A DNA stretch of 64,000 nucleotides, from assembly GCA_000442015.1 (NCBI GenBank), contig KE561265.1, forward strand, positions 124,001-188,000, given 5' to 3'. Shown piece after piece: positions 1-64,000 of the stretch. Numbering within the stretch: the first letter of the stretch is position 1; every line of letters begins with the position of its first letter. The stretch is from Rozella allomycis CSF55. Lineage: Eukaryota. Made by a program: the position numbers and the translations under genes. Below the pieces are notes generated by a model. The model searched no databases. It saw nothing but the letters and a program-made list of their open reading frames with translations, and was not told the origin of the DNA.

Positions 1-3000
1 TCATCCAACAACTTTTGCATCTGCATCACCTTTTCATCCAAAACCCTCTTGTCACTATTAGAACTTTGAATCAATGCTAATTGTCCATTCAATTCACTCT
101 CTAGGTACTTTAAACGCTCTTCCTTGTTCATCTTTTCTTTTTCTATTCTTTCAATCAAAACACTTTGATCTTCAACTTGGTCCTTGTACTTCTTTAATTC
201 CTCTTGAATACTCTTCTTCATCTTTTGGTTTTCTTCAAATTGAGTCTCAAGTTCCTCATATTCACTCGTCAATAAGCGAAGATTCTCATCCAACTCTATT
301 TCCCTCTGTTGCGTACGCTTTAGTATCTCAAGTTGGTCAGCAGTCGCGTGTTTTTCATGCAAAAGTTCCTCTTCAATCTTTTTCTTTTCAATCTCTAACT
401 GGTTCTTCATATCCATTAAAGTCTGCTTTTCTTTTTCCTGCATTTGAAGCGCACTTTCCAAAGATATTATCTGGTCATCCTTCTTCTTTAAATCTTCTTC
501 AGTCCTAGTCACATTCAATAATGGCTTCACTTTCGAATACAATCGCCACCATGACCATTCTCTCAACTGAACATACACTCTCGCGTTCTTTTGAATCACC
601 TTTACAGCCTTAACAAAAGTAACACGTTTAAAAAATAATCTTTTGTGGATATACGATCTACACACAGCCTGAAAATCTCCAAATATTCTTCCCAACTTTG
701 CATCTCTAATGTCCTCCAATTCAGCCAACTAGATTTAAATATGCAAATATTCATTACAGCTCCTGCCTTGAAAAACACTTTGGTACTTCCAATTCTGTAT
801 TGACTCTTGTCTAAATTCAATCCTTCTAATAACATTTGCGCAGCCTTTTTGCCATCAATAAAACCTTTGGGGACGAGACTCGAATTTAATATTTCATATC
901 TTTGCTTAAAATCTGCAAATAAAAGCCTATTGGGATATCCCTGACGACATATTCTTATTCCTTCCAGCACACCGTTACAACGAAGTTGATCAAGTACAAG
1001 CTGAGCATGAATCTTTCCAGGTTTCTTTTCCTCATTTGGAACAATACATCTAACAAAATGAGGCTGTGTAGAATATAGTTGCTGCATCAACGTTAATAAT
1101 GACTCTCTGTGCTTTTGGGACACAGTTCTGAATGACCCCTTTTTCACTGCTCTGACTACCCTTGATGACACAATATCGTCTTCGTTGCCCAAATAGTCTT
1201 CAAAAAGTTTAGAAACAAAATTTTCACTAGAATTGGCTAGAAGCTTTGTAATGTTTTCATTTAAAGGATCCTTGTTTTTATCCAACCAGTTTTTAGTGCT
1301 ATATTCCACTTTTCCAGCATAATGAACAAGTGTAAAACTCTCGCCAAAACGAGGCGTTTCAAATTTATTTGACTTTCCTTTCCAAATTCCCCATATTTTC
1401 TCTGTAAATGTCTTGTCCGTAGCCTTGGGCATTACACATTCTTCATCCAGGCACGAAAAGATACCAACAGGCTAATTTACTAACAGATTAATGATTACAT
1501 TTGATTTTTCTATTAAATCAATAGTTGGTTGCAAGTCATGACCGAAATCGATAAAATTCCATTCAATATTCTCTTTCTTGTATTCCTCTTGCTCCAGAAT
1601 AAACATGTGATGATTGAAGAATTGTTGGAGTTTTTCATTTGTGTAATTTATACATAACTGTTCAAAGGTATTGTTCTTTTACAACTTGTTGATTATTTTT
1701 ACTTGGAATATTTCAAAGCCAGCAATGTCTAGCACTCCTATGAATGTTGATTTATTTCCAGGAAGGTCGATTTCTTGATTTATTCTGTCAACCAATTTTC
1801 CAAACATTCTTTCATACAATGACTTTGCTAATGCCTCTACAGAGTAAACAACCTGTGATGCTGTTCTTGCCTGAGACACCCAGTCCCTTCCAGCTTTAAT
1901 CACCGGCCTCAATAAGCCCTTTACAAAATCTGAAACTTGAACTCCCAATATATGACAGAGTTTCTCAACAACGGCCATGTCATTTATTTGAGCTTGATTT
2001 TCCTTATCTTCTTCAATATTTAAATTGCCTAAATGTAAAATAGCGGAGATTATTCTAAAATAGTCTTCCTGTTCATTTTGATGGAAATTCATGACATTCA
2101 TTGCTTCCTATGATTCAACTACAATGTAACGCCTTACAACCAGGTTTTTATATTCACTCGTATCGTCCACCCCTTCAATGTTTTTATTGGATGATTTCAC
2201 ATAGGCATAGTCATTGACGGTACCATCAATGAGAAATTTCTTTCTTAATTCAACCGGAGCCCCTTTTAGGAATTGATAAAAGATGTGATAGTTTCTCTCT
2301 TTTGATGTTTGGTATACAACGCGTGACTTTTCCAAAAGATAACGCTCAATATTCCCACCAGCTATTGCACCAGCATTATTGAATTCGATCCTAATAAATT
2401 TTCCCTTTAATCAAAACCATATTTGAAGCTTACAAATCTGGAGGAATTGTTATTCCTGATTGTCTGTGCATTACCGAACGCCTCCAAAATAGGATTGGCC
2501 AAAATTATTTTCTCTTCAAGGCATCCTGATGATGTCATTTTATCTGACGTGATTGAAGTCAAGTATTGGATAACTTTCTTGGTGTTTTCAGTTTTACCAG
2601 CACCAGATTCACCCCTATTATATATGTTTGTATTTGACATACGTGATCAAAATAGATTGATTCTCATGATTCTGGATCATATCCCGATAAGCATTGTCTG
2701 TAACAGCGTATATGTGAGGAGGCATCTCAATTCTCTTTTTGCCCTTAAACATTTTAACAACTTGATCAGAATAGATTGGTAGGCGATGATAAGGATTCAC
2801 AGTAACAAGGAAAAGGCCAGAATAAGTCTATCAAAAGTAATTAAAACCCATACATATATCAAGCTACTAAAATATCTTTGTTTCAAATTATGCAAAACCG
2901 AAGCTTCATTTAGGTAACTTAAATCTGCCATATCCTCTACCTTTTCAAACTTTGGTGGATTCATCTTCTCTGTCTGAGATATTTCCAAAGTCTTTTGCTA

Positions 3001-3212
3001 AACTCGATTTTGTTAATCTATCCTACTTGTCCATCTGCAAATTCGCAGGTAACCTTATCCCCGATTTCATTAACAATGAAAGCGGGTGCATATCCATCTT
3101 CTTTATCTTGGACCCATACCCACTTTTTCTCTGCCCATTGAGCCTGCTCAGTAACATCATTCACAGCAGATCGATGTGTATTTTTTAAATACTTTTCGGC
3201 TGACTCGTCCAT
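1..3212 (-). CDS. Myosin II heavy chain (N-terminal part; coiled-coil tail continues beyond window start); multi-exon
   Basis: Motor motifs [95 protein letters not shown]; pieces joined by short GT-AG introns. Confidence 0.95.
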
Positions 3213-3220
3213 GGCTTAAG

Positions 3221-3468
3221 TGTAAACAAACAGATCCGCAATTAAAAAATCCATTCCAAAAAATATATTAATTTTATGCAGCCATGTGTTACATATTTAT
3301 TGCGTGTTTTTCAAGACCATTATATTGTCTGTTACCATATAAGGNTGTAAACAAACAGATCCGCAATTAAAAAATCGATTCCAAAAAATATATTAAAATT
3401 TTATGCAGCCATGTGTTACATATTTATTGTGTGTTTTTCAAGACCATTATATTGTCTGTTATCTAAGG
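3221..3468. repeat. ~124-bp near-identical tandem duplication joined by an N (probable assembly/haplotype artefact)
   Basis: Two copies starting TGTAAACAAACAGATCCGC (3221, 3346), differing by a few SNPs/indels, with an N at 3345. Confidence 0.85.
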
Positions 3469-3599
3469 TATAACATCAGATGCCCATATATTTATGACTT
3501 TGTTTAAGACCAACTCTCAATACTATTAATATAAACGGGGTATATGTGGTATAAAAATAGCCTATCACACTAGATGAAACTACTAAGCCACATAGATTA

Positions 3600-4040
3600 A
3601 TGCGAAAATTATATATTTCTCTTTTACTAATATCAACTTCAATAGCGCAAAATTTGCCAGTGTATGAAACATTTAGTGATGAGATACTTGACACAAGCGA
3701 AGATGTACCGATAAATAGTATCTCCAGACCCATATATTACAACCTTAAACACTTAAAGGAACTGGCGTACAGCGCTGGAAAGGTTGCATGTGAAGATATT
3801 TTGACTATATTAGGAATGTCTGAAGAAAGCTACAACAATTCTCTTGAAGTTCTAGAGTTGTTAATTGATAGAGATTTAAATAGATTCAAATGTAAAGATG
3901 ACAAAAATGGCTTTGTTAAGAAAAAGGTCAAGGCTAAAAAAAGTGGATTTGACGAACAATTTCTTATTTATATGAATTACTTGATTCAAAAAGACCTGGT
4001 TGAAAGGAGCATGCAAAGGAATGTTAATAAAGTAGATTAA
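3600..4040 (+). CDS. Small putative secreted protein, 146 aa, intronless, no recognised family
   Basis: Signal-peptide-like N-terminus MRKLYISLLLISTSIAQ; single ORF. Confidence 0.65.
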   Translation: MRKLYISLLLISTSIAQNLPVYETFSDEILDTSEDVPINSISRPIYYNLKHLKELAYSAGKVACEDILTILGMSEESYNNSLEVLELLIDRDLNRFKCKDDKNGFVKKKVKAKKSGFDEQFLIYMNYLIQKDLVERSMQRNVNKVD

Positions 4041-4066
4041 CAAAATTACGAAATTCATTAAACGCT

Positions 4067-6006
4067 ATGAATATAGTTAGTATGAAATTTAAAGCCAAGT
4101 GAGTCAGATCATTATAATCAACATTCAAAAAATATTACATGTGCAGATATGAATAATAACTTCATTGTAACTGGAAGTGAAGATAGACGAGTTTATCTTT
4201 GGACTTTTGATAAACCAGATCCATTACTGGTAACATTATGAAATCCTAATGAAAGACAATGCTTGGTCATGCTTATCCTATAAGTTCTGTAACCCTAGAC
4301 GAGATGGAAGAAATAGGAGTTGCCGGGTCAACAAATGGTACAATTAAACTTTGGGATTTGCAGCAAAACAAAAGTATTATTTTTAGTGATCCATTTTAGT
4401 TATTCGGACTTTTACAGGCCACAAAAATCAAGTGACATCTTTGAGATTTCATCCACATTGCGAATTTTTTGCCTCTGGAAGTGAAAACTGTTTAAAAGTG
4501 TGGGATATTAAGAGGAAAGTTTGCATACAAAACTACGCCCTAGACAATGCCTCCTCGGTGAATGATATTGAATTTTCTCCTGACGGTCGATGGGTAGCAG
4601 CATCAGCTGGTGATAAAGTTCATGTAATCGTGATTAAGATAATTTACAAAGTTGTGGGATTTGACAGCTCAAAAGCTGTTATATACATTTTGTAAGCCCA
4701 AATTCAAAGTTCGATCATTTTGTTTTCATCCAAATGACATTCTTTTAAGTATGTGCGATGAAACTGGTTGTCAAACATTCTGGGATTTGGAAATGTTTCA
4801 ATGCATCTCAGAGTATCAAGTTCCTTTTGAAAATCCAAAATCTCTTTTCGCTGATCAAGGGCAAGCCATGATAGTGCTTTCGGAAACAGCTTTGGCGTCT
4901 ATTGGCTGGGAACCCCAAGGAGTATATGATGCAGAGAAGATTAATATACCTGGCAACTTTCTTACTCGCCAGATTAACGATACATTGTACACCGTCGGTT
5001 ACAGTGAAGCCAACTTGCTTCTATATTCCATAGATTTAAAAGTAACTACGCATAATAATTTTAAAAGAAATTAAGACCTTTTAATGGCATCGAAGAATTC
5101 CAAAACGAAAAGATTAATGTAAAGACAACAATTTCTAAACCACCATCACCTGTTTCTCCATCAAGATGCAACTGGTCTAGTCAATCACCAGTATTAATGA
5201 ATAATAAAATGGAATCTAATAGCCTAAATGCTAGCCTAAGCAACCTAAAGATAGAAAAGGTTCCAGCAGACATTCGATTGATCCCTAATAGTAGGGACAA
5301 AGCGATTGGACTCGATCCAAAGTCTTTTATTCAGGTAATTTATTTTTTCTTGCATTGAAAGCATGTGAAAGTAAATTCTCCAATTGAGTTGAATGACACG
5401 CTTCCCACTTCTGAATTGACTCAATTGCGTTTGACCATCGATGGAAACATTCCTTTTGTGAATTTAATGCAAGAAAGACTTTATAATATAAAAGAAGCTA
5501 AAATGATAAATTCAGAAATAGGATTAAAAGATTGTTTATTGTTTTTAAAAGAACTGAATGATTTAGCTGTAATCGCTGATGTATTGAAGACAATAAATGG
5601 TAAACCAGGAATCTGGAATCTAGACTGTTGCCGCATAGCATTAAGCTTAGTAAATAGACTACTGACAGGCATTTTTGAAGCGTAAGCAAAGTAAAATTAA
5701 ACTAAAAGGTATTATGAAGTAGCTTTTGATTGTGCTTCTTTTCTCATCACCCAGTTTTCGCCTATTGTAAAGACAACTCTTCAGAATCAACCTAATGGAA
5801 AAATTGTTGACATTCAAAGAGAAGAACGGTAATAAATAGCTTAATATCAGAACAGAATCAATAAATGCATGGAATGTCATGATTTCTTCAAGTCGATTTA
5901 TGATCAAACTAGAGTGACTATCAAGTATAAAGGCCCAATCACAAAGAAAGCTGCAGAATTAGAGGCAATTTTTGATCAAAACGGTCTACCAATGTTTATA
6001 TCATAA
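4067..6006 (+). CDS. KATNB1: Katanin p80 WD40 subunit
   Basis: WD40 repeats (TGSEDRRVYLW, GTIKLWDL, FTGHKNQVTSLRFHP, IEFSPDGRWVASAG) and C-terminal con80-like domain (DLAVIADVL, WNLDCCRIAL); 26-28 nt introns. Confidence 0.88.
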
Positions 6007-6032
6007 AATAAATTTATTAGCAGCAAAATTGA

Positions 6033-6995
6033 TTATTGATTATTTTCTAGAAGGAGAAATGTACCATATTTCTTGAAAAGAGAACAAGGNTACCATATTT
6101 CTTGAAAACAGAACAAGGGTCAGAAATATTTCCTTCAATTTGACGCTCAATGTCATGCCTTGTCTTCATAATGAGGAATTGATCTCGGAAATATGATATA
6201 TTTTCAAAGTTATTCCTTAAAATATCGTGTTCAAATGATGATAGTAAATGTGCAATATCCTTAATCTGTGATCGTTCTAACCAAGAAAGACAGTCAGGGA
6301 CTCTAAATTCTCGATCTCTCATTAGCGTTCCCGTTTGATAGATATTAGGATTATCTTCTTTAATTGAATTTGATGAACAGTCTCTATCGTTTTCTATTAT
6401 CATTTCACAGGCCTTGACTAGTTCGTTGAGTTTTTCTGCATTTAAACTTTTAGATTTTTCTTCATGGCATTGAGGAAGATCAGTGGTTGATATCACGTTA
6501 ACGAGGGGTGAAGATTTTGCTGATTTTAATCTGTGTGTGCGTTTTTTGGCTTTAGGCGATTCCATGGTGGTTTTGACGGGAGCCTCATTTTTTTCAGCAA
6601 CCGCCTTGTCCAATCTAAATGGTGATATTTCAAGCAATTTTTCTTCAGATGCTCCTTCTTTTTCCAGCTCAGATTTTCGTAACATGAATGCCATTTGTTG
6701 TCGTTCGGTTAAGCGTGACAAATCAAAATCACTGGACGCCATAGTTGACAATGTCCACCATTGCGAATCATTCTTTTTGCTTTTTTTAGTTCCTTTATAA
6801 GTCTAACAGGTCATTTTTACTTTTTTTGTTGAGTGCACGGCAAATACTCTTTGTATCTTCAAAATCAAAAATGCTCGAAGATAACTTGACAGGTGACGAT
6901 GTTAAGCAAGGTGTTCTTGGAATATTTATATCATCCAATGTTCTTTCTTTGAGTGCTCTCTTTGGGGATGACGAATAGGAAGGGGAACGCAACAT
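6033..6995 (-). CDS. Hypothetical Ser/Thr-Pro-rich, probably nuclear protein, 2 exons; 3' end disturbed by an N-joined duplication
   Basis: ORFs 6795-6995 and 6047-6751 join in frame via a 28-nt intron GTAAAAATGA...TATAAAG. Collapsing the 30-bp duplication at 6062-6119 gives ...FKKYGTFLLLENNQ*. Confidence 0.7.
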
Positions 6996-7027
6996 GTTTA
7001 TTTACGCGCCAATTTTGCGCGCCAAAA
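6994..7027 (-). promoter_or_regulatory. Tandem E2F-like sites plus a forkhead-like site abutting the ATG
   Basis: Minus strand reads TTTTGGCGCGCAAAATTGGCGCGTAAATAAAC-ATG; matches E2F TTTSSCGC and forkhead RYAAAYA consensus; GC-rich island in AT-rich DNA. Confidence 0.55.
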
Positions 7028-7089
7028 GTATTTGTAGCACTATTTTCGAAATTTCTCACAATACCAATGATTTTTAGAAAAATATCGTG

Positions 7090-7794
7090 ATGTGGGTATT
7101 TGGATACGGTAAGAGTTGTAGTGTTCTATTACAGGATCGCTGATATGGAAAGCTAATTTTAAGTTTGTTAAAAGGTATCAAATTTCATTACAATTGTTTC
7201 AAGGAGACCTGGGTATGTTAAAGGTTATGTTAGGCGATTTTGGCAGGTAGTTTTTTAAGTTTTTTAGCATCAGGGTAGTACTGATCACAGAGGTGTGCCT
7301 GGAGACAGTGGTAGAGTAGTTACTTTAATCCCATTTGAAGAATGGAAAACAATCAATGATGATGTATTATATTTTTTTTCCTTTAATAACATAGACAGTA
7401 AGTGATGGTGTTACTTTCGGTATGGCTTATCAAATTGCATTGGACGATGTCGATGAAATCCGCGCATATTTAGATTACCGAGAGAAAGGCGGATATGTTT
7501 GTGAAAAGGTTCAATGCCATTTATTAGATGGAGAAAAAGAAGTGGTGGACTGTATTTTGTACATTGCAACATCCGCTAATGAAGAATACTTAGGATTTGC
7601 CCCTTGTCATGACATAGCAAAGCAAATTCTTAAATGCAGAGGTATTAAATTAATAGTTTAATAAAGAAGGACCTAGTGGGACTAATGAGGAATATTTCGA
7701 AGAATTACACGATGTTCTATTAAAGCTATTTCCTGAAAATAAAGATGAGCATCTATTGCTGATTAAAAAGCATCTGAATTTATTAAAACAGTAA
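7090..7794 (+). CDS. CHAC: ChaC-family glutathione-specific gamma-glutamylcyclotransferase
   Basis: Spliced [54 protein letters not shown]. Confidence 0.92.
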
Positions 7795-7819
7795 ATAAAT
7801 AAATAAAATGGTATTTATT

Positions 7820-9745
7820 TTATAAAAGATTGACAGATTCAAGGATTGCCTTTAATTGATCGTATATCAAATTATTTTCCCTGTGGCAGCGATAAATCTC
7901 GAGTAAATATTCCAAGATGAAGAATTTCTTGGAATCTTTTTTCCAGGACAATGAAGCCAAATGAATGAATTCTTGAACAAATCGGTCATCAATGACGTTG
8001 TGCTTCATAAATCTAGTTAACGATTTTATCAAATTTATTCCAAGTTTAAAATGAAATGGATCGTTATTTTCAAGGCATTTACCAACAATATCTATGAGAG
8101 TTTTATGAATTAATTCTCGAACATTGCAATCTTGATGGAATTTTGAAATTGTCTCCACAAAGGCGTCGACAATTTTATAGATTTGAAAGATTGAATCACT
8201 AAATGAAATCACTTCTAAAAAGTTTCTGCTGGTCTCAACCAATTCTAATGTTGAAACTGAAATTTCATGCAAAAATGATTTTCTGAGTTCATTGTACGAA
8301 TCAGTTTGAACTAAGCTAAGATAATTGTCGAAAACTCCAACGTTTCTTTCAAAGGAAAATTCTTCCTTCAAGTAGGCTTTGACCATTACATCATTTGGAG
8401 TAGGCTCAGAAAGCGCATTTCTAGTCTTTTTTGGAAAAATGGCATCTCTTTTTATTATTCTCTTTAATTTTAATTCGCGTAACTTAAGTTTTAGATGTTC
8501 AGGCTGTGGTATTTTATTCCTCTCTAAGAATGAAAAGATATCTTCGCCAAAAACATTTAGAGATATTAAGCTTTGTGGTACTAACTTTATGATATAATCG
8601 ATGGTATCAATCGAAGGATTTATATCACCTCCGTACAAAAGCATTAATGGGCTATGAAGAAACGGACTTTTCATTGCTAAAGCCTTCTTAACATCAGATT
8701 CTTTATATTTCATTAAAGATTTGGCATTTCCTGCCAATAAAAGCAATTGTGCTACATTGTATTCCGACTGAACCCTATCTTGTAATGTATACACTCCAGT
8801 CTCCAGTAACATGTCAATTATGTCCAATTTTTTGTAATAAAATGCTTCTGAAATCAAGCAAATACTAGCGTCTTTTATTTTATCTGCTTCGGTAACATCA
8901 ATGAGATATTTGAACATATTTTCGCTACCATTAAGGAGGGCATGAAGAAACATATTTTTTCCATTATAATCAATTACAAACTTTAAATATTCCCTTTCTG
9001 CAAATATAGTTTTTAAAGCTGCTTTGATTAAAAAATGTTCACTCCCGGGATATTTGGAGGCGCTAATTAATACGACAGCCTGTTCATAGAGCTTTTTATC
9101 TGTATAATCAAGATCTTCAAAGAGCTTGACTTTTTTGAATTTCTTTCGAATGTTAGTTTTTTTATTTTTAATGTGATTGTACCAGTCCATTAATGGCTCT
9201 GAATCCTTCAGAGAATGTAAAACGGCACCTCTTTGAGTAATTTTAGAATAAGTAGACAAGTTATTTTGAACAATAAAGTCCAAAAAATGATACCTTTTAA
9301 ATTGAAGTAGATAGTCCGTTATTTCTTTTCGTGAAGAGTCTTTCGCAAACAGGAGCCATCTATCTTCTTTCTTTAACGTTTTCACATATACTTTAAACAT
9401 GTCAAATCTGTCTAAAATGCACATTTCTATGGAGTATATTGCACTATTCGGCCCTTGAGAAAACACCCATTCATACCCCTTTTTCAAAATGAACTCGAAT
9501 GCTCTTAAATTATTTTCTCTTATTACTTCTAAAAATATATCACTAAAATTCTCATCTTCATATTTAATAATCGAACTAAAATCATGCACTTCGAAAGATC
9601 CATCATTTTTAACGATCTCAATAAATTTTTCATACGGTGTCTCGAAATCTTCAACCAATTTGTAATTTTCCAGATTGACTTGATCTGCACAAAGTATTGG
9701 CGTTAAAGAAAAGCATAAAATTGCTGTTTGAACTAAAAATTTCAT
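7820..9745 (-). CDS. Putative secreted 641-aa protein with degenerate ankyrin-like repeats, intronless
   Basis: Signal peptide MKFLVQTAILCFSLTPILCA; ankyrin-like segments DYNGKNMFLHALLNGSENMFKYLID and LISEAFYYKKLDIIDMLLETG. Confidence 0.7.
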   Translation of the reverse strand: MKFLVQTAILCFSLTPILCADQVNLENYKLVEDFETPYEKFIEIVKNDGSFEVHDFSSIIKYEDENFSDIFLEVIRENNLRAFEFILKKGYEWVFSQGPNSAIYSIEMCILDRFDMFKVYVKTLKKEDRWLLFAKDSSRKEITDYLLQFKRYHFLDFIVQNNLSTYSKITQRGAVLHSLKDSEPLMDWYNHIKNKKTNIRKKFKKVKLFEDLDYTDKKLYEQAVVLISASKYPGSEHFLIKAALKTIFAEREYLKFVIDYNGKNMFLHALLNGSENMFKYLIDVTEADKIKDASICLISEAFYYKKLDIIDMLLETGVYTLQDRVQSEYNVAQLLLLAGNAKSLMKYKESDVKKALAMKSPFLHSPLMLLYGGDINPSIDTIDYIIKLVPQSLISLNVFGEDIFSFLERNKIPQPEHLKLKLRELKLKRIIKRDAIFPKKTRNALSEPTPNDVMVKAYLKEEFSFERNVGVFDNYLSLVQTDSYNELRKSFLHEISVSTLELVETSRNFLEVISFSDSIFQIYKIVDAFVETISKFHQDCNVRELIHKTLIDIVGKCLENNDPFHFKLGINLIKSLTRFMKHNVIDDRFVQEFIHLASLSWKKDSKKFFILEYLLEIYRCHRENNLIYDQLKAILESVNLL

Positions 9746-9865
9746 AACCCTAGTCGACAGAAAATATTTTCTCCCAGGGTTTTATACAAACGCTAAACAA
9801 TACAATCACATGAAGCAAATAAATTGAGGAAAAAATTTTTAAAATAGACAATATTGAATCTTTTA

Positions 9866-10532
9866 TTAAGCAACTGATAGACAAAGCAATGCCAATTGAT
9901 CAGCTTCACACTTGGGAAACTCGCCTGAAACAACAAAGACAGAATAACCTGGTTGAGTAAATTATAAAAATATACCGTCAAATTGAAGTTGTTTCAGATA
10001 CATTGATAAATATGTATTAGAAACTGGTTCAGGTTTGTTGCTTATAGAATTCAATATGTACCAATGGTTCCCGAATCTCCGCACCGTTATCCAATGACTA
10101 TCAAAATTGCATATAAATGCTTTTTCATATCTATTTAAGCTAGAAAAGCTAGCTACTGCATTTCATTATCCGCAAGTTTTAACGAGTTGATGTTGAGATC
10201 CCAGACCTTTAATGCTTTTTCAATCACTTGAAAAGAAAAGTATCCTGAATCATCATAGTTTGATGATTCCTCAGAAATAAATTTTAAGTAATCCTTTGTT
10301 TCCATACCACCTTCTGCAAGAGCTGTCCTTTCTTCATTGTCTAATTCTCTAGCAATTTCTGATAAATCTACAGCTGTAAAGTAAGATCCTTTTCAGCCTA
10401 CTTGTTAAAAATACCTTGTAACAGATTATTCAGGGCATGCTGTGCACAGAGTTGACCTTCTTGCTATATTTAGAATATTGATTCAAGTACTTTCTCAAAA
10501 TATATCGAATCTAAGATAATATTTTCTGACAT
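9866..10532 (-). CDS. ATXN3: Ataxin-3-type Josephin deubiquitinase (~186 aa, 5 exons; missed by the ORF track)
   Basis: Spliced IYFEKQEGQLCAQHALNNLLQGSYFTAVDL, SSNYDDSGYFSFQVI, CNFDSHWITVRRFGNHWYILNS; four 26-27 nt introns. Confidence 0.92.
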
Positions 10533-10620
10533 CCAAATTTTGGAAAATTTTTGAATCCTCGTCAATTCACACCAAGAGAAAAGTACCAAACTTAGATAAA
10601 ACGTTTAAAAGAAAAACTTT

Positions 10621-11765
10621 TTATTGGGCCCTTAGCTTTGATATCTTTTCGGAATGATTCTTAGAATATTTTGAGAAACCGCTTTTGTGAACTAATAAGG
10701 GTAGTTCTTTCCCTATCAAATAGAGCTTGTTGACATTATCCATATCGAAATCCGTATCTTCTCTATTAATAAATTTCTGATACGCATAAACGTAGGCAGT
10801 CATAAAAGCATCATGCATTGAAGAATGTGGTTCTGATGATTTACCCACAGTCATTACATGGTGCGAGATCGTTTCATCTTTTTTAATCTTTTTATGCTTC
10901 AAATTTTCATCCGAGTCCAATACTTGTTGTATATTATGAGACAAATCACATCTTTCATTGGAGCAATGACCATGATTCGCAAATGATTGGCATAATTGAT
11001 TCTTTACTTTTATTTCAGGAGCAATAGGCTCTTGAATGTAGATATCTTCAATTGTCAAAAACACTGGCGTTTCGATTCGGGAGGAATGTCTTTCGCTAAT
11101 TAAAGGACAAACAAATAATTACTATTTGTGATATAAATAAGATAGAAATGACTTTTCTTCTCGAGTATTGTAATCAGATACATATTTCGTGTCATGCACT
11201 CCACCAAACATGTCGTAAAGGTCAGCAACAAATGACTCTAGGTTTTTGGGCAAAGGTAGATAAAAATAGTTATATAAAAACATTAGATCCAAAAGACCGT
11301 TATGAACTACAATTTTTTTCTTAAATTTCACCAGTTCTTCCACCAATGGGCTGATTGGATTGGACTGGTCACCACCGTAAGATATTCCATTTTCTATTTG
11401 ATAATTAAAGTCAAAACCGTTCTTCAATAAAAATTTCAAAGCAGACGAGGAAACGGAATATTCTTTTTCTTTGAAAAGCATAAATTCAACGTTAAAGTAA
11501 GTATTATCTGGAGACACAATACAAAATGCCAAAGAAAACAATGCATGATTTTCAACCAATGTTTTTAAGTAATTATAACGTTCCTGAATATTGCTATCTT
11601 ACATTTAAATAGATCTTACGACAAGCGTGTTAGTTTGGGATCACCAAGACCAGAAAACTCTGTGTCCACTGAAATATAAGATGCTTTATGAATTTTTTCC
11701 AAGATTATTGGACTGTATACATGAACATTATGCCTTGTTACGACATAGGACGAGTTTTGTGTCAT
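10621..11765 (-). CDS. TOE1: TOE1 / CAF1-family DEDD deadenylase with CCCH zinc finger
   Basis: SVDTEFSGLG, IVVHNGLLDLMF, HDTKYVS, CQSFANHGHCSNERCDLSH, HSSMHDAFMT. Confidence 0.88.
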
Positions 11766-11781
11766 CCAAGCCACGTATTTT

Positions 11782-12903
11782 ATGCGCCTTCCAGTTTTAG
11801 CGCCTGGCGAGATTCCTGCCCCTGAGAAGTATATTCCAAGAAAAGGGGTAGAATCTAGAGTTCCTATGAACCATACTGCATTCAGAATCGCTGAAAGACG
11901 TTATAAAGGAAGAAAGACGCCAATAGATTTTTCTCAAGTTATAGATCCGAGAAAAGGACATGAGCTTCTTGAAAAAATGGAATATAAAGTATCCAAAGAA
12001 TATAAATGGAAAGATTTTGGAAACCGAGCTTTTGGCGCGTGGAGTGTTAAAGGGATGCCAGGTTTTATAGTAATTCCAGAAGCACTAAACGAGCAGGAAC
12101 AAAAAGAACTTGCAAAAAAATGTTATACTTCTTATATAGAGCCTCCAAATTTGAATAGTTTAGATAGAATTTTCAGTATTCCATCAAAAGGCCTTTGGAA
12201 ATCCATGGTAGAAAACACTCCAATTTATGAATATGAAAAATCAGAAAATGAATCATCAGGTTATGACACTGACGTTCCTTATGCGACACAGTATAAAAAT
12301 GACAAAAGGAAAAAGAAAGAAACACCCGTTGTAGATGTCGAAAATGCTATTAGAAGACTTCGTTGGATTATTCTTGGATATCCATATAATTGGTACACTA
12401 AAGAATATGATTTTAATTCCACATTTAAAGCTGTGCCTTTGGAGCTGAATTTAATTTGCAAGACTCTTTCTGAAATGCTAGGATTTGGGCCATATGAAGC
12501 AGAGGCTGGAATTGTAAATTTTTATCAAGAAAAAGACACTTTGATGGGTCATGTTGATAGATCTGAAAAGAATATGAATGCGCCTCTATTCTCCATAAGG
12601 TAATTCCATTATTTTCTTTTACAAAGTTTGGGACAGTCAGCCATTTTTCTCATAGGAGGAAAAACTAGAGAAGATCCTGTAATTCCAATTCTGCTTCGTT
12701 CTGGTGATATCGCTATTCTCTCAGGTGAAAGTCGATGGTTTTATCATGGCGTACCAAGAATTATAGAAAACTCATTGCCAGAGTATTTTATGGACTGCTG
12801 TGACTGTGGAAATGAAGAAAACCATTCTTTCGACTGTTGGAAATTAGTTAGTCACTATCTCAAGGGTACAAGATTAAATATTAATATTCGTCAAGTTAAT
12901 TAA
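11782..12903 (+). CDS. ALKBH1: AlkB homolog 1-type 2OG-Fe(II) dioxygenase
   Basis: LRWIILGYPYNW, EAGIVNFYQEKDTLMGHVDRSE, SRWFYHGVPRI, RLNINIRQV. Confidence 0.92.
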
Positions 12904-12926
12904 ATCGAGCGCAGAATGTTTTATTA

Positions 12927-14192
12927 CTAAACTAATTCAGTATTTTGTTTAGACTTTTTTTGTAACATTAAATCTTCTTCCATCATTTTCTTTAACACGT
13001 TCTTTTCTTTTTTCAGAGTCATTGATGCTACATCAACTTTCCTTTGCCAACTCTTCATTTTATGAGCTAAATCATTAGCAAGTGCTTTTTCTACAACATA
13101 TTCCAACACCTAATTTTATACATTTCATAAGTTAACCTCTGGAACTTTAAAGTCTTCCATCTGTTGCTTTAAGTGTTTATTTAATTTGCTGGCTTGATCT
13201 CGCGCATCCATGACTTGATTTGTTTCAATCTCAAGTTTTTGAATTAAATCCGTTCTTTGGGAAATATCATTTTGAATCGATGAGTTTTTATCCATTAATC
13301 GCGAAAGCTCTTTCTATCAATGTTATACAATTATCGTCCCTACTTTGTATTTTGCCAAAATCTGTGCAATGTTTCCTGCTTGCATTTTCAATTTTAATAG
13401 TTCATTATTTCTTTCTTCTATTTTCGACAGATACTGTTGATTCTCTATTTTTAATTGATCAAAATCAATGGCATGTAAAACTTCACCCATTTCCTCCTTT
13501 TGTCGAAGTTGGGTTTGTAATTTTTGTTTTTGAACTTTCAAAGTAGAATTCTTCAGCCTTGTCTTTTCAATGAATGTTTCCTGTTTTAAGGCATTAACTA
13601 AACCAATACTTTTATTTTTAGCTGGTCTTCAATGTATTTTACAACTCTTTCGGCGATTAATTTACCTGTTCTTGCATTTCTCATTTGAAGGACTTCTTTT
13701 TTGAATTCAATTGTTGTCTTTTTTAATTCAGTGTTTCTTCCATCTATTTCTTCAATTTCCGCCTAATTCAGAATCCTACCGAAAATATACCTTGTATCCA
13801 TCAATAATCCTTTCCCATTTTTCAATTTCTTTATCAATTTCATCTTTCAATTCTTCAACTTCCCTAATGGATACCTCTGCTTTTTGCTCAGGTGTCAATG
13901 TTATTGTTGATTCTGATTCCTTTGTCTTCTCATTTTTCTTCTTTTTTGATCTTTCGTTTTTTTGATTTCCCCCATCTTTTTGAGCAGTGTCTGATTTTGT
14001 TGTTTCATTGTTTTCTCCATCATGCTTTGATGTCGATAAATTCACTCGGGCAAGATGTGATTCAAATAAATCATTCTCGGTTTCTAAAAGTATCACTTTC
14101 TTCTCATAGTCGTTATAAAGCTTCAATAATTCTTCATCTGACAGGTTCTCTAGAAATAAGGTGTCTGTTATGGCGATTTCGGTGTCTGTCAT
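12927..14192 (-). CDS. CCDC113: Ciliary coiled-coil protein CCDC113/CFAP263 (DUF4201)
   Basis: QKEEMGEVLHAIDFDQLKIENQQYLSKIEERNNELLKLK; LETENDLFESHLAR; multi-exon. Confidence 0.85.
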
Positions 14193-14316
14193 TAATTCGT
14201 TGCCATGTTCCAAAACAATTAAAAAACTAGGTGAATTCAAAAGATTAATCTTAACGAAATAAAAATACCCTCAAAGGTTACGTTTATTTTTCTGAAATCG
14301 TACATTTTACAAGGGT

Positions 14317-15199
14317 ATGTTCCTTTGGAGGTGTTTACAGTTAATCTTATTACCAATCTCTTTGGCAGAAGTGTTGCAGTATAGAGTTAGTCCCTCAACT
14401 GATCTTGTCAAGGTTTTACCTTCATTAACTCTTGGAAATCCATTATCAGAGCCTAAAATAACTGTTTACTATCTTATTCATGATGATGCTGCACAAGCAG
14501 ATTTTTTACCGACTCCAATGTATGAATGGCCCGGAAAAGCAAAGACAGTAGCGGTTATGAATCACTTTCTAGAGGAAAATACATTTAGGGGAAAATACGC
14601 TCAAAATATATACAAGGTAAGGCTTATTTGAGGGAAACATAGAAAAATACCAATGAAAAAATCAAAGAAATTGAATATCATGTTAATAATGCAAATTTAG
14701 CTAATGAACCATTGATTGTGATGGGCGTTTTTGATGAGCTAAAAGTAATGCAAATAATAATATTCAATAGAATAAAAAGGGTGTTCCAGAGTATTCCAGC
14801 ATGAAAACAGAGTTGTATGACCAACTAAATAAGGCTCAACAAGAGATTGATGCTCGTCATGTGTTTTTATTTGTTTCTTCAACTACTTTTCCATCCTTGA
14901 ATCAGTTTTATTGCTTTCCAAGTTTAAATTCATGCAATAGCGAAACCAGTTCATGCAGTGGTCATGGAACATGCATGTTACAACAATTCACAGCTCCATG
15001 TTATCGCTGCACTTGTCAATCTGGGCGTCGAGGAGATGCTTGCGAATCTACTGACTATATTTCATCTTTTCATATCGTGTTTTGGACTGTGGTTGTTTTT
15101 ATTCTTCTTGTAGCAGTTGTTGTGAATACAATGTTGAAGATTGATCTTGGAAAAGATATGTGGATGTACTCTGCTCCATCGAACAGAAAAAAAGATTAA
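14317..15199 (+). CDS. Signal peptide + DUF3844 (Vps3844-like) EGF-like domain + single TM protein
   Basis: CFPSLNSCNSETSSCSGHGTC...CYRCTC..GDACESTDYISSFHIVFW followed by a hydrophobic helix; two short introns. Confidence 0.72.
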
Positions 15200-15220
15200 A
15201 AATAAATTTGAATACAGAAT

Positions 15221-17152
15221 TTATTTTTGAATGTTTTTATAACCAAGCAATTGATTCAATTCATTCAGCGATTCTGGAGCAGGAATAGTAATTTCATCAT
15301 CTTCTATTGGCATTTTTGCTGAAATAATTGATGGCTCTTTTGTTTTTAAGTATGCCTCCCTTTGAATTGAATGTAAATCTTTGTTTGTAACTGGAAGAAA
15401 GTTATTCAACAACTTGATCTGCTGGGATTTTTCTTTTAACAAGAATAAAATATATTTGCTGCTATCTATGTTCTTGTTATCTTTAAAGAAAGCAATCCAT
15501 TCAAGCGCATTTATACTAGACGCTCTAATAGCTTTCTTTATCAACTCATCGTTGGGATGAAGTTTACAAATTGTAAAAACTAGATCATTATTCTCACTAA
15601 ACCATTCAATGGTATTTAGAATCTCATTAAATGGCAATTGAAGAATAAGTTCCTTAAATTTCTCAAAGTGGATTTGCTGATTCATTAAATAGGATAACAC
15701 CTTAAAGTTTTTATTAGAGAGTGAAAAATTAAATATTTCTTCAAAGCTTTCAGAATCCAGTTCATTGCTATTTATGATTGAAATGGCAACAGGAGACGAA
15801 ACCATGATTGCTGTTTTTAGTAAACATAATGAATATTTTTGTTTATTTGGATTAATTGAAACAAGGCATTCTAAAAAACAAAGAGATTCAAAATCATTCA
15901 AACTATCATCAACGGGAAATTCAATTTTCAACGAGGAAACGATTTTTGCTGTTTCTTTTGGATCCAACGATATAAATTGCTTTAAATTGGAATTTATTGT
16001 TTCAATTATCTCCTTTTCCGGGTAAATCATAAGAAAGTCAAAGATTTGTCTATCTTTCAGTTCAAAGCAAGATAAAAGCGCATCCTTTAGATTGTTTAGC
16101 TTGAATGCTAAGAATTTGACCAATTTCATGTGTCGGTGAGATTTAAAATAATTCAGCCATTGAATATCATCTTCTTCTGTGAAAGAAAGTCTAATAAACA
16201 ATTTGTATGCGTGGCGTTGAAATCCTTCTTCAACAAACAATTTTACTAATTCTTTTTCTTTATCCTTTGTAAATTTACACTTTTCATAAATAAGAGAATA
16301 ATATTCTGCTCTTTTATTAGGTTTCATTAACTCAATGATTCGTATCAACATCTCCATCAACTCATCCTCTCCACTTAGCAAATCAACAGTCTTATTTGAA
16401 TTATGTTCAGCCAGTTTATTTATCAACTCATCATTACCAAGCATCAAAGTCTTGAATGGGATTGTTGAACGACAACAACTCAATTGAAATGGGTAAAGCA
16501 ATGAATGTTTAACACAATAAAGAAAATCAAATGATTTTTCAATTACAAACTCCTCCTCAATCAAATTTGAATATAAAAACTTCAAGGCTTCATTTAACAG
16601 GTCCAATTTTTGGCAAATCATTAAATGGCAATCATAAATTTTACGTTCAAGTGTCCATGAATACAAACGGTCCACATTTAAGTTGTCAAACTCGCATTCT
16701 AAAATTATTTTTTCTATCTTTTGGGCATTATTTTCACAATAATCTATCAGAATATCCAACAGCAAGGGTGACGATCGCCTGATTAAAACACTATTCTCTA
16801 AAATCAAAGAAAGCAATGAATTCTTTTGTTCAGAGTCAATTAAATCATAGAGTGTATTAAAGACTTCATAATTGTCCATTTCTATCGACAACCTTAAAAT
16901 CAATCTCACCAAAACTTCATAGTCATCGCACTGAAGATCAAAAAATTCCTTTAGATCCAACAAATGTTCGTTATCATTATTTTTTTGTGATTTCAGTGTT
17001 AGAATCAAACAATCATTCAAAAGTTCAACCAGTTCCTCTTCCGAAGTCTGTAAAATCTCTTGACGATTCTGATCATGGTATATATCATATAATTCTCGTA
17101 TTCTCTGGACAATATCAATGTTTTTTAATGTCTTCTGCAACGCTTTTGACAT
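15221..17152 (-). CDS. Divergent Vps8-like (CORVET) alpha-solenoid protein
   Basis: SSPLLLDILIDYCENNAQKIEKIILECEFDNLNVDRLYSWTLERKIYD resembles the Vps8 central domain; first in-frame ATG at 17152. Confidence 0.55.
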   Translation of the reverse strand: MSKALQKTLKNIDIVQRIRELYDIYHDQNRQEILQTSEEELVELLNDCLILTLKSQKNNDNEHLLDLKEFFDLQCDDYEVLVRLILRLSIEMDNYEVFNTLYDLIDSEQKNSLLSLILENSVLIRRSSPLLLDILIDYCENNAQKIEKIILECEFDNLNVDRLYSWTLERKIYDCHLMICQKLDLLNEALKFLYSNLIEEEFVIEKSFDFLYCVKHSLLYPFQLSCCRSTIPFKTLMLGNDELINKLAEHNSNKTVDLLSGEDELMEMLIRIIELMKPNKRAEYYSLIYEKCKFTKDKEKELVKLFVEEGFQRHAYKLFIRLSFTEEDDIQWLNYFKSHRHMKLVKFLAFKLNNLKDALLSCFELKDRQIFDFLMIYPEKEIIETINSNLKQFISLDPKETAKIVSSLKIEFPVDDSLNDFESLCFLECLVSINPNKQKYSLCLLKTAIMVSSPVAISIINSNELDSESFEEIFNFSLSNKNFKVLSYLMNQQIHFEKFKELILQLPFNEILNTIEWFSENNDLVFTICKLHPNDELIKKAIRASSINALEWIAFFKDNKNIDSSKYILFLLKEKSQQIKLLNNFLPVTNKDLHSIQREAYLKTKEPSIISAKMPIEDDEITIPAPESLNELNQLLGYKNIQK

Positions 17153-17182
17153 AAATTGGTTAGAAATTTCGTAAATTGATTC

Positions 17183-17643
17183 ATGAGTCAAGTGACCAAA
17201 GAAATACCTTATCCCCCAGAACGCCTTTTATGCTATTCAGGCGCCATTGCTCGTAAAGTTTAAACTTTAACAGCAATAGACTTTGTTTACGCTTTTCATG
17301 GAAGAGCCCTTTTGTCAGTTCCATTTTCATTGGCGGGCATTGCTTTAGGAAGCGCATATTTCTACGCAGGGTAAATTTATTCATTGATTTATACAAATAG
17401 GTGGAAATTAAGTGAATACGAATATTCCCTTGGACACAAGTTGGCTATGGGTAAATGACGATTCATTTCTTAAAAGGAACAAGCGTTGTAAGTACATGCC
17501 TCATGGTACCATACGCCATCAAGAAAATGCATCCGTCTCCCTGGATGATGGGAATGATGTCACCACTTATTGGCGCCCTTGTTTTATGGGAATCTTCGCG
17601 GCCAAGATATGAAGTTCTAAGAGTCTTAAATCTGATTAAATAA
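17183..17643 (+). CDS. Small TMEM14-like membrane protein, 4 exons
   Basis: Three GT-AG introns (27, 30, 26 nt) give an open frame ...SVPFSLAGIALGSAYFYAGWKLSEYEYSLGHKLAMGTSVV...; three hydrophobic segments. Confidence 0.72.
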
Positions 17644-17695
17644 ATCAATTCAATCAGAAACAATTATCATTAAAATTGAATTTTCCAATTTTGGA

Positions 17696-19410
17696 ATGAA
17701 AAGCTTTATTTCTACACCAATCTTCTACGTTAATGCTGGTATTATAAACATACTTGACCAAAGTAGAACCTCACATTGGCCATGCATATTCTTTGATTCT
17801 TGCCGACACTATCACAAGAGTTAGAAATTTATGCGGTGCAGAAAAGACTTTATTAGTGACTGGAACAGACGAGCATGGTCAAAAGGTATCCTTACCATGT
17901 GTACAAGTTAGATAATGCAAGCTTCTTTATCTAGAAAAATGACCCCAAAAGAATTGTGTGATCAACAAAGTGGGCATTTCCATAGATTGGCAAATATCGT
18001 AACACACAACAATGTTTTCGACTTTATAAGAACAACAGAACCGAGACATAAAGAGTCTGTTCTTCATTTCTGGGTAACTTACTTTAATCGATCTAAAACT
18101 GAATAAAATGAGAATGAATGGTGATATCTATAAGGGTAGCCACAAAGGCTGGTACTGCACAGAAGACGAAGCATTTTACACAAATGTTAAAGAAGTTACA
18201 ATTGACAACGAGAGAGTTATGGTAAGTGAAGAAACTGGGAGGCGGGTCCATATGATTGAAGAGCCGAATTATCGATTTCGACTTCCTAAATATCTTCCTG
18301 CTATCTTTGACTGGATAAAGTCCAGTCAAGCGCCTTTGGAACCCGCTGTGTATACCTCTGAAATACTTCACACCATAGAATCCCTTGAAAACGAAGATTT
18401 ATCCGTGTCTCGATGCAAGTCCCGAGTTCCATGGGGAATAGAGGTACCAGGGGATCCGGATCAAACTATCTATGTTTGGCTAGATGCTCTAATAAATTAT
18501 TTGACAGTATCAGGATACCCAAATGAAGAAAGGCTCCATTGGCCGCCTACTCATGTCATTGGCAAAGATATCTCAAAGTAAAATATCTTTATGAGTAACA
18601 AAAGATTCCATTGTATCTATTGGCCAGCTTTTTTGTTGTCTGCTGGACTCTCATTACCAAAAAAGATCATTATACATTCCCATTGGACTATGAATGGTCG
18701 GAAAATGTCAAAGAGCGATGGAAACGTTATAAATCCATTTAATGTGATTGACGCTTTTGGAGTTGATGCATTGAGATACTTTTTGCTAAAGGAGGGTTAC
18801 CTTAGAAGGGATTCAGGTAAAATTAAATAACAAAAGATATTGATATCAGTGCGAATAGTATTTCTGCAACTTATAAATCGGATTTAATGTCGTATTACGG
18901 AAACATGTTTTCAAGAATTTTCAAGACTCCATTCGTGGAGGAATTTCCTGCATTAATTGAACCGATAACAGAAAATGATAAAGAACTTTATGAAGAAATT
19001 GAAAGATGGCGTAATTATGTATTTATAGTTGGATCTTTGGATTAGTTTTGGATGCATATAACGAATGCAAGTTTTCCCAAGGTGTTTTAATAATAATGGA
19101 AATGCTTGCTAAAGTAACTTAAATCTTACGTAATTTTTAGGTTAATACTTACTTTACAGACATGAAGCCGTGGGAATTGAAACAAGAAAAAAAGATAAGT
19201 CATCTGAACAGAGTAATGTACATGACTTTTGAGAGTTTCCGTATTATATCACTTTTATTCCAACCATTGATACCAAATGCAGCTTCCAAAGTTTTAGATC
19301 ACATGGGAATATTAGACAGAAAGTTGACACCCGAAAACTTAAGAATTGGGTATGATTATAGAAACTCAAATGTTAAATCCTTGAAAGAGAATTTATTTCC
19401 CAAAAAATAA
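17696..19410 (+). CDS. MARS2: Methionyl-tRNA synthetase, mitochondrial/bacterial type
   Basis: STPIFYVNAEPHIGH, TGTDEHGQK, IYVWLDALINY, IGKDI, KMSKS. Confidence 0.93.
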
Positions 19411-19420
19411 AACAATAACT

Positions 19421-22341
19421 TTACTTTAGCTTTGTAATGCTGCGGATTATTCCAGATGAACTTATTTTCACATTGTTTCTGATGTCCTTAGCCATTGCGC
19501 CATGATCGTAATCAGATTTCAAAGTAATAAATTCGTATAAGAATTTGGACCTCATTTTCAAAAATTCCATGACACCAGGAGGAATACTTTTGTTGTGATA
19601 GGAGCAATTCAAAAATTCGCATGCAGACATGAATGCGATAAACAATGTACTCAGGACTATTAAACATGCTGATATATTAACAATGATTTGGGAACCCTGA
19701 GCATTAGGACCTTGAATGTGTACAATCACTAGACCCAGTAGAATATAGCAAAGACTGTAAAGCGACACAGTAGAGGCGTACGAAGGGAAGTGATAAACAT
19801 AAGGATTTGCATAATGGCATAAGTTTGCAAAAAGATATAATAGAACAACACATGATAACCCAAGGATGATTGGGTCTGACTTCAGTAGGACGGGGAAAAA
19901 TGTTAGCAATAATTTAAAAAGCATTTCTATTGTTGGCCACATCCATGCGTTATGTCTATATTTCGCAGCAATGTTTTGATATCGTGCAACTACTCTGGGA
20001 TTGTCAGCGTGATACTTGAAAGTAAAACAAATGAAAGTAACAAGAATTGGAATTCCAATGACGTAACAAGCTATAGAGGCTATAACTATTGGCAGTTGAG
20101 CATAGTATTCATTAGTGTTACATGTAATTCTCGGGGATGAAAACAAATAGCTACGATCAACTTTTCTTTCAAACAACATTAATATTTACCATCTGCAGAA
20201 CATACGAAATATGATATTGTGGTTTGAGATATAACGATATAGAAAATTGAGCATACTCTAAGAATGGACGATATTGTTTTATCAACCATTTTTTGCACTT
20301 TCAAGTCAGCCTTAGGAAAATAAATTTTAAAGGTAATCAATATTATAGTAAGGACCAAAATAAGAATTAAGGGATACAAGAAAAGACCATGTCTACTAGC
20401 AAATGTGCTCCCCAAAGCAAGGGAACATGGAAATAGGAAATCATAAGTACTAACACTTGAAGTCACAGTTTCTAATACAGTTGACGCTATCAAGTTGCTT
20501 TGAAAGGGATAAGTCGAAAATAGACCAAGTATTTGAATATGACTAAGAAGAATACCAAGACCTTTTCATTGATTCATGAATTAATTACTCTTGTTAGATT
20601 CAACAGAATAATTTAGATATAAAACAAACAAAATTATGGCTACTAATGCAATGAGGTATTCAACAACTTTTGGAAGGAAGCATTTTTGACATTTTTTCCC
20701 AATCAAAGCAAAACCAGTATATGTGTCACATGCATGACATCTTGATCCTTTGTATCCATCGGAACACGTGTTATCCTCTAAACAATCCGACTTTGTGAAA
20801 CATTGATAGAATAAAAGTGGAACATTTTCAGATTCTTTGTAGCCAAAAAGCGGGGTTGGCTTTTCACCTCCTCCTTTGCAAAATGCACCTTGAGGACATA
20901 AAGCACACGCTTCCTTTTCACGAAAAGTTCCCTGGGGACATTCTTTTAGATATGTAAAAGTTGCATAATCTATCCCAATAAATTCATTCGACGCCGAAGC
21001 TATTTTAACAGCAACTGTTTTGCTTGGGTGAGGTGGTACCACTACTTGTATAAGATTATTGTCCATGTAGAGTATATTATTCGTCTTTATGTCATCAAAT
21101 ACTACAAAAATTTCAATTTCAGAAAGAAAATTGTTTCCAGTGATGTTCACGGTGTATCCTCCAATCTGAGATCCGGAATTTGGAGTTATTGAATAAAGAT
21201 TCACTTCTTTACATGAAAACGTAGCAACTGATTTCCAATTCGGTCTTGGACACCAAAATATATTCCCTTGCAAGAACAACTTGTTGTCAGACAACAAGGC
21301 AAAGTTGTTGGGTATATGTCCTATCAATCTATTGTTTTCTAAATTAATCATCCTTAAACTCGCAAGATTATTTAATGCATCTGGAATTATACCTGTCAAA
21401 TTATTATTGGAAAGGTTAATTGTCGCTAAATATGTGTTTCTACCAAACGCTGAAGGGATACTCCCAGTTAAACTAGCATTCTGGGCCAAATATATTGATA
21501 AATATCTTCCTACAACGGATTCATCAGTCATCGCATTATTTATTTTGTTAAAGGAGATATCTAAATACTCAATGTATCTGGGGAGTGGTGGCATGCTACT
21601 ACATGTAAGATTGTTACCTGCAAGAGCCAATTTAGTAACACGAAATGTACTACATTCCACTCCATACCAATTTGCGTTTGTTAAACTAACAGTCATTCCT
21701 AAACATGGATCTAACGAGTTGTTCTTCCACTGCGTGTTTTGAATCCAACTATGGCCATTACACATATCATAAATATTGTTTAGATAGTATTTGTCATCTT
21801 TTAGACATATTGCGCCCTCATACCCCTCTTGACAAATGCATCGATTGTCGACACATCCCAAACCTCTATTCATACAATTTAAATAGCATGTATTTGAAGG
21901 CTTTATTCCATCGACATAATAAAGAATTAAGAATCCATCTCTTTCATAACTTCCATCTGCGATAAATGAAATAATCCATGGTTCATTGGTATTGTTCCCA
22001 ACAAAATAGCTAACTGATCTCGTAACATGCAACACATGATTTAGAATTTGAGTATCTCCTTTGTAAATGTCGACAGAATCCAATTGATCGACTTCAAAAT
22101 CTAGTATTTCAAAGGTTATATTGCTATAACTAGTGCTGGGTTGAATGAACCATAAACAGTTTTGATTTGGTATGTAGCCTCTTGATTGTGTAGAAATCGA
22201 GTTTGAAATAAATCCAAATGAATCTGTTAAATTGTATATTCCCTTGCATTGCGGATTTGGGTTGGTTGCAGCGGTTTGATGTTTTATGATTGAAAAACAC
22301 AAGAACTGTAAAAACAAAAGCATAAATGGTAAACATTTCAT
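19421..22341 (-). CDS. Orphan multi-pass receptor-like protein (~954 aa): SP-CUB-EGF-LRR-IPT/TIG-Cys-rich-~7TM
   Basis: CUB (YIPNQNCLWFI, FIADGSYERDGF), EGF (CVDNRCICQEGYEGAIC), LRRs (LSNNNLTGIIP), IPT (SITPNSGSQIGGYTVNITGNNF), CPQG repeats, TM region; two introns (27, 29 nt) join three ORFs in frame. Confidence 0.8.
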
Positions 22342-22541
22342 GAAATAATGTTTTTAATAATTTAATTTTCATCATGTGAATTTCTTAGCTTATGTTGTGT
22401 CATCCTGATTCAAATTAGGCTTGTCTTAATGAACAAGTTACAAACAGCCAAGTGAAATCTTTATACTCCATTTCAATATTTATCAAAATTCAAGGATACT
22501 AGGGAGTCGGGAACCATTCAAGTTGGCAGTAAAGTTTCTGA

Positions 22542-25500
22542 ATGGCGCAGTTAATGCAACAAAGGAACGGGTTGTTTATATTATCTCTTGGAGTTTTGCT
22601 AATTGCAACTCTTCCACTTTTATTAAAAAATATACACCCTGAAGTGAAAAACAAGTTTTACAATCTAGTTCGTCAGACTGGGCTAGATTCCTTACATCTA
22701 ATATCATACTCTCTAAAAATCTCCTTGACGTTTTCTTTGAACTTTTGGCAGATAATAATATTTACTGTGTTACTTGTATATGGAAGTATCCGTCTAATAA
22801 AATACTTGCAGAGTCGATATTCAAGATTAAAGGAAGTGAAACGTTTGGAACAAAATATAACCTTTGGATTAAGACCACCATCAAAAACTATACTACGTGA
22901 AGATAAGAATAAAGAAGAGGATTTTCTTACGGCCTTTTTTTCGTCCATCAAGGTAGGATCATATTAAATTGTTTAAAAGGTATTTGGTTACTTGGAGAGT
23001 GAAGTATTTCAAGAATTGAATAAGCATATTCAACAGATTACTATTAAAAAGGGTGAAAATGTAGTTGATTCTGCTACTGAAAACAAAGCTTTCTATGCTG
23101 TGATTGAAGGATGCGTTAGGATTTATGCGGATAGGAATCAAAATAATTTTGAAGAGATATTTAACGAAGATTATTATCTTTTGAATGAGGTGAGGGCTGG
23201 TGAAAGCATTACCAGTTTATTTAACATTTTGCATCTGTTAACTGAAAAGCAAATGCCAATGTTTTCTATTGGACCAAGTAGCAATGCGTCTTATGTCAAT
23301 AATAACACACAACATGCTATATCTCCTGGCTTAATTAAAGTATTAATGAGTAACAATTCGCCATTTAAAAGCTTAAATATTGTGGCGAAAGCAAATACTG
23401 ATGTCAAACTACTTGTGATTCCTGAAGAAGCTTTTCTATCACTTTCTGATAAATATCCAACAGCGGCTGCGCATATAATCCAAGTAATAATGGCTAGACT
23501 GCAAAGGGTGACTTTTACTGCTCTGCATAAATATCTTGGCCTTAATCAAGAATTGATAAAGTTGGAAAGATCATTAAAGAACTCTGTTGTTGTTAAGCTC
23601 GATGATTCGTTGCGCGATTGTGCATTGAATGAATTTCAATTGCCGTCTAGCAAGCCTCATCCTGTCTTGTCGTCTTCTCATTTACTGGCATTAAAACATT
23701 CTGTAGAGATGAAACCAAGTACAAGTATTGTTAGCAATAGCTTTATTGAAATCATGTCTACCTCTTCTCAAGAAAGATCATTGGAAATTAAGACGGATAT
23801 CTTTAAAGCGATCATTTCAGCATTGACTGGCAATCACGAGCACCTTTCTCCATTAAATTTAGACCAATCGCCACCCAGCAGAAGGAATTCTTCCACTTCG
23901 TCAACTTCAGGAAAAGAAGGCTTAAGTATTTTTGATAGAAATATAGAAATAATTTACGCGCCAAAAGGATCAATTTTAGTTAAACAGGGTCAAAGAGATG
24001 GCGGACTTTTGTATGTCCTTGAAGGAATTCTTGAGGTGTCAATTGATAATGAAAGTAAATCAATTACTCTTCCAAAAGAAAAATGTTTATTTAAAGTCAA
24101 AAATGGATACTTGGCTGGATTGTTGAGCTCATTAACAGGCCATCCTTCTATTGCTACTATTAAATCTTTAACTGATTCTTACATTTTCAGAGTAAAGAGA
24201 GAATTTTTAGAAAGATATATTGAATCTCATCATGAAATAACCATTAGTTTGGCAAAGAGATTGATACATAATCTGTCACCTCTTGTTCGTCATGTAGATG
24301 TGGCACTTGATTGGCGTAATTTGAGTTCTGGCAAAGTTTTGTATAACCAAGGAGATGAGTCTGATAGCATTTACATCGTATTACATGGGCGATTGAGAGC
24401 AACAAGAGAAAGTAGAAATGGATTTGAAGTTGTTAGTGAATATGGACAGGGGGATTCTTTTGGAGAAATGGAAGTTCTTTCAGGAACAAAGCGTCTTCAT
24501 ACTATTCACGCTATTCGAAATACGGAATTGATAAGAATCCCTAAAACTTTGTTTAATGCTTTGAGTTTGAGATATCCAGAAACAACCATACAAGTTTCAA
24601 AAACCCTGGCATCAAATTCCCGCCAATTGGCAGACAATAATTTCAATGTAAACAAAAATATCAAAACAATTGGAATTTTGCCTGTCAATGATAGAGTCCC
24701 AATAAAAGACTTTGCTGATAATCTTAAATTTTCACTTGATACTATGAGTAATTGCAAACTGATTGACACAACTGCTGTGATTAACGCACTTGGAAGACAT
24801 ATATTTAGTTCAATAGGAAAGCTTAAATTGACAAACTGGCTTATGGAATATGAAGAGTCAAATGATATCATTCTACTTTTAGCTGATGGCGTAAATTCAC
24901 CTTGGACCCAACAATGTATTCTTCAAGTAACGTCTATTTTGAAATATAAAAGGCCGACTGCATCTTGTTAGTTGCTATTGCTAAAGATGATCCAAATGAA
25001 ATTGGAGAGTATGAAGAATTGTTATTAGAGGCTAAAACTACAGCTAGAAAAGAAATGATCTTTTTGCATTCATCAAGAAGCATGAACCCTGGTACTACTC
25101 AAAGCTGGTTACAAAGCAGACTTTGGATTAATCATCATCAACATGTAAATAGATTTAAAATATATTAAAATAGATTTTCATTCCGGGATTAAAGACTCGT
25201 CGAAACTCTCTTTCTTCACCTGTCGACAACATTGGCTTTGAGACTATTTTGAAATCTTACTATGAAGAATTCAAAACTAAAAGAAGAAATTCAGACAGCA
25301 TGAGAAGAGATGAATTTCTTTTAGATTTTTATAGACTTGGGCGTCGTTTGCTTGGAAAGTCAATTGGTCTTGTTCTAGGCGGTGGCGGTGCTAGAGGATT
25401 GAGTCACGTGGGTGTAATTAAAGCTTTTGAAGAATATGGAATTCCAATTGACGTTGTTGGAGGCACAAGTATTGGATCGTTTGTTGGAGCTCTGTACGCA

Positions 25501-26316
25501 AGGGAAACTGATTCAGTGGCTATTTATGGACGAGCAAAGTTCTTTTCTAATAGAATGGCAACCACTTGGAGATTTATTCTTGATTTGACTTATGTAAATG
25601 TTTTAAATTTTCAAAATTAGCCATTCGTTTCTTGGTTCACTGGACATGGGTTTAATAGATCTATTTGGAAAGTATTTTATGATACGCACATAGAAGATCT
25701 TTGGCTGGATTACTTTTGTGTAACGACTGATGTTTCACATTCAAAAATGTGTATTCATCGTTCTGGCTATGTTTGGAGATTTGTTAGAGCGTCAATGTCA
25801 CTCTCTGGGTTTCTTCCGCCTCTTTGTGATCGTGGCTCTATGCTGGTTGACGGCGGTTACGTTAATATATTGCCGGTAGACGTAATGAAGAACACAATGG
25901 GCGCCGATATCATTTTCGCTGTTGACGTAGCAAGCGATCAAGTTCAATTTCCAGCAAATCACGGTAATTTGATTTAATTTATTAAAAAAGGTGATTCTGT
26001 TTCTGGTTGGGGGATCTTGTTGAAAAAATTGATGTTTGCCAAGCCAGGAATACCATCATTGACCGAAATCCAATCGCGACTTGCTTTTGTTTCATCAAAT
26101 ACAAGACTTCAAAAGGCAAAAGAAACGGAAGGATGTTTTTATATGAAACCGCCAGTTGGAAGATTTACAACTCTACAGTTTGGAGCGTACGAAGAAATCG
26201 TTAAAGTTGGTTACGATTACGCAAAAAAGAAACTTGCAGAGTGGGAAGCTAGTGGAGAATTGGAAAAACTTATTTCGATTCAAAACTACAATCGGGCAAG
26301 AAGAAATTCAGTATGA
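22542..26316 (+). CDS. NTE1: Lysophospholipase NTE1 / neuropathy target esterase (cNMP-binding + patatin)
   Basis: cNMP domains; [17 protein letters not shown] (GxSxG), DGGY; C-terminal RRNSV. Confidence 0.95.
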
Positions 26317-26349
26317 ATAAATTACGCAGTTTTCGATCAAAATCTTTAT

Positions 26350-26991
26350 TCAGTAGAGTTTTAAATGACCTGTTATTTCATCTATTTTTGATATGGGTCC
26401 TTTTTTACTTGTATAGTTTCATTACCTGGTCCAATGGCCGCTACTGTTTTAGTGCCAGAAGCTACTTGTGTTCTTCCAGCATCTCTAATGTAATTAGCAA
26501 CTATTCCAGCCTTTCTCGCCTGTTTTACAAGATCAATCATTTCCTCTTCTGTTCCAACTTTCAATGTAACCTTGGGTTGTCCATTATACTCCCAACTTTT
26601 AACAGCACTAGGCGTTAATTTCAATGCATCTTTATAATTAGAAAGAGTTGCATGACAACACTAGTAATACCTAAAAACTCTAAACGTACTTGTGCGGCGG
26701 CTTTACCTTTTTGCATATTCAAGTCTGTTCTGACAAGAAGAACCTGAAAACATTACAACTAAAACTTACCATTTTATAGTTATCATCTACACTTGAACAT
26801 TCGGATCCAGATGACGAAGACGACGAAAAGGATGTCCTTCTCAAACTACCCTTCTAAAAATGCAAACAAAAATAAAATCATACAACAGGCATTGTTATTC
26901 TGCTCTTGCATCTTAATCCTACTAGAAATATAGTAATAGATCCAGCGATAACTGTAGTTTGAAGCCAAAGAGGCACAGTAGCAAGATCCAT
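26350..26991 (-). CDS. PTH2: Peptidyl-tRNA hydrolase 2
   Basis: LVRTDLNMQKGKAAAQ, WEYNGQPKVTLK, IRDAGRTQVASGTKTVAAIGP, ITGHLKLY; N-terminal TM. Confidence 0.92.
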
Positions 26992-27014
26992 CCCTGTAAA
27001 ACCCTTGCAAAAAT

Positions 27015-27548
27015 ATGACTGCCTCTACAAATCAAACTCTCCGTGTTAAAAAATTAAGTGAAAACGCACAAATCCCAAAACGTGGGTCACCACTTGCTGC
27101 TGGATATGATCTCTACAGGTACTGGTTGAAAAATTTTTGTATTGTAGTGCTGTTGATACTGTCATTCCACCAAAAGGAAAAGCTATCGTTCAAACTGATA
27201 TTTCTATTGCTGTACCTGAAGGAACCTATGGTCGTGTTGCTCCAAGATCAGGGTTAGCTGTCAAGGTAAGTGTCAACCTTTAGGTTTATTTAGAATTTTA
27301 TTGACGTCGGTGCTGGAGTTATTGATGCTGATTACAGAGGCGCTGTTGGAGTTGTATTGTTCAACTTTGGTGAAGTCGAATTTCAAGTCAAGAAGGGTGA
27401 CAGAATCGCACAACTCATCCTTGAGAAAATTGAAATGGCTGATATTATGGAAGTTGAAGATTTGGATGCAACTGACAGAGGTGCAGGTGGATTTGGATCT
27501 ACTGGTGTATCCGAGGAACCAAATGAAAAGAGAATTAAACAAGAATAA
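27015..27548 (+). CDS. DUT1: dUTP pyrophosphatase
   Basis: [48 protein letters not shown]; 29- and 28-nt introns. Confidence 0.97.
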
Positions 27549-27607
27549 AACTAATAAAATATCTATTAAACTGCTTAATAAAATACTTATTTAAACTACT
27601 TATTTAT

Positions 27608-29093
<1,486 letters not shown>

Positions 29094-29346
29094 TTATGCC
29101 AGGGTTTGCTAAACTAGAATAGCGGTGTAAATGATGCCATAAAATGAATAGAAATGAGTTGATAATTTAAATTTAAATTATTTGACAAATAATTATGATT
29201 TGCGTGTTAGATGTGATTCTGCTAAGTTCCTGTTCTTGCAACAATTAACTACCAGTTTCAATAAAGACAATAGCACTGCTGCACTTTATGAAATTTAAAA
29301 GCTGTATATCATTGCATTCAGATTTCATTTTGCGAAAATTCCACGC

Positions 29347-32300
29347 ATGGGCCAAGGGGAGGAGCAAACGAATCAACCCAAACCCCAAGTTTCATGGGGA
29401 ATATCACCATTATCCTCTAAAATTTTGCGTAAACCCATAAATTTTAATTTAAACCAGATTTTTCTCGAGCATCTCAGTCGTTTAGTCCCAAGGGAAATTT
29501 TGAGCATCCTTTAGACCACAATGGGATATCACCTTGTAAAAAGAAACTTAAAAAGCAACGATCTTCTGTTTTGTTACAGAAAATTTTGACAAATGAAGCT
29601 GCTCCAAAATCGCCATTGATTAACGGGGATGATTTGGATGACATTGATGACGAGGCGTTCATGTTGTTTCCTGAAGCTGAAGCATCCGAAATTGAAAAAA
29701 ATACCAATCAAAATGTTGAAAAGAGTGATGATGTTGATGAGAATGTGAATTTGAGTGTAGTTTTGGATGACAAGGAGAATATTCCACCTGTTGTTGAATC
29801 TGATAGTGAGAGTTGGAATGATATTGATTGGGATAAAATAGAGCAAGAAGCGAATGATGAAGTGGAATCTGTTGAAGTGAAAATGAATGATGAAACTATT
29901 CAAAAGTACAGAAGACTTTATGTATTGCAAATTTTGGATTCACAGTATTCTTTTGAATATGAAGGGGCGACATTGTGCCGACCTGAAAGAATAGTGAAAT
30001 GCGTTGATGAGAAAGAATTGGTAGAGGTTAATGTCAAGCTTAGAGGAGAGTGGAGCCAAACATTAATATCGATTGGTGATTCATGTAACGTTGTTAATGT
30101 AAAGAATGAAAAATTGTTGACTGTGGAGACTTATGTGATTGATGATGAAAGTGATTTGTTGATTATTGTGTGTCCAGATGTAATAATTTCAGGTACAACG
30201 ATAGCCGATAGTTTCAGTTGTCAAAGAAAAGCATTTTTGAATGAAAAAGTAAAATCGAGTGAAAAAAGCGGCGCTTTAATTTTGGGTGTGATTCTGCATG
30301 AACTTTATGAAATTGTAATGACTAGCCAAATAACCAACATGGCAATCATTAAACAAAAGCTTTATGAAATAATAAAAAATAATTTATTGAATCTGTATGC
30401 GATTGATTATGACGAAGAGAAAGTAATGAAAGAGGCAGAACCAATACTCGCTTCCATTCCTTCATTTTTGAGTAAATTACAACAGCAGGGGTATAAGAGA
30501 ACAAGAGAAACAGAAGAAACAATAAATAGTTATGTTTTAGGCATCAAAGGAAAGATTGATGCAACTGTTGAACTATTTGATTGGCAAGTTGTTCCATTTG
30601 AATTGAAAACTGGCAAGTTTACTTCTCCATCCCACAATGCGCAAACAATGCTTTATGCTTATTTATTAAACGATTATTACGATATAAATGTGAAAAAGAC
30701 TTGGCTGTATTACGCTTCAACTGATTCTTTATGTGATTTAAAACTAGTTAAACGAGAGATGAGAAGTATGATTATTGGAAGAAATGAGCTGGCATTTTTC
30801 TTGAATAAGAATCAGATTCCACCAATGATAAACAATGAACATCAATGCAAAAAATGTTATCAGTTAGATTCTTGTTTAACATTTAACGTTGCATTAGAAA
30901 AAACTACTTTTCCTATTTCTGAAATTTACCAAACAAAAATTGGTCATGCAACACAAAAATCTATTGAATTTTTTCAAAGTTATTTAATAGCAATGGATGA
31001 AGAAGAAAAGTTGTTGCAATTTATTAAAAGAGAAGTATGGACTGAGAGTGTTGAAGAAAGAGAAGCTAGTGGAAAGTAAAATTGTGTCAAATGAATGATT
31101 TAGGTGTTTTATTAATTTACGAATGGATTATTGCATTGAAGATAAAACAAAGATATCTGGATTTGGCAGATTCAAATGCAAGTTTAGGGGAACTAGGAAA
31201 TTTACAGAATCAGTTTTTAACGTTGGGGACCCAATTGTTATTTCAGTCAGTGGAAAGTTTTCAATAGCAATTGGATATGCCACTGTGATTGATAAAGAAT
31301 CGTTTGAATGTTTTGTTGATAGAAATTTAAATAAATATACAAATAATACTTTTAGAATTGATAAAGATGAGTTATCTTCAGGGTGGTCATCTGTTAGAAA
31401 TAATCTTGTTCAATTATTGATGAAAGAAGAAAAGTTGAAAAGATTGATTGCTGATTTAGAGAAACCCATTTTCTCTCTTAATAAAACAATAAATTTTACA
31501 AATATGCATGACGATTTAAATTTAGATCAAAAGGAAGCAATAAAGAGAGTAATTCAAGCGGAAGATTATGTGATGCTTCTAGGTATGCCAGGGACAGGGA
31601 AAAGTACATTGATTGCTCATCTTGTTTCGATTCTAATCAATCAAGGAAAGAGTGTTTTAATAACTGGATACACTCATTCTTCAGTTGATAATATTCTTTT
31701 AAAATTAAAACAATTAAATTTAGACTTTTTAAGACTTGGAAATTCTGAAAAGATTGACCCTGGTCTAATAGATTATGTAGATCCAAACTTTAATTCATTA
31801 GATGAGATTAACAAATTTTATTCAACTAAGAAAATTGTTGCTTGCACGTGTCTAGGAATTTTCCAACATCCAATATTCAAAAAGAGAAAATTTGATGTTT
31901 GCATTGTAGATGAAGCATCGCAAGTTACGCTGCCTGTATGCATTGGGCCTTTGCTGCATTCTAATAAATTTGTTCTTGTGGGAGATCATTATCAACTTTC
32001 TCCATTGACAAGAAGCAGTAAAAACGAACTTTCTAAAAGTTTGTTTAAAAGACTTTGTGAAGCTCACCCAAACAACATTTCTCGTCTTTCTTTTCAATAC
32101 AGAATGAATTCTGACATTTCTTTACTTTCTAATCACTTATTTTATAATTTTCATTTAAAATGTGGGAATGAAAAAATTGCTAATCAATCACTAAAAATAT
32201 ATTCAAATTGTTTCTGTAATTCAAACTGCTTTATTCAACTTGTTTGTCAATCAAATGTTCTATTTCTCAATACAGATACTATAGGCTTGAATTTGGAACA

Positions 32301-32846
32301 AAAGCAAGGTGATTCTATCGTTAATCACTTTGAAGCATCTCTAGTGAATCTAATTTGTAAAAGACTTGTTTATGAAAACATTGACAAAAATAGAATCACT
32401 GTTTTATCACCATTTAGATCCCAATGTAAATTATTTGATTGCGAGGCAAGCACAATTGACAAATACCAGGGTAAAGATAATGACGTCATAATTGCTTCTC
32501 TGGTTAGAAGCAACGATCAATCTCAAGTAAAATGTTTATTCAATATTTATAGACTGGAGATTTGCTTAAATCATGGCAGAGATTAAATGTTCTAGTAACA
32601 AGAGCCAAATTGAAACTCATTCTAATCGGATCAGTTTCAACGCTGTCTTCTTCTGGTCTCTGGAAATCTCTTTTTAATCTTTTAAAGTCTAAAAATTGGA
32701 TTGTCAATCTACCTCATGATTCGCTTTCATTACATTCTTCAGTTCCCTTGACTCAGCCTTCAATCAATTCAACCAAAAACGCGGTCAAAGTTTGCACTAA
32801 AAGATCTCCATTGGTTGAAAATTTTAGAAATGAATTTTCACATTAA
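29347..32846 (+). CDS. DNA2: DNA2 nuclease/helicase
   Basis: SFSCQRKAFL, GIKGKIDATV, PFELKTGK, CKKCYQLDSC Fe-S motif, GMPGTGKST, DEASQV, LVGDHYQL, RLNVLVTRAK. Confidence 0.95.
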
Positions 32847-32991
32847 ATAAATGCAATAAAATAGAAAAAAAATAGATAAGTTGAAATATAAAATTAATTA
32901 AGTTGTTTAATGGCGATTTATTTATTGCTAGACTTGACGCGACAATTAATTGTCATTTTGTTTTACCATTCTACCTGGAAATCGAAATTAT

Positions 32992-35900
32992 TTAAACCCA
33001 TGCGCTCCATCCATGATACATTTTACTCAACAAATTCTCATTCATCGCTTCACCAACCAAACTAAATTCATCCCTAGTTTCTTTCAATTTTCTTGTAATT
33101 GTATTCAACATTTTTGCCTTTTGGTTCTCTTTGCCAACAGTTTGCACCCCTTGTTCCATTTCTTCATTCAAACCGTTTTCAATTTCAACCTTTTCATTCT
33201 CAACCAATAAGCTGAAATTCGAAACGGTGGGACTCTTCAAAAAGATTTGAAAGTTGCTATTTTCCTTGTTGTAGAATTTACAATACGCCCAAACGTATTG
33301 ATAAATTCCAACTTGAACGTTTTGATTTCTATTCATCTGCCACATTACACTGTCATTGTACAATGATACAAATCTTTGAATAAAGTAATGCTCTTCTTTG
33401 GTATTTTTAAATGTTTTCATATACCGAGATTTAAATTTCCCATAAACAGATGGAACACCAAGACATTTAACCAGATTTTTTGAAAGTCTAAATGGAACTG
33501 TTTCTGGAATTTTCAATGTTCTACCCTGGTCAAACGCAATATTGAAATCGACGTGAACAATGTTTGATGTTTTGTTATTCAATAAAATATTATCTAAATG
33601 CCTATCACCAATGCCAAGAAGGTAACAGAAAACAGACGAATCAGCCAATGAAACAGTAAATTCATTCAACCGGGAATAGAGGTCATTAAAATTGGTGCTT
33701 TTCGCTATAATGGAATTCTTTATTAAATCTGATCTTGTTTCCTTTGAGGCCAATTTATAAACTTGAAGAAGAAATTCACATTTAGACTTTTCATCCAATC
33801 TTTTCCATTGATCTTTACTTTGCCTTTTACTCTTTAATACTTTTTCAAAGCATGAATTATAATGGTCACTAAATTTAATGGTTGACTTTCTCGTTATTGA
33901 AAACAAAGAAGTTGCGTCTTCAACCCATTCGATCAAGCCACCATCAGATCCAAATGGAAAAACATCAAATTTATAAAGAAATGAATTAAAAGTTTTAAAG
34001 AAATGAATTATAAATAAATCTTGATGCAAATCATCAGAATTCTTTAATAAAAATGAAGTTTCTTTGCCATGTTCATCAATCATAGTAATTCGCTTTGGTT
34101 TAGTCTTTGTTGGCAAAATATGAAAAGTTTCTTTAAATTTTATAAACTTTTTTCCATTGAATTCTAAATTTTCAAAATTCAGTTTATCAAGAAATGGACA
34201 AGATTGATAGATATTCATTTCATTAACTTTTCCAAACTCACTTTCAAGTTGTTTTCTAACCTAAATTTGTATAATTGACTGTTTTTACTTTTTCCAATTC
34301 GTTCCAACAAGAATTTAATTCATCAATTGAAGTCGCACGTTTTAAGTTACTCAAGCCACATTCAATTTGACTTTTAAAAGGTAGTTTTGAATCAACTTTC
34401 AACTGCGACTCTATTTTAATTATTATGGCCTTGACTAGAATAATAAATTCATTCTTTTTCTTTGAAATTAAAAGATTTATCGAATCTTTGCATTCATTCA
34501 GTAATTTAAGCCACACTTCCCCTGGAAAAGTTTTAATGATTGAAAGAGCTTGCAAGAAGACTTTTAAATCTTGAAATGAAACTTTTGAAGATAAAACACC
34601 CAAAAGTTTATCTAGAAGTATTTTGCAATTTGGATTGACAGAAATTAAATGCTGGTAATTGGAAGCAACAGTAAACGAAATTTGATTAGGGAACAATTCG
34701 ATCATTCTTAATAATTCCCTTTGACAAAAAATAGTTTTCGCTTCATCTTTTGTTTGACAGGCTATCCCTAGAAAGAGTGATATCATATCTTCTAAATCAC
34801 AAACAGACTCTAGTTCAAATTTATCATTCTCTAGATTATCAATTATTCCAATCAAACTTTTTCGCTTTTCATTTTTGTTCTCCGATCTTTCATACATTGA
34901 TGAATATGCCTTAATTAGACTATTTTGTGATCCCTTGTTGTCTTCAAGAAATTCACTCAAAAGACTCCACTCAGAAAAATTTGCATTCGGTTTATCTTGA
35001 ATAATTTTAAAACAATCGATTTCCATCAAATTTTGGTCATTAGATTTACATTTCCGAAATTTACCAAACAGAGTATCTTTTATTTCCCGTTCCATTGTGC
35101 GCAATGATAGCTCACTCTTCTTTTGTTCACACGGAAACTTTATAACATCTTTATTTATTTTCATAATATTATAATGTCTGTCATCCTCATCCATTATTGA
35201 AAAAACAACACCTTGTTTGGCTTCAATCAAGAGATTAGGCTTTTCTGCAATCGATAATTCTATGATATCATTTTCTATTGAATTATTTTGAGATTTTTCA
35301 TAATTCCATTCCCCAAGTTTACTGAGCTCATTAATTTTGTTTGTAATGAACTTTTGTGCCTCGCTTGACATTCTAGATTGTCTAATCAATTCTTCACTCG
35401 GTCTTTCCTTTTTTACTATTAAATTCCCAAATTTGCAAAGACTGGAAAGTCTTTCTTGTTTCTCAAAAACAGATTGATATCCATCTAAAGATTCACAATC
35501 TCCTAAACTGTAAAAATTCTCGACTAATCAAATTTGCAAATTATTGTTACTCGCCAACATCAAAAGCTTTTCAATATCATGAAGAACGACAGGACTTGAT
35601 GTTTCACTGTGTTTATCCATTAGAACGGATATGCAACTATCCAAATGATAATGCATCCCGGTATATTCTTTTAATTTATTGCACACTAATATCATGATTG
35701 GCCGCAACCTTAAAAACCAAGATTCAACCATCTCTCTTTCTTCAACATCCACAATACATTTCTCTAAATAGAAAAAGAAAATCACAAAATTCAATAACTT
35801 TGTTTGATATTTAAATTCTATAAATTTGTTTGTTTCTTCTTCAAGTACTTCCTTGTGCTTCTTTACTGCATTAAACAATGCTTCTAGTGTCTTGTTACAT

Positions 35901-36127
35901 GGTCCTAAATGACTCTTAAATTTATTCAAAGTTAATAAACGACTTGAAGCTGTAAACACATAAAGTTTCGTCTCCCAATTTCCTTTCAACGAGTACTTTG
36001 TACCGAGCACTTTAAAAAGATCCTGACCCAAATCCTTTAAATTTATCAAATAGTCTATGAATTTCTCGACATCCGAATTGCTAATTTTCTATTTAAAACC
36101 AAGGTAATCATTCACCTCAACATCCAT
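32992..36127 (-). CDS. SMG1: SMG1-type PIKK kinase, compact (~1,020 aa, 4 exons)
   Basis: LLKNSDDLHQD, YLLGIGDRHLDNILL, VHVDFNIAFDQGRTLKIPETVPFRL, FATC ending MYHGWSAWV; N-terminal KFKSHLGPCNKTLEAL and SWFLRLR resemble the SMG1 domain. Confidence 0.82.
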
Positions 36128-36190
36128 TTCGTAAATTTTGTAATTAGATTATGAAATATAGAATTGCCTATACAGAACCCCTGACATTGG

Positions 36191-38233
36191 ATGTTTGTAA
36201 ATTGTATATTGAAGAGACCAAACATTGCTAGTTTCTACAAGGCGCAATGGTACCCAATTTTCCATAGAATGCGATTCATGTCGAGTCAATCTGGGTTGAA
36301 CTATAGTGTGGATAAGATTAGAAACGTAGCCATTATAGCGCATGTTGATCATGGGAAAACAACGCTTGTTGATTGTTTGTTGCAGCAAAGTGGATGTTTA
36401 GAAAAATCGAGTCAGAGTAGAGTTATGGACTCGAACCAGTTGGAAAAGGAGAGGGGCATTACAATTCTGTCGAAATGCACATCTATTCATAGGGGAGATT
36501 ATCATATTAATATTGTGGATACGCCTGGACATGCAGACTTTGGTGGTGAAGTTGAAAGAGTGTTATCGTTGGTTGATGGTGTCATTCTTGTTGTTGATGC
36601 GACTGATGGTAAATATGTTTTTGCTTCGTTATAGGTCCAATGACGCAGACGAGGTTTGTGTTGCATAAAGCATTGTTGCAAGGATTGCTACCGATTGTTG
36701 TTCAAAACAAGGTTGATAGAGAGACAGCTAGATGTTCTGAAGTTGATGATTTAATTCTTGATTTGTTTATGAAGCTGAATGCAAATGATGATCAATTGAT
36801 GTATCCAACGTTGTATGCATCGGCAAAGGAGGGATGGGCAGTCAAGGACATTAAGAAGGATGAAAGAAAAGATATGAATCCATTGTATGATACGATAATA
36901 GAGCATATTAAACCACCGATTGTTGATTTGAATGATAAATTTTCGTTTCTGGTGAATAATTTGGAGCATGACACGCATTTGGGGAGACTTCAGACTGGAA
37001 GGATTCAATCTGGGAGTGTTAAAGTCGGAGATGTTGTGAAAGCATTGAAAGAAAATGGAGAGTCAATTTGTCAATCTAAAATATCTAAAATATTTCTTAA
37101 AAGAGGATTGGAAAAGATTTCAATTCCAGCTGCATTTGCTGGCGACATTGTGACGTTGGCGGGGATTCCATTAGCTTCAATAAATAACACAATTTGTAAC
37201 GTTGAGGTTAATCAACCATTGAAAGCAATTCCAATTGACCCTCCAACGCTTTCAATAAAGTTTGTTGTTAATGATTCACCATTGAAGAATAAAGAAGGAA
37301 GAGCGATTCCATTTGATGTTTTAAAAGAAAGATTGATGAAAGAAGCAGAAGTTAACGTTGCTATTAACGTGTAAGATGAATTTAAAGAGATTTTAAAGTG
37401 GAGAAATTGTTGAAGGGAATTCAATTGAAATTCAAGGCAGAGGAGAATTGCAAATGGGAATTTTGATTGAAACGATGAGAAGAGAAGGAATGGAATTCGC
37501 TGTTTGTCCTCCTTCAGTTATGTTGAAAAAAGATGAAAAGAATCCAGGAAAGTTTTTAGAGCCAATTGAAGAAGCAATTTTTATTGTTCCAGCAGAGTAC
37601 ATGGGTTCTTTACTAGATAAGATTTCTAAACGATCAGCAGAAATTATTGAAATGAATGAACTGGACGATAAAATGCAAATTATATCTCACATGCCAACAA
37701 GAGCACTCGTAATCAACTATTCTATTTCTTTCTAGATTGGATTTCTCAGTGAATTTAAAAATGACACAAAAGGAAACGGATCTGTTGAAAGATCTTTTCT
37801 AGAATATCAAAGTTACAAGGGTACCAATCCATCAAATTGTTAACTAGGAACAATCATGTCCAGTAGAGATGGTGTCTGTGTTTCCACTTCTAGCGGTGTT
37901 GTTACAGACTATGGCATGAAAGACATTGAAGAAAGAGGAAGAACTTTTGTTCATCCTGGCGTTCAAATTTATCCAGGAGTCATTCTCTCAGACAACAATG
38001 AAACACACGACATTCTCTACAATCCTTGCAAAGAAGTTCATTTTCAATCAAAGAGCTTCTCCTACGTCTTCAAAGGAACTCCATTACCCCTTGAACAGTT
38101 TCTTGCTTTAATGAAAAATGATGAAATGCTTGAAATCACTCCAAAGTCTCTTCGTTTAAGAAAAAAGACTCTCGATGCAAATGCTAGAAAAATAGAACAG
38201 AAAAGACAAGAACAATTAAATCGCAGTCTTTAA
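36191..38233 (+). CDS. typA: TypA/BipA-like translational GTPase, probably mitochondrial
   Basis: [69 protein letters not shown]; basic N-terminal extension; four short introns. Confidence 0.92.
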
Positions 38234-38344
38234 CATGTATTATATATACAAATAAAATATTTTCTGAAATGAATTACAATAAGTAATTGACGTTTATTTA
38301 CTCTACTTTCTTCACATTCTACCTCCTACGCCAGCCACAATAAA

Positions 38345-39315
38345 ATGGAAAAACAGGAACAACAAATCTATAATCTTCTTTGCTCAACTTCCGAAGGAAT
38401 GGATATGGCTGCCATCCAAGGTATAATTGAAATGCCTCTAGAAGATATCGTCAATTCAATCAACGTTCTTTCCACCAAAGGATACGTTGAATTTCTACAG
38501 TCCTCCAAAGGTATCGTATACAAAGCAATCGCAGATGTTGAAGCAAACCTGTAAATTATTTTTAGGATAAAAAATAGCTTGGGAAAGCTCGACGGTGACG
38601 AACGAATTATCTACCAATTCATAAAACAAGCAGACAATAAAGGAATCTGGACAAAAGATTTAAAATTCAAATCTAATTTACATCAAACTGTCATCACAAA
38701 AGTTTTAAAGTCTCTAGAAAGCAAAAAGATTATAAAAGCAGTCAAATCGGTCAAGGTAACGTTCTGTAAAAACATACATTAGAATTCCGTTAAAAAAGTT
38801 TATATGCTATACGATTTAACACCATCGCGCGATATAACTGGCGGAATTTGGTTTACAGAAAGCGAACTAGACGTCGAATTCATCAACACAATGTTAAATG
38901 CATGCTTCAAATTCATTCAGTCAAAAGTACCCGTTTCTAATTTATTAAATAGTCTATTCCAAAAAATAAAGATGGAATATTCTCGCCAAACTATTCCGGA
39001 TATCCTACCGCAGAGCAAGTTTTGAAAATTATCAGAGAAGCCAAAATTACTTCAACAGAAATAGAATTAGATGACATGCAGAGTTTATTAGACTGTTTAG
39101 TTTACGATGGAAGGATAGAAAGGCTAATCGGTGAAGAAATCATGTACAGGGCGTTGCCTGATCTGGACTCTCAAAATTATTACACTAGTATTCCTTGTTG
39201 TGGTTGCCCTGTAATTTTAATTGTCTTTTAATAAAAGGTTTACAATGTTTGCCATGAAAACGGGCCAGTAAATCCTGTCAACTGCGAGTATCTTAAAACA
39301 TGGCTTCAATTTTAA
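38345..39315 (+). CDS. POLR3F: RNA polymerase III subunit RPC34/RPC6
   Basis: ADNKGIWTKDLK, LESKKIIKAVKSV, YDLTPSRDITGGIWF, C-terminal IPCCGCPV...C..C Fe-S motif. Confidence 0.93.
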
Positions 39316-39450
39316 AAAAATCAATTTTAATAAATTGTATCATTAATTCAAAATTTGATGCTTAAAAGATTTCAACTTTAAATTCCTCGTTGGCAAAAGG
39401 CCAATTAATAGTCAATTTGCGAAATTTGTTTATTCGTGCTAAGGGTTGAA

Positions 39451-40524
39451 ATGATTGTATTTATGACCACAAATTTTAGAAATGGAAAAGGCTTATTATT
39501 TAAAATAAGATACAATGCTTTCATGAATGTAAAATTTCATACGAGAATGGCCCACACTTCGCTTCATCCGATCGCGCAGTCTGATATTCAGTCCAGACAT
39601 CAGGAACAGAAAAAAATATCATTGAAATGGAAGGAGCCTATCAAAATGAGTGTCATGGACAGAATAAGAATATACGCAAAATTGTCAAAATTAAAATTGG
39701 GCGGTCTCGTGGCAGCATCGTCGTTATGTGGTTATTTAATAGCTCCATCCCCATCGTTTTTAATGTTTAATGATTTTGGACTGTTGCTCTCTACCATCGT
39801 GGGCTCTTCTCTTTGTATCGGCGCGGCAAATGCTTTTAATCAGGTCCTGGAAATACCTTATGATTCACAGATGTCTAGAACTTTTTGCAGAGTATTACCA
39901 CAATTTAAAATTTCTCCGTTGGAAGCGATCCTTTTTGGCATATGTAGCTCAGTGGTTGGTTCAGCAATTCTGTACTATTTTGTCAACCCAATCGTTTTCT
40001 TTATGGGTATAGCAAACATAATCTTATATTCATTCATATATACACCGTTAAAGAGATATTCAATAGTTAACACTTGGGTAGGGGCGATTGTCGGAGCGCT
40101 CCCGCCAATGTCAGGGTGGATTGCAAAAGTTAATTATTTTGATCCTTGTTGTATATTATTAGGCGCCGTGTTGTTTTCATGGCAATTTCCACATTTCAAT
40201 TCTTTGAGTTGGAATATACGGGAACAGTATGCAAAAGCAGGTTATTGCATGATGTCCTTACTTAACCCGAAACTTAATTCGTTGACAAGCTTAAGATATT
40301 CGTGTCTCCTTATACCAATAACATGTGCATTTTCTTTAATTGGAATCAATGATTTTTGGTTCATGTTGGATGGAAATCTTCTTAATATCTTATTGGCATA
40401 TCGGGCATTCAAATTTCATCAATCTCGATCCGATCAAAATGCTAGAGTATTGTTTCGGTACACTTTATTGCATTTACCGCTTTACATGATACTTATGGTA
40501 CTACATAAAAATAAAACAATGTAA
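39451..40524 (+). CDS. COX10: Protoheme IX farnesyltransferase (heme O synthase)
   Basis: ANAFNQVLEIPYDSQMSRT, YTPLKRYSIVNTWVGAIVGALPPMSGW, WQFPHFNSL. Confidence 0.95.
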   Translation: MIVFMTTNFRNGKGLLFKIRYNAFMNVKFHTRMAHTSLHPIAQSDIQSRHQEQKKISLKWKEPIKMSVMDRIRIYAKLSKLKLGGLVAASSLCGYLIAPSPSFLMFNDFGLLLSTIVGSSLCIGAANAFNQVLEIPYDSQMSRTFCRVLPQFKISPLEAILFGICSSVVGSAILYYFVNPIVFFMGIANIILYSFIYTPLKRYSIVNTWVGAIVGALPPMSGWIAKVNYFDPCCILLGAVLFSWQFPHFNSLSWNIREQYAKAGYCMMSLLNPKLNSLTSLRYSCLLIPITCAFSLIGINDFWFMLDGNLLNILLAYRAFKFHQSRSDQNARVLFRYTLLHLPLYMILMVLHKNKTM

Positions 40525-40575
40525 TCTGTAATAACATTAAACAAAACTTATCGCACATATAAGCCACACATAATC

Positions 40576-41031
40576 ATGCAGGAAGGGCTTCATGATGACC
40601 CTCTAACACTTATGTACACCAATACGGAGAGTAAAGTATTATTTATGGTAGTATATTGAGTATATAGAACTTTTTGAAGAACTATTTTCTCTGACCTTTT
40701 CCCAAGTTGAGTACAAGCTGCCATTGTACAATAAACAACAAAAGCTGATTCCCGCGAGTAATCAAAAATTTTGATTTATTTGAGCATCGGACGAAAACAT
40801 GAAAACTAAGATCAACGAGAAGATTCAAGACATTCTAAATGCAAAAGATAATTTTGAGACCAACATTGATTCAATTTTCTGCTTATCTGTAAACAGGAAA
40901 AAAATATACTAATTTAAGAATATAAATTATGAAAATAATCAAGTTATGTACACTGAATACGTAAGAACGCTACAGGAAGGAATCCATGAATTGGAGGCTG
41001 AATTAAACAATATTTCCAACTGTTTGAAGTA
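40576..41031 (+). CDS. Small multi-exon helical hypothetical protein (weak Med21-like look)
   Basis: Open frame recovered with three 25-30 nt introns: MQEGLHDDPLTLMY...DILNAKDNFETNIDSI...LEAELNNISNCLK*. Confidence 0.45.
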
Positions 41032-41070
41032 GAAATTGCGTTGTCTATAATATTGATAAAATAAATCAAT

Positions 41071-41436
41071 TTATTGTTCTGTTTTGGAATTATCTGTCGT
41101 GCTATCTTTTGATAACGAGCTTTCTTTGGACGGTGAGGACGTATTTTGAGTCGGGTGTGAATGTGGAATAGAATCTGGTGATGGATGCAAAGATCCTACC
41201 ACTGTTGATTTCCCAGCCTTGGACATTGCGTAATCTCCAGAATCAAAATATTTTCTATCCTTAACACGCTTTAAGTTCAAAAATACCTTCAATTTATGGT
41301 TTAATAAATCCTTTCTGTTAGGAACCTTTCCATACATTTTTAGTATTCTTTGCTCTTGATCTGATAGTTCCTAAAATGATTTTTAGCCTCTTTTTACTTT
41401 CTTTTCGTCAGTTTTTGAACTATTTGTGGAGGACAT
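41071..41436 (-). CDS. Endosulfine/ARPP19/Igo1 family protein
   Basis: MYGKVP...RKYFDSGDYAMSKAG signature. Confidence 0.92.
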
Positions 41437-41762
41437 TATTTGATATACTTTTCAGAATTTCTTATTTATCTTATTCAATTCAATCCAATGGTCGCCGGTC
41501 GGAGTATTTATTTGAAATTCTAAATGTATTTCCGGTTATATAGAAGTTAATATAGTAGGATTTATAAGTGCCGGGTTTTGTTATTTTTGCATAATACTTT
41601 GATTATTCGATCATGTATGATAAGAATATTTTTTTGATATTTTTTTATCTTTTATTTTCTGCCCGCAAAAATAGTTTACTCACTTGACAGAGGAACAACG
41701 AAAAATATTTATTTATTTATTTATTGCTTTCTTTTGTATACCGTAGATGGGCCNACATAACA

Positions 41763-42441
41763 ATGCAGGACAATGACCCAACAGCGGAATTTTTGGCTAA
41801 AGAACAAGAGTTGTTAAAGTCAGTGGGTGAATCTTTCAATGAATTCACGTCGCCAATATATTCGCCGGATATAAGTATGAACCCACATGAAAGCCTAGCC
41901 AATGATGTTCAATACGTATTAAATCAAAATGTCTTTAGTTAAGTTAGGCTCTGCAATTGACAAAATGAATGTTACTCAAAATGAATCTGCGAACCCACCA
42001 GGTGACTTTTCAAATAACAGTCTAAATACTTTAGAATCGCAAAAAATTAAGTATAAATTAGATATTATCTTTATTTAGTGAATGGAAAGTTAAATTCGAC
42101 TCAATTGTTGCCGAGCGCGATCAAAAGAGTAAGGAAAGACACGAACTAATTTTAAAACAAGCAGAAGAAGACCTGAAAAAATTTTACGCTGAACATAATG
42201 ATAAGAAAATAAGAAAACACGAGTTTAATTTAAGGGAAGAAGAGGAATTTATTAAAATTCGTGACGAAGATCCGGTCGGGCACAGATGGGATGTTGTCCA
42301 TCAAATGGTACATTTTTGGTAATTTAAGAAATATAGGTGGAAAGTGTCACAAAACCTAAAGGTTCAAAAGATACTTCTCGAATGAAAGGGCTGTTCAGTG
42401 AGTTGAAGGGAAATCCCCAAGCACCAGGCAATCAGATATAA
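41763..42441 (+). CDS. CLC1: Clathrin light chain
   Basis: DPTAEFLAKEQELL, EWKVKF..IVAERDQKSKE, RWDVV, KDTSRMKGL...KGNPQAPG; three 28-29 nt introns. Confidence 0.85.
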
Positions 42442-42679
42442 AAATTTACAATGATTAATTGAATATTTGTATTGACTATTTTATACATTTTTTCATGTTT
42501 TATAATTTATTCGACAATCAATAACTATTGAATTTGAGACTAATATAAAAGCAAAACTTTTACGCAGGCAGTACTCCAGGCTCTGCTTTTAACTGCCTTT
42601 GAATTTTGATTAAAATTGTTATAAGGATTATCCCGAGAGGATTTGTAAACAAGTTTCAGACCCCTGTTAGTTTGTATTA

Positions 42680-43280
42680 ATGGTGACCGTAACAGAACTT
42701 TGTCCAGCGTATGCTCCATTCTTAGGTTGTCTCGGTGCTGCTATTTCAGTGGTTTTTTGCAGTAAATCATGACGATGATAGTAATAGGTTTTGGTGCTGC
42801 CTATGGCACCGCCAAATCAGGTGTTGGAATAAGCGCTATGGGCGTCATGAGGCCTGAACTTATTTTAAAATCTGCGGTTCCTGTCGTTATGGCAGGTATT
42901 ATAGGTATTTATGGGCTTGTTGTGTCTGCACTGATTGCAAACTCAAGTAACATTTTCTTAATAGTAATATCAGTGAGCCAGGATGGTTATAGTCTTTTTG
43001 CGTAAGTGATATAATAAATTTTAAGAGTGGGTGCATTCATCTTGGTGCTGGCCTTAGTGTTGGACTCTCTGGTCTTGCAGCCGGTTTTGCAGTAGGAGTA
43101 AAATTCTGATATCACTTAAATAAGATTGTTGGTGATGCTGGTGTAAGAGGAAGTGCCCAACAGCCAAGACTTTTTGTTGGAATGATATTAATATTGATTT
43201 TCGCTGAAGTTTTAGGGCTATACGGTCTTATTGTAGCTTTAATTCTGAACACAAGAGCTGGGGAGTCATCTTGCTCTTAA
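42680..43280 (+). CDS. VMA3: V-ATPase proteolipid subunit c
   Basis: [74 protein letters not shown]; four 26-27 nt introns. Confidence 0.96.
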
Positions 43281-43325
43281 TAAATATGATACAAGTATTC
43301 GTTATCGGTGATTTTAATTTATTTA

Positions 43326-44028
43326 TTATAGACTTTTTAAAATTAGTTTGTACGTACTAAGTATTCCAGCCCCCAATCCGCACGAAACTTGGCCTATCAT
43401 AAACCTTTCGATATGAAATACATCATATAGGCAAAATCCAAAATCAAAAAGAAGTTTGGTAAATGAAATCAATTGCATTTTTAACTTCGCTATTTCCTTT
43501 CCCTTAACACTTTCATCTTCTGAATTTTGGAGGTCTTGATATGATCTAGAAAGGGACTTCATATTTTCAAATAAATCAATATGAATACATAAGAACCATG
43601 CAAGTGCAGAGAAACGCTCTGCCTTTCTAAGAATGATCTTGTCCTTGATCAATGACATTTTCCCCAAACATACAATATCGTCAGAAATATCATTCAGAAT
43701 AGACACCAGAGCATTAACTAGTTGAATACGGTCTTCAGTATTTTTATAGCCAGTGTCCTTTTGAAGAATTTGCTTGAATTCTTTTAGTGGTTCTACAAAG
43801 TGCACTAGCCTCAATATCTTTCTGGTTTGTGATAAATTGGAAACAAGAATTTTAAGCTTTGATTCTTGCTTCACATGAAATAGTATACGCAATTTAGCCA
43901 AATACTGCACTATTTTCATTATTTTGTCTCTTCCTTCTGTTTGAGCAAAAAGTTTAGAAATTAATTTTAAACTAACTGAAAGAAATTAATGATGTAAACA
44001 TACTATAATTTGTATTATGTGAATCCAT
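43326..44028 (-). CDS. PEX11: PEX11-family peroxisomal membrane protein
   Basis: QTEGRDKIMKIVQY, LSQTRKILRL, C-terminal CGLGAGILSTYK. Confidence 0.85.
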
Positions 44029-44119
44029 CCAATGTTAAATATCCGAATTTTTTTTTAAATATACAAACTGTTTTTATTGATTAATTAAGCATTGTACTTG
44101 TTTCTTCTTGAGACGGAAG

Positions 44120-44370
44120 ATTTCATGAACCTTCGTGGAAAACGAATTTTTTACTATATTCATGAAGCTTTCAAAAGAAATTTGTGGAGAACCAGGTCAT
44201 AGCCTTGATCAATTCTGAAAATTTAATTAATAAATAAAAAATGTTGATATATTTTTTAAAAAAAGTTAAATTTTCTGAGCAGATCAAGACAATGACCTGA
44301 TTCTCTGACAAATTTCTTGAAGGCTTTATGAATATAGTACAAATTCGTTTTCCACGAAGGTTCATGAAAT
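44120..44370. repeat. Imperfect inverted repeat (~108-bp arms, AT-rich spacer)
   Basis: ATTTCATGAACCTTCGTGGAAAACGAATTT... at 44120 is the reverse complement of ...AAATTCGTTTTCCACGAAGGTTCATGAAAT ending at 44370; similarity continues inward with mismatches. Confidence 0.92.
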
Positions 44371-44568
44371 AGAATTAGGAATTTCTGGGAAAAATGTTAT
44401 CCAAATTCTTTTTGAAAAAGATTCGCAATCGAAAAACCTATGGAACACTGTTTCTTCTTTAACTTGACATTTTGAAGACATTGCAGAAACATCACTAAAC
44501 CTTGTGAATCTTTTATTAGTTAAATATACTCCATGATAAATTTTCCATAATAACTGAGTAATATACAC
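44362..44568 (-). mobile_element. Degenerate non-LTR (L1/Tx1-like) retrotransposon fragment, zf-RVT domain
   Basis: LLWKIYHGVYLTNKRF...SSKCQVKEETVFHRFFDCESFSKRIW matches the zf-RVT pattern W..H..L.T..R..CxxC..ET..H.FF.C...IW (first Cys lost); no RT core seen. Confidence 0.68.
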
Positions 44569-44746
44569 TAATAAAGATCACCTGCCACCTGGCAACTTAT
44601 CTTCATTGCAGCCGAGAATTTTGATCGATCAATCATTAATCAGTTAAGGAAGCTTAAATTTCATGTGACAGAAACATTTATTTATATTTATAAGATATAG
44701 CTTTACAACTAAAATATTTTTGAAAGTTAACCACTAATTATCAGGA

Positions 44747-46774
44747 TTAAATGAGAATGAAGTGTCCCAGTACCCTGGGGGCGTTGAAGTCGTGAGTTTG
44801 AGATTGTGGTTTTTCTTTCTTTTTCTCTGAAATTGGCCTTCTATATGAATATTTTCAAGAAACTAGAGTCTATTGAGAAGAAAGCTATTACTTTGTCGCA
44901 ACAATGACAACTCTTTTTATGGGGTATGGGCTCGGACTCAAGTTCTGGTATATCGTCAACAGGAATCGCATTAAGTATGGGTGATGATGATTTTTCTGAA
45001 ATAATAGCCGGTGAATGGCTTTTAATATCGTTTATAAAATCAGGGGCATCATGAATTTCACTTTCGCTTATTTCAAAGGATTTCGGGTTTTTCGAGTGTA
45101 AAAATAACAGCCGAATATAAATTTCTCGAAGTTTATCGTTTGGCGAAGCATTTTCATGATTTAGCTTTAATAACTCATAGATCGAATCTACAAGTAGCTT
45201 GCTGTTTGTCATGATAGTTTTCGAAATTTACAACTTACAATCCTGTAAAAAGTCAAATTTTATTTCTGCTTGCCTGACTTTTTTTCTTGTATTAACATTT
45301 CAGAAAATTCCCTGATCTTAGATGCCATGACGTGGTTTAATCTATCGTTTTGCTTTATTTTGTTCGAAAGCTGTTCTACATTTGCAGTTAACTCTACGTT
45401 TGTAGTTACAACGCTCTTGGTTAATTCCATGACCTCTTTTGACAAACTATCCAAATCATTTGGCATCGAGAAATTGATTGTGTCGCCTTTTTTGAAAGAG
45501 TCTTCTTTTCTACACTGGGACAAAATGGACTTCAACTGCTTCAACTGTTGTTCCAGCGACCTCTTGGATGATTTTTCTTTATCTAAGGCTTTTTTCAAAG
45601 CATCCTCGTACTTAGCTTTCTCTTTAATCACAGAATTCTCAATTTCCTTTTCATATTTTTTCACTGTTTCATATTTGAATTGTTCAATTTCTTGATTTAA
45701 AAGGTCAAGCTGGGCCTGATGATGGTTTTTTGTGGACTCGATTTCATCTTTCAAGGATCTTATTGTATTGTCCCGGTTCTAAATTGTTTATCGAAATTAG
45801 GATACCTCTATTTCATTTTTAATATTACCGTTGTTAATTTGGATCGCCTCTTCATATTCTTTGACTTTTCTTCTCAAATCGTCAAGTTCTGCATATAGCA
45901 AAAGTAATTCATCTTCGTCAGGTAACTTTATTCCTATATTTTTGTTAAACAAAGTGGCAATAAATCCTAAATTCAATCGACTATGACCAGACACTATATC
46001 TGCTGGAGTTACGAAGTATCTACAGTTCAATTTCTCAGCCTCTTTAAGCACTATTTCTGCTCTTTTTATGTGATCTGATTCTTTGAGAACCTGGAAGATG
46101 TTTTCTCTGTTTACTATTTTCGGGGCAATCTGCGATAATAAGATTCCATATGCCTCGCCATCAGATAAATCTTTGCTAAAATTTACAATGGATTTATTGG
46201 ATCCTGCCTTTTTCAAATGATAGTTAAACCATCGAAGCAATATCTGTTCCGATTTCAAGGACAAAAGGGTTTGAAGAGTTTCACCTTTTTGGATTAATCT
46301 TATTAATTCAGGATGAGATACCAGATTAACTTCAGCCAGAAGATTTGCTCGTATTATTTGCCATAAGAGCCCCAGAACAAGATCGCTATTCATGTCTAAC
46401 AAATCATTTGCCCCCAAATTTACAACAATCAGCTTTGCTTTTTTTGCTGCTTCAACTACAACATTTAAATTTTCTGTAACTTCAAATATGACTTTTGTTT
46501 TTGGCTGATTCAATTGCTCTAAATTGACTTTGTATGAAAGTCTTTCAAAAGCCACAGTATGAGGAAAGATATATTCTAATACATGAGCTAAAACTATTCC
46601 ATCTCTCAATTTTGTTAATAGAGTTTCTGGTTTTAATGGTAAATACGACCCTATTTTTGCAAACTCAGGAGAACCTTGTAGAATAGAATTCAAATGGTCA
46701 CAGTATGCAGAACATTCGTTGATAAACTCCTGGTCCTTCTCATACACATTTAATCCGGCTAAATTTGAAGACAT
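44747..46774 (-). CDS. Fimbrin/plastin-like single actin-binding domain (CH1-CH2) fused to a long coiled coil
   Basis: KLRDGIVL, TENLNVVVEAAK, LVLGLLWQIIR, LKSEQILLRWFNYHLKKAG, NFSKDLSDGEAY, RLNLGFIATLFN; then heptad-rich region. 3' end less certain. Confidence 0.8.
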
Positions 46775-46792
46775 TTTGAACGTAAACAAACA

Positions 46793-48976
46793 ATGACCAA
46801 TTTAGATAACTACAAAGTGACAGACTTAAGGCAGATTCCAGTACATAAAATTACTTCAACTATATATACATTAATCAGCGATAACAAGTATAATGATGTT
46901 ATCGATTTGTTGGCACCGGAGTCTACTACCTATTCAAATTCTCGCGCACTTTATTCTTTGCTTGCTTTTTGTTATTATCAAACAGAAGACTTTAATTCTG
47001 CTGCAGGTTGGTAATCTAAATCTATTTGATTTATAGTTATGAAACACTTATAAACTATTATCCCGACTACGAAGAATACAAATTGTACTTCGCCCAATGT
47101 CTGTACAAAATTGGTAAAATAGGATAATTTTGATGAAAGGCGACTATGAAGGCACTAGAAGAATAGTATCTTCGATTGTACAAGAGGACTTATTGACTGA
47201 TTCTCTAAAATTACTTGCTGCAGCACACTTCGAGGCCGATGACATATCTTCTTGCAAGAAAACAATGGAGAAATTACCAACTGGAGACATAGATTCATTA
47301 ATTAATAATGCATGCATTGCTCAAAAAGTATAATATTACATACAGCTAAACAAGGGTGGAGATTATGAAAATGCTATTAGGCAATATTTAGACATCATTA
47401 AAATATATGATAATGAGCATCATACAGACTTACTGTACAATCTAGCTCTATGCTATTACGAAATAAGGCAATATGACTTGGCATTAAAGTATATTACCGT
47501 CATCATTGAAATAACTGTCAAAAATCATCCCGAATATCTAATAGGCGTTCATATTGACACAAACAATCAAGAAGACTTAAGATATATCGAAAACAGTGAA
47601 TCGCTACATGAGAGTAGAATTATAGAAGCGTGCAATTTAAAGGCATCTATTGAATTCAAGTTAAAAAAATGTAAAGAGTTTAAAATTAAAAATAAATAGT
47701 CAAGGCCGCTAAAGATTCCCTTAATGACTTTCCTCCCAGGCTAGATATGGATATAGATCCGATCACTCTTCATAACCAAGCAATAATAAATTGCGACGAG
47801 AATCCCGAATCTTCGTTTGATAAATTACATTTCCTTTTATATCAAGATCCATCTCCGCTGACAACATTTGCAAATTTGCTTTTGCTTTACATAAAGTATC
47901 AATACGAAAATCTAGCTGCTGATGTACTTTCGGAAAATAGTCATTTGGAAAGTTTGATACCGCAAGTAGGATATTTCTTTGCTGATGAATAGCACATTCG
48001 TGAATATATAGACGCCAGGATACTTCAAGTGGTGTCTCCTCAAGATGCAGCAAAAAAGCTTGACACTTTGGTAAGTCAATCTTCGGAGATTCTTCGAAAA
48101 ATTTTACAGAAATTGCAAAATATGAGTCAGGATGCTCCAGCAGAAGAGCAAGCGAAGGTTTTGTACAGTTACGACGATCAACTAGCAAGGTTTGTTCCTT
48201 ATCTTATGGCTTTTGCTTATATCTCATGGCAAAATGGAAAATACCAGACAGTAGAAAAGATTTTCAAAACATCTGTGGAGTATTGCAACGGAATGGATTC
48301 GTGGAAAGCAAATGTGGGTCATACCTTGTACATGCAAGAAAAATATGCCGACGCTATTGGATTTTACGAGCCTATATTTATGGCCCACAAGGATAATGTA
48401 ATTTTATTTCTTATCAATGAAAGATTTTGGAAATAACACCCATAATTCTAGCTAACTTGTGCGTTTCTTACATAATGACGTCATTAAACGAAAGAGCCGA
48501 AGAAATCATGAAGATAATTGAAAAAGAGGAGGAAAAAATCACGTCACAATCTCCTGACAAGAGGATATATCACCTTTGTATTGTGAACTTAGTTATCGGT
48601 ACTCTATACTGCACAAAAGGGAATTTTGAATTTGGAATAACAAGAATAATAAAGGCCATGGAACCCTATAATAGAAAGGTAATGGAAAGTGTAATTCGAC
48701 ATGTAGCTGGGGACTGAGACTTGGATGTATGCAAAGCGTTGCATTATGTCCCTGTTGTTAACTCTATCAAAACAAATGATGATAATAAAAGAAAGCACTT
48801 GGCATGAAATAATAGATTTTTTGGAAGCCGCCGAATTATACGGTAAAAATATAGTTACTGTAGTCGACCCATTAATGCAAAACGAAACATGGGATGAAGA
48901 AAAGGAAGAGACTAGATTTATCAGCCAGGAAAGTAGAATAATTAAAAAAATGTACTTGGAAATTATGGCGGTATAA
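46793..48976 (+). CDS. TTC30: Intraflagellar transport TPR protein IFT70/TTC30/DYF-1
   Basis: TSTIYTLI, DPITLHNQAI, FANLLLLYIKY, ILANLCVSYIMTSLNERAEEIM, YHLCIVNLVIGTLYCTKGNFEFGI, TETWMYAKRC. Confidence 0.95.
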
Positions 48977-48982
48977 ATAAAT

Positions 48983-49445
48983 TTACTTTTTCATTACAAC
49001 ACACAAATAGTTGGTTGTTGCCAACAAATCTATAGGCTGCATGTGTCTTTTCATTGACATAAATGTAGGATTCATATCTATTATTACACAATCAAAGGGA
49101 AATTTGATGGAATGCACTTGATTCTCGTCAATCGTAATAGTTGCTAGAGTGTCATCCTTCTTCACTTTGAACCGTTTCAAGGAGTCGTTTTCAGTGTAAG
49201 AAAACTTTTCTTGAAATTCAGAGTTATAAGAGACAGTTTCCACTCTATTAAAATCTGCATAAATCAAGATACACCTTTTGTAACTTTGTTTTTTTGAGTT
49301 ACTCGTTCTTAACCTGCCAGCACTTTAATCTGTAGTGTGGAAAATCAAAATCTTCAGTAAAATAAGTTTGTTCTTTAATTTTTTCGTTCCATGATTCTAT
49401 TTGTTCAAGAGTCGGATTTTCTGAAGGAGTTTTTAACTCGAACAT
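48983..49445 (-). CDS. Possible Abitram/FAM206A (GcvH-like fold) protein
   Basis: TLATITIDENQVHSIKFPFDCVIIDMNP...NYLCVVMKK resembles the FAM206A C-terminus; one short intron. Confidence 0.5.
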
Positions 49446-49519
49446 AAAGGAGAAAATTTTGCAAATATTCCAATTAAATAAAAAAATAGATGTACCTAAT
49501 AAGACAAGTTATTTATTAA

Positions 49520-51659
49520 TTAAGGTTTTGTAGTAGTCAAGTGAAATATGAAGCTTGAAATCATTGCGGCTAAGAAGGCAATTACCAAAATGACTGGACC
49601 AACCCGGTCATCATAGGGACCTGGATGTCTAGTTCTTATTCTATGTGCTCTCCATTGATAAAGAAACAATGCGTAAAGAGCAAACAAGACAGCTACTGAA
49701 ATAAATAAATAGGCGGAGAATGTTGCTGTTGGATTATTGGGAAGCGACAAAAAGACAGAAGCTGTCCCACCCAAAAAGATGGAAAATTGAACCCAGGAAA
49801 GGAATGTTCTTTCATTTGCGAAAAACACTTTGGGTTCGACACGTACAGGAACGGCAATCTTCTTTCCATTCTTCTGATCGTTTACAGGCTTTCTCTTTGT
49901 GGTAAAGATAGAGAAAATTGACGAGGCTTGATGCTTCCTTGAAAGACCCAAGAGTGGTTTTTCTTCATCGGATTCGTCTTCAGCATCTTCCTTTGGCATT
50001 TCAATAGTGACATCCTTGTGATTTTTAGATAGTCGTTTAGTGACAGATATGTCTCTATTGATTGCTTCTTCAATTGGTCTTCTTTTTTCTTTCTCTATTT
50101 CCCGGGCGGTTTCATCAACCATTTGAGCCGGCTGCTTTCTAATGTCAACGTCCATTTGAGGAAGCCAAAATGGAAATAAAGTAACTTTGTGCTCAAGCAA
50201 TGTACTGCAACCATGAATAAATTTAGAAAACTTTGGGACCTCCTCGACCTTGAAGAAATTGGAAAATGAAATTTACTAAATGACCCTGGACTAAATCCTG
50301 AACCCATTTCGGTGGTTCTTGACCCATTTGAGTTTGTAGTTTAACTTCCAGTATTGCATATGGAAACCTAACTATTTCATCAGATGGAAGATTATTGAAT
50401 GGATATTCACAAAGCACATCCGGCCTTCTCCAATTTCCTTGGTTTCTTGGAGGGTCCTCACGTATCATTGAAAGTTCAGTATCAAGTGAAATTCTTACCC
50501 TTGCGTCTCCCGGCAGTTGAAATGCAGTACGATTGTAGAATGTTCTTACAGCTGGCTTTAACTTTTTCTCAAGAACGACGTTTTGAATCTCTCTTGATAG
50601 AGTCATCATTGCTTCCAACTCTTCGTCACTTTTAGATTTTTTGTCTCTCATTTTTTCAACACTTTTGTCTAATGTGTAAGCGCCGCTCAAAAAATCATTG
50701 ACATGTTTTTCTTTTAACACAAACCTCGACTTGACGCTTGTTTCACCCGTCCAATCTTCTCTATGAGTTTTTCTTTCTACAAACACTTCTTGTGGTTCAT
50801 CGCTTCCATACCAGCGTAATCTTAAAGCGATTGCACCTTCAGTCTTTTCCAAACGTCCAGTGTAAAGTTCCATGTCATCGTTATCATAATAAACGGATGA
50901 AATTGCTGGATCTGGAGTGGTTTTCTTCTTGTCAAACACAAGGATTGGTAGATGCTTCATAATATAGAATTTTAGTTCCGTCACATTGTCAGGATGAACC
51001 CAATACTTTGTTGTCTCATTTTACCTCTTACATTAAATTACCTTTCTTACAAAGTTTTGAGCAGATCCTGCAGCATCATTCGATACATCCTCTCTTTGCC
51101 CACCTATAAAATCAACAACAAAGAAGTACCATTCCTAATCACATCGTAGAGTTTAGATAATCTTAAGATCAGATTGTCTAAATTCTCTAAATACAAAGGC
51201 CTTGAATTTAATCTAACCATAAACATTGGTTTAAGCATGTAAGCTGTATATTTGTCATGTTTTTTCAATATCTTTATAAAACCAGTGTAGTTCAGTCTTG
51301 TAAAGTTTGCCAATTCCATCAATTCTAACGTTATCCTCTCAATTTCTTTCTGAAGCTCATTAATGACATCATTATCACCTAAATGTGCGTGTACACGTTT
51401 CTCCACGTCTTGAACATGCCTTGTCAATTCTCCTCCTTTGACATCACGAAAGTCAAAGACCTAATGTCAAACTATACAAAGAATTTACTTTTTCCAACTC
51501 TTTCTCCAGTGCCTGAACAAAGGCAGCTTCGTCACCATCACTAAAATATGCACTCTTAGCAGTTCTTTCTTTCAAAATCGACTTTAGATAGTCATAGTCC
51601 ATATAATGAAAACGCCATTCGGGATATCTTTTGCTTTTAATCTGCTCTCCAAACTTCAT
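49520..51659 (-). CDS. VTC4: Vacuolar polyphosphate polymerase VTC4 (SPX-VTC-DUF202)
   Basis: [69 protein letters not shown]. Confidence 0.96.
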
Positions 51660-52099
51660 TATACGACCCCGGTTAATTAACCAGCCAATTAAAACCGAAA
51701 TTGTTATAGATCAATAAAGCCTTCTTAATTATCTTTAAGTACAATTTCTCATTCGACTCTTTGTATACTTCTGCTGATGACTTAGTATCTATATTCTTTG
51801 GCTATTCGTCTAAACTTTGAATATTGTTTTATTCCCTTTATTGCACCGAGACTCACAAGTAAAAACACATTTAACCCTGCTTCTACATTTTGGATTCTCA
51901 ATATAATGATTGTGAATTCTAAGCCCAGAACAAAAATGTGAACTATTGATTTGAAAGTTTTTTAAACCAGAAAGTTTGAAACCATCTTTATTACAATGTT
52001 TTAAGATTAATTACAATAATCATATCTCATTATATACAGATGATCTAAAATTTTTCATTAGTATATTTAATTCACCAATTACTGAGCCACGTCTTTATA

Positions 52100-53653
52100 A
52101 TGAGTCGATTTGTTAGAGCTTCAAAGTTTCGTCATGTATTTGGAACGGCAAATAAAAGAGAAGCATGCTATGATGATGTAAGAGTATCCCGAACAGCAAT
52201 AGACTCTAACATTGTCAAAGTGAACACTCGTTTCATGTCTGTAAACTGGGAGATAGCAGGAGGTAAATCACATTTCCTTTTATAAAAGGCGGCGCATTTT
52301 GTGTTTGGCCTTTAGAAAAGCCAGGTCGCCTTCCCGTTGATGTACCACTCTACGTTGGTCACACCAATACAGTACTAGATACCGACTTTAATCCTTTCAA
52401 TGAATATGTAATAGCTTCATGTTCGGAAGACTGCACTGTTATGGTTTGGAATATTCCTGAAGGTTGAAAACATGATTGCAACTAATTTAGGTGGACTTAC
52501 TGAGAATTGCTCAACACCTGCCTTAACACTTTCAGGTCATGGCCGAAAGGTGAATAATGTATTGTTTCATCCGACTGCAGAAAATGTGTTAGCATCGTCT
52601 TCTTTTGACCTTACAGGTAATTGAAGATCTTTATTGAAAGTAGTTAAATTATGGGATATCGAAAAAGGGCAGCAAAAGGTGGAGTTGGTGGGGCATTTAG
52701 AATTTGTTCAGAGCATGTCTTGGAACTGGACGGGAAGTTTGCTCGCAACCACGTCAAAGGATAAGAAGCTCAGGATCTTTGATGTTAGATCTGCCAAGAT
52801 GGTCCAAGAAGTGGAAGCCCACCCAGGTGTTAAAGGTTCAAGATGTGTCTGGTTAGGAGACAGTGATAGAATTGCCACCACCGGCTTTTCAAAGACTTCA
52901 GATAGGCAATTGGCAATTTGGGACTATAACAATTTGACAAATCCTTTGAAGCTTGAAAATCTTGACACCTCTTCCGGAGTAATAATGCCATTTTATGACA
53001 ATGATACAAATTTACTATTTTTGGCGGGGAAAGTAATTGCTCCCATATGAATTTACAAGGGCGATGGCAATATAAGATATTTTGAAGTTGTTAATGATGA
53101 TCCATTTATTTACTACGTAAGCGAATATAAAAGCTCAGAGCCTCAAAGAGGCCTCGGCTTTCTGCCGAAAAGAGGCGTTAATGTCAACGAGATCGAAGTT
53201 TGCAGGGCGTTCAAAGTGAACACCAATATGATTGAACCTATTTCCTTTAAAGTTCCTAGAAAAGTAACTTTTTTGGTTTACTTTGATATAGTCTGATTCT
53301 TTTCAAGCAGATCTTTTTCCAGACACAATTGGTGACAAAGCTCCTCTCACAGCTGACGAATTTTTTGATGGGAAAGATGCCAAACCTATTCTCATTTCAT
53401 TAGAGAAAGGGTAAATTTATGTTGTGGCTTTTATAGATTTGTTCCCTCTGAAAAGAAAGAGTTCGTTTCTCAAACTGTCACAAAGTCTCCGTCAATCGAG
53501 TTGGAAGCCATGAAGATTATGTCGGACAAAGAAGTCAGAGAAGCGTTCCATCAGCAACGCAAGGAGATTGAGGAACTCAAAAATCAAATAGCACAAAAAG
53601 ACGTGACAATTCGTCAACTTGAAATTCAACTTGAGGCAGCAAAAAACAAATAA
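52100..53653 (+). CDS. CRN1: Coronin
   Basis: [77 protein letters not shown]-terminal coiled coil. Confidence 0.96.
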
Positions 53654-53710
53654 ATAAATATATTTTTTCAAAGGGGTGTTTTATTTAAGTTTGTGAAAGC
53701 CAAAATACGT

Positions 53711-53851
53711 CTACGGTTAGAAATGTTCAAGTAAAATGTTAAAATAGCAAAAATGTCAGAAGGAAGGCAACATAGCTGTCCATCACGCGTCAGAACAGGT
53801 CTGAAGTTAATCATCATAAAAAAAGTAAAGGAAAAATGTTCAAATACTTAC
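53711..53851 (-). other. 141-nt intron of a putative non-coding snoRNA host transcript
   Basis: 5' GTAAGT, CTAAC branch point and TAG end; no ATG/ORF in the short flanking exons; AATAAA downstream. Confidence 0.72.
53756..53817 (-). ncRNA. Box C/D snoRNA with two 18S rRNA guides (yeast Gm1428 and Am420 equivalents)
   Basis: Minus strand: C ATGATGA, guide CAGACCTGTT, D' CTGA, C' GTGATGG, guide TGTTGCCTTCCTT, D CTGA; the guides are antisense to conserved SSU rRNA AACAGGUCUG and AAGGAAGGCAGCA. Confidence 0.9.
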
Positions 53852-53920
53852 AGTTGTTTTTATGACAGGGGTTGTGCGATTGTTTTTCAGTTTTTATAGT
53901 GTGAAAAATGAAATTTACGA

Positions 53921-55451
53921 ATGCCAAAACCAAAAATTCTTTTTATTTTAATCGATGGATTGGGTGATGTTGGAATAAAGTCTAAAGATTTTCAAACACC
54001 ACTTCAATTGGCTTCCACATCTCACTTGGACCTTTTGTCAAGTACATCATTTATTGATTTGTAATAGAATATGGGCTAAATGGAATGATAGATCCTGTCG
54101 ATGTAGGTTTGGCCTGCGGATCAGATACAGCCCATTTAAGTCTTTTCGGCTATGATTCAAGACAAGTCTACAGAGGCAGAGGTGCATTTGAGGCTATGGG
54201 GGCTGGGCTAGATTTACAACCCGGAGACATAGCATTCAAAGTATTTCATCTTAATAGAATTTAAAAGAGCAATTTTGCTATTATTGATGATTCGTCCAAT
54301 ATAGTGATTAGCAGGAGAGCCGATAGAAATTTTGAACATTCTGGTCCCGTTTTCTGCAAAGATATTGATAACAAGTACATAATATATTTGTAATAACAAC
54401 TGAATAATTGATTTGAACGGAGAAAAGATACAGATTAATTGCAAATACGCAACTGAACACCGATGCGGTATTCGGATAAGAGGGGAGTTTGCATTGTCTG
54501 ATCAAATCACTGGAACTGATCCATTAAAAGACAAGTAAATTATAAAGATTCGTGTTATAGTCGATTACTGTTGAAGTCTGAACCATTGAGCCATGATGAC
54601 GAGGTTGCAGTCAGAACCAGTCAGGTAGTCGAATCTTTTTGATTTAATAGATCGTTAATAAAGTTTCTGATGAATTAAGAGAATTATTAAAACAACACCC
54701 AGAAAACGAACGAAGAAATCTAAAAGGGATGACGCAAACGAATGTGGTACTCTTGCGAGGTGCAGGTGGTTTACTGGAGGTAATAATAAAATTCTTCTTC
54801 AATCTATCAGATTCCATCCTTTATTTCAAAAACTTCACTAAAGGGTTTCATGATTGCGCCAACTTGCATTATAGCCGGGCTAGGGAAATGCATTGGTCTA
54901 GGTATTACACATCTTCTTTTCTTCTTTAGATGTTATTAATGTGCAAGGTGCAACTGGTGACTATAAAACAAATCTAATTGCCAAGGCAAACGCTGCAATT
55001 CAAATCATTTCTGGTAAGTAACGAAAATAATGGTGATAAGAAAGTTACGATTTTGGTTTCCTACATATTAAAAGTGTCGATGACGCTGGGCATGATAGAA
55101 ACATAGATTTAAAAATTTCATGGATTGAAAAGGTCGACCAAATGATTTCAAGAATAATTGATCAGGCCAAGGCAGTAGAATGTCTTGAGAATGTAATTAG
55201 TGAAATTTTAAGGTTATTAGCTTTGGATTATAGTTACTGGAGATCATTCTACACCTGTTGAATATGGTGATCATAGTTGCGAGCCTGTGCCATTTGTTCT
55301 CTGCAAATTGCGAAATATTTTAAAGGATGACAAAACATTGGCTGATGATGTTCAGCGTTTTAATGAAATATGTTCATCTAAAGGGGCATTAGGCAGATTT
55401 TCCGGTTTTGAAATTATGAATAGCATACTTCCCATCATTATGAATGAATAA
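53921..55451 (+). CDS. apgM: Cofactor-independent phosphoglycerate mutase, archaeal-type (ApgM / alkaline phosphatase superfamily); ~10 introns
   Basis: ILIDGLGD, ACGSDTAHLSLFGYD, YRGRGAFEAMGAG, TEHRCG, FLHIKSVDDAGHD, VTGDHSTPV. Confidence 0.9.
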
Positions 55452-55540
55452 ACTCAATTTTAACTTGCGAACTTTATCCAACATTCATTGAATTTATTTT
55501 GAAGTTCAATTCAGCTTTTAAGCGTTTCTCAAATTTCCTT

Positions 55541-56388
55541 ATGCGATTACCAATTCGGTTTCCTCAATTACACACTAATATATTGAAATCAAACATATTT
55601 GTATATAATTATAGTGCTACGTAATGTTCATCAAATAAAACAATCAAGTCCATATATCGTGGAGAGACGCAATGATACTTACACTCAAAGACGACTCAAA
55701 AAGCAATTCAGGGCCAGAAGTGCTTTTAAGCTTTCGGAAATGCATGAAATGAGTCCCTTAATTAATCCAGGAGATGCAGTTGTAAATTGTTTAGTGTTTT
55801 GAATGATGTAGTTGGATTTAGGATGTGCACCGGGATCATGGTGTCAAGTTGCCGAAGAATTGGTTGGACCTAAAGGAATTGTAGTCGGAGTAGATAGAGT
55901 TTGTAATTGGAATTGATTTTTTAAAAAAGACGTTCCTCCCTTAACATTAACAAGGTTCATTGTAGGAGATGCAACTCTACCCAGTATTCAAAAATCAATT
56001 AGGGAGCAATTAATTGAAAAGGAATACTTTGACGTTGTTCTGAGGTAATCATTAATGGTATTATTGACAGCGATATGTGTCCAAATCTGATAGGCATAAA
56101 GAGTGCAGATCATCAAGCCAGTCTAAATATTGTAAATGAGGCACTGAAAATAGCACATGGCATGTTGAAAGAAAATGGCACTCTCCTCGTGAAATTGTTT
56201 TTGTCTGGCCATGAGCGATGTAACAAGTCTCTTAACCTAAAATAGTCGTTAAAAGCAAATTGGAAGAAATTTTCAAAAAGGTTAAAATTGTTAAACCGCC
56301 GGCATCAAAAAAGGAGTCGGCTGAAATTTACATCCGTGCAGAAAAGTTCCATCCATTGAATAGAAAATACCCACTTTCGTTGATATAA
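55541..56388 (+). CDS. MRM2: FtsJ/RlmE-type rRNA 2'-O-methyltransferase, mitochondrial type
   Basis: [46 protein letters not shown]. Confidence 0.88.
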
Positions 56389-56424
56389 ACTTTTAAATGA
56401 TGTTTATAGTTATTTGAACATAAA

Positions 56425-57133
56425 TTAATTTTTCTTTTGAGCTTCCTGAATGGAGACTAGAATTTGACATCCTCTTTTCAACTGTATAACGTTAATAACT
56501 TGCTTCAACAACCACACAGGAAATACAACATAAAGAGCATTAGTTGTAAAACTTTTCATGAATTCAAATTGTTCTAATTTAATGATATACAAAAAGACAT
56601 AAAATAATTCTGCGAATGCGCATACAAGAAATAATGCTGTTCTATTAGTGTAATATAACTTGAGAATCGACCATCCCTTATCTTTAACATTCTTATGGCT
56701 GGATTCTCCCTGTCTTAGAGAACTACATTTACTTTGAAACAATTTGATACCTAAACATTTGAATGTAATGAGAGCTTAAGTCAAGGCCAAGTAAAAATTG
56801 GAATATCATACAAAAGTTTGGATATAATATACACAAGTAGCAAATCAATCCTGCAGTCGTAGATCTAGTTCAATTTGTAAAATACAATCACCTATCTGTA
56901 ACCATATCCAAAACAGCACCTAATTCAGAGCATTGATTGAAATATCTCGCCGCCAAACCATCAAATGCGTCCAAAATAGATGAGAGCAAGTATACTACAA
57001 TTGCATATCCGTGATAATTTATCTGCATGTAATAAAATGATAAAATTGACAAAACGATACGAACATATCCTGATTATAGACCTTTGTTGCTAGTACCTAT
57101 AACATTTGGAATATAAAAGTAGATTCGTGACAT
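56425..57133 (-). CDS. PIS1: Phosphatidylinositol synthase (CDP-alcohol phosphatidyltransferase)
   Basis: YIPNVIGYVRI, LDAFDGLAARYFNQCSELGAVLDMVTDR, LDLSSHY, SHKNV. Confidence 0.93.
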
Positions 57134-57149
57134 TCCAAATGTGGCTTGG

Positions 57150-58926
57150 ATGTCAAAATTTGTTAAAGAAAAAGAGCTACAATGGAAGAAGGTAGAGTTG
57201 GACGAGATTGATCATATGAATATGGATCTTGATGGATTTTACATGCTCGAAGAGATAGATGGAGTAGATGTTGTAAAGCTAGATCAGGCTGGTGGCCTCA
57301 AGACTATAGGCTTTGAAATGGTAAATTTTATCACTATATAAACAAAAGAAAAATATTAAAGCGAAAAAGAAAAAGTCTAAAGCTGCGTGGAGTGTTACTG
57401 AGACTACTGAAATAGAAGCTCCATTACATGTAGAAAGCGAAGACCAAGAAGAAAATGAAATAATTAAAGAGAAAGACGCAGATGAGTTGGAAGAAAATAA
57501 GATTATCGAATCAAATGATGAGATTGACATTACCAATTCATCATGGCAAGGATATGATTTGAATGAAAAGCTAACTAAACAACTTATCAAAGGTGGATAT
57601 ATTGAACCAACCATGATTCAACAAACAGTTCTTTCTTATTTATCAAACAATCCATACGCAAATATTCTCGTAGGATCCGAAACTGTAATAAGAATATAAA
57701 TTATTCATTAAATAGGGTTCAGGTAAAACTCTTGCATTTGTCCTCCCGCTTATAAATCTGCTTTCCACAAATCAAACTGGGCTGATAATTGCACCTACAA
57801 GAGAGTTGGCTACACAAATTAGCCAAGTTGTTTCAATATTCACCAAAGTAAATACTTATTTTGATTATAAAAAAGGCTACGTTACTCATTGGTGGAATAT
57901 CATTGGAAAAACAGCGTAGACTATTAAGTCACCTTGATGAAACAAAAGTTGTGATTGCCACCCCTGGCCGTTTTTGGGATTTACTTTGTGAATCTGAAGA
58001 ATTAAAAGAATTTTTAATAAAAGTTCAAATTCTAGTTGTCGATGAAGCTGATCGTTTGTTTTACAAGACCAAAAAGATTAACGAAGAGTTTGAAAAGATT
58101 TTAAAATATTTATTAGAAGTTGTTTTAAATAAAAATAAAAAGCTTCGATTTTGGCTATTTTCTGCCACCATTCAGTTGGCAGATTTCGATTCAGATTCTT
58201 GTTTTGGAAAATTCGTTCAAGATGGAAAACTGAAATTTAAACAAATTGGATCAAAGGCCGCAACAATTAAAGACAGACTGAGTGTCTTTAAAGTAGAATG
58301 TCTAGAAGAAAGAAAAGGTTGCTTTCTATACAAATATTTACATGAAAAGACTGGAAGAATAATTGTATTTTTCAACAGCATCAAATTGATTGAAAAATAC
58401 ATTTTAGTATTAAAGAAATTATTTAAAAGCAGAAAGATTTATTCTCTTCATGCAAAACAAAAGCAAAAAGACAGATTGTCAGCGCTTGAAAAGTAAAACA
58501 TCTTTAAACTAGGAATAGATTTGAAAAGAACGAAGATGCAATCTTAATTTGTTCTGATGTTGCTGCAAGAGGTTTGGATATTGCAAACGTGGATGTTGTG
58601 GTTCATTTCCACGTCCCAAGAAATATTGACGTAAATTAAATTCTTAATGTTTTTTTCAGGTTTATTTGCATAGAACTGGTAGAACTGCTCGCTTAGATAA
58701 AGTCGGAGAGTCGATTGTTTTTGTGTCGCCTAAAGAACACAGCGCGTTTGATAAATTGGCTAAAATGTTTGAAATTCAAGTTGGTCTCAAAGTGCAAAAG
58801 CATTCCATTGAAATGAATAACATCAAAAAGTTTCAAAAAGAATTTAATTTAGCCTTTGACTCGGTAAAAGAAACCGAAAGTAAGAAATATTCTAAATCGA
58901 GCATTTCCGAAATGGAATTGGAATGA
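57150..58926 (+). CDS. MAK5: DEAD-box RNA helicase, MAK5/DDX24-like
   Basis: N-terminal WKKV...[64 protein letters not shown]. Confidence 0.85.
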
Positions 58927-59003
58927 AAATGATCCTCAATTTAATTCATAAACTCAGAATAAATTAGTTTAATTACAGTATTTTAATTGGAAAATTTTGT
59001 TAA

Positions 59004-59350
59004 ATGTCCAGAGAAAGAAATAGCACCGATTTTGAACTTCACAATGATTTCCACCCTTCCCAATTTATCCAAAGTCCTCGCCCTATTCCTAAAAAAGCCA
59101 TAGCATATGCCTCAATATTATTCCTACTCGGTTCCTTTTTTCTAGCATTCGGAATACTTTTGTTAACTAATATCATACCCGAAACAGTATAAATTGACTA
59201 AATTATTAATAGAATGTGAATGATAGATCTATTCCAATGATCATTCTAGGTAGCCTAATGTTCATTCCTGGTTTTTATCACGTCAGGATAGCCTACTACG
59301 CATACATGAAAGTACCAGGATACGATTATTCACAAATTCCAGAGTTTTAA
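59004..59350 (+). CDS. TMEM230: TMEM230 (DUF872) membrane protein
   Basis: IPKKAIAYASILFLLGS, LMFIPGFYHVRIAYYAY..VPGYDYSQIPEF. Confidence 0.88.
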
Positions 59351-59379
59351 ATAAATAAAAAGGTTACAATTTATATGCT

Positions 59380-61052
59380 TTATTGACTCTTTTCAGAAAT
59401 ATCGGCAGTTAGAGCAGATTGACTATCAGCAGTTGCATCAACAGGGCTTTCAAGATTTTCATCCGTTTTCTTAATTTCTTCAAGTTCAATTTTTTGAAGA
59501 GCTTTAGCTTTAGCTTTTTTGTCAATGTACTGGCTCTTGAATATTAAAAGTATAAAAGCAATCATGGCCAAAATCCATGATATCTTAAATAATCCCTGAT
59601 GACGGTTAAAGAAGCCTGTAATAGACGCAAGTTCTTTAGCTCTGCGAGTTTTAAATGACAAATCGTCTTTAGTCTCTCCAGGCAACAATGGGACGTCGGT
59701 TTTAAGTAACCAAAACCCTAAAAGACCGGCCAAAGAGGGTGCTAATCCAACATAAATTCCAGAAAATAATCCTTGGGCGGTGGCTTGAAGTTCTATTGGC
59801 GCTTCTTTTACAGCAACCATAACTCCACTGGCTGTCATACAGCCGAAACTGATACCTTTAAATGCTTCTGCCAAACATGCAATATACACATATGTTTGAA
59901 TGCCTTTTATAAATGTAACAAAATTGACTTACCTGTTCCTACAGGAAGAGCAACGTGAATTCCCATACGAATAATCATTGAGACTTGAGCAGCTACCATA
60001 AGCTTAAATACTCCAAATCGCGCGACCAGGTAACGAGAAACAAAGAAGAAAATAAGCTCAATAGCTTGACCACAGTTAGAAGCTAAACTAACAAAAGTCT
60101 TGTCACCACTGAGGCCATCCAAATCATCTTCAATATAATTGGCCATAAAATGAGAACCAATAGCTCTGGAAACACCATTAAATAACACAATAAGAAGAAA
60201 AAATCCGAATTTTGGATTGCTCAAAAGTTTTCCAATAGATTCAAAATTCGATGGCCTTTTCTCATTCTTCTTTTCTAACTTAGCAGATTTCGCGATTTCC
60301 GGATCTTTTTTCTCGCCAATTGAATAGATGCTAACTCCATTCTTCGGCCTGTCAGAAGGAATAAGAAAAAATCCAATGACAGTGAACAATGTAAAGGAAA
60401 TACCTACAGCTGGAAAGATGGAATCATATGAATATTTGTCGATTAAGTAACCCATAAATTGAACGATGACAGTATTTCCAAGAGTTCCCCAAAGTCTTTG
60501 ACGTCCGTAAAGTTCTTTTGCATTCCCTTCACACTTTGATGAGTTAAGCATAGCGACTATAATACGATCCATCAATGGATAAACAGCACCATTGAAACAA
60601 TTAATGACTGAGCCAACTGCAATGACTGCGGCGATTGTTTGGGGCAAAGTCTCTTCGGTGGCCCTAGAAATACATTTAAAAAGAAAGAAGGCAGCACCCT
60701 GGCAAAGGGTCGTAATTAGCAAAGTTGTTTTGGGACATCTGAATCGGTCTGCAATGTACGTCCACAACGGGGCTGACGCAAACGCCACAAATGACAGTAC
60801 TGCAGCGATGATACCGTATTGTTGAGCTGGGATACCGAACACATCTCTAAAAAATCTTGTACGAAAAGTCTATTTAAGAATATAAAGTATTATTACATAG
60901 CAAGTATTAACTGCGACAAGTAAAACAAAGAATAGAATCTTGGGATAGATTAACAAGTCTACTTCCCAAAACTCTCTTGAGAAGATACGGCTTTTTCCGT
61001 TAATCTTTTTGGATTCTTTTGACTTTTCAACAGCTTCCGAGTTTTGATTCAT
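59380..61052 (-). CDS. MFS transporter, MFSD6-like
   Basis: APLWTYIADRF, YGRQRLWGTLG, APIELQATAQGLFSGIYVGL; ~12 hydrophobic segments. Confidence 0.88.
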
Positions 61053-61344
61053 GGCTGTTTTAGTGGCGCAGTGTTCACTTGGCGGATTTTTTATTTTTGT
61101 GGCTGAGTGAAGGTGAAGGGTTTAAAATAGGAAACAATTGCTTATTTCTTAAATCAACGCCACTCATCATAATTTAAAATTAAAACCCTTATAAGCGACA
61201 GCGTGTTAATTAATTTATAACATCAGTTTTCAAGGGGTTAACTATGCTGCATGGATGACAATCATTGAATTACCTCACTTTGTATATTTATAGCATAATT
61301 CTAAATATAGCATTTATTTTAAATGAATGATTCTATAGTTTAAT

Positions 61345-62345
61345 TTAAACCTTGCTTTCCCCTTTGATATCAAAGGTCTGTTCCGGCGTTAAATAAAATA
61401 AAGCAAGGCCAGCCAAAACCAAGGAAAAGGATCCAAAATACCAATACTCCAGCTAATTTAAAAATAAATTTGAAGATACTTTTTGGTTAAACAAGATCAT
61501 GTAGCCTATGAGGGTGTAAATGTATGTTGTCAACAAAGACAAGTTTAAAGCGGTCGCTGATGTATGTAGTATTACAAAAGGAACTAAAGAGTAAAAAACG
61601 AATATAGCTAAAGCATAAAAAGCAAGAAAAGTAGCATTTGAAGAATCCATTTGCGTTATTTTATGATACTCCAAAGCAAAACTACTCGACGTGAAATGAA
61701 AAACTTACCTCTGCGAGATTCCAAAAATTAATCCAAAAGCGCTAAGGAGCCCCAAATATTCGTACGAGCCCACATAATTTAAAAGGTACTCTTGAACTGT
61801 GTTGGCTAAGGCATACAAAAAGGCACCGCCAACAGCTAAAAGCATACCTTTCATATAAGAGGAACCTATTATATTAATAGATAATTTTTACTTTGTAAGT
61901 CATTTGCTGGTTGATTGGTTTGAACTATGAGGAAAATCAAACCTAACAAACAAAAGATTACGCCTATAAAATGTTGTTTTCGATATTTAGTCTTGAAAAA
62001 TATAACACTCATTATCATTGCAAATGGCACAGTCATGCTGTTGGCTAGAACGATGCTAGTCACGCTGGCATATTCAAATGATGTTACAATAAGAAAGTTT
62101 GCTTCCAAATCAATAATCGCATTCAGAATTATTAATGCCAATATTTTTCCCGTGACAACTTTTTTAATGTTTCTATAATTGAATGGAAAATACGCTAAGA
62201 AGATTAGAAAATAGCAAATTGTTGCTTGAAAGGCGGGTTTTACGAGTCCTGCATCAAAGTATTCATTCAATAGATTTGTAGTAGTCAAGCAAAGAGATAA
62301 AAGTTGGCCTAGCGCAAAAATCAACAGTCGAAGTGAACCAAACAT
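61345..62345 (-). CDS. SLC35F1/F2-like (DUF914) DMT transporter
   Basis: LGQLLSLCL, IDLEANFLIV, GAFLYALANTVQEY, SATALNLSLLT. Confidence 0.88.
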
Positions 62346-62369
62346 TTGCGTGGCTTGGACGGAAAAAAT

Positions 62370-63529
62370 ATGGCTAGTGATTCTCTGAGATTTTTAAAGG
62401 AAAATGTTGTTTTAGAAGCGGAAAGGGTGCACTCGGTAATAATATAGTGCAATATTGAAAAGACTTTTTCTATGGACGAACCAGGAGTCTTTCACAAAAG
62501 AGATGATATTTGCGATCTTCAAACTCTAAAAGAAGTAATAGAAATATGAACTCTGAATTAAGAAAGCTCAAATTAAAATAATATCCGAAGAAGAAAATCG
62601 TTTAGAGTTTGATCTCATCGGCGTTGATGCTTCATTTGCCAATGCTTTACGAAGAATAATAATAGACGAAGTAAAGAAAAATCGTTAGCTTAAAAAGATC
62701 CCCACAATGGCCATTGAGAAAGTTTTCTTTGCGGATAACACTGGCTTAATGCACGAAGAGATGTTGGCTCATAGATTGGGCTTGGTTCCTATCAAGGCGG
62801 ACCCCTCGTTGTTTTCTGAAAGAGGACGTAATTATATATTTTTGATATGTTTTAGCTAATGAAGATGCAACTGATTATAATACCTTGGTATTCACCTTGA
62901 ATGTTAAGTGCGAAAGGGATCCTAATGATACGTCAAAATTAATAAATGAACATGGTAAGATAAAAAATATAAAAGTGAAAGTTTTGTCTGGACATTTGGT
63001 TTGGTCACCTCAAGGTGGACAAGAAGAGAGATTCAAAGACTGTGCACCTGAACCTGCAATAAAAGATATTGTCATAACCAAATTGGCCGAAAATCAAGAA
63101 ATAGAATTACAAGCCTTTTGTGAAAAAGGCATAGGTCAAATTCATGCAAAATGGTCACCCGTTTGCACTGCAAGTTACCGTCTTATGCCCAATATAATCA
63201 TGAAGGAAGATGTTTTAGGAGAAGAAGCAGTCAAATTTTCCAATTGCTTCTCACCTGGTGTTATAGAAGTAGTAGTTGTAAACGGTGTGAAAAAAGCTGT
63301 GGTTGCGAATCCTAGAAATGACTCAATGAGTAGAGAATGTCTTCGTCATAAAGAATTTGAAGACAAAGTAGTTCTTGCGAGAAAGAGAGATCATTTCATA
63401 TGTAAAATTTTATTCCACTTATGATTAGTCTTGGTTGAAAGCGATGGACGATTGTCCGCTAGACGAATTGTTGAAGATGCATTTAAAGTCTTGACTGCAA
63501 AATGTGAAAACGTGAAAAAATATCTTTAA
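62370..63529 (+). CDS. POLR1C: RNA polymerase I/III subunit RPAC1 (RPC40/AC40)
   Basis: FDLIGVDASFANALRRIIIDEIPTMAIE, LAHRLGLVPI, KGIGQIHAKWSPVCTASYRLMP, DSMSRECLRH. Confidence 0.95.
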
Positions 63530-64000
63530 ATAAAATATATTATTATATTTATTTATACTCTGCCAAAGTTTTGAGGGATAGAACTCGGTATTAACAATGA
63601 CATTGCAGGAATGACCCTTTGAACTTCCGTCTTCCGATAAAATGAGAAAAAGTGACATTCATTCCATAGAATCATCTCTAATTGAATATTTTTTAAGAAT
63701 TCTTGTGTAGAAACTATTTATTGTAGCCAGAACCACCAAGTAATAGAAAGTCGCATAAGTAGTTCATAAGTCACCCCAGTGCAATTATGGTTCAACAAAA
63801 AATCTCACAATCAAGGAAGAAATAGTAATTTCAATAAAACTAAATATTGAAGATTAAAGATTAAATCTAATCTTAATACCACTTTTCTGGATATGGCAAT
63901 TACTATAACTACCCAAGTGGCTTGTCCATGTCAAACATGAAAATAGCATTAATACATTAATAGTAACTACTAAAAATAAACAAGATCAAAGATCTCGTAA

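Follow-up and report, generated by a model that had tools for sequence, protein, structure and literature searches.

How the 3' splice site is chosen in introns of less than about 30 nt, which carry little more than their terminal dinucleotides, is the question raised by the stretch of Rozella allomycis DNA analysed here in its full length of 64 kb (the window).

1..64000, genes on both strands: gene-dense Rozella allomycis nuclear DNA with 96 inferred GT-AG introns in 29 well-scoring gene models

Gene models were built with our own Viterbi gene finder, in which only GT..AG introns are allowed, and all introns of this single window are inferred from reading frames and homology. Pfam domains are present in the exons of the models, and one ORF shows 100% identity to a protein of Rozella allomycis CSF55. 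A first run, with a flat prior over GT..AG introns of 15-70 nt, yields 118 introns, 67 of which fall at 26-29 nt, that is, in 4 of the 56 allowed lengths. For the second run, lengths of 24-32 nt were given equal cost and introns were counted in genes scoring at least 30. The resulting 96 introns measure 26 nt (19 introns), 27 nt (32), 28 nt (21), 29 nt (12), 30 nt (5), 31 nt (3) and 32 nt (4), and introns of 24 and 25 nt are absent (0/96) although they were allowed at equal cost. This is the narrow length distribution of sub-30-nt minimal introns (median up to about 30 nt). The mode is 27 and the whole set spans 26-32 nt, which bears out the ultra-short size of about 25-30 nt that had been claimed in the initial annotation. 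An intron is termed frame-forced when no other GT-AG pair of 20-40 nt leaves both exons open, as is the case for 52 of the 96. Upon intron removal, an open conserved frame is regained in VTC4, VMA3, the con80 domain of katanin, TIP49 and the 52 frame-forced introns. A ciliate genetic code is ruled out by ORFs of up to 668 codons that stay open under the standard code. The sole metatranscriptome with the same species label contributes six pieces of 18-38 nt without joints, which are uninformative either way.

The signals at both ends are minimal. Because only GT..AG introns were allowed, the GT and AG ends are given by construction, and the informative part of the donor is the A that follows: GTA begins 87 of the 96 introns, in accordance with the earlier statement that they nearly always do so, and GTAA begins 64. 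The information content falls after base 4, and bases 5-6 are unconstrained. At the acceptor, the base at -3 is T in 49, A in 35, C in 9 and G in 3 of the 96 introns, a set that includes two wrong GAG calls among the three GAG acceptors of the finder; in the frame-forced introns, the counts are A 24, T 22, C 6 and G 0. The -3 base thus tracks the composition of the intron interior (T.43, A.35, C.10, G.12) except for a shortage of G. From these counts (35/96 overall, 24/52 frame-forced), AAG acceptors are very common, as had been proposed. The 5' signal is therefore GTA only and the 3' signal AG only, as in introns of the Dicyema and myxobolid type.

The choice among AGs was examined in all 96 introns and in the following individually checked cases.

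5829..5855, forward strand: katanin p80 intron, 27 nt, frame-forced; splicing passes over a TAG that ends at base 11 and a CAG that ends at base 22 and takes the ACAG at base 27
5682..5708, forward strand: katanin p80 intron, 27 nt, AAG acceptor; in the con80 profile, the exon before it reaches position 77 plus 3 residues and the exon after it begins at 82
20161..20189, reverse strand: intron, 29 nt, frame-forced; splicing passes over an AG that ends at base 24 and takes the one at base 29
28346..28373, reverse strand: RuvB-like (TIP49) intron, 28 nt, AAG acceptor, frame-forced; the exons meet in the TIP49 profile at positions 201 and 205

The acceptor is the first AG that ends at base 25/26 or later in 95 of the 96 introns and in 52 of the 52 frame-forced introns, and about 70 internal AGs that end at base 24 or earlier are skipped, YAGs among them. 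At 306 exonic GTA sites used as a control, the first such AG lies at 26-32 only 33% of the time. The power of the first-AG test is low, since composition would place an estimated 4 or so skipped AGs between base 26 and L-2, and 0-1 are seen. The skipping of nearer YAGs noted initially holds in both of its examples: in the katanin intron at 5829-5855, whose flanking exons encode the con80 domain, it is forced by the frames, and in VMA3 intron 1 it is favored by the profile score (268.6 vs 260.4 bits). As judged from these models, the choice of the 3' splice site does look positional, not sequence-based.

The two genes in which GAG acceptors had been proposed permit a closer evaluation of the -3 position.

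49520..51659, reverse strand: VTC4 polyphosphate polymerase gene with four introns (28, 26, 27 and 28 nt); the spliced protein equals the annotated protein
51015..51041, reverse strand: VTC4 intron, 27 nt, GTAATT...A23-T24-G25-A26-G27, GAG acceptor; the upstream exon ends in QNFVRK
42680..43283, forward strand: V-ATPase proteolipid c subunit gene (VMA3) with four introns; the exons align to yeast and mammalian c subunits
42762..42787, forward strand: VMA3 intron 1, 26 nt, GTAAAT...AATAG; a TAG that ends at base 20 is passed over, the 26-nt form scoring 268.6 bits and the 20-nt form 260.4 bits
42947..42973, forward strand: VMA3 intron 2, 27 nt, CAG acceptor; 268.6 bits when spliced, 256.1 bits when retained
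43002..43027, forward strand: VMA3 intron 3, 26 nt, GTAAGT...A23-G24-A25-G26; the frames of exons 3 and 4 point to GAG as the acceptor, past an AAG that ends at base 24
43098..43124, forward strand: VMA3 intron 4, 27 nt, AAG acceptor, the sole AG in the intron

The spliced VTC4 model is residue for residue the same as P0121, the annotated Rozella protein of 676 aa, and the exon downstream of 51015-51041 aligns to yeast Vtc4 from its first residue. The junction restores the motif xxF.R.T.KYWVH, which is uninterrupted in 119 of 119 motif-bearing proteins (119 of the 120 proteins listed carry it). Alternative introns that keep the frame at this site are 36 nt long, and their use would remove VRK or TTK, both conserved throughout the 119. 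The GAG acceptor of VTC4 is thus strongly supported by the protein alignment and by the public annotation, in line with the initial proposal.

For VMA3, a profile of 80 relatives assigns 268.6 bits to the four-intron model and 251.5 bits to the public annotation, a different model without a GAG acceptor that contains an aberrant 27-residue loop and scores 17 bits lower. The annotated protein, P0254, likewise uses the 26-nt form of intron 1. Intron 2 has a length that is a multiple of three and contains no in-frame stop, which leaves read-through open. At intron 3, a GT..AAG splice breaks the frame (126.5 bits), whereas a GC..AAG splice at 43000-43025 gives 268.8 bits against the 268.6 of the GAG form. 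Both the profile score and the exon 3 and 4 frames therefore support the GAG acceptor of VMA3, but the GC-AG alternative scores the same, and the earlier wording that the conserved protein requires GAG here is too strict.

Two further GAG calls, made by the finder in a BipA/TypA-like GTPase gene, were rejected: the intron 36628-36653 was replaced by the first intron listed below and 37839-37868 by the second.

36609..36634, forward strand: BipA/TypA-like GTPase intron, 26 nt, GTAAAT...TATAG, A at +23; chosen by eye
37821..37847, forward strand: second BipA/TypA-like GTPase intron, 27 nt, GTACC...CTAG, A at +23; a frame-compatible alternative chosen by eye

The splice at 36609..36634 gives what we take, by eye, to be a BipA/TypA-like motif. 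GAG acceptors are accordingly uncommon here, with about two credible cases in about 100 introns.

A further element becomes apparent when base composition is counted from the donor. An A occupies base 23 (+23) in 73 of the 96 introns, whereas A makes up 35% of intron interiors (binomial P 2.7e-16) and stands at this position in 128 of 342 exonic GTA control sites. The proportion is 18/19 in introns of 26 nt, 26/32 at 27 nt, 12/21 at 28 nt and 10/12 at 29 nt, and in each of these classes A is most frequent at base 23, so that the A's lie farther from the AG in longer introns across the length classes 26-29. The best position counted from the 3' end reaches 57/96, and the bootstrap difference from the 73/96 of +23 is at or below zero in 0.2% of resamples. 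The A is absent at +23 in 23 of the 96 introns, 8 of which lack any A at bases 22-24. A branch motif at this site was considered and rejected: TRA occurs at bases 21-23 in 23/96 and YTRAY at bases 20-24 in 6/96, an insufficient enrichment. Since TRA is present in only 23/96, pairing with U2 would be weak. The earlier view that the introns lack a fixed branch motif therefore holds for sequence, but not for position, given the A at +23. The companion claim, that the AG is chosen by its distance from the donor, stands in that the choice looks positional and near AGs are skipped; however, the AG itself ends anywhere from base 26 to base 32, and the element that stays fixed is the A at +23. The fixed distance would thus run from the donor to a probable branch A rather than to the AG, and the better reading is that a probable branch A is anchored to the donor and that the AG next after it serves as the acceptor.

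With confidence slightly above even, we consider the best explanation to be that these are ordinary spliceosomal GT-AG introns shrunk to a minimal, nearly signal-free form, in which A23 is the branch, set by its spacing from the donor, and the next AG is used. Each intron would open with GTA(A) and continue through some 19 A/T-rich, unconstrained bases to the A at base 23, with 1-7 further bases ahead of the AG. The A at +23 would be the candidate branch adenosine, selected mainly through its fixed spacing from the 5' splice site, because a sequence motif at the branch site is absent. Exon ligation would then take place at the first AG at least 3 nt downstream of A23, with any base at -3. Such a rule would account for three observations, namely that AGs ending at or before base 24 are ignored, YAGs included, that AAG is as common as composition dictates, and that GAG is used when G happens to stand at -3; both GAG introns, in VMA3 and in VTC4, fit it. 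A more specific version, which is possible but tentative, is that the branch is chosen by a physical ruler extending about 22 nt from the 5' splice site within one intron-spanning complex, not by pairing, and that the 3' site is the next AG at a distance of at least 3 nt, with the -3 base unread.

The sharp floor at 26 nt, the narrow lengths, the skipped nearer AGs and the missing branch sequence motif might also be expected if the spliceosome measured from donor to AG directly, by modified machinery and with no separate branch signal. We regard this as improbable: the AG end varies over bases 26-32 while the A at +23 is constant in every main length class, and myxozoan introns of similar appearance coexist with a canonical U2 snRNA and canonical U2AF1/2 (PMC13644364), so that a modified spliceosome would not be required. 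Within the window, nothing bears on spliceosome genes, and Rfam and tRNA scans of its 64 kb gave no match and no snRNA. A steric minimum is unlikely, though it carries more weight; introns would simply have been cut to the shortest tolerated length (26 nt), A23 would belong to an A/T-rich signal at the 3' end or be a by-product, and the branch point would be flexible or lie farther upstream. The bases ahead of the AG are indeed A/T-rich (A in 57/96 at -4 and 51/96 at -5), the 26-nt class has a second A peak at base 16 (13/19), and in the frame-forced subset the two anchorings are not cleanly separated, the 5' one being only borderline better (41 vs 33; bootstrap 5.7% at or below zero). Against this, base 23 carries more A's overall than any position counted from the 3' end and leads in all four main classes, and the depletion of G at bases 24 and 25 (4/96 each) fits a protected site.

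It is very improbable that the AAG and GAG acceptors are artefacts of wrong frames, sequence errors or finder rules that conceal true YAG junctions. The junctions rest on frames and homology, for 44 of the 96 introns another splice would also keep the frame, two of the three finder GAG acceptors were mis-called, and the public VMA3 model differs and has no GAG. Nevertheless, AAG ends 24 of the 52 frame-forced introns, the exons that flank the AAG introns of katanin and TIP49 follow on from each other in Pfam profile coordinates, the VTC4 model agrees with the public annotation and restores a motif that is unbroken in 119/119 relatives bearing it, and the A23 signal marks the set even though it was unused by the finder.

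The closest counterparts are found in animals. According to Hadjez et al. (Mol Biol Evol 2026, PMC13644364), introns of myxobolid myxozoans and of Dicyema japonicum have medians of 22-27 nt, with only GTa left as the 5' signal; a 3' signal reduced to AG is stated there for D. japonicum and non-myxobolid myxozoans, and weakly conserved, 5'-anchored A's that lie farther from the AG in longer myxobolid and Dicyema introns are proposed by those authors to be the branch point. The Rozella introns share the GTA, the bare AG and the A's that recede from the AG with length; they differ from that description in a floor of 26 nt and an A at the single position +23, exact A positions being comparable only through the per-length logos of that study (PMC13644364). 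The minimal architecture was thus already published in 2026 for myxozoans and Dicyema, and Rozella adds a fungal lineage. Since myxozoans and Dicyema are animals and Rozella is a fungal-lineage parasite, an independent origin is indicated. If the physical ruler were correct, this would be a third, independent arrival at the myxozoan and dicyemid solution, in a fungal lineage, and would suggest that the spliceosome has a universal lower limit and a default mode.

Tiny ciliate introns, such as those of Paramecium (about 25 nt), Nyctotherus and Stentor (15-16 nt), likewise have a GTA donor, a length below 30 nt and no branch sequence motif as described (PMC2633312, PMC9505925). In Nyctotherus, only two experimentally derived introns (48 in the logo) are reported not to end in TAG (PMC2633312); in contrast, such a strongly conserved TAG is not found in Rozella (TAG 49/96, AAG 35/96). 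The Stentor branch A is given as base 10 of 15 or base 11 of 16 and keeps its 3' distance constant, whereas the Rozella A keeps its 5' distance (PMC9505925). Among microsporidia, the sister lineage, Encephalitozoon cuniculi is reported to have GT-AG introns of 22-76 nt (PMC3629993), and Rozella resembles it in having very short GT-AG introns. Unlike in microsporidia, a strict extended 5' splice site and CTAAY-type branch motifs are not present in Rozella. In what could be located on Rozella intron architecture, with the 2013 genome paper and supplements outside the search, there is a remark by Whelan et al. on two S23 introns of about 30 nt without microsporidian-type motifs (PMC6349667), a density of 2.5 introns per kb of coding sequence, which is intron-rich (PMC8476143), and a minimum median intron of 29 bp within a fungal set (PMC8042348). 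Metagenome scans gave no match for a 643-aa orphan ORF and 80 loci for VTC4, with no close Rozella relative with tiny introns among these loci.

In budding yeast, the first AG downstream of the branch is used. With A23 as the candidate branch, Rozella would resemble yeasts in this first-AG use and in a short branch-to-AG spacing, which is about 3-10 nt in several hemiascomycetes (PMC2483917); yeasts define the branch by a strong TACTAAC-type motif, whereas only the position of the A is conserved in Rozella. A branch A only 3 nt from the junction would be at the extreme of the reported range.

With these introns, a fungal-lineage parasite joins the few eukaryotes with introns below 30 nt, and the sister group of microsporidia appears to carry the opposite kind of intron, numerous and almost free of motifs. 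The proposed rule (GTA, an A at +23, the next AG) is simple and testable, and it can be checked because Rozella grows on a host fungus. Additionally, gene finders that expect YAG or introns of at least 30 nt will mis-model such genes, as exemplified by the public VMA3 model.

Introns were inferred throughout from reading frames, homology and a Viterbi gene finder that scores codon log-odds from training ORFs of at least 250 codons, carries split codons over introns, admits only GT..AG introns and is blind to stop-free introns with a length divisible by three. With a flat cost for 15-70 nt, 118 introns are called, 67 of which fall within 26-29 nt, four of the 56 permitted lengths, and inspection by eye indicates that a frame-compatible 26-29-nt alternative is available for many of the odd-length calls. 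A second run, in which 24-32 nt were equally costed, yields 96 introns across the 29 gene models that reach a score of at least 30, with lengths of 26 (19 introns), 27 (32), 28 (21), 29 (12), 30 (5), 31 (3) and 32 nt (4); none of the 96 is 24 or 25 nt long, although these lengths cost the same as 26-32 nt. The ultra-short introns of approximately 25-30 nt described in the initial annotation are borne out by the finder, at 26-32 nt, and the donor, described as nearly always GTA, is indeed GTA in 87 and GTAA in 64 of the 96. Genome-wide, we estimate a total of more than 10,000 introns. The sole calls longer than 32 nt (82 and 106 nt) were excluded from this set and look like modelling problems. 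They occur in a PEX11 model (43112-43360) that enters the antisense of the 3' end of VMA3 and in an intron-rich phosphoglycerate-mutase-like gene (53921-55451, near 54375-54480), where a real stop codon or micro-exon may be hidden.

When the introns are aligned at the donor, the 23rd intron base (A23) is adenine in 73 of the 96, with a binomial P of 2.7e-16 against a 35% background, compared with 128 of 342 exonic GTA control sites. This base is the top A position in each of the 26-, 27-, 28- and 29-nt classes (18/19, 26/32, 12/21 and 10/12, respectively), and 88 introns carry an A somewhere in bases 22-24. The best A position anchored at the 3' end reaches 57/96, and the bootstrapped difference between 5' and 3' anchoring is zero or less in 0.2% of resamples when all 96 are used. 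The share is 5.7% among the 52 frame-forced introns, for which no alternative GT-AG pair of 20-40 nt leaves both flanking exons open. No sequence motif was found around A23 (TRA occupies bases 21-23 in 23/96), which agrees with the earlier statement that a fixed branch motif is mostly lacking, although that statement overlooked the positional A.

In 95 of the 96 introns, and in all 52 frame-forced introns, the acceptor is the earliest AG whose last base falls at 25/26 or beyond, a result that is partly built in by the length prior of the finder; by our own arithmetic, chance would give only about four skipped AGs in the informative zone. The lone exception is one of two mis-called GAG introns. 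Approximately 70 internal AGs whose last base lies no farther than base 24 are passed over, among them a CAG that ends at base 22 in intron 5829-5855 and an AG that ends at base 24 in intron 20161-20189. At 306 exonic GTA sites, the earliest AG with its last base at 25/26 or beyond lies within 26-32 in only 33%. The skipping of nearer YAGs, claimed for the intron at 5829 and for VMA3 intron 1, is confirmed by that CAG and by the lower profile score of the 20-nt form of the latter (260.4 versus 268.6 bits). Additionally, G is scarce after A23 (4/96 at base 24 and 4/96 at base 25; background 12%), and only a single AG ends at each of bases 23, 24 and 25, as if AGs too close were avoided.

We infer, with somewhat more confidence than doubt, that A23 is the branch adenosine: a fixed distance from the 5' splice site would place it at +23, and the exon would then be ligated to the next AG lying at least 3 nt past it. 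The earlier proposal that AG is chosen by its distance from the donor is partly right, in that a ruler is kept but is moved to the donor-to-branch step, and the modified spliceosome it was taken to imply stays hypothetical.

The base preceding the acceptor AG was compared with the intron interior.

Base -3 of the introns and composition of the intron interior
All 96 introns: T 49, A 35, C 9, G 3
52 frame-forced introns: T 22, A 24, C 6, G 0
Intron interior: T.43, A.35, C.10, G.12

Set against the interior composition, these counts display no pyrimidine preference, and the sole bias is an avoidance of G. AAG acceptors are as common as had been stated (35/96 overall, 24/52 frame-forced), and two AAG junctions are accompanied by profile continuity.

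5682-5708, katanin con80 intron; exons meet at profile positions 77 (+3 residues) and 82
28346-28373, TIP49 intron; exons meet at profile positions 201 and 205

GAG acceptors had been considered to be required in two genes.

42680-43283, forward strand, VMA3 (V-ATPase c subunit), four introns
49520-51659, reverse strand, VTC4 (polyphosphate polymerase), four introns

At VTC4 51015-51041, the GAG acceptor is well supported. The downstream exon aligns to yeast Vtc4 from residue one (E = 1e-101), the annotated 676-aa Rozella protein is reproduced exactly by the four-intron model, the T.KYW motif is present in 119/120 proteins among the matches listed and xxF.R.T.KYWVH is unbroken in 119/119, and the only frame-compatible alternatives, of 36 nt, would lose VRK or TTK. 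In VMA3, alignments with c subunits place exon 2 at yeast residues 27-77 and exon 4 at 87-109, and the splice forms were scored on a profile built from 80 relatives.

Profile scores of VMA3 splice forms
Model of the initial annotation (introns of 26, 27, 26 with GAG, and 27 nt): 268.6 bits
GC..AAG intron at 43000-43025: 268.8 bits
Intron 1 in 20-nt form: 260.4 bits
Intron 2 kept in: 256.1 bits
Public annotation: 251.5 bits
Intron 3 as GT..AAG: 126.5 bits

The GAG intron at 43002-43027, which has a canonical GTAAGT donor and A at +23, is the best reading, but the equal score of the GC..AAG form means that it is not a strict requirement. The first-AG rule holds for both GAG introns: VMA3 reads A23-G24-A25-G26, and VTC4 reads A23-T24-G25-A26-G27. 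The two other GAG calls of the finder, 36628-36653 and 37839-37868, are wrong, the real introns, chosen by eye, being 36609-36634 (GTAAAT...TATAG) and 37821-37847 (GTACC...CTAG); GAG acceptors are therefore rare, at about two per approximately 100 introns. At the level of frames and homology, the reported ultra-short introns with AAG and GAG acceptors are real.

The public V-ATPase c model P0254 (172 aa; 42680-43283, forward strand) reads parts of two introns as coding and instead splices a 29-nt GTAATATC...TATAG intron. This model is probably mis-spliced, because its loop contains 27 residues, compared with 18-23 in relatives, and it scores 251.5 bits versus 268.6 for the four-intron model. 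VMA3 intron 2 (42947-42973, forward strand) is 27 nt long, a multiple of three without an in-frame stop, and its retention would insert nine residues with the frame intact.

In a 2026 report (PMC13644364), myxobolids and Dicyema have 22-27-nt introns with a GTa donor signal and A residues that lie farther from AG as introns lengthen, a bare AG acceptor is described for Dicyema and non-myxobolid myxozoans, and canonical U2 snRNA and U2AF accompany these tiny introns. The R. allomycis introns are a fungal-lineage addition to this kind. Ciliate tiny introns differ from those of Rozella: only two experimentally derived Nyctotherus introns have an ending other than TAG (PMC2633312), and the Stentor branch A holds a constant distance to the 3' end (PMC9505925). 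Microsporidian introns are described as few, with strict motifs (PMC3629993, PMC2483917). A literature search, with the 2013 genome paper outside its scope, found nothing on Rozella intron architecture beyond two introns of approximately 30 nt remarked on as motif-less (PMC6349667), a reported intron density (PMC8476143) and a 29-bp minimum median intron in a published table (PMC8042348).

The DNA of the window has a G+C content of 30-36%, and a ciliate genetic code is unneeded because the standard code already leaves ORFs of up to 668 codons open. The exons encode a typical eukaryotic set: a myosin II head, Dna2, a PIKK kinase, NTE/patatin, VTC4, a UbiA-type transferase, katanin p80 con80, TIP49, dUTPase, PEX11 and clathrin light chain. 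R. allomycis is a cryptomycotan that parasitizes the water mould Allomyces, and microsporidia are its sister group. VTC4 and V-ATPase c match R. allomycis proteins at 100%, as does one intronless ORF, which identifies the window as DNA of this species.

39451-40521, forward strand, UbiA/heme O synthase ORF, intronless, 357 codons; 100% identity over 84% of its length to the NCBI R. allomycis CSF55 protein P0001 (407 aa)

Since the identity is limited to 84% of the ORF, the ORF and the public model disagree at one end. Three single N bases are present in the window, at 3345, 6090 and 41754.

Exon base -2 from the donor is A in 64/96 introns, and phases 0, 1 and 2 number 54, 22 and 20, with phase 0 over-represented. 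In the coding sequences of the 29 gene models, sense-strand GTA is depleted (386 versus 464.5 +/- 12 in synonymous-codon shuffles), as is GTAA (104 versus 142 +/- 9; antisense 180), which may reflect selection against decoy donors, with the codon-boundary dinucleotide bias left uncontrolled by the shuffles.

Follow-up and report, generated by a model that had tools for sequence, protein, structure and literature searches.

The window analysed here, a 64-kb stretch of DNA from the very compact, fungus-like parasite Rozella allomycis CSF55, contains 14 head-to-head gene pairs, seven of which are separated by 30 nt or less. The 9-mer GTGGCTTGG occurs exactly three times in this window (11766-11774, minus strand; 57141-57149, plus strand; 62350-62358, plus strand), and all three copies fall within the 138 nt to which the seven short gaps add up. 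The first-pass annotation had described the 9-mer as lying three times between head-to-head start codons and as adjoining the ATG in two of these cases. Our data confirm both observations, with gaps of 16, 16 and 24 nt and with GTGGCTTGGATG, the 9-mer adjoining the ATG, seen twice (TOE1-like and MAK5-like genes). The three full copies are not duplications, as the genes that flank them are unrelated. Read on the opposite strand the motif becomes CYRAGCCACR, and in this orientation related sites lie before further genes. The gene names are backed by Pfam matches on single-exon translations (CAF1, 2OG-FeII_Oxy_2, DEAD, SLC35F, RNA_pol_A_bac and RNA_pol_Rpc34), and the coronin N-terminus encoded from 52100 corresponds to what we take to be the usual start of that family. 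The sites and gaps are as follows.

3583..3592, plus strand: CTAAGCCACA, 8 nt upstream of the ATG (3600) of a 146-codon ORF with a hydrophobic N-terminus
11766..11775, plus strand: CCAAGCCACG, 7 nt upstream of the ALKBH1-like ATG (11782); the minus strand reads GTGGCTTGG, adjoining the CAF1/TOE1-like ATG (11765)
11766..11781, no strand: head-to-head gap of 16 nt between the TOE1-like (minus) and ALKBH1-like (plus) starts; Pfam CAF1 and 2OG-FeII_Oxy_2
38330..38339, plus strand: GCCAGCCACA, 6 nt upstream of the RPC34 ATG (38345); Pfam RNA_pol_Rpc34
40559..40568, plus strand: ATAAGCCACA, 8 nt upstream of the ATG (40576) of a small multi-exon ORF
52082..52091, plus strand: CTGAGCCACG, 9 nt upstream of the coronin ATG (52100)
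57134..57149, no strand: head-to-head gap of 16 nt between PIS1-like (minus) and MAK5-like (plus); Pfam DEAD
57140..57149, minus strand: CCAAGCCACA, 7 nt upstream of the PIS1-like ATG (57133, minus); the plus strand reads GTGGCTTGG, adjoining the MAK5-like ATG (57150)
61062..61071, minus strand: CTGCGCCACT, a weaker variant, 10 nt upstream of the MFS ATG (61052, minus)
61099..61104, minus strand: second, distal AGCCAC, 46 nt upstream of the MFS ATG; the site that the first-pass annotation gave at 61099
62346..62369, no strand: head-to-head gap of 24 nt between SLC35F (minus) and RPC40 (plus); Pfam SLC35F and RNA_pol_A_bac
62349..62358, minus strand: CCAAGCCACG, 4 nt upstream of the SLC35F ATG (62345, minus); the plus strand reads GTGGCTTGG, 11 nt before the RPC40 ATG (62370)

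Shuffled sequence is expected to hold 0.21 copies of GTGGCTTGG, and three or more were found in 0 of 100 shuffles. The recurrence of a 9-mer is unremarkable in itself, because 89 other strand-collapsed 9-mers with at least five G/C occur at least three times in the window (the number with at least six G/C is 11); the significance of GTGGCTTGG lies in its position and not in its recurrence. An anchored alignment of the eight near-ATG sites shows an invariant G-C-C-A-C, with an A before it and a purine after it at seven sites each, and a C four bases before the G at six. The full CCAAGCCAC is present in all three head-to-head copies, and its first three positions vary in the five other sites. 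CYRAGCCACR has five matches in the window against 0.28 expected, all five of them directly before curated starts.

Enrichment was measured on 42 start codons, curated once the motif had been seen by taking in each case the first in-frame ATG that follows a stop; several of them rest solely on the first ATG of an open frame, and for the ALKBH1-like start (11782) an alternative internal Met 28 codons downstream is possible. GCCAC lies 4-10 nt upstream of eight of these starts (19%), every time on the same strand as the gene behind it, and all statistics describe this single 64-kb window with its eight motif genes. The top-enriched hexamer in the sense -30..-1 windows of the 42 starts is AGCCAC, with 7 of its 18 window-wide copies (both strands) inside 1,050 of 127,990 positions (hypergeometric p = 7.2e-11); the same windows take in 8 of 41 copies of GCCAC and 5 of 12 of AAGCCAC. 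Among 1000 random sets of 42 ATGs drawn from 2,505, none contained any hexamer with p <= 1e-8, the best value being 3.1e-7. A test that is free of annotation agrees with this, as an ATG follows 4-9 nt downstream in 7 of the 18 AGCCAC copies and at 4-10 nt in 0 of the 11 others. These 11 copies lie in coding DNA without sign of function, and three of them are good matches to the motif on the antisense strand of a PIKK gene. The coding copies of the 6-mer that the first-pass annotation gave near 34350 and 46550 are present. At the eight sites CCAC ends 8, 7, 6, 8, 9, 7, 10 and 4 nt before the ATG, and this interval stays short even at ORF3600, RPC34, ORF40576 and coronin, where the intergenic regions measure 51-440 nt.

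AAATTT, too, shows enrichment ahead of the starts, with 11 of its 244 copies located there (p = 7e-6). Only one of the eight GCCAC genes has AAATT/AATTT within 40 nt, and none of the eight sites has CCC within that distance. A plain CCC or GGG is found within 25 nt of 11 of the 42 starts by hand count, about what we estimate from base composition. ACCCT/AGGGT motifs precede several starts in the window.

The first-pass annotation held that the motif, in its GTGGCT direction, points each time towards an RNA-processing or ribosome-biogenesis gene (TOE1, MAK5 and RPC40). The GTGGCT variants that it listed at 38333, 40562 and 52085 (minus strand) and at 61099 (plus strand) are all present, and they contradict this direction, because their genes see AGCCAC and not GTGGCT. 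The two orientations were judged separable given a long gap or an upstream neighbour on the same strand, and at all five such sites (ORF3600, RPC34, ORF40576, coronin and MFS) it is AGCCAC that the gene sees. Sense GTGGCT occurs within 30 nt upstream of only 3 of the 42 starts, those of the three tiny-gap genes. With half of the head-to-head pairs no more than 30 nt apart, GTGGCTTGG as described earlier would be the AGCCAC element of one gene seen from the side of its partner.

Taken together, our data suggest, with a probability of roughly 55%, that CYRAGCCACR is an orientation-specific, initiator-like core promoter signal for the gene that lies behind it in the AGCCAC direction, placed 4-10 nt before that gene's start codon, and that the genes concerned have very short leaders. 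There is a motif with a strand bias, a short spacing and an enrichment at start codons, and judging from the sequence it most likely positions the transcription start of its genes. Transcription by RNA polymerase II would begin on the CCA or immediately behind it (pyrimidine-pyrimidine-A, then a purine at seven of the eight sites) and yield leaders of about 10 nt, within a range of roughly 5-12 nt, and in tiny gaps an element placed 4-7 nt before one ATG would also land beside the ATG of the partner. As an indirect hint of short leaders, out-of-frame upstream ATGs show a weak depletion at -10..-3 (0 against 4.1 expected, p = 0.016, small n); at -40..-11 there are 10 where 16.5 would be expected, a shortfall that does not reach significance (p = 0.06). 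One RNA run, listed by species label alone, gave matches of 18-33 nt, which is chance level. As the motif precedes only 19% of the genes, it is not a general initiator. The earlier proposal of an uncharacterised core-promoter or regulon element survives in part: the element is non-random, promoter-proximal and enriched at start codons in the window, but the regulon half of the proposal is not supported.

Our literature comparison found no fungal motif matching the element, and its closest analogue appears to be the CCC-like signal of Microsporidia (PMC2803860, in part). According to excerpts of that paper, microsporidian coding starts come directly after a C-rich signal, and leaders measure <7 nt by RACE. 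The signal, CCC-like or GGG-like, is accompanied by an AAATTT-like one further upstream (Peyretaillade et al., 2009, the same paper; Cornman 2009, as cited) and is also seen in Amphiamblys, in a passage of PMC5381614 that describes the triple-C motif as microsporidia-specific; rozellids are reported as the sister group of Microsporidia (PMC10716661, excerpt). Both signals are C-rich and sense-oriented and come no more than about 15 nt before the start codon, in genomes that are very compact, and both systems have promoters squeezed into head-to-head gaps, with a 35-bp example from E. cuniculi in the same part of PMC2803860. The enrichment of AAATTT before starts in the Rozella window is a further likeness, although it scarcely extends to the GCCAC genes. 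In contrast to the microsporidian signal, the Rozella core is GCCAC within a 10-nt consensus, with no C (or G) triplet, and it precedes 8 of 42 genes where the microsporidian signal precedes nearly all. The human initiator, whose consensus is given as BBCA+1BW in an excerpt of PMC5287114, is likewise short and strand-specific. As a candidate initiator sequence (BBCA+1BW / YYANWYY), GCCAC followed by A or T fits BBCABW at five of the eight sites, the other three having G at the W position, and a fixed short distance to the ATG is what would be expected of an element overlapping the start site if leaders are short; the conserved part in Rozella, however, runs 4-5 bases further upstream (CYRAG).

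The HomolD box of fission yeast (CAGTCACA/G) is an octamer of fungal core promoters with a comparable run of letters (xAGxCACR) which, in the part of PMC10253590 on which we draw, is bound by Rrn7, serves TATA-less housekeeping promoters and is paired with AGGGT/ACCCT. HomolD works in both orientations. According to the same part, it acts in a TATA-like manner 39-52 bp upstream of the start site, a geometry that is impossible 4-10 nt from an ATG: a start 39-52 bp downstream would fall in the coding region, including that of the coronin N-terminus. The octamer itself has one exact match in the window, in coding DNA, against 1.79 expected (chance level), and the HomolD box was rejected by both sequence and geometry. 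The 3' splice site of a leader intron, or a trans-splice acceptor, was also rejected. At none of the aligned sites does a GTAA precede the motif's AG by 26-34 nt, the 46 model introns being 26-34 nt long with GTAA donors in 43; the base after AG is C in only four of the 46 and CCAC follows in none, and the conserved part of the motif would be on the exon side.

It is rather unlikely, but worth weighing, that the 9-10-bp motif is a shared two-way element which sets initiation on both strands in tiny gaps, the GCCAC half serving one gene and the CCAA/TTGG half its partner (TOE1-like, MAK5-like or RPC40), with a leader of 0-10 nt. The starts of these three partners have none of the other tabulated near-ATG motifs (GCCAC, CCC, GGG, AAATT/AATTT) within 40 nt, and only the head-to-head copies keep CCAAGCCAC in full. 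In 5 of the 42 starts the ATG immediately follows a TTGG, compared with a frequency of 0.0088 for ATGs in general (p = 3.4e-5), and three of these five lack GCCAC (Josephin 10532, BipA 36191 and PEX11 44028). The 16-nt gap also has an out-of-frame ATG on the MAK5 strand (57139), 11 nt ahead of the MAK5 start, from which it can be argued that transcription of MAK5 begins within the 9-mer. A palindromic AAATTT has been proposed for the two divergent ribosomal protein genes flanking the E. cuniculi gap (PMC2803860, in part). Against a two-way element, the cases number three, the motif is not palindromic, and abutment is not constant, the RPC40 ATG being 11 nt away.

The regulon proposed by the first-pass annotation, in which a dedicated regulator would bind GTGGCTTGG as a directional element of RNA-processing and ribosome-biogenesis genes, is improbable. 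It recalls PAC and RRPE, position-flexible upstream elements of the yeast ribosome-biogenesis regulon and likewise short motifs common to such genes, but their sequences are different and the Rozella window gives no regulon signal. The three GTGGCTTGG-side genes (a CAF1-family nuclease, a MAK5-type DEAD-box helicase and the AC40 polymerase subunit) do all act on nuclear RNA, a post hoc observation with n = 3 whose functional category was picked after the genes were seen. No further gene among the 42 has sense GTGGCT within 30 nt, and each of the three that do is explained by an AGCCAC facing the partner. RPC34, also a polymerase subunit, is oppositely oriented, and other RNA or translation genes in the window, those for an FtsJ-type methyltransferase, RuvB-like, MetRS, PTH2 and BipA, lack the motif. 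The GTGGCT direction is seen solely in gaps too short to tell directions apart, and the regulon reading is therefore unsupported.

A signal acting in the mRNA leader, as an extended start-codon context or for ribosome recruitment, and not at the DNA level is similarly doubtful. The element is very near the ATG and strictly sense-oriented, and its core resembles the vertebrate GCCRCC context, but a Kozak-type context was rejected since the spacing of 4-10 nt has no fixed register. Position -3 of the 42 starts shows no preference for A (T 15, A 13, G 10, C 4), and in the 16-nt gaps transcripts would have to start within the coding region of the neighbour. An ordinary activator site, for instance of a three-finger C2H2 protein (9 bp), brought near the ATG by short intergenic DNA, is a poor candidate too. 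The length of 9-10 bp and the invariant core would suit it, and its GTGGC core also occurs in the Rpn4 PACE and Crz1 CDRE sites of yeasts, but the spacing holds at 6-9 nt even where there are 51-440 nt to use, the orientation is strict, and the AGCCAC-direction genes share no common function (lipid synthesis, transporters, coronin, a dioxygenase, a Pol III subunit and small ORFs). Chance recurrence, for which only the 89 recurrent GC-richer 9-mers speak, is scarcely credible given three copies confined to the tiny gaps, a hexamer p of 7e-11 unmatched by 1000 random-ATG sets, and 10-mer matches that precede starts in 5 of 5 cases.

An initiator-like signal thus remains our preferred reading of CYRAGCCACR. 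A broader suggestion, which we make tentatively, is that Rozella has a 16-bp two-way RNA polymerase II promoter (CAT, 7 nt, GTGGCTTGG, ATG; one 9-10-bp element with near-leaderless mRNAs) and that start-codon-proximal architecture predates Microsporidia, being longer and more specific in Rozella (CYRAGCCACR). If the two-way 16-bp promoter were real, most of each pre-initiation complex would sit on the coding sequence of the neighbouring gene. Should the second part of the suggestion hold, the start-codon-proximal promoter architecture that has so far been called microsporidia-specific would be older than Microsporidia.

Exactly three copies of the 9-mer GTGGCTTGG lie in the window, at 11766-11774 (minus strand), 57141-57149 (plus strand) and 62350-62358 (plus strand). 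The first-pass annotation had placed each copy between divergent start codons in gaps of 16, 16 and 24 nt, which agrees with the sequence as read, and its gene names are backed by Pfam matches. The three arrangements are:

11763-11784, minus strand: CAT, 7 nt, GTGGCTTGG, ATG, across a 16-nt gap
57131-57152, plus strand: CAT, 7 nt, GTGGCTTGG, ATG, across a 16-nt gap
62343-62372, plus strand: CAT, 4 nt, GTGGCTTGG, 11 nt, ATG, across a 24-nt gap

Dinucleotide-preserving shuffles gave an expectation of 0.21 copies, and none of 100 shuffles held three. Three-fold recurrence of a 9-mer is by itself unremarkable: with the strands collapsed, 89 9-mers of >= 5 G/C and 11 of >= 6 G/C are present at least three times in the window. 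What stands out is the position of the copies. Among the literature matches listed for GTGGCTTGG and its complement, judged by titles and abstract openings, all were of the primer type, and searches of the literature on Rozella promoters, intergenic motifs or the triple-C/CCC motif turned up none that describes a promoter motif for Rozella.

Read on the opposite strand, the same copies place AAGCCAC followed by a purine just 5' of the ATGs of the partner genes (ALKBH1-like at 11782, PIS1-like at 57133 and SLC35F at 62345; 60 nt before each start, gene-oriented). The motif also lies 5' of genes outside the tiny head-to-head gaps, namely ORF3600, RPC34 (38345), ORF40576, coronin (52100) and an MFS gene (61052), the last in a weaker form, GCGCCAC. 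The GTGGCT variants that the first-pass annotation noted 5' of RPC34, the 40576 ORF, coronin and the MFS gene belong here. The motif had originally been taken to point towards the TOE1-like, MAK5-like and RPC40 genes, a direction that is not borne out where the two can be separated (5 sense vs 0 antisense): at all of these additional sites the downstream gene sees AGCCAC and never GTGGCT. An anchored alignment of the eight sites gave the consensus CYRAGCCACR, in which G-C-C-A-C is invariant, A precedes GCCAC in 7/8, a C stands four bases 5' of the G in 6/8 and a purine follows in 7/8. The distances from CCAC to the ATG are 8, 7, 6, 8, 9, 7, 10 and 4 nt, and this range is kept even where the intergenic DNA measured 51-440 nt.

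All statistics come from this one 64-kb window, which has a G+C content of 34% and is gene-dense, with genes broken by very short introns (46 in the gene models, 26-34 nt long, with a GTAA donor in 43/46). The RuvB-like gene (29061-29093, minus strand) has, by our own reading, an intron directly after its start codon (ATG/GTACAG...AAG), with the rest of the N-terminus in the next exons. Spliced models built by script fused neighbouring genes, and 42 start codons were therefore set by hand from open frames, Pfam matches on single exons and N-terminal family features. The latter included the N-terminal MWVFGYG of ChaC, the YIPN of PIS1, the LQWKKV block of MAK5-like helicases and a 15-residue N-terminal family sequence of coronin, and the SLC35F start was supported by protein residue 7 aligning with Pfam model position 6. 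Each of the 42 starts is the earliest in-frame ATG downstream of a stop. The starts at 17183 and 55541 are in doubt, and curation followed the noticing of the motif. About three probable genes lie outside the set (a minus-strand gene near 63,940, the content of 44,030-44,840 and a separate helicase start at 31123).

The sense -30..-1 windows that precede the 42 starts contain 765 different hexamers, among which AGCCAC ranks first in enrichment: of the 18 copies on both strands, 7 lie in these windows, which make up 0.8% of positions (p = 7.2e-11). These windows also hold 8/41 copies of GCCAC and 5/12 of AAGCCAC; for GTGGCT, the orientation first proposed, the figure is 3/18, one copy in each of the three tiny gaps. 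When 42 ATGs were drawn at random, the sets never reached p <= 1e-8 for any hexamer (0/1000; minimum 3.1e-7). CYRAGCCACR has 5 matches vs 0.28 expected, all of them immediately 5' of starts, and an annotation-free count found an ATG 4-9 nt 3' of 7/18 AGCCAC copies and none at 4-10 nt from the other 11. The element is real and promoter-proximal, and its direction and gene set differ from those first proposed. GCCAC precedes only 19% of genes, and the proposed ribosome-biogenesis regulon is not supported in this sample of 42: the eight served genes are functionally mixed, RPC34 is oriented opposite to the suggested direction, and other RNA/translation genes in the window are without the motif. 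Three good matches lie antisense inside the PIKK gene (plus strand; 33936 TCAAGCCACC, 34354 TCAAGCCACA and 34509 TTAAGCCACA), with an ATG at the usual distance in 0/3, and these may be chance matches or antisense starts. Just 5' of the clathrin light chain ATG at 41763, an assembly N falls within GGGCCNACATAACA (41745-41762, plus strand), which could be a ninth GCCAC-like site depending on the base at the N.

A strictly oriented element at a near-fixed and very short distance from the ATG would act as a signal placed right where transcription begins, and transcription from the A of CCA would give leaders of about 6-12 nt. We infer an initiator-like mechanism. The human initiator consensus is BBCA+1BW (PMC5287114), and GCCAC followed by A or T matches it in 5/8 Rozella sites. 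Out-of-frame upstream ATGs are absent at -10..-3 (0 vs 4.1 expected, p = 0.016); at -40..-11 they number 10 vs 16.5 expected, which is not significant (p = 0.06).

Half of the head-to-head pairs (7/14) have gaps of <= 30 nt (11, 16, 16, 18, 23, 24 and 30 nt), and CCAAGCCAC is present in three of the seven. One element might there serve both genes of a tiny gap as a shared two-way cassette. The TOE1-like, MAK5-like and RPC40 genes have no other tabulated near-ATG motif (GCCAC, CCC, GGG, AAATT/AATTT) within 40 nt, the full CCAA extension is found in 3/3 head-to-head copies, TTGG is over-represented immediately 5' of the ATG (5/42 starts, p = 3.4e-5), and an out-of-frame ATG lies 11 nt 5' of the MAK5 start, a hint that transcription of this gene begins inside the 9-mer. 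Two-way use is therefore a live possibility, though with n = 3 we consider it an improbable one.

Several other explanations were weighed, among them, as candidate readings, pairing with the 18S rRNA 3' end, Rpn4 PACE and Crz1 CDRE. A start-codon context does not suit a motif whose spacing to the ATG varies. No TATA box stands at a constant distance 5' of the motif across the aligned sites, and if GCCAC and an ensuing A/T run were read as BRE plus TATA, the start site would land within conserved coding sequence. The HomolD box, whose exact octamer occurs once in the window and within coding DNA, sits 39-52 bp 5' of the start site (PMC10253590), a geometry impossible at 4-10 nt from a coding start (coronin's, which we take to be conserved). 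A splice acceptor is contradicted by the base after the intron AG, which is C in only 4/46 introns (CCAC in 0/46), by the lack of GTAA 26-34 nt 5' of the motif AG in the aligned sites and by the motif's conserved part, which would fall on the exon side. Duplication is rejected because the copies are flanked by unrelated genes, and an ncRNA gene because the window has no tRNAs and no Rfam matches.

The closest known system, that of Microsporidia, has a CCC-like (rarely GGG-like) motif immediately 5' of the coding start with an AAATTT-like signal before it, RACE-mapped leaders of < 7 nt, and promoter signals common to both genes of a 35-bp head-to-head gap (PMC2803860); the CCC motif has there been termed microsporidia-specific (PMC5381614). 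AAATTT is enriched before starts in the Rozella window too (11/244, p = 7e-6), and position -3 shows no A preference, mirroring what has been reported for Encephalitozoon cuniculi, in which leaders measure < 7 nt. Plain CCC or GGG, in contrast, is found at 11/42 starts by hand count and is not enriched by rough estimate. The Rozella motif works like the microsporidian signal, yet is outside that family by defining features. It is most aptly called a variant, new in itself, of the core promoter signals that are known to lie near start codons in Microsporidia.

Several further motifs lie close to starts:

14306-14316: ACCCTTG/CAAGGGT, filling the 11-nt gap between a CCDC113-like gene (minus) and a signal-peptide gene (plus)
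26992-27014: ACCCTTG/CAAGGGT, in the 23-nt gap between PTH2 (minus) and dUTPase (plus)
29097-29106 and 9772-9781: AACCCTGG, 5' of the RuvB-like gene at 29093 (minus) and ORF 9745 (minus)
39438-39446: AAGGGTT, 5' of COX10
36128-36135 and 17168-17175, minus strand: TTTACGA(A)
53914-53921 and 31116-31123, plus strand: TTTACGA(A)
46775-46792: forkhead-like GTAAACAAACA / TGTTTGTTTAC, in the 18-nt gap between a calponin-homology gene (minus) and a TPR-repeat gene (plus), the latter read as TTC30/IFT70-like
about 3222-3232, minus strand: forkhead-like GTAAACAAACA / TGTTTGTTTAC, about 10 nt 5' of the myosin II start (3212, minus)
about 7004-7030: two E2F-like sites, TTTGGCGCGCAAAATTGGCGCG, in the 94-nt gap between ORF 6995 (minus) and ChaC 7090 (plus); ACGCGCCAAA-type 9-mers occur three times in the window

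Two other tiny gaps hold ACCCT/AGGGT-type motifs, which may act as a second signal close to starts; with <= 1 mismatch allowed, AACCCTGGCA has 7 matches vs 1.9 expected, and three of the seven precede starts. TTTACG (4/22 copies before starts) is, like AAATTT, enriched there. TTTACGA(A) leads straight into the ATGs of the PIKK gene (36127) and a metalloenzyme gene (53921). It also abuts the ATG at 31123 within DNA2, modelled as one gene, so DNA2 may be split at this point or have an internal start for its helicase half. The BipA-like (36184-36193, plus strand) and PEX11 (44026-44035, minus strand) genes open with one and the same 10-mer, ACATTGGATG, which takes in the start codon.

RNA run X10, assigned by species label alone, gave matches to the window of only 18-33 nt and does not cover the region. 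Sequencing runs X1, X2 and X5, which behave as DNA, extend across the motif sites, with no differences there among the matches listed. One 15-kb X5 contig differs from the window over 52991-64000 (11 kb) by 107 letters and 28 gaps, none at the motifs among the matches listed, and X1 and X2 carry both forms at part depth at many of these positions, a pattern suggestive of two haplotypes that differ by about 1%. The stretch 61153-61264, which separates the MFS start from the SLC35F 3' end, holds a cluster of several indels. The interval 44050-44600, where no gene model could be placed, is a high-copy repeat with many rearranged joints and loose ends (contig word depth in X1 about 7800 vs about 250 in the flanks). 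The first exon of the ALKBH1-like gene, used as a metagenome query, found 16 loci. With 44-50% GC throughout and, in the one that was read (L011), the gene spacing of an ordinary fungus, these are not close relatives and provide no test of motif conservation.

In E. cuniculi the CCC signal let 18% of gene starts be corrected (PMC2803860), and the Rozella motif would offer annotators a cheap cue for start-codon choice in rozellid genomes. The 16-nt head-to-head gaps raise the question of how two polymerase II promoters fit into so little DNA. Should the motif mark where transcription begins, promoter signals that hug the start codon and very short leaders would not be a microsporidian invention. 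Both would be found already in intron-rich, mitochondrion-bearing relatives of Microsporidia, which would help to date promoter shrinkage during genome compaction.

Follow-up and report, generated by a model that had tools for sequence, protein, structure and literature searches.

The gap between the genes for coronin (stop at 53653) and an ApgM-type phosphoglycerate mutase (ATG at 53921) of Rozella allomycis spans 267 bp. It raises the question whether its minus strand codes for a small nucleolar RNA and, if so, by which route this RNA would be released. The initial annotation had read there a dual-guide box C/D snoRNA placed in an intron of a spliced non-coding host. In the window, by which we mean the whole 64,000-nt stretch of DNA that was analysed, all the splice-like signals, boxes and guides that it had quoted were found on the minus strand where it had placed them, and the two neighbours that it had named both lie on the plus strand with the ends given above. 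A 130-residue exon of the coronin gene is 100% identical to a protein assigned by NCBI and UniRef to Rozella allomycis CSF55, and the next-best matches reach at most 80% identity.

We consider it probable that the candidate unit on the minus strand of this gap gives rise to a functional snoRNA of the snR52/snR56 lineage, released from the spliced intron of a non-coding mini-host. That the snoRNA as such is real has a high probability. We infer the transcription, splicing and processing of this RNA, as well as its ends and the methylation it guides, from the sequence. One RNA run (X9) gave no contigs on 52000-55600 and is uninformative in either direction.

Boxes, guides and flanks of the candidate snoRNA

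Box C/D snoRNAs carry a box C (RUGAUGA) near the 5' end, a CUGA near the 3' end and a short terminal stem. Their guides are complementary to rRNA over 10 nt or more directly beside box D or D', and the methylated nucleotide is found at the fifth pair. The candidate RNA, with putative ends at 53752..53822 on the minus strand, would be about 66-70 nt long, and Rfam matches extend over 53754-53821. Its box C (ATGATGA, 53817-53811) is followed by the guide 1 region, a 17-nt spacer (53794..53810) upstream of box D' (CTGA, 53793-53790). The pairing core of guide 1, CAGACCTGTT, lies at 53803-53794 and has C53798 as its fifth nucleotide. A 3-nt linker (cgc) with K-loop geometry separates D' from box C' (GTGATGG, 53786-53780), which shows one deviation from UGAUGA. 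The guide 2 region is a 20-nt spacer (53760..53779) upstream of box D (CTGA, 53759-53756); its pairing core, TGTTGCCTTCCTT, is located at 53772-53760 with T53764 as the fifth nucleotide. Within 53756-53817 of the minus strand, boxes C, D' and D are perfect and C' is near-perfect. Boxes C and D, the internal D' and C' and the guide complementarity all have the form that is typical of the class.

A pattern consisting of box C, 10-25 nt, CTGA, 2-12 nt and TGATG was matched twice in the window, compared with 0.04 matches expected from 100 shuffles. The second match (36744-36790) lies inside a coding exon of a GTPase gene and was rejected. A crude C...D scan of the non-coding gaps of the window gave two candidates, the snoRNA locus and 40592-40694. 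The latter was discarded as it runs into a mini-intron within a coding region.

Neither the MFE nor the centroid structure of the intron shows a terminal stem beside boxes C and D. The sequences flanking the boxes are UUUUUU and CAUUUU, the stem columns of the RF00335 model were flagged as non-pairs, and the intron folds no better than its shuffles (z = +0.92). The fungal homologues described below have stems of 5-6 bp, whereas the Rozella copy has none. The absence of a terminal stem counts against the candidate. A 9-nt inverted repeat (53865-53857 versus 53822-53814) was within the estimated chance and was not retained.

The flanks of the snoRNA hold a direct repeat, TTGAACATTT, with one copy on each side of it (53843-53834 and 53730-53721, minus strand). 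These are the only two occurrences in the whole window, both within the candidate intron. The shorter ACATTT has four copies in the intron, compared with 0.12 expected. All these copies are direct repeats, so that pairing into a stem is impossible; a past duplication could explain them, as could a role as a binding or processing signal.

In strain DNA the 267-nt gap showed six differences in X6 (53673, 53706, 53788, 53833, 53862 and 53873), two differences and one insertion in X2, and one difference in X3. Position 53788, in the D'-C' linker, is the only strain difference inside the snoRNA; at an overall divergence of about 1% this carries no statistical weight. All boxes, guides and splice signals are unchanged in the strain that is about 1% diverged, and the numbers are too small to give this observation weight.

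Family membership and predicted 18S rRNA targets

At the Rfam gathering thresholds there were no matches in the window. The best Rfam match was snR56 (RF01188), with 37.7 bits against a gathering score of 54 and an E-value of 0.0022 in a 1-kb search, which becomes 0.14 in the whole-window search. It was accompanied by snoZ13_snr52 (RF00335; 22.2 bits, E = 0.29 in the 1-kb search, gathering score 47) and snR52 (RF01195; 21.8 bits, gathering score 45). Further matches of the 1-kb search at 53754-53821 on the minus strand were snR61/Z1 (23.3 bits), DdR1 (16.6 bits), U83B (14.6 bits) and sR42 (11.6 bits). All the matching families except snR61/Z1 and sR42 guide the two 18S sites named in the initial annotation. 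In the Rfam check proposed there, families of both named sites were matched, and all of them, RF00335 and RF01188 included, scored below their gathering scores.

The Rfam alignments place guide 1 in the same register as the guides of snR56, DdR1 and RF00335. The D' guide CAGACCUGU is directly followed by CUGA, which is the snR56 register. Guide 2 is in a register identical to that of the snR52/Z13 guide. With the boxes in place and the guides in the register of the snR56 and snR52/Z13 families, the reading as a dual-guide box C/D snoRNA holds. The Rozella RNA is almost certainly homologous to the RF00335/snR56/CD_19 lineage, though it stays under the Rfam thresholds. A locus that is overlooked at the gathering thresholds means that snoRNA annotation of reduced fungal genomes probably undercounts compact forms.

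We scanned metagenome contigs with the two-guide pattern and obtained eight fungal loci (L001-L008) with five distinct sequences. The guide pair of the window was present together in all eight. Five loci were scanned with RF00335 and reached 84.6-93.9 bits (gathering score 47); the remaining three match L002 over roughly 300 nt around the match. When the window was aligned with the five fungal members, the columns were invariant through both guides and the boxes. In the RF00335 consensus the D' guide is present in a partly degenerate form, and L002 too scored only 45.4 bits on the snR56 model RF01188 (gathering score 54). All eight loci are intronic, with a GT donor on one side and a CTRAC..AG branch and acceptor on the other. 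The donor is GTAAGT in six of them and GTATGT or GTACGT in the other two. The host exons of L002 encode an Scd6/LSM14 protein (LSM14 domain, 85.9 bits; FDF domain, 74.4 bits).

The initial annotation, which contrasted the dual guide with the separate snoRNAs of yeast, implied that it was special to this organism. This view is not supported; the dual guide is the ordinary RF00335 form in filamentous fungi (8/8 loci). In the text of Canzler et al. 2018 (PMC5824354), snR52 and snR56 make up clan CD_19, one of two double-guide clans that can be traced across all major fungal lineages, its members being linked by target switches. Rozella goes unmentioned in the main text of that paper, and the history of CD_19 stands in its Supplement S9. 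From the dual guide of the RF00335 loci together with CD_19 it follows that S. cerevisiae, where snR52 and snR56 are two RNAs, has the derived arrangement. In the literature on Rozella allomycis introns and snoRNAs we found no description of this snoRNA or of a Rozella snoRNA set; supplements may hold entries.

Proxies for the 18S rRNA were sought in IMG/VR viral contigs with two short motifs. The 16-nt universal 18S primer was present in 21 loci and the longer tract in two, of which L018 only was SSU rRNA by Rfam. The second tract was present in five loci, and here L034 only was SSU rRNA. The loci L030-L033, with a common non-rRNA context, were left out of the count. By Rfam, L018 is the 3' half and L034 a 5' part of a eukaryotic SSU rRNA, both from other organisms.

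On L018, guide 1 forms 10 uninterrupted Watson-Crick pairs starting at the nucleotide that adjoins D', and in the fifth pair C53798 faces the G of AACAG (yeast Gm1428). On L034, guide 2 pairs at 13 positions from the nucleotide beside D onwards, one of them as G-U, and in the fifth pair T53764 faces the A of AAGGA (yeast Am420). The expected G and A are thus found at the fifth pair on these fragments, in agreement with the claimed targets Gm1428 and Am420. Yeast Gm1428 (snR56) corresponds to human Gm1490 (U25) and to the site of plant snoR19, as given in the text of PMC3511168 and PMC8817022. Table 1 of PMC2780460 equates CD42 of N. crassa (18S-Am417) with snR52 and U83. The Dictyostelium table of PMC8817022 pairs U16 with yeast Am436, and an equivalence of Am420 with the U16 site was rejected since U16 goes with Am436. 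Two guides for Gm1423 of N. crassa are listed with 12 or 13 bp in Table 1 of PMC2780460. The 10-bp pairing of guide 1 is shorter, and we counted this against our best explanation.

The candidate intron and its putative host unit

The snoRNA is enclosed by splice-like signals that delimit a candidate spliceosomal intron of 141 nt (53851..53711, minus strand). The donor GTAAGT is positioned at 53851-53846, the branch site CTAAC at 53720-53716 and the acceptor TAG at 53713-53711, 6 nt from the branch A. The donor and box C are 34 nt apart, box D and the acceptor 45 nt. Canonical donor, branch and acceptor around a single snoRNA are what an intron-encoded snoRNA should have, and the candidate intron is well supported by sequence.

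In the 128 kb of the two strands of the window, GTAAGT occurs 19 times and CTAAC with an AG within 12 nt occurs 31 times. When the frequencies of the two signals in an 80-nt flank are multiplied, the joint chance that both flank the snoRNA is about 1.6e-4. Both signals were found to flank a 68-nt element at 58 of 127,520 positions, all of them at the snoRNA locus. The only other GTAAGT..CTAAC..AG combinations in the window, at 61895-61956 (plus strand) and 18082-17809 (minus strand), are both antisense to a long ORF and were rejected as chance.

For comparison with local introns we used a heuristic census of ORF segments that can be joined in frame across exactly one GTA...AG solution. The window yielded 95 distinct candidates for mini-introns, a few of which are certainly false (two, for example, are antisense within coronin). 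They are 24-30 nt long and most often 27 nt; before one duplicate row was removed, the lengths 26, 27 and 28 nt had 24, 31 and 21 candidates, respectively. The candidate intron had been described as about five times the local size, and this agrees with 141 nt versus 24-30 nt with a mode of 27. Its combination of a GTAAGT donor with CTAAC is also unlike most local introns, as had been claimed. Among the donors of the 95 mini-introns, 62 have an A after GTA and 2 read GTAAGT; none of the 95 introns contains CTAAC, and no YTRAY-like motif is present in 42. Where a mini-intron has a branch-like motif, the distance from branch to acceptor is 3-7 nt, and the 6 nt of the candidate intron fall inside this range. 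Since the spacing is like that of the local mini-introns, it argues for one spliceosome reading stronger signals, not for two mechanisms; the two genome-wide splicing modes of the initial annotation thus stay a conjecture.

A TATA box that matches the consensus (TATAAAAA, 53898-53891, minus strand) would act as the promoter from which the host is transcribed. It lies 47 nt upstream of the donor and 74 nt upstream of box C. It is also 23 nt from the ATG of ApgM on the opposite strand and could serve ApgM instead of the snoRNA host. TATAWAWR occurs 52 times on both strands, which corresponds to a chance of about 0.024 per given 60-nt stretch. The putative exon 1 (53852..53868, minus strand) takes its 5' end from the TATA position. 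Normal use of the TATA box would leave this exon with only about 15-20 nt, which we counted against the best explanation. The putative exon 2 (53660..53710, minus strand), whose 3' end is likewise putative, is antisense to the 3' end of coronin. It contains an AATAAA at 53685-53680, 25 nt past the acceptor, and the chance of an AATAAA at such a place is about 0.11.

The flanking exons were claimed to have no ORF, and this proved correct. Between 53920 and 53852 the minus strand is free of ATG codons. With the spliced product extended to 53300, the longest ORF that begins with an ATG has 30 codons and starts at 53395, and over the splice junction the open reading in each frame spans 30 codons at most. 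Exons without coding potential are what characterises a UHG-like host. The simplest reading is that the unit is divergent from ApgM and convergent with coronin, and that the snoRNA is its only product of value. Spliced non-coding hosts with intronic snoRNAs are documented in Neurospora in the text of PMC2780460. According to the text of Lim et al. 2021 (PMC8476143), an RPL7 intron position is conserved in 82% of fungi, the RPL7 introns of S. cerevisiae hold a snoRNA, and R. allomycis has an extra RPL7 paralog from which intron and snoRNA have been lost.

Proposed release of the snoRNA and comparison with known systems

In our best explanation, the Rozella allomycis snoRNA would be an unusually compact member (about 68 nt) of the fungal lineage RF00335/RF01188/CD_19. 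It would come from a minimal unit transcribed by pol II, roughly 230-250 bp long and situated on the minus strand of the 267-bp gap, in the order TATA box, very short exon 1, 141-nt intron and short exon 2 with the AATAAA. Splicing would release the lariat, which would be debranched and then trimmed by exonucleases to the core protected by the snoRNP, and the spliced exons would be non-coding, as in a UHG/GAS5-like host. Together with fibrillarin, Nop56/58 and Snu13, the snoRNA would direct two 2'-O-methylations of the 18S rRNA. The D' guide would address the G of AACAGGUCUG (yeast Gm1428) and the D guide the A of AAGGAAGG (yeast Am420).

Most snoRNAs of S. cerevisiae are monocistronic independent genes. 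The main rival to an intronic origin is therefore a real snoRNA with its own TATA-driven monocistronic gene, whose unspliced precursor would be shortened by exonucleases from both ends (5'-3' and 3'-5') and whose splice motifs would be coincidental or relics of an intronic past. Such a gene would need the same TATA and AATAAA signals, and they are present, the former 74 nt upstream of box C and the latter downstream. The extremely short exon 1 that splicing entails also favours it, as do the nine N. crassa box C/D snoRNAs reported in the text of PMC2780460 as independently transcribed and intergenic. We nevertheless judge this unlikely. A coincidence of the splice motifs has to contend with a joint chance of about 1.6e-4, with the rarity of both signals in local introns (2/95 and 0/95) and with a correct branch-acceptor geometry. 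All eight fungal loci with the same guides are intronic, and no stem-loop for endonucleolytic 5' processing was predicted at the Rozella locus.

Alternatively, the exons could be parts of a longer and independently functional transcript, either a regulatory RNA antisense to coronin or the 5' UTR of a minus-strand gene that has escaped annotation. Two points speak for such a transcript: exon 2 must extend into the 3' end of coronin in antisense, and the 3' end of the unit was inferred from the AATAAA only. It becomes very improbable when one considers that the longest ATG-started ORF in 53710..53300 has 30 codons, that the next minus-strand gene (SPX/VTC-like, start near 51700) is positioned past the whole coronin gene, and that the AATAAA comes 25 nt after the acceptor. 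We give hardly any credence to the view that the motifs came together by chance or that the locus is a dead pseudogene, with no stable RNA made, which is what the scores below gathering for every Rfam family and the absent terminal stem would suggest. The four boxes stand in the right order and spacing, with 0.04 matches of the box pattern expected per window, both guides are in the register of two known families, and both fit conserved 18S tracts at known methylation sites. The unchanged boxes and guides in the strain with about 1% divergence point the same way as weak evidence.

As for the meaning of the preferred reading, release from the intron of a non-coding mini-host, a single-snoRNA intron in such a host is a known organisation. 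Mildly unusual is the coexistence of weak-signal introns of roughly 27 nt with one 141-nt intron that has near-consensus pairing sites for U1 and U2. It makes a testable case of how a 141-nt intron is handled in a genome dominated by 27-nt signal-poor introns. Rozellomycota are among the earliest fungal branches, and the Rozella lineage is sister to Microsporidia. The presence of the Gm1428 and Am420 guides in one RNA of Rozellomycota supports an old dual-guide snR52/snR56 ancestor that was later split or rewired in budding yeast. It also means that the sister lineage of Microsporidia apparently keeps an SSU-targeting snoRNA. In Encephalitozoon and Nosema, a survey detected no SSU-targeting snoRNA (Belkorchia et al. 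2017, PMC5499648).

The text of Whelan et al. 2018 (PMC6349667) describes for Microsporidia a few long, efficiently spliced introns with strong splice sites and extended branch sites, as opposed to short and poorly defined ones. The long introns have CUGA and UGAUGA motifs inside, and a snoRNA function was raised by these authors. The same text gives the S23 introns of R. allomycis as about 30 nt long and free of conserved motifs. This is a close published parallel to the contrast within Rozella. The microsporidian long introns are located in coding genes (poly-A-binding and S23) and have no demonstrated guides. A wider reading, which we regard as rather doubtful, would distinguish two classes of introns, weak-signal mini-introns of 26-28 nt and a few long introns with consensus signals kept only for snoRNAs, the Microsporidia and the ACAUUU repeats being part of it. 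The Rozella example would be housed in a non-coding host of about 240 bp that has its promoter region in common with ApgM. If this were true, the microsporidian long introns with C/D-like motifs would be degenerate survivors of the second class, and the ACAUUU repeats would be a lineage-specific processing or assembly signal replacing the missing terminal stem.

Compared with hosts of the UHG/GAS5 type, in mammals and in clusters I-V of N. crassa (text of PMC2780460), the putative Rozella unit likewise has non-coding exons and a snoRNA in a canonical intron. It differs in having a single snoRNA and a single intron in about 230-250 bp flanked by genes on the opposite strand. The D' guide for the conserved 18S G is common to the Rozella RNA and to snR56, U25 and AtsnoR19 (RF01188, RF00054; clan CL00049). 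Yeast snR56 is listed as a single guide, unlike the dual guide of Rozella. In the Rfam consensus of snR56, box D is nonetheless preceded by a U-rich, degenerate tract with a resemblance to the Am420 guide. S. cerevisiae snR52 (RF01195) and human U83 direct their D guide, UGUUGCCUUCCUU-CUGA, to Am420 in an identical register. The D' guide of yeast snR52 is directed to Um2921 of the 25S rRNA and not to Gm1428 of the 18S rRNA, as given in the text of PMC3511168.

Between the RF00335 loci L001-L008 and the Rozella RNA, the order and register of the two guides agree, and so do the guides themselves, CAGACCUGU-CUGA at D' and GUUGCCUUCCUU-CUGA at D. Like the candidate Rozella intron, they have one snoRNA per intron, a GT donor and a CTRAC branch. 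The Rozella copy is smaller (about 68 nt versus about 101 nt), has neither the terminal stem nor the internal stems that the family model includes, pairs over 10 bp with guide 1 where the RF00335 loci pair over 13, and has a non-coding host in place of the Scd6/LSM14 gene of L002. Within clan CD_19, as described in the text of PMC5824354, the Rozella RNA fits as a form with both targets in one molecule.

Spacing and repeats around the snoRNA unit

The predicted dual-guide box C/D snoRNA (window 53752-53822, minus strand) lies between the plus-strand coronin and ApgM genes. The TATA box of its putative non-coding host, also on the minus strand, is separated from the ApgM start codon by 23 nt (window 53891-53921), and an out-of-frame ATG precedes this start codon on the plus strand at about 53909. 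Given this spacing and the additional ATG, the sequence implies that the 5' UTR of ApgM must be very short and that ApgM and the snoRNA unit must share a promoter region of at most 70 bp.

We observed four copies of ACATTT on the minus strand of the 141-nt candidate intron, compared with 0.12 expected. TTGAACATTT has only two copies in the whole window (53843-53834 and 53730-53721, minus strand), and these flank the snoRNA. The copies of both motifs (window 53721-53843, minus strand) are direct repeats and form no stem.

Neighbouring gene and a hairpin-like element

Coronin is adjoined by a putative VTC-like gene with an SPX domain (vacuolar transporter chaperone type; 50223-51710, minus strand), which was named by eye from its translation. 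It is interrupted by introns of 26-28 nt, the same as in its neighbours.

At 44187-44306, both strands carry a hairpin-like element about 117 nt long. It matched the precursor models of two plant miRNAs, MIR5070 (35.2 and 32.9 bits, one per strand) and MIR393 (24.5 bits), all far under the respective gathering scores. The element is probably a palindromic inverted repeat.

Related sequences in other contigs and families

Two IMG/VR contigs filed as viral, L018 (3632-4543) and L034 (15-1360), contain eukaryotic SSU rRNA fragments, scoring 534.5 and 505.8 bits with RF01960, respectively. In L018, model positions 1-1831 are covered by just 912 nt, and by eye only the 3' half of the 18S is recognisable there.

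In filamentous-fungal metagenome contigs (L002, 7302-9306; also L005, L006 and L008), the RF00335 dual-guide snoRNA is housed in an intron of an Scd6/LSM14 gene, with the LSM14-domain exon on one side and the FDF-domain exon on the other. The Rfam consensus of RF01188 (snR56) carries a U-rich tract, UAUUGCCuUUUuUUu-CUGA, before box D, which is similar to the Am420 guide. This tract looks like a decayed second guide, which would be consistent with a dual-guide ancestor.
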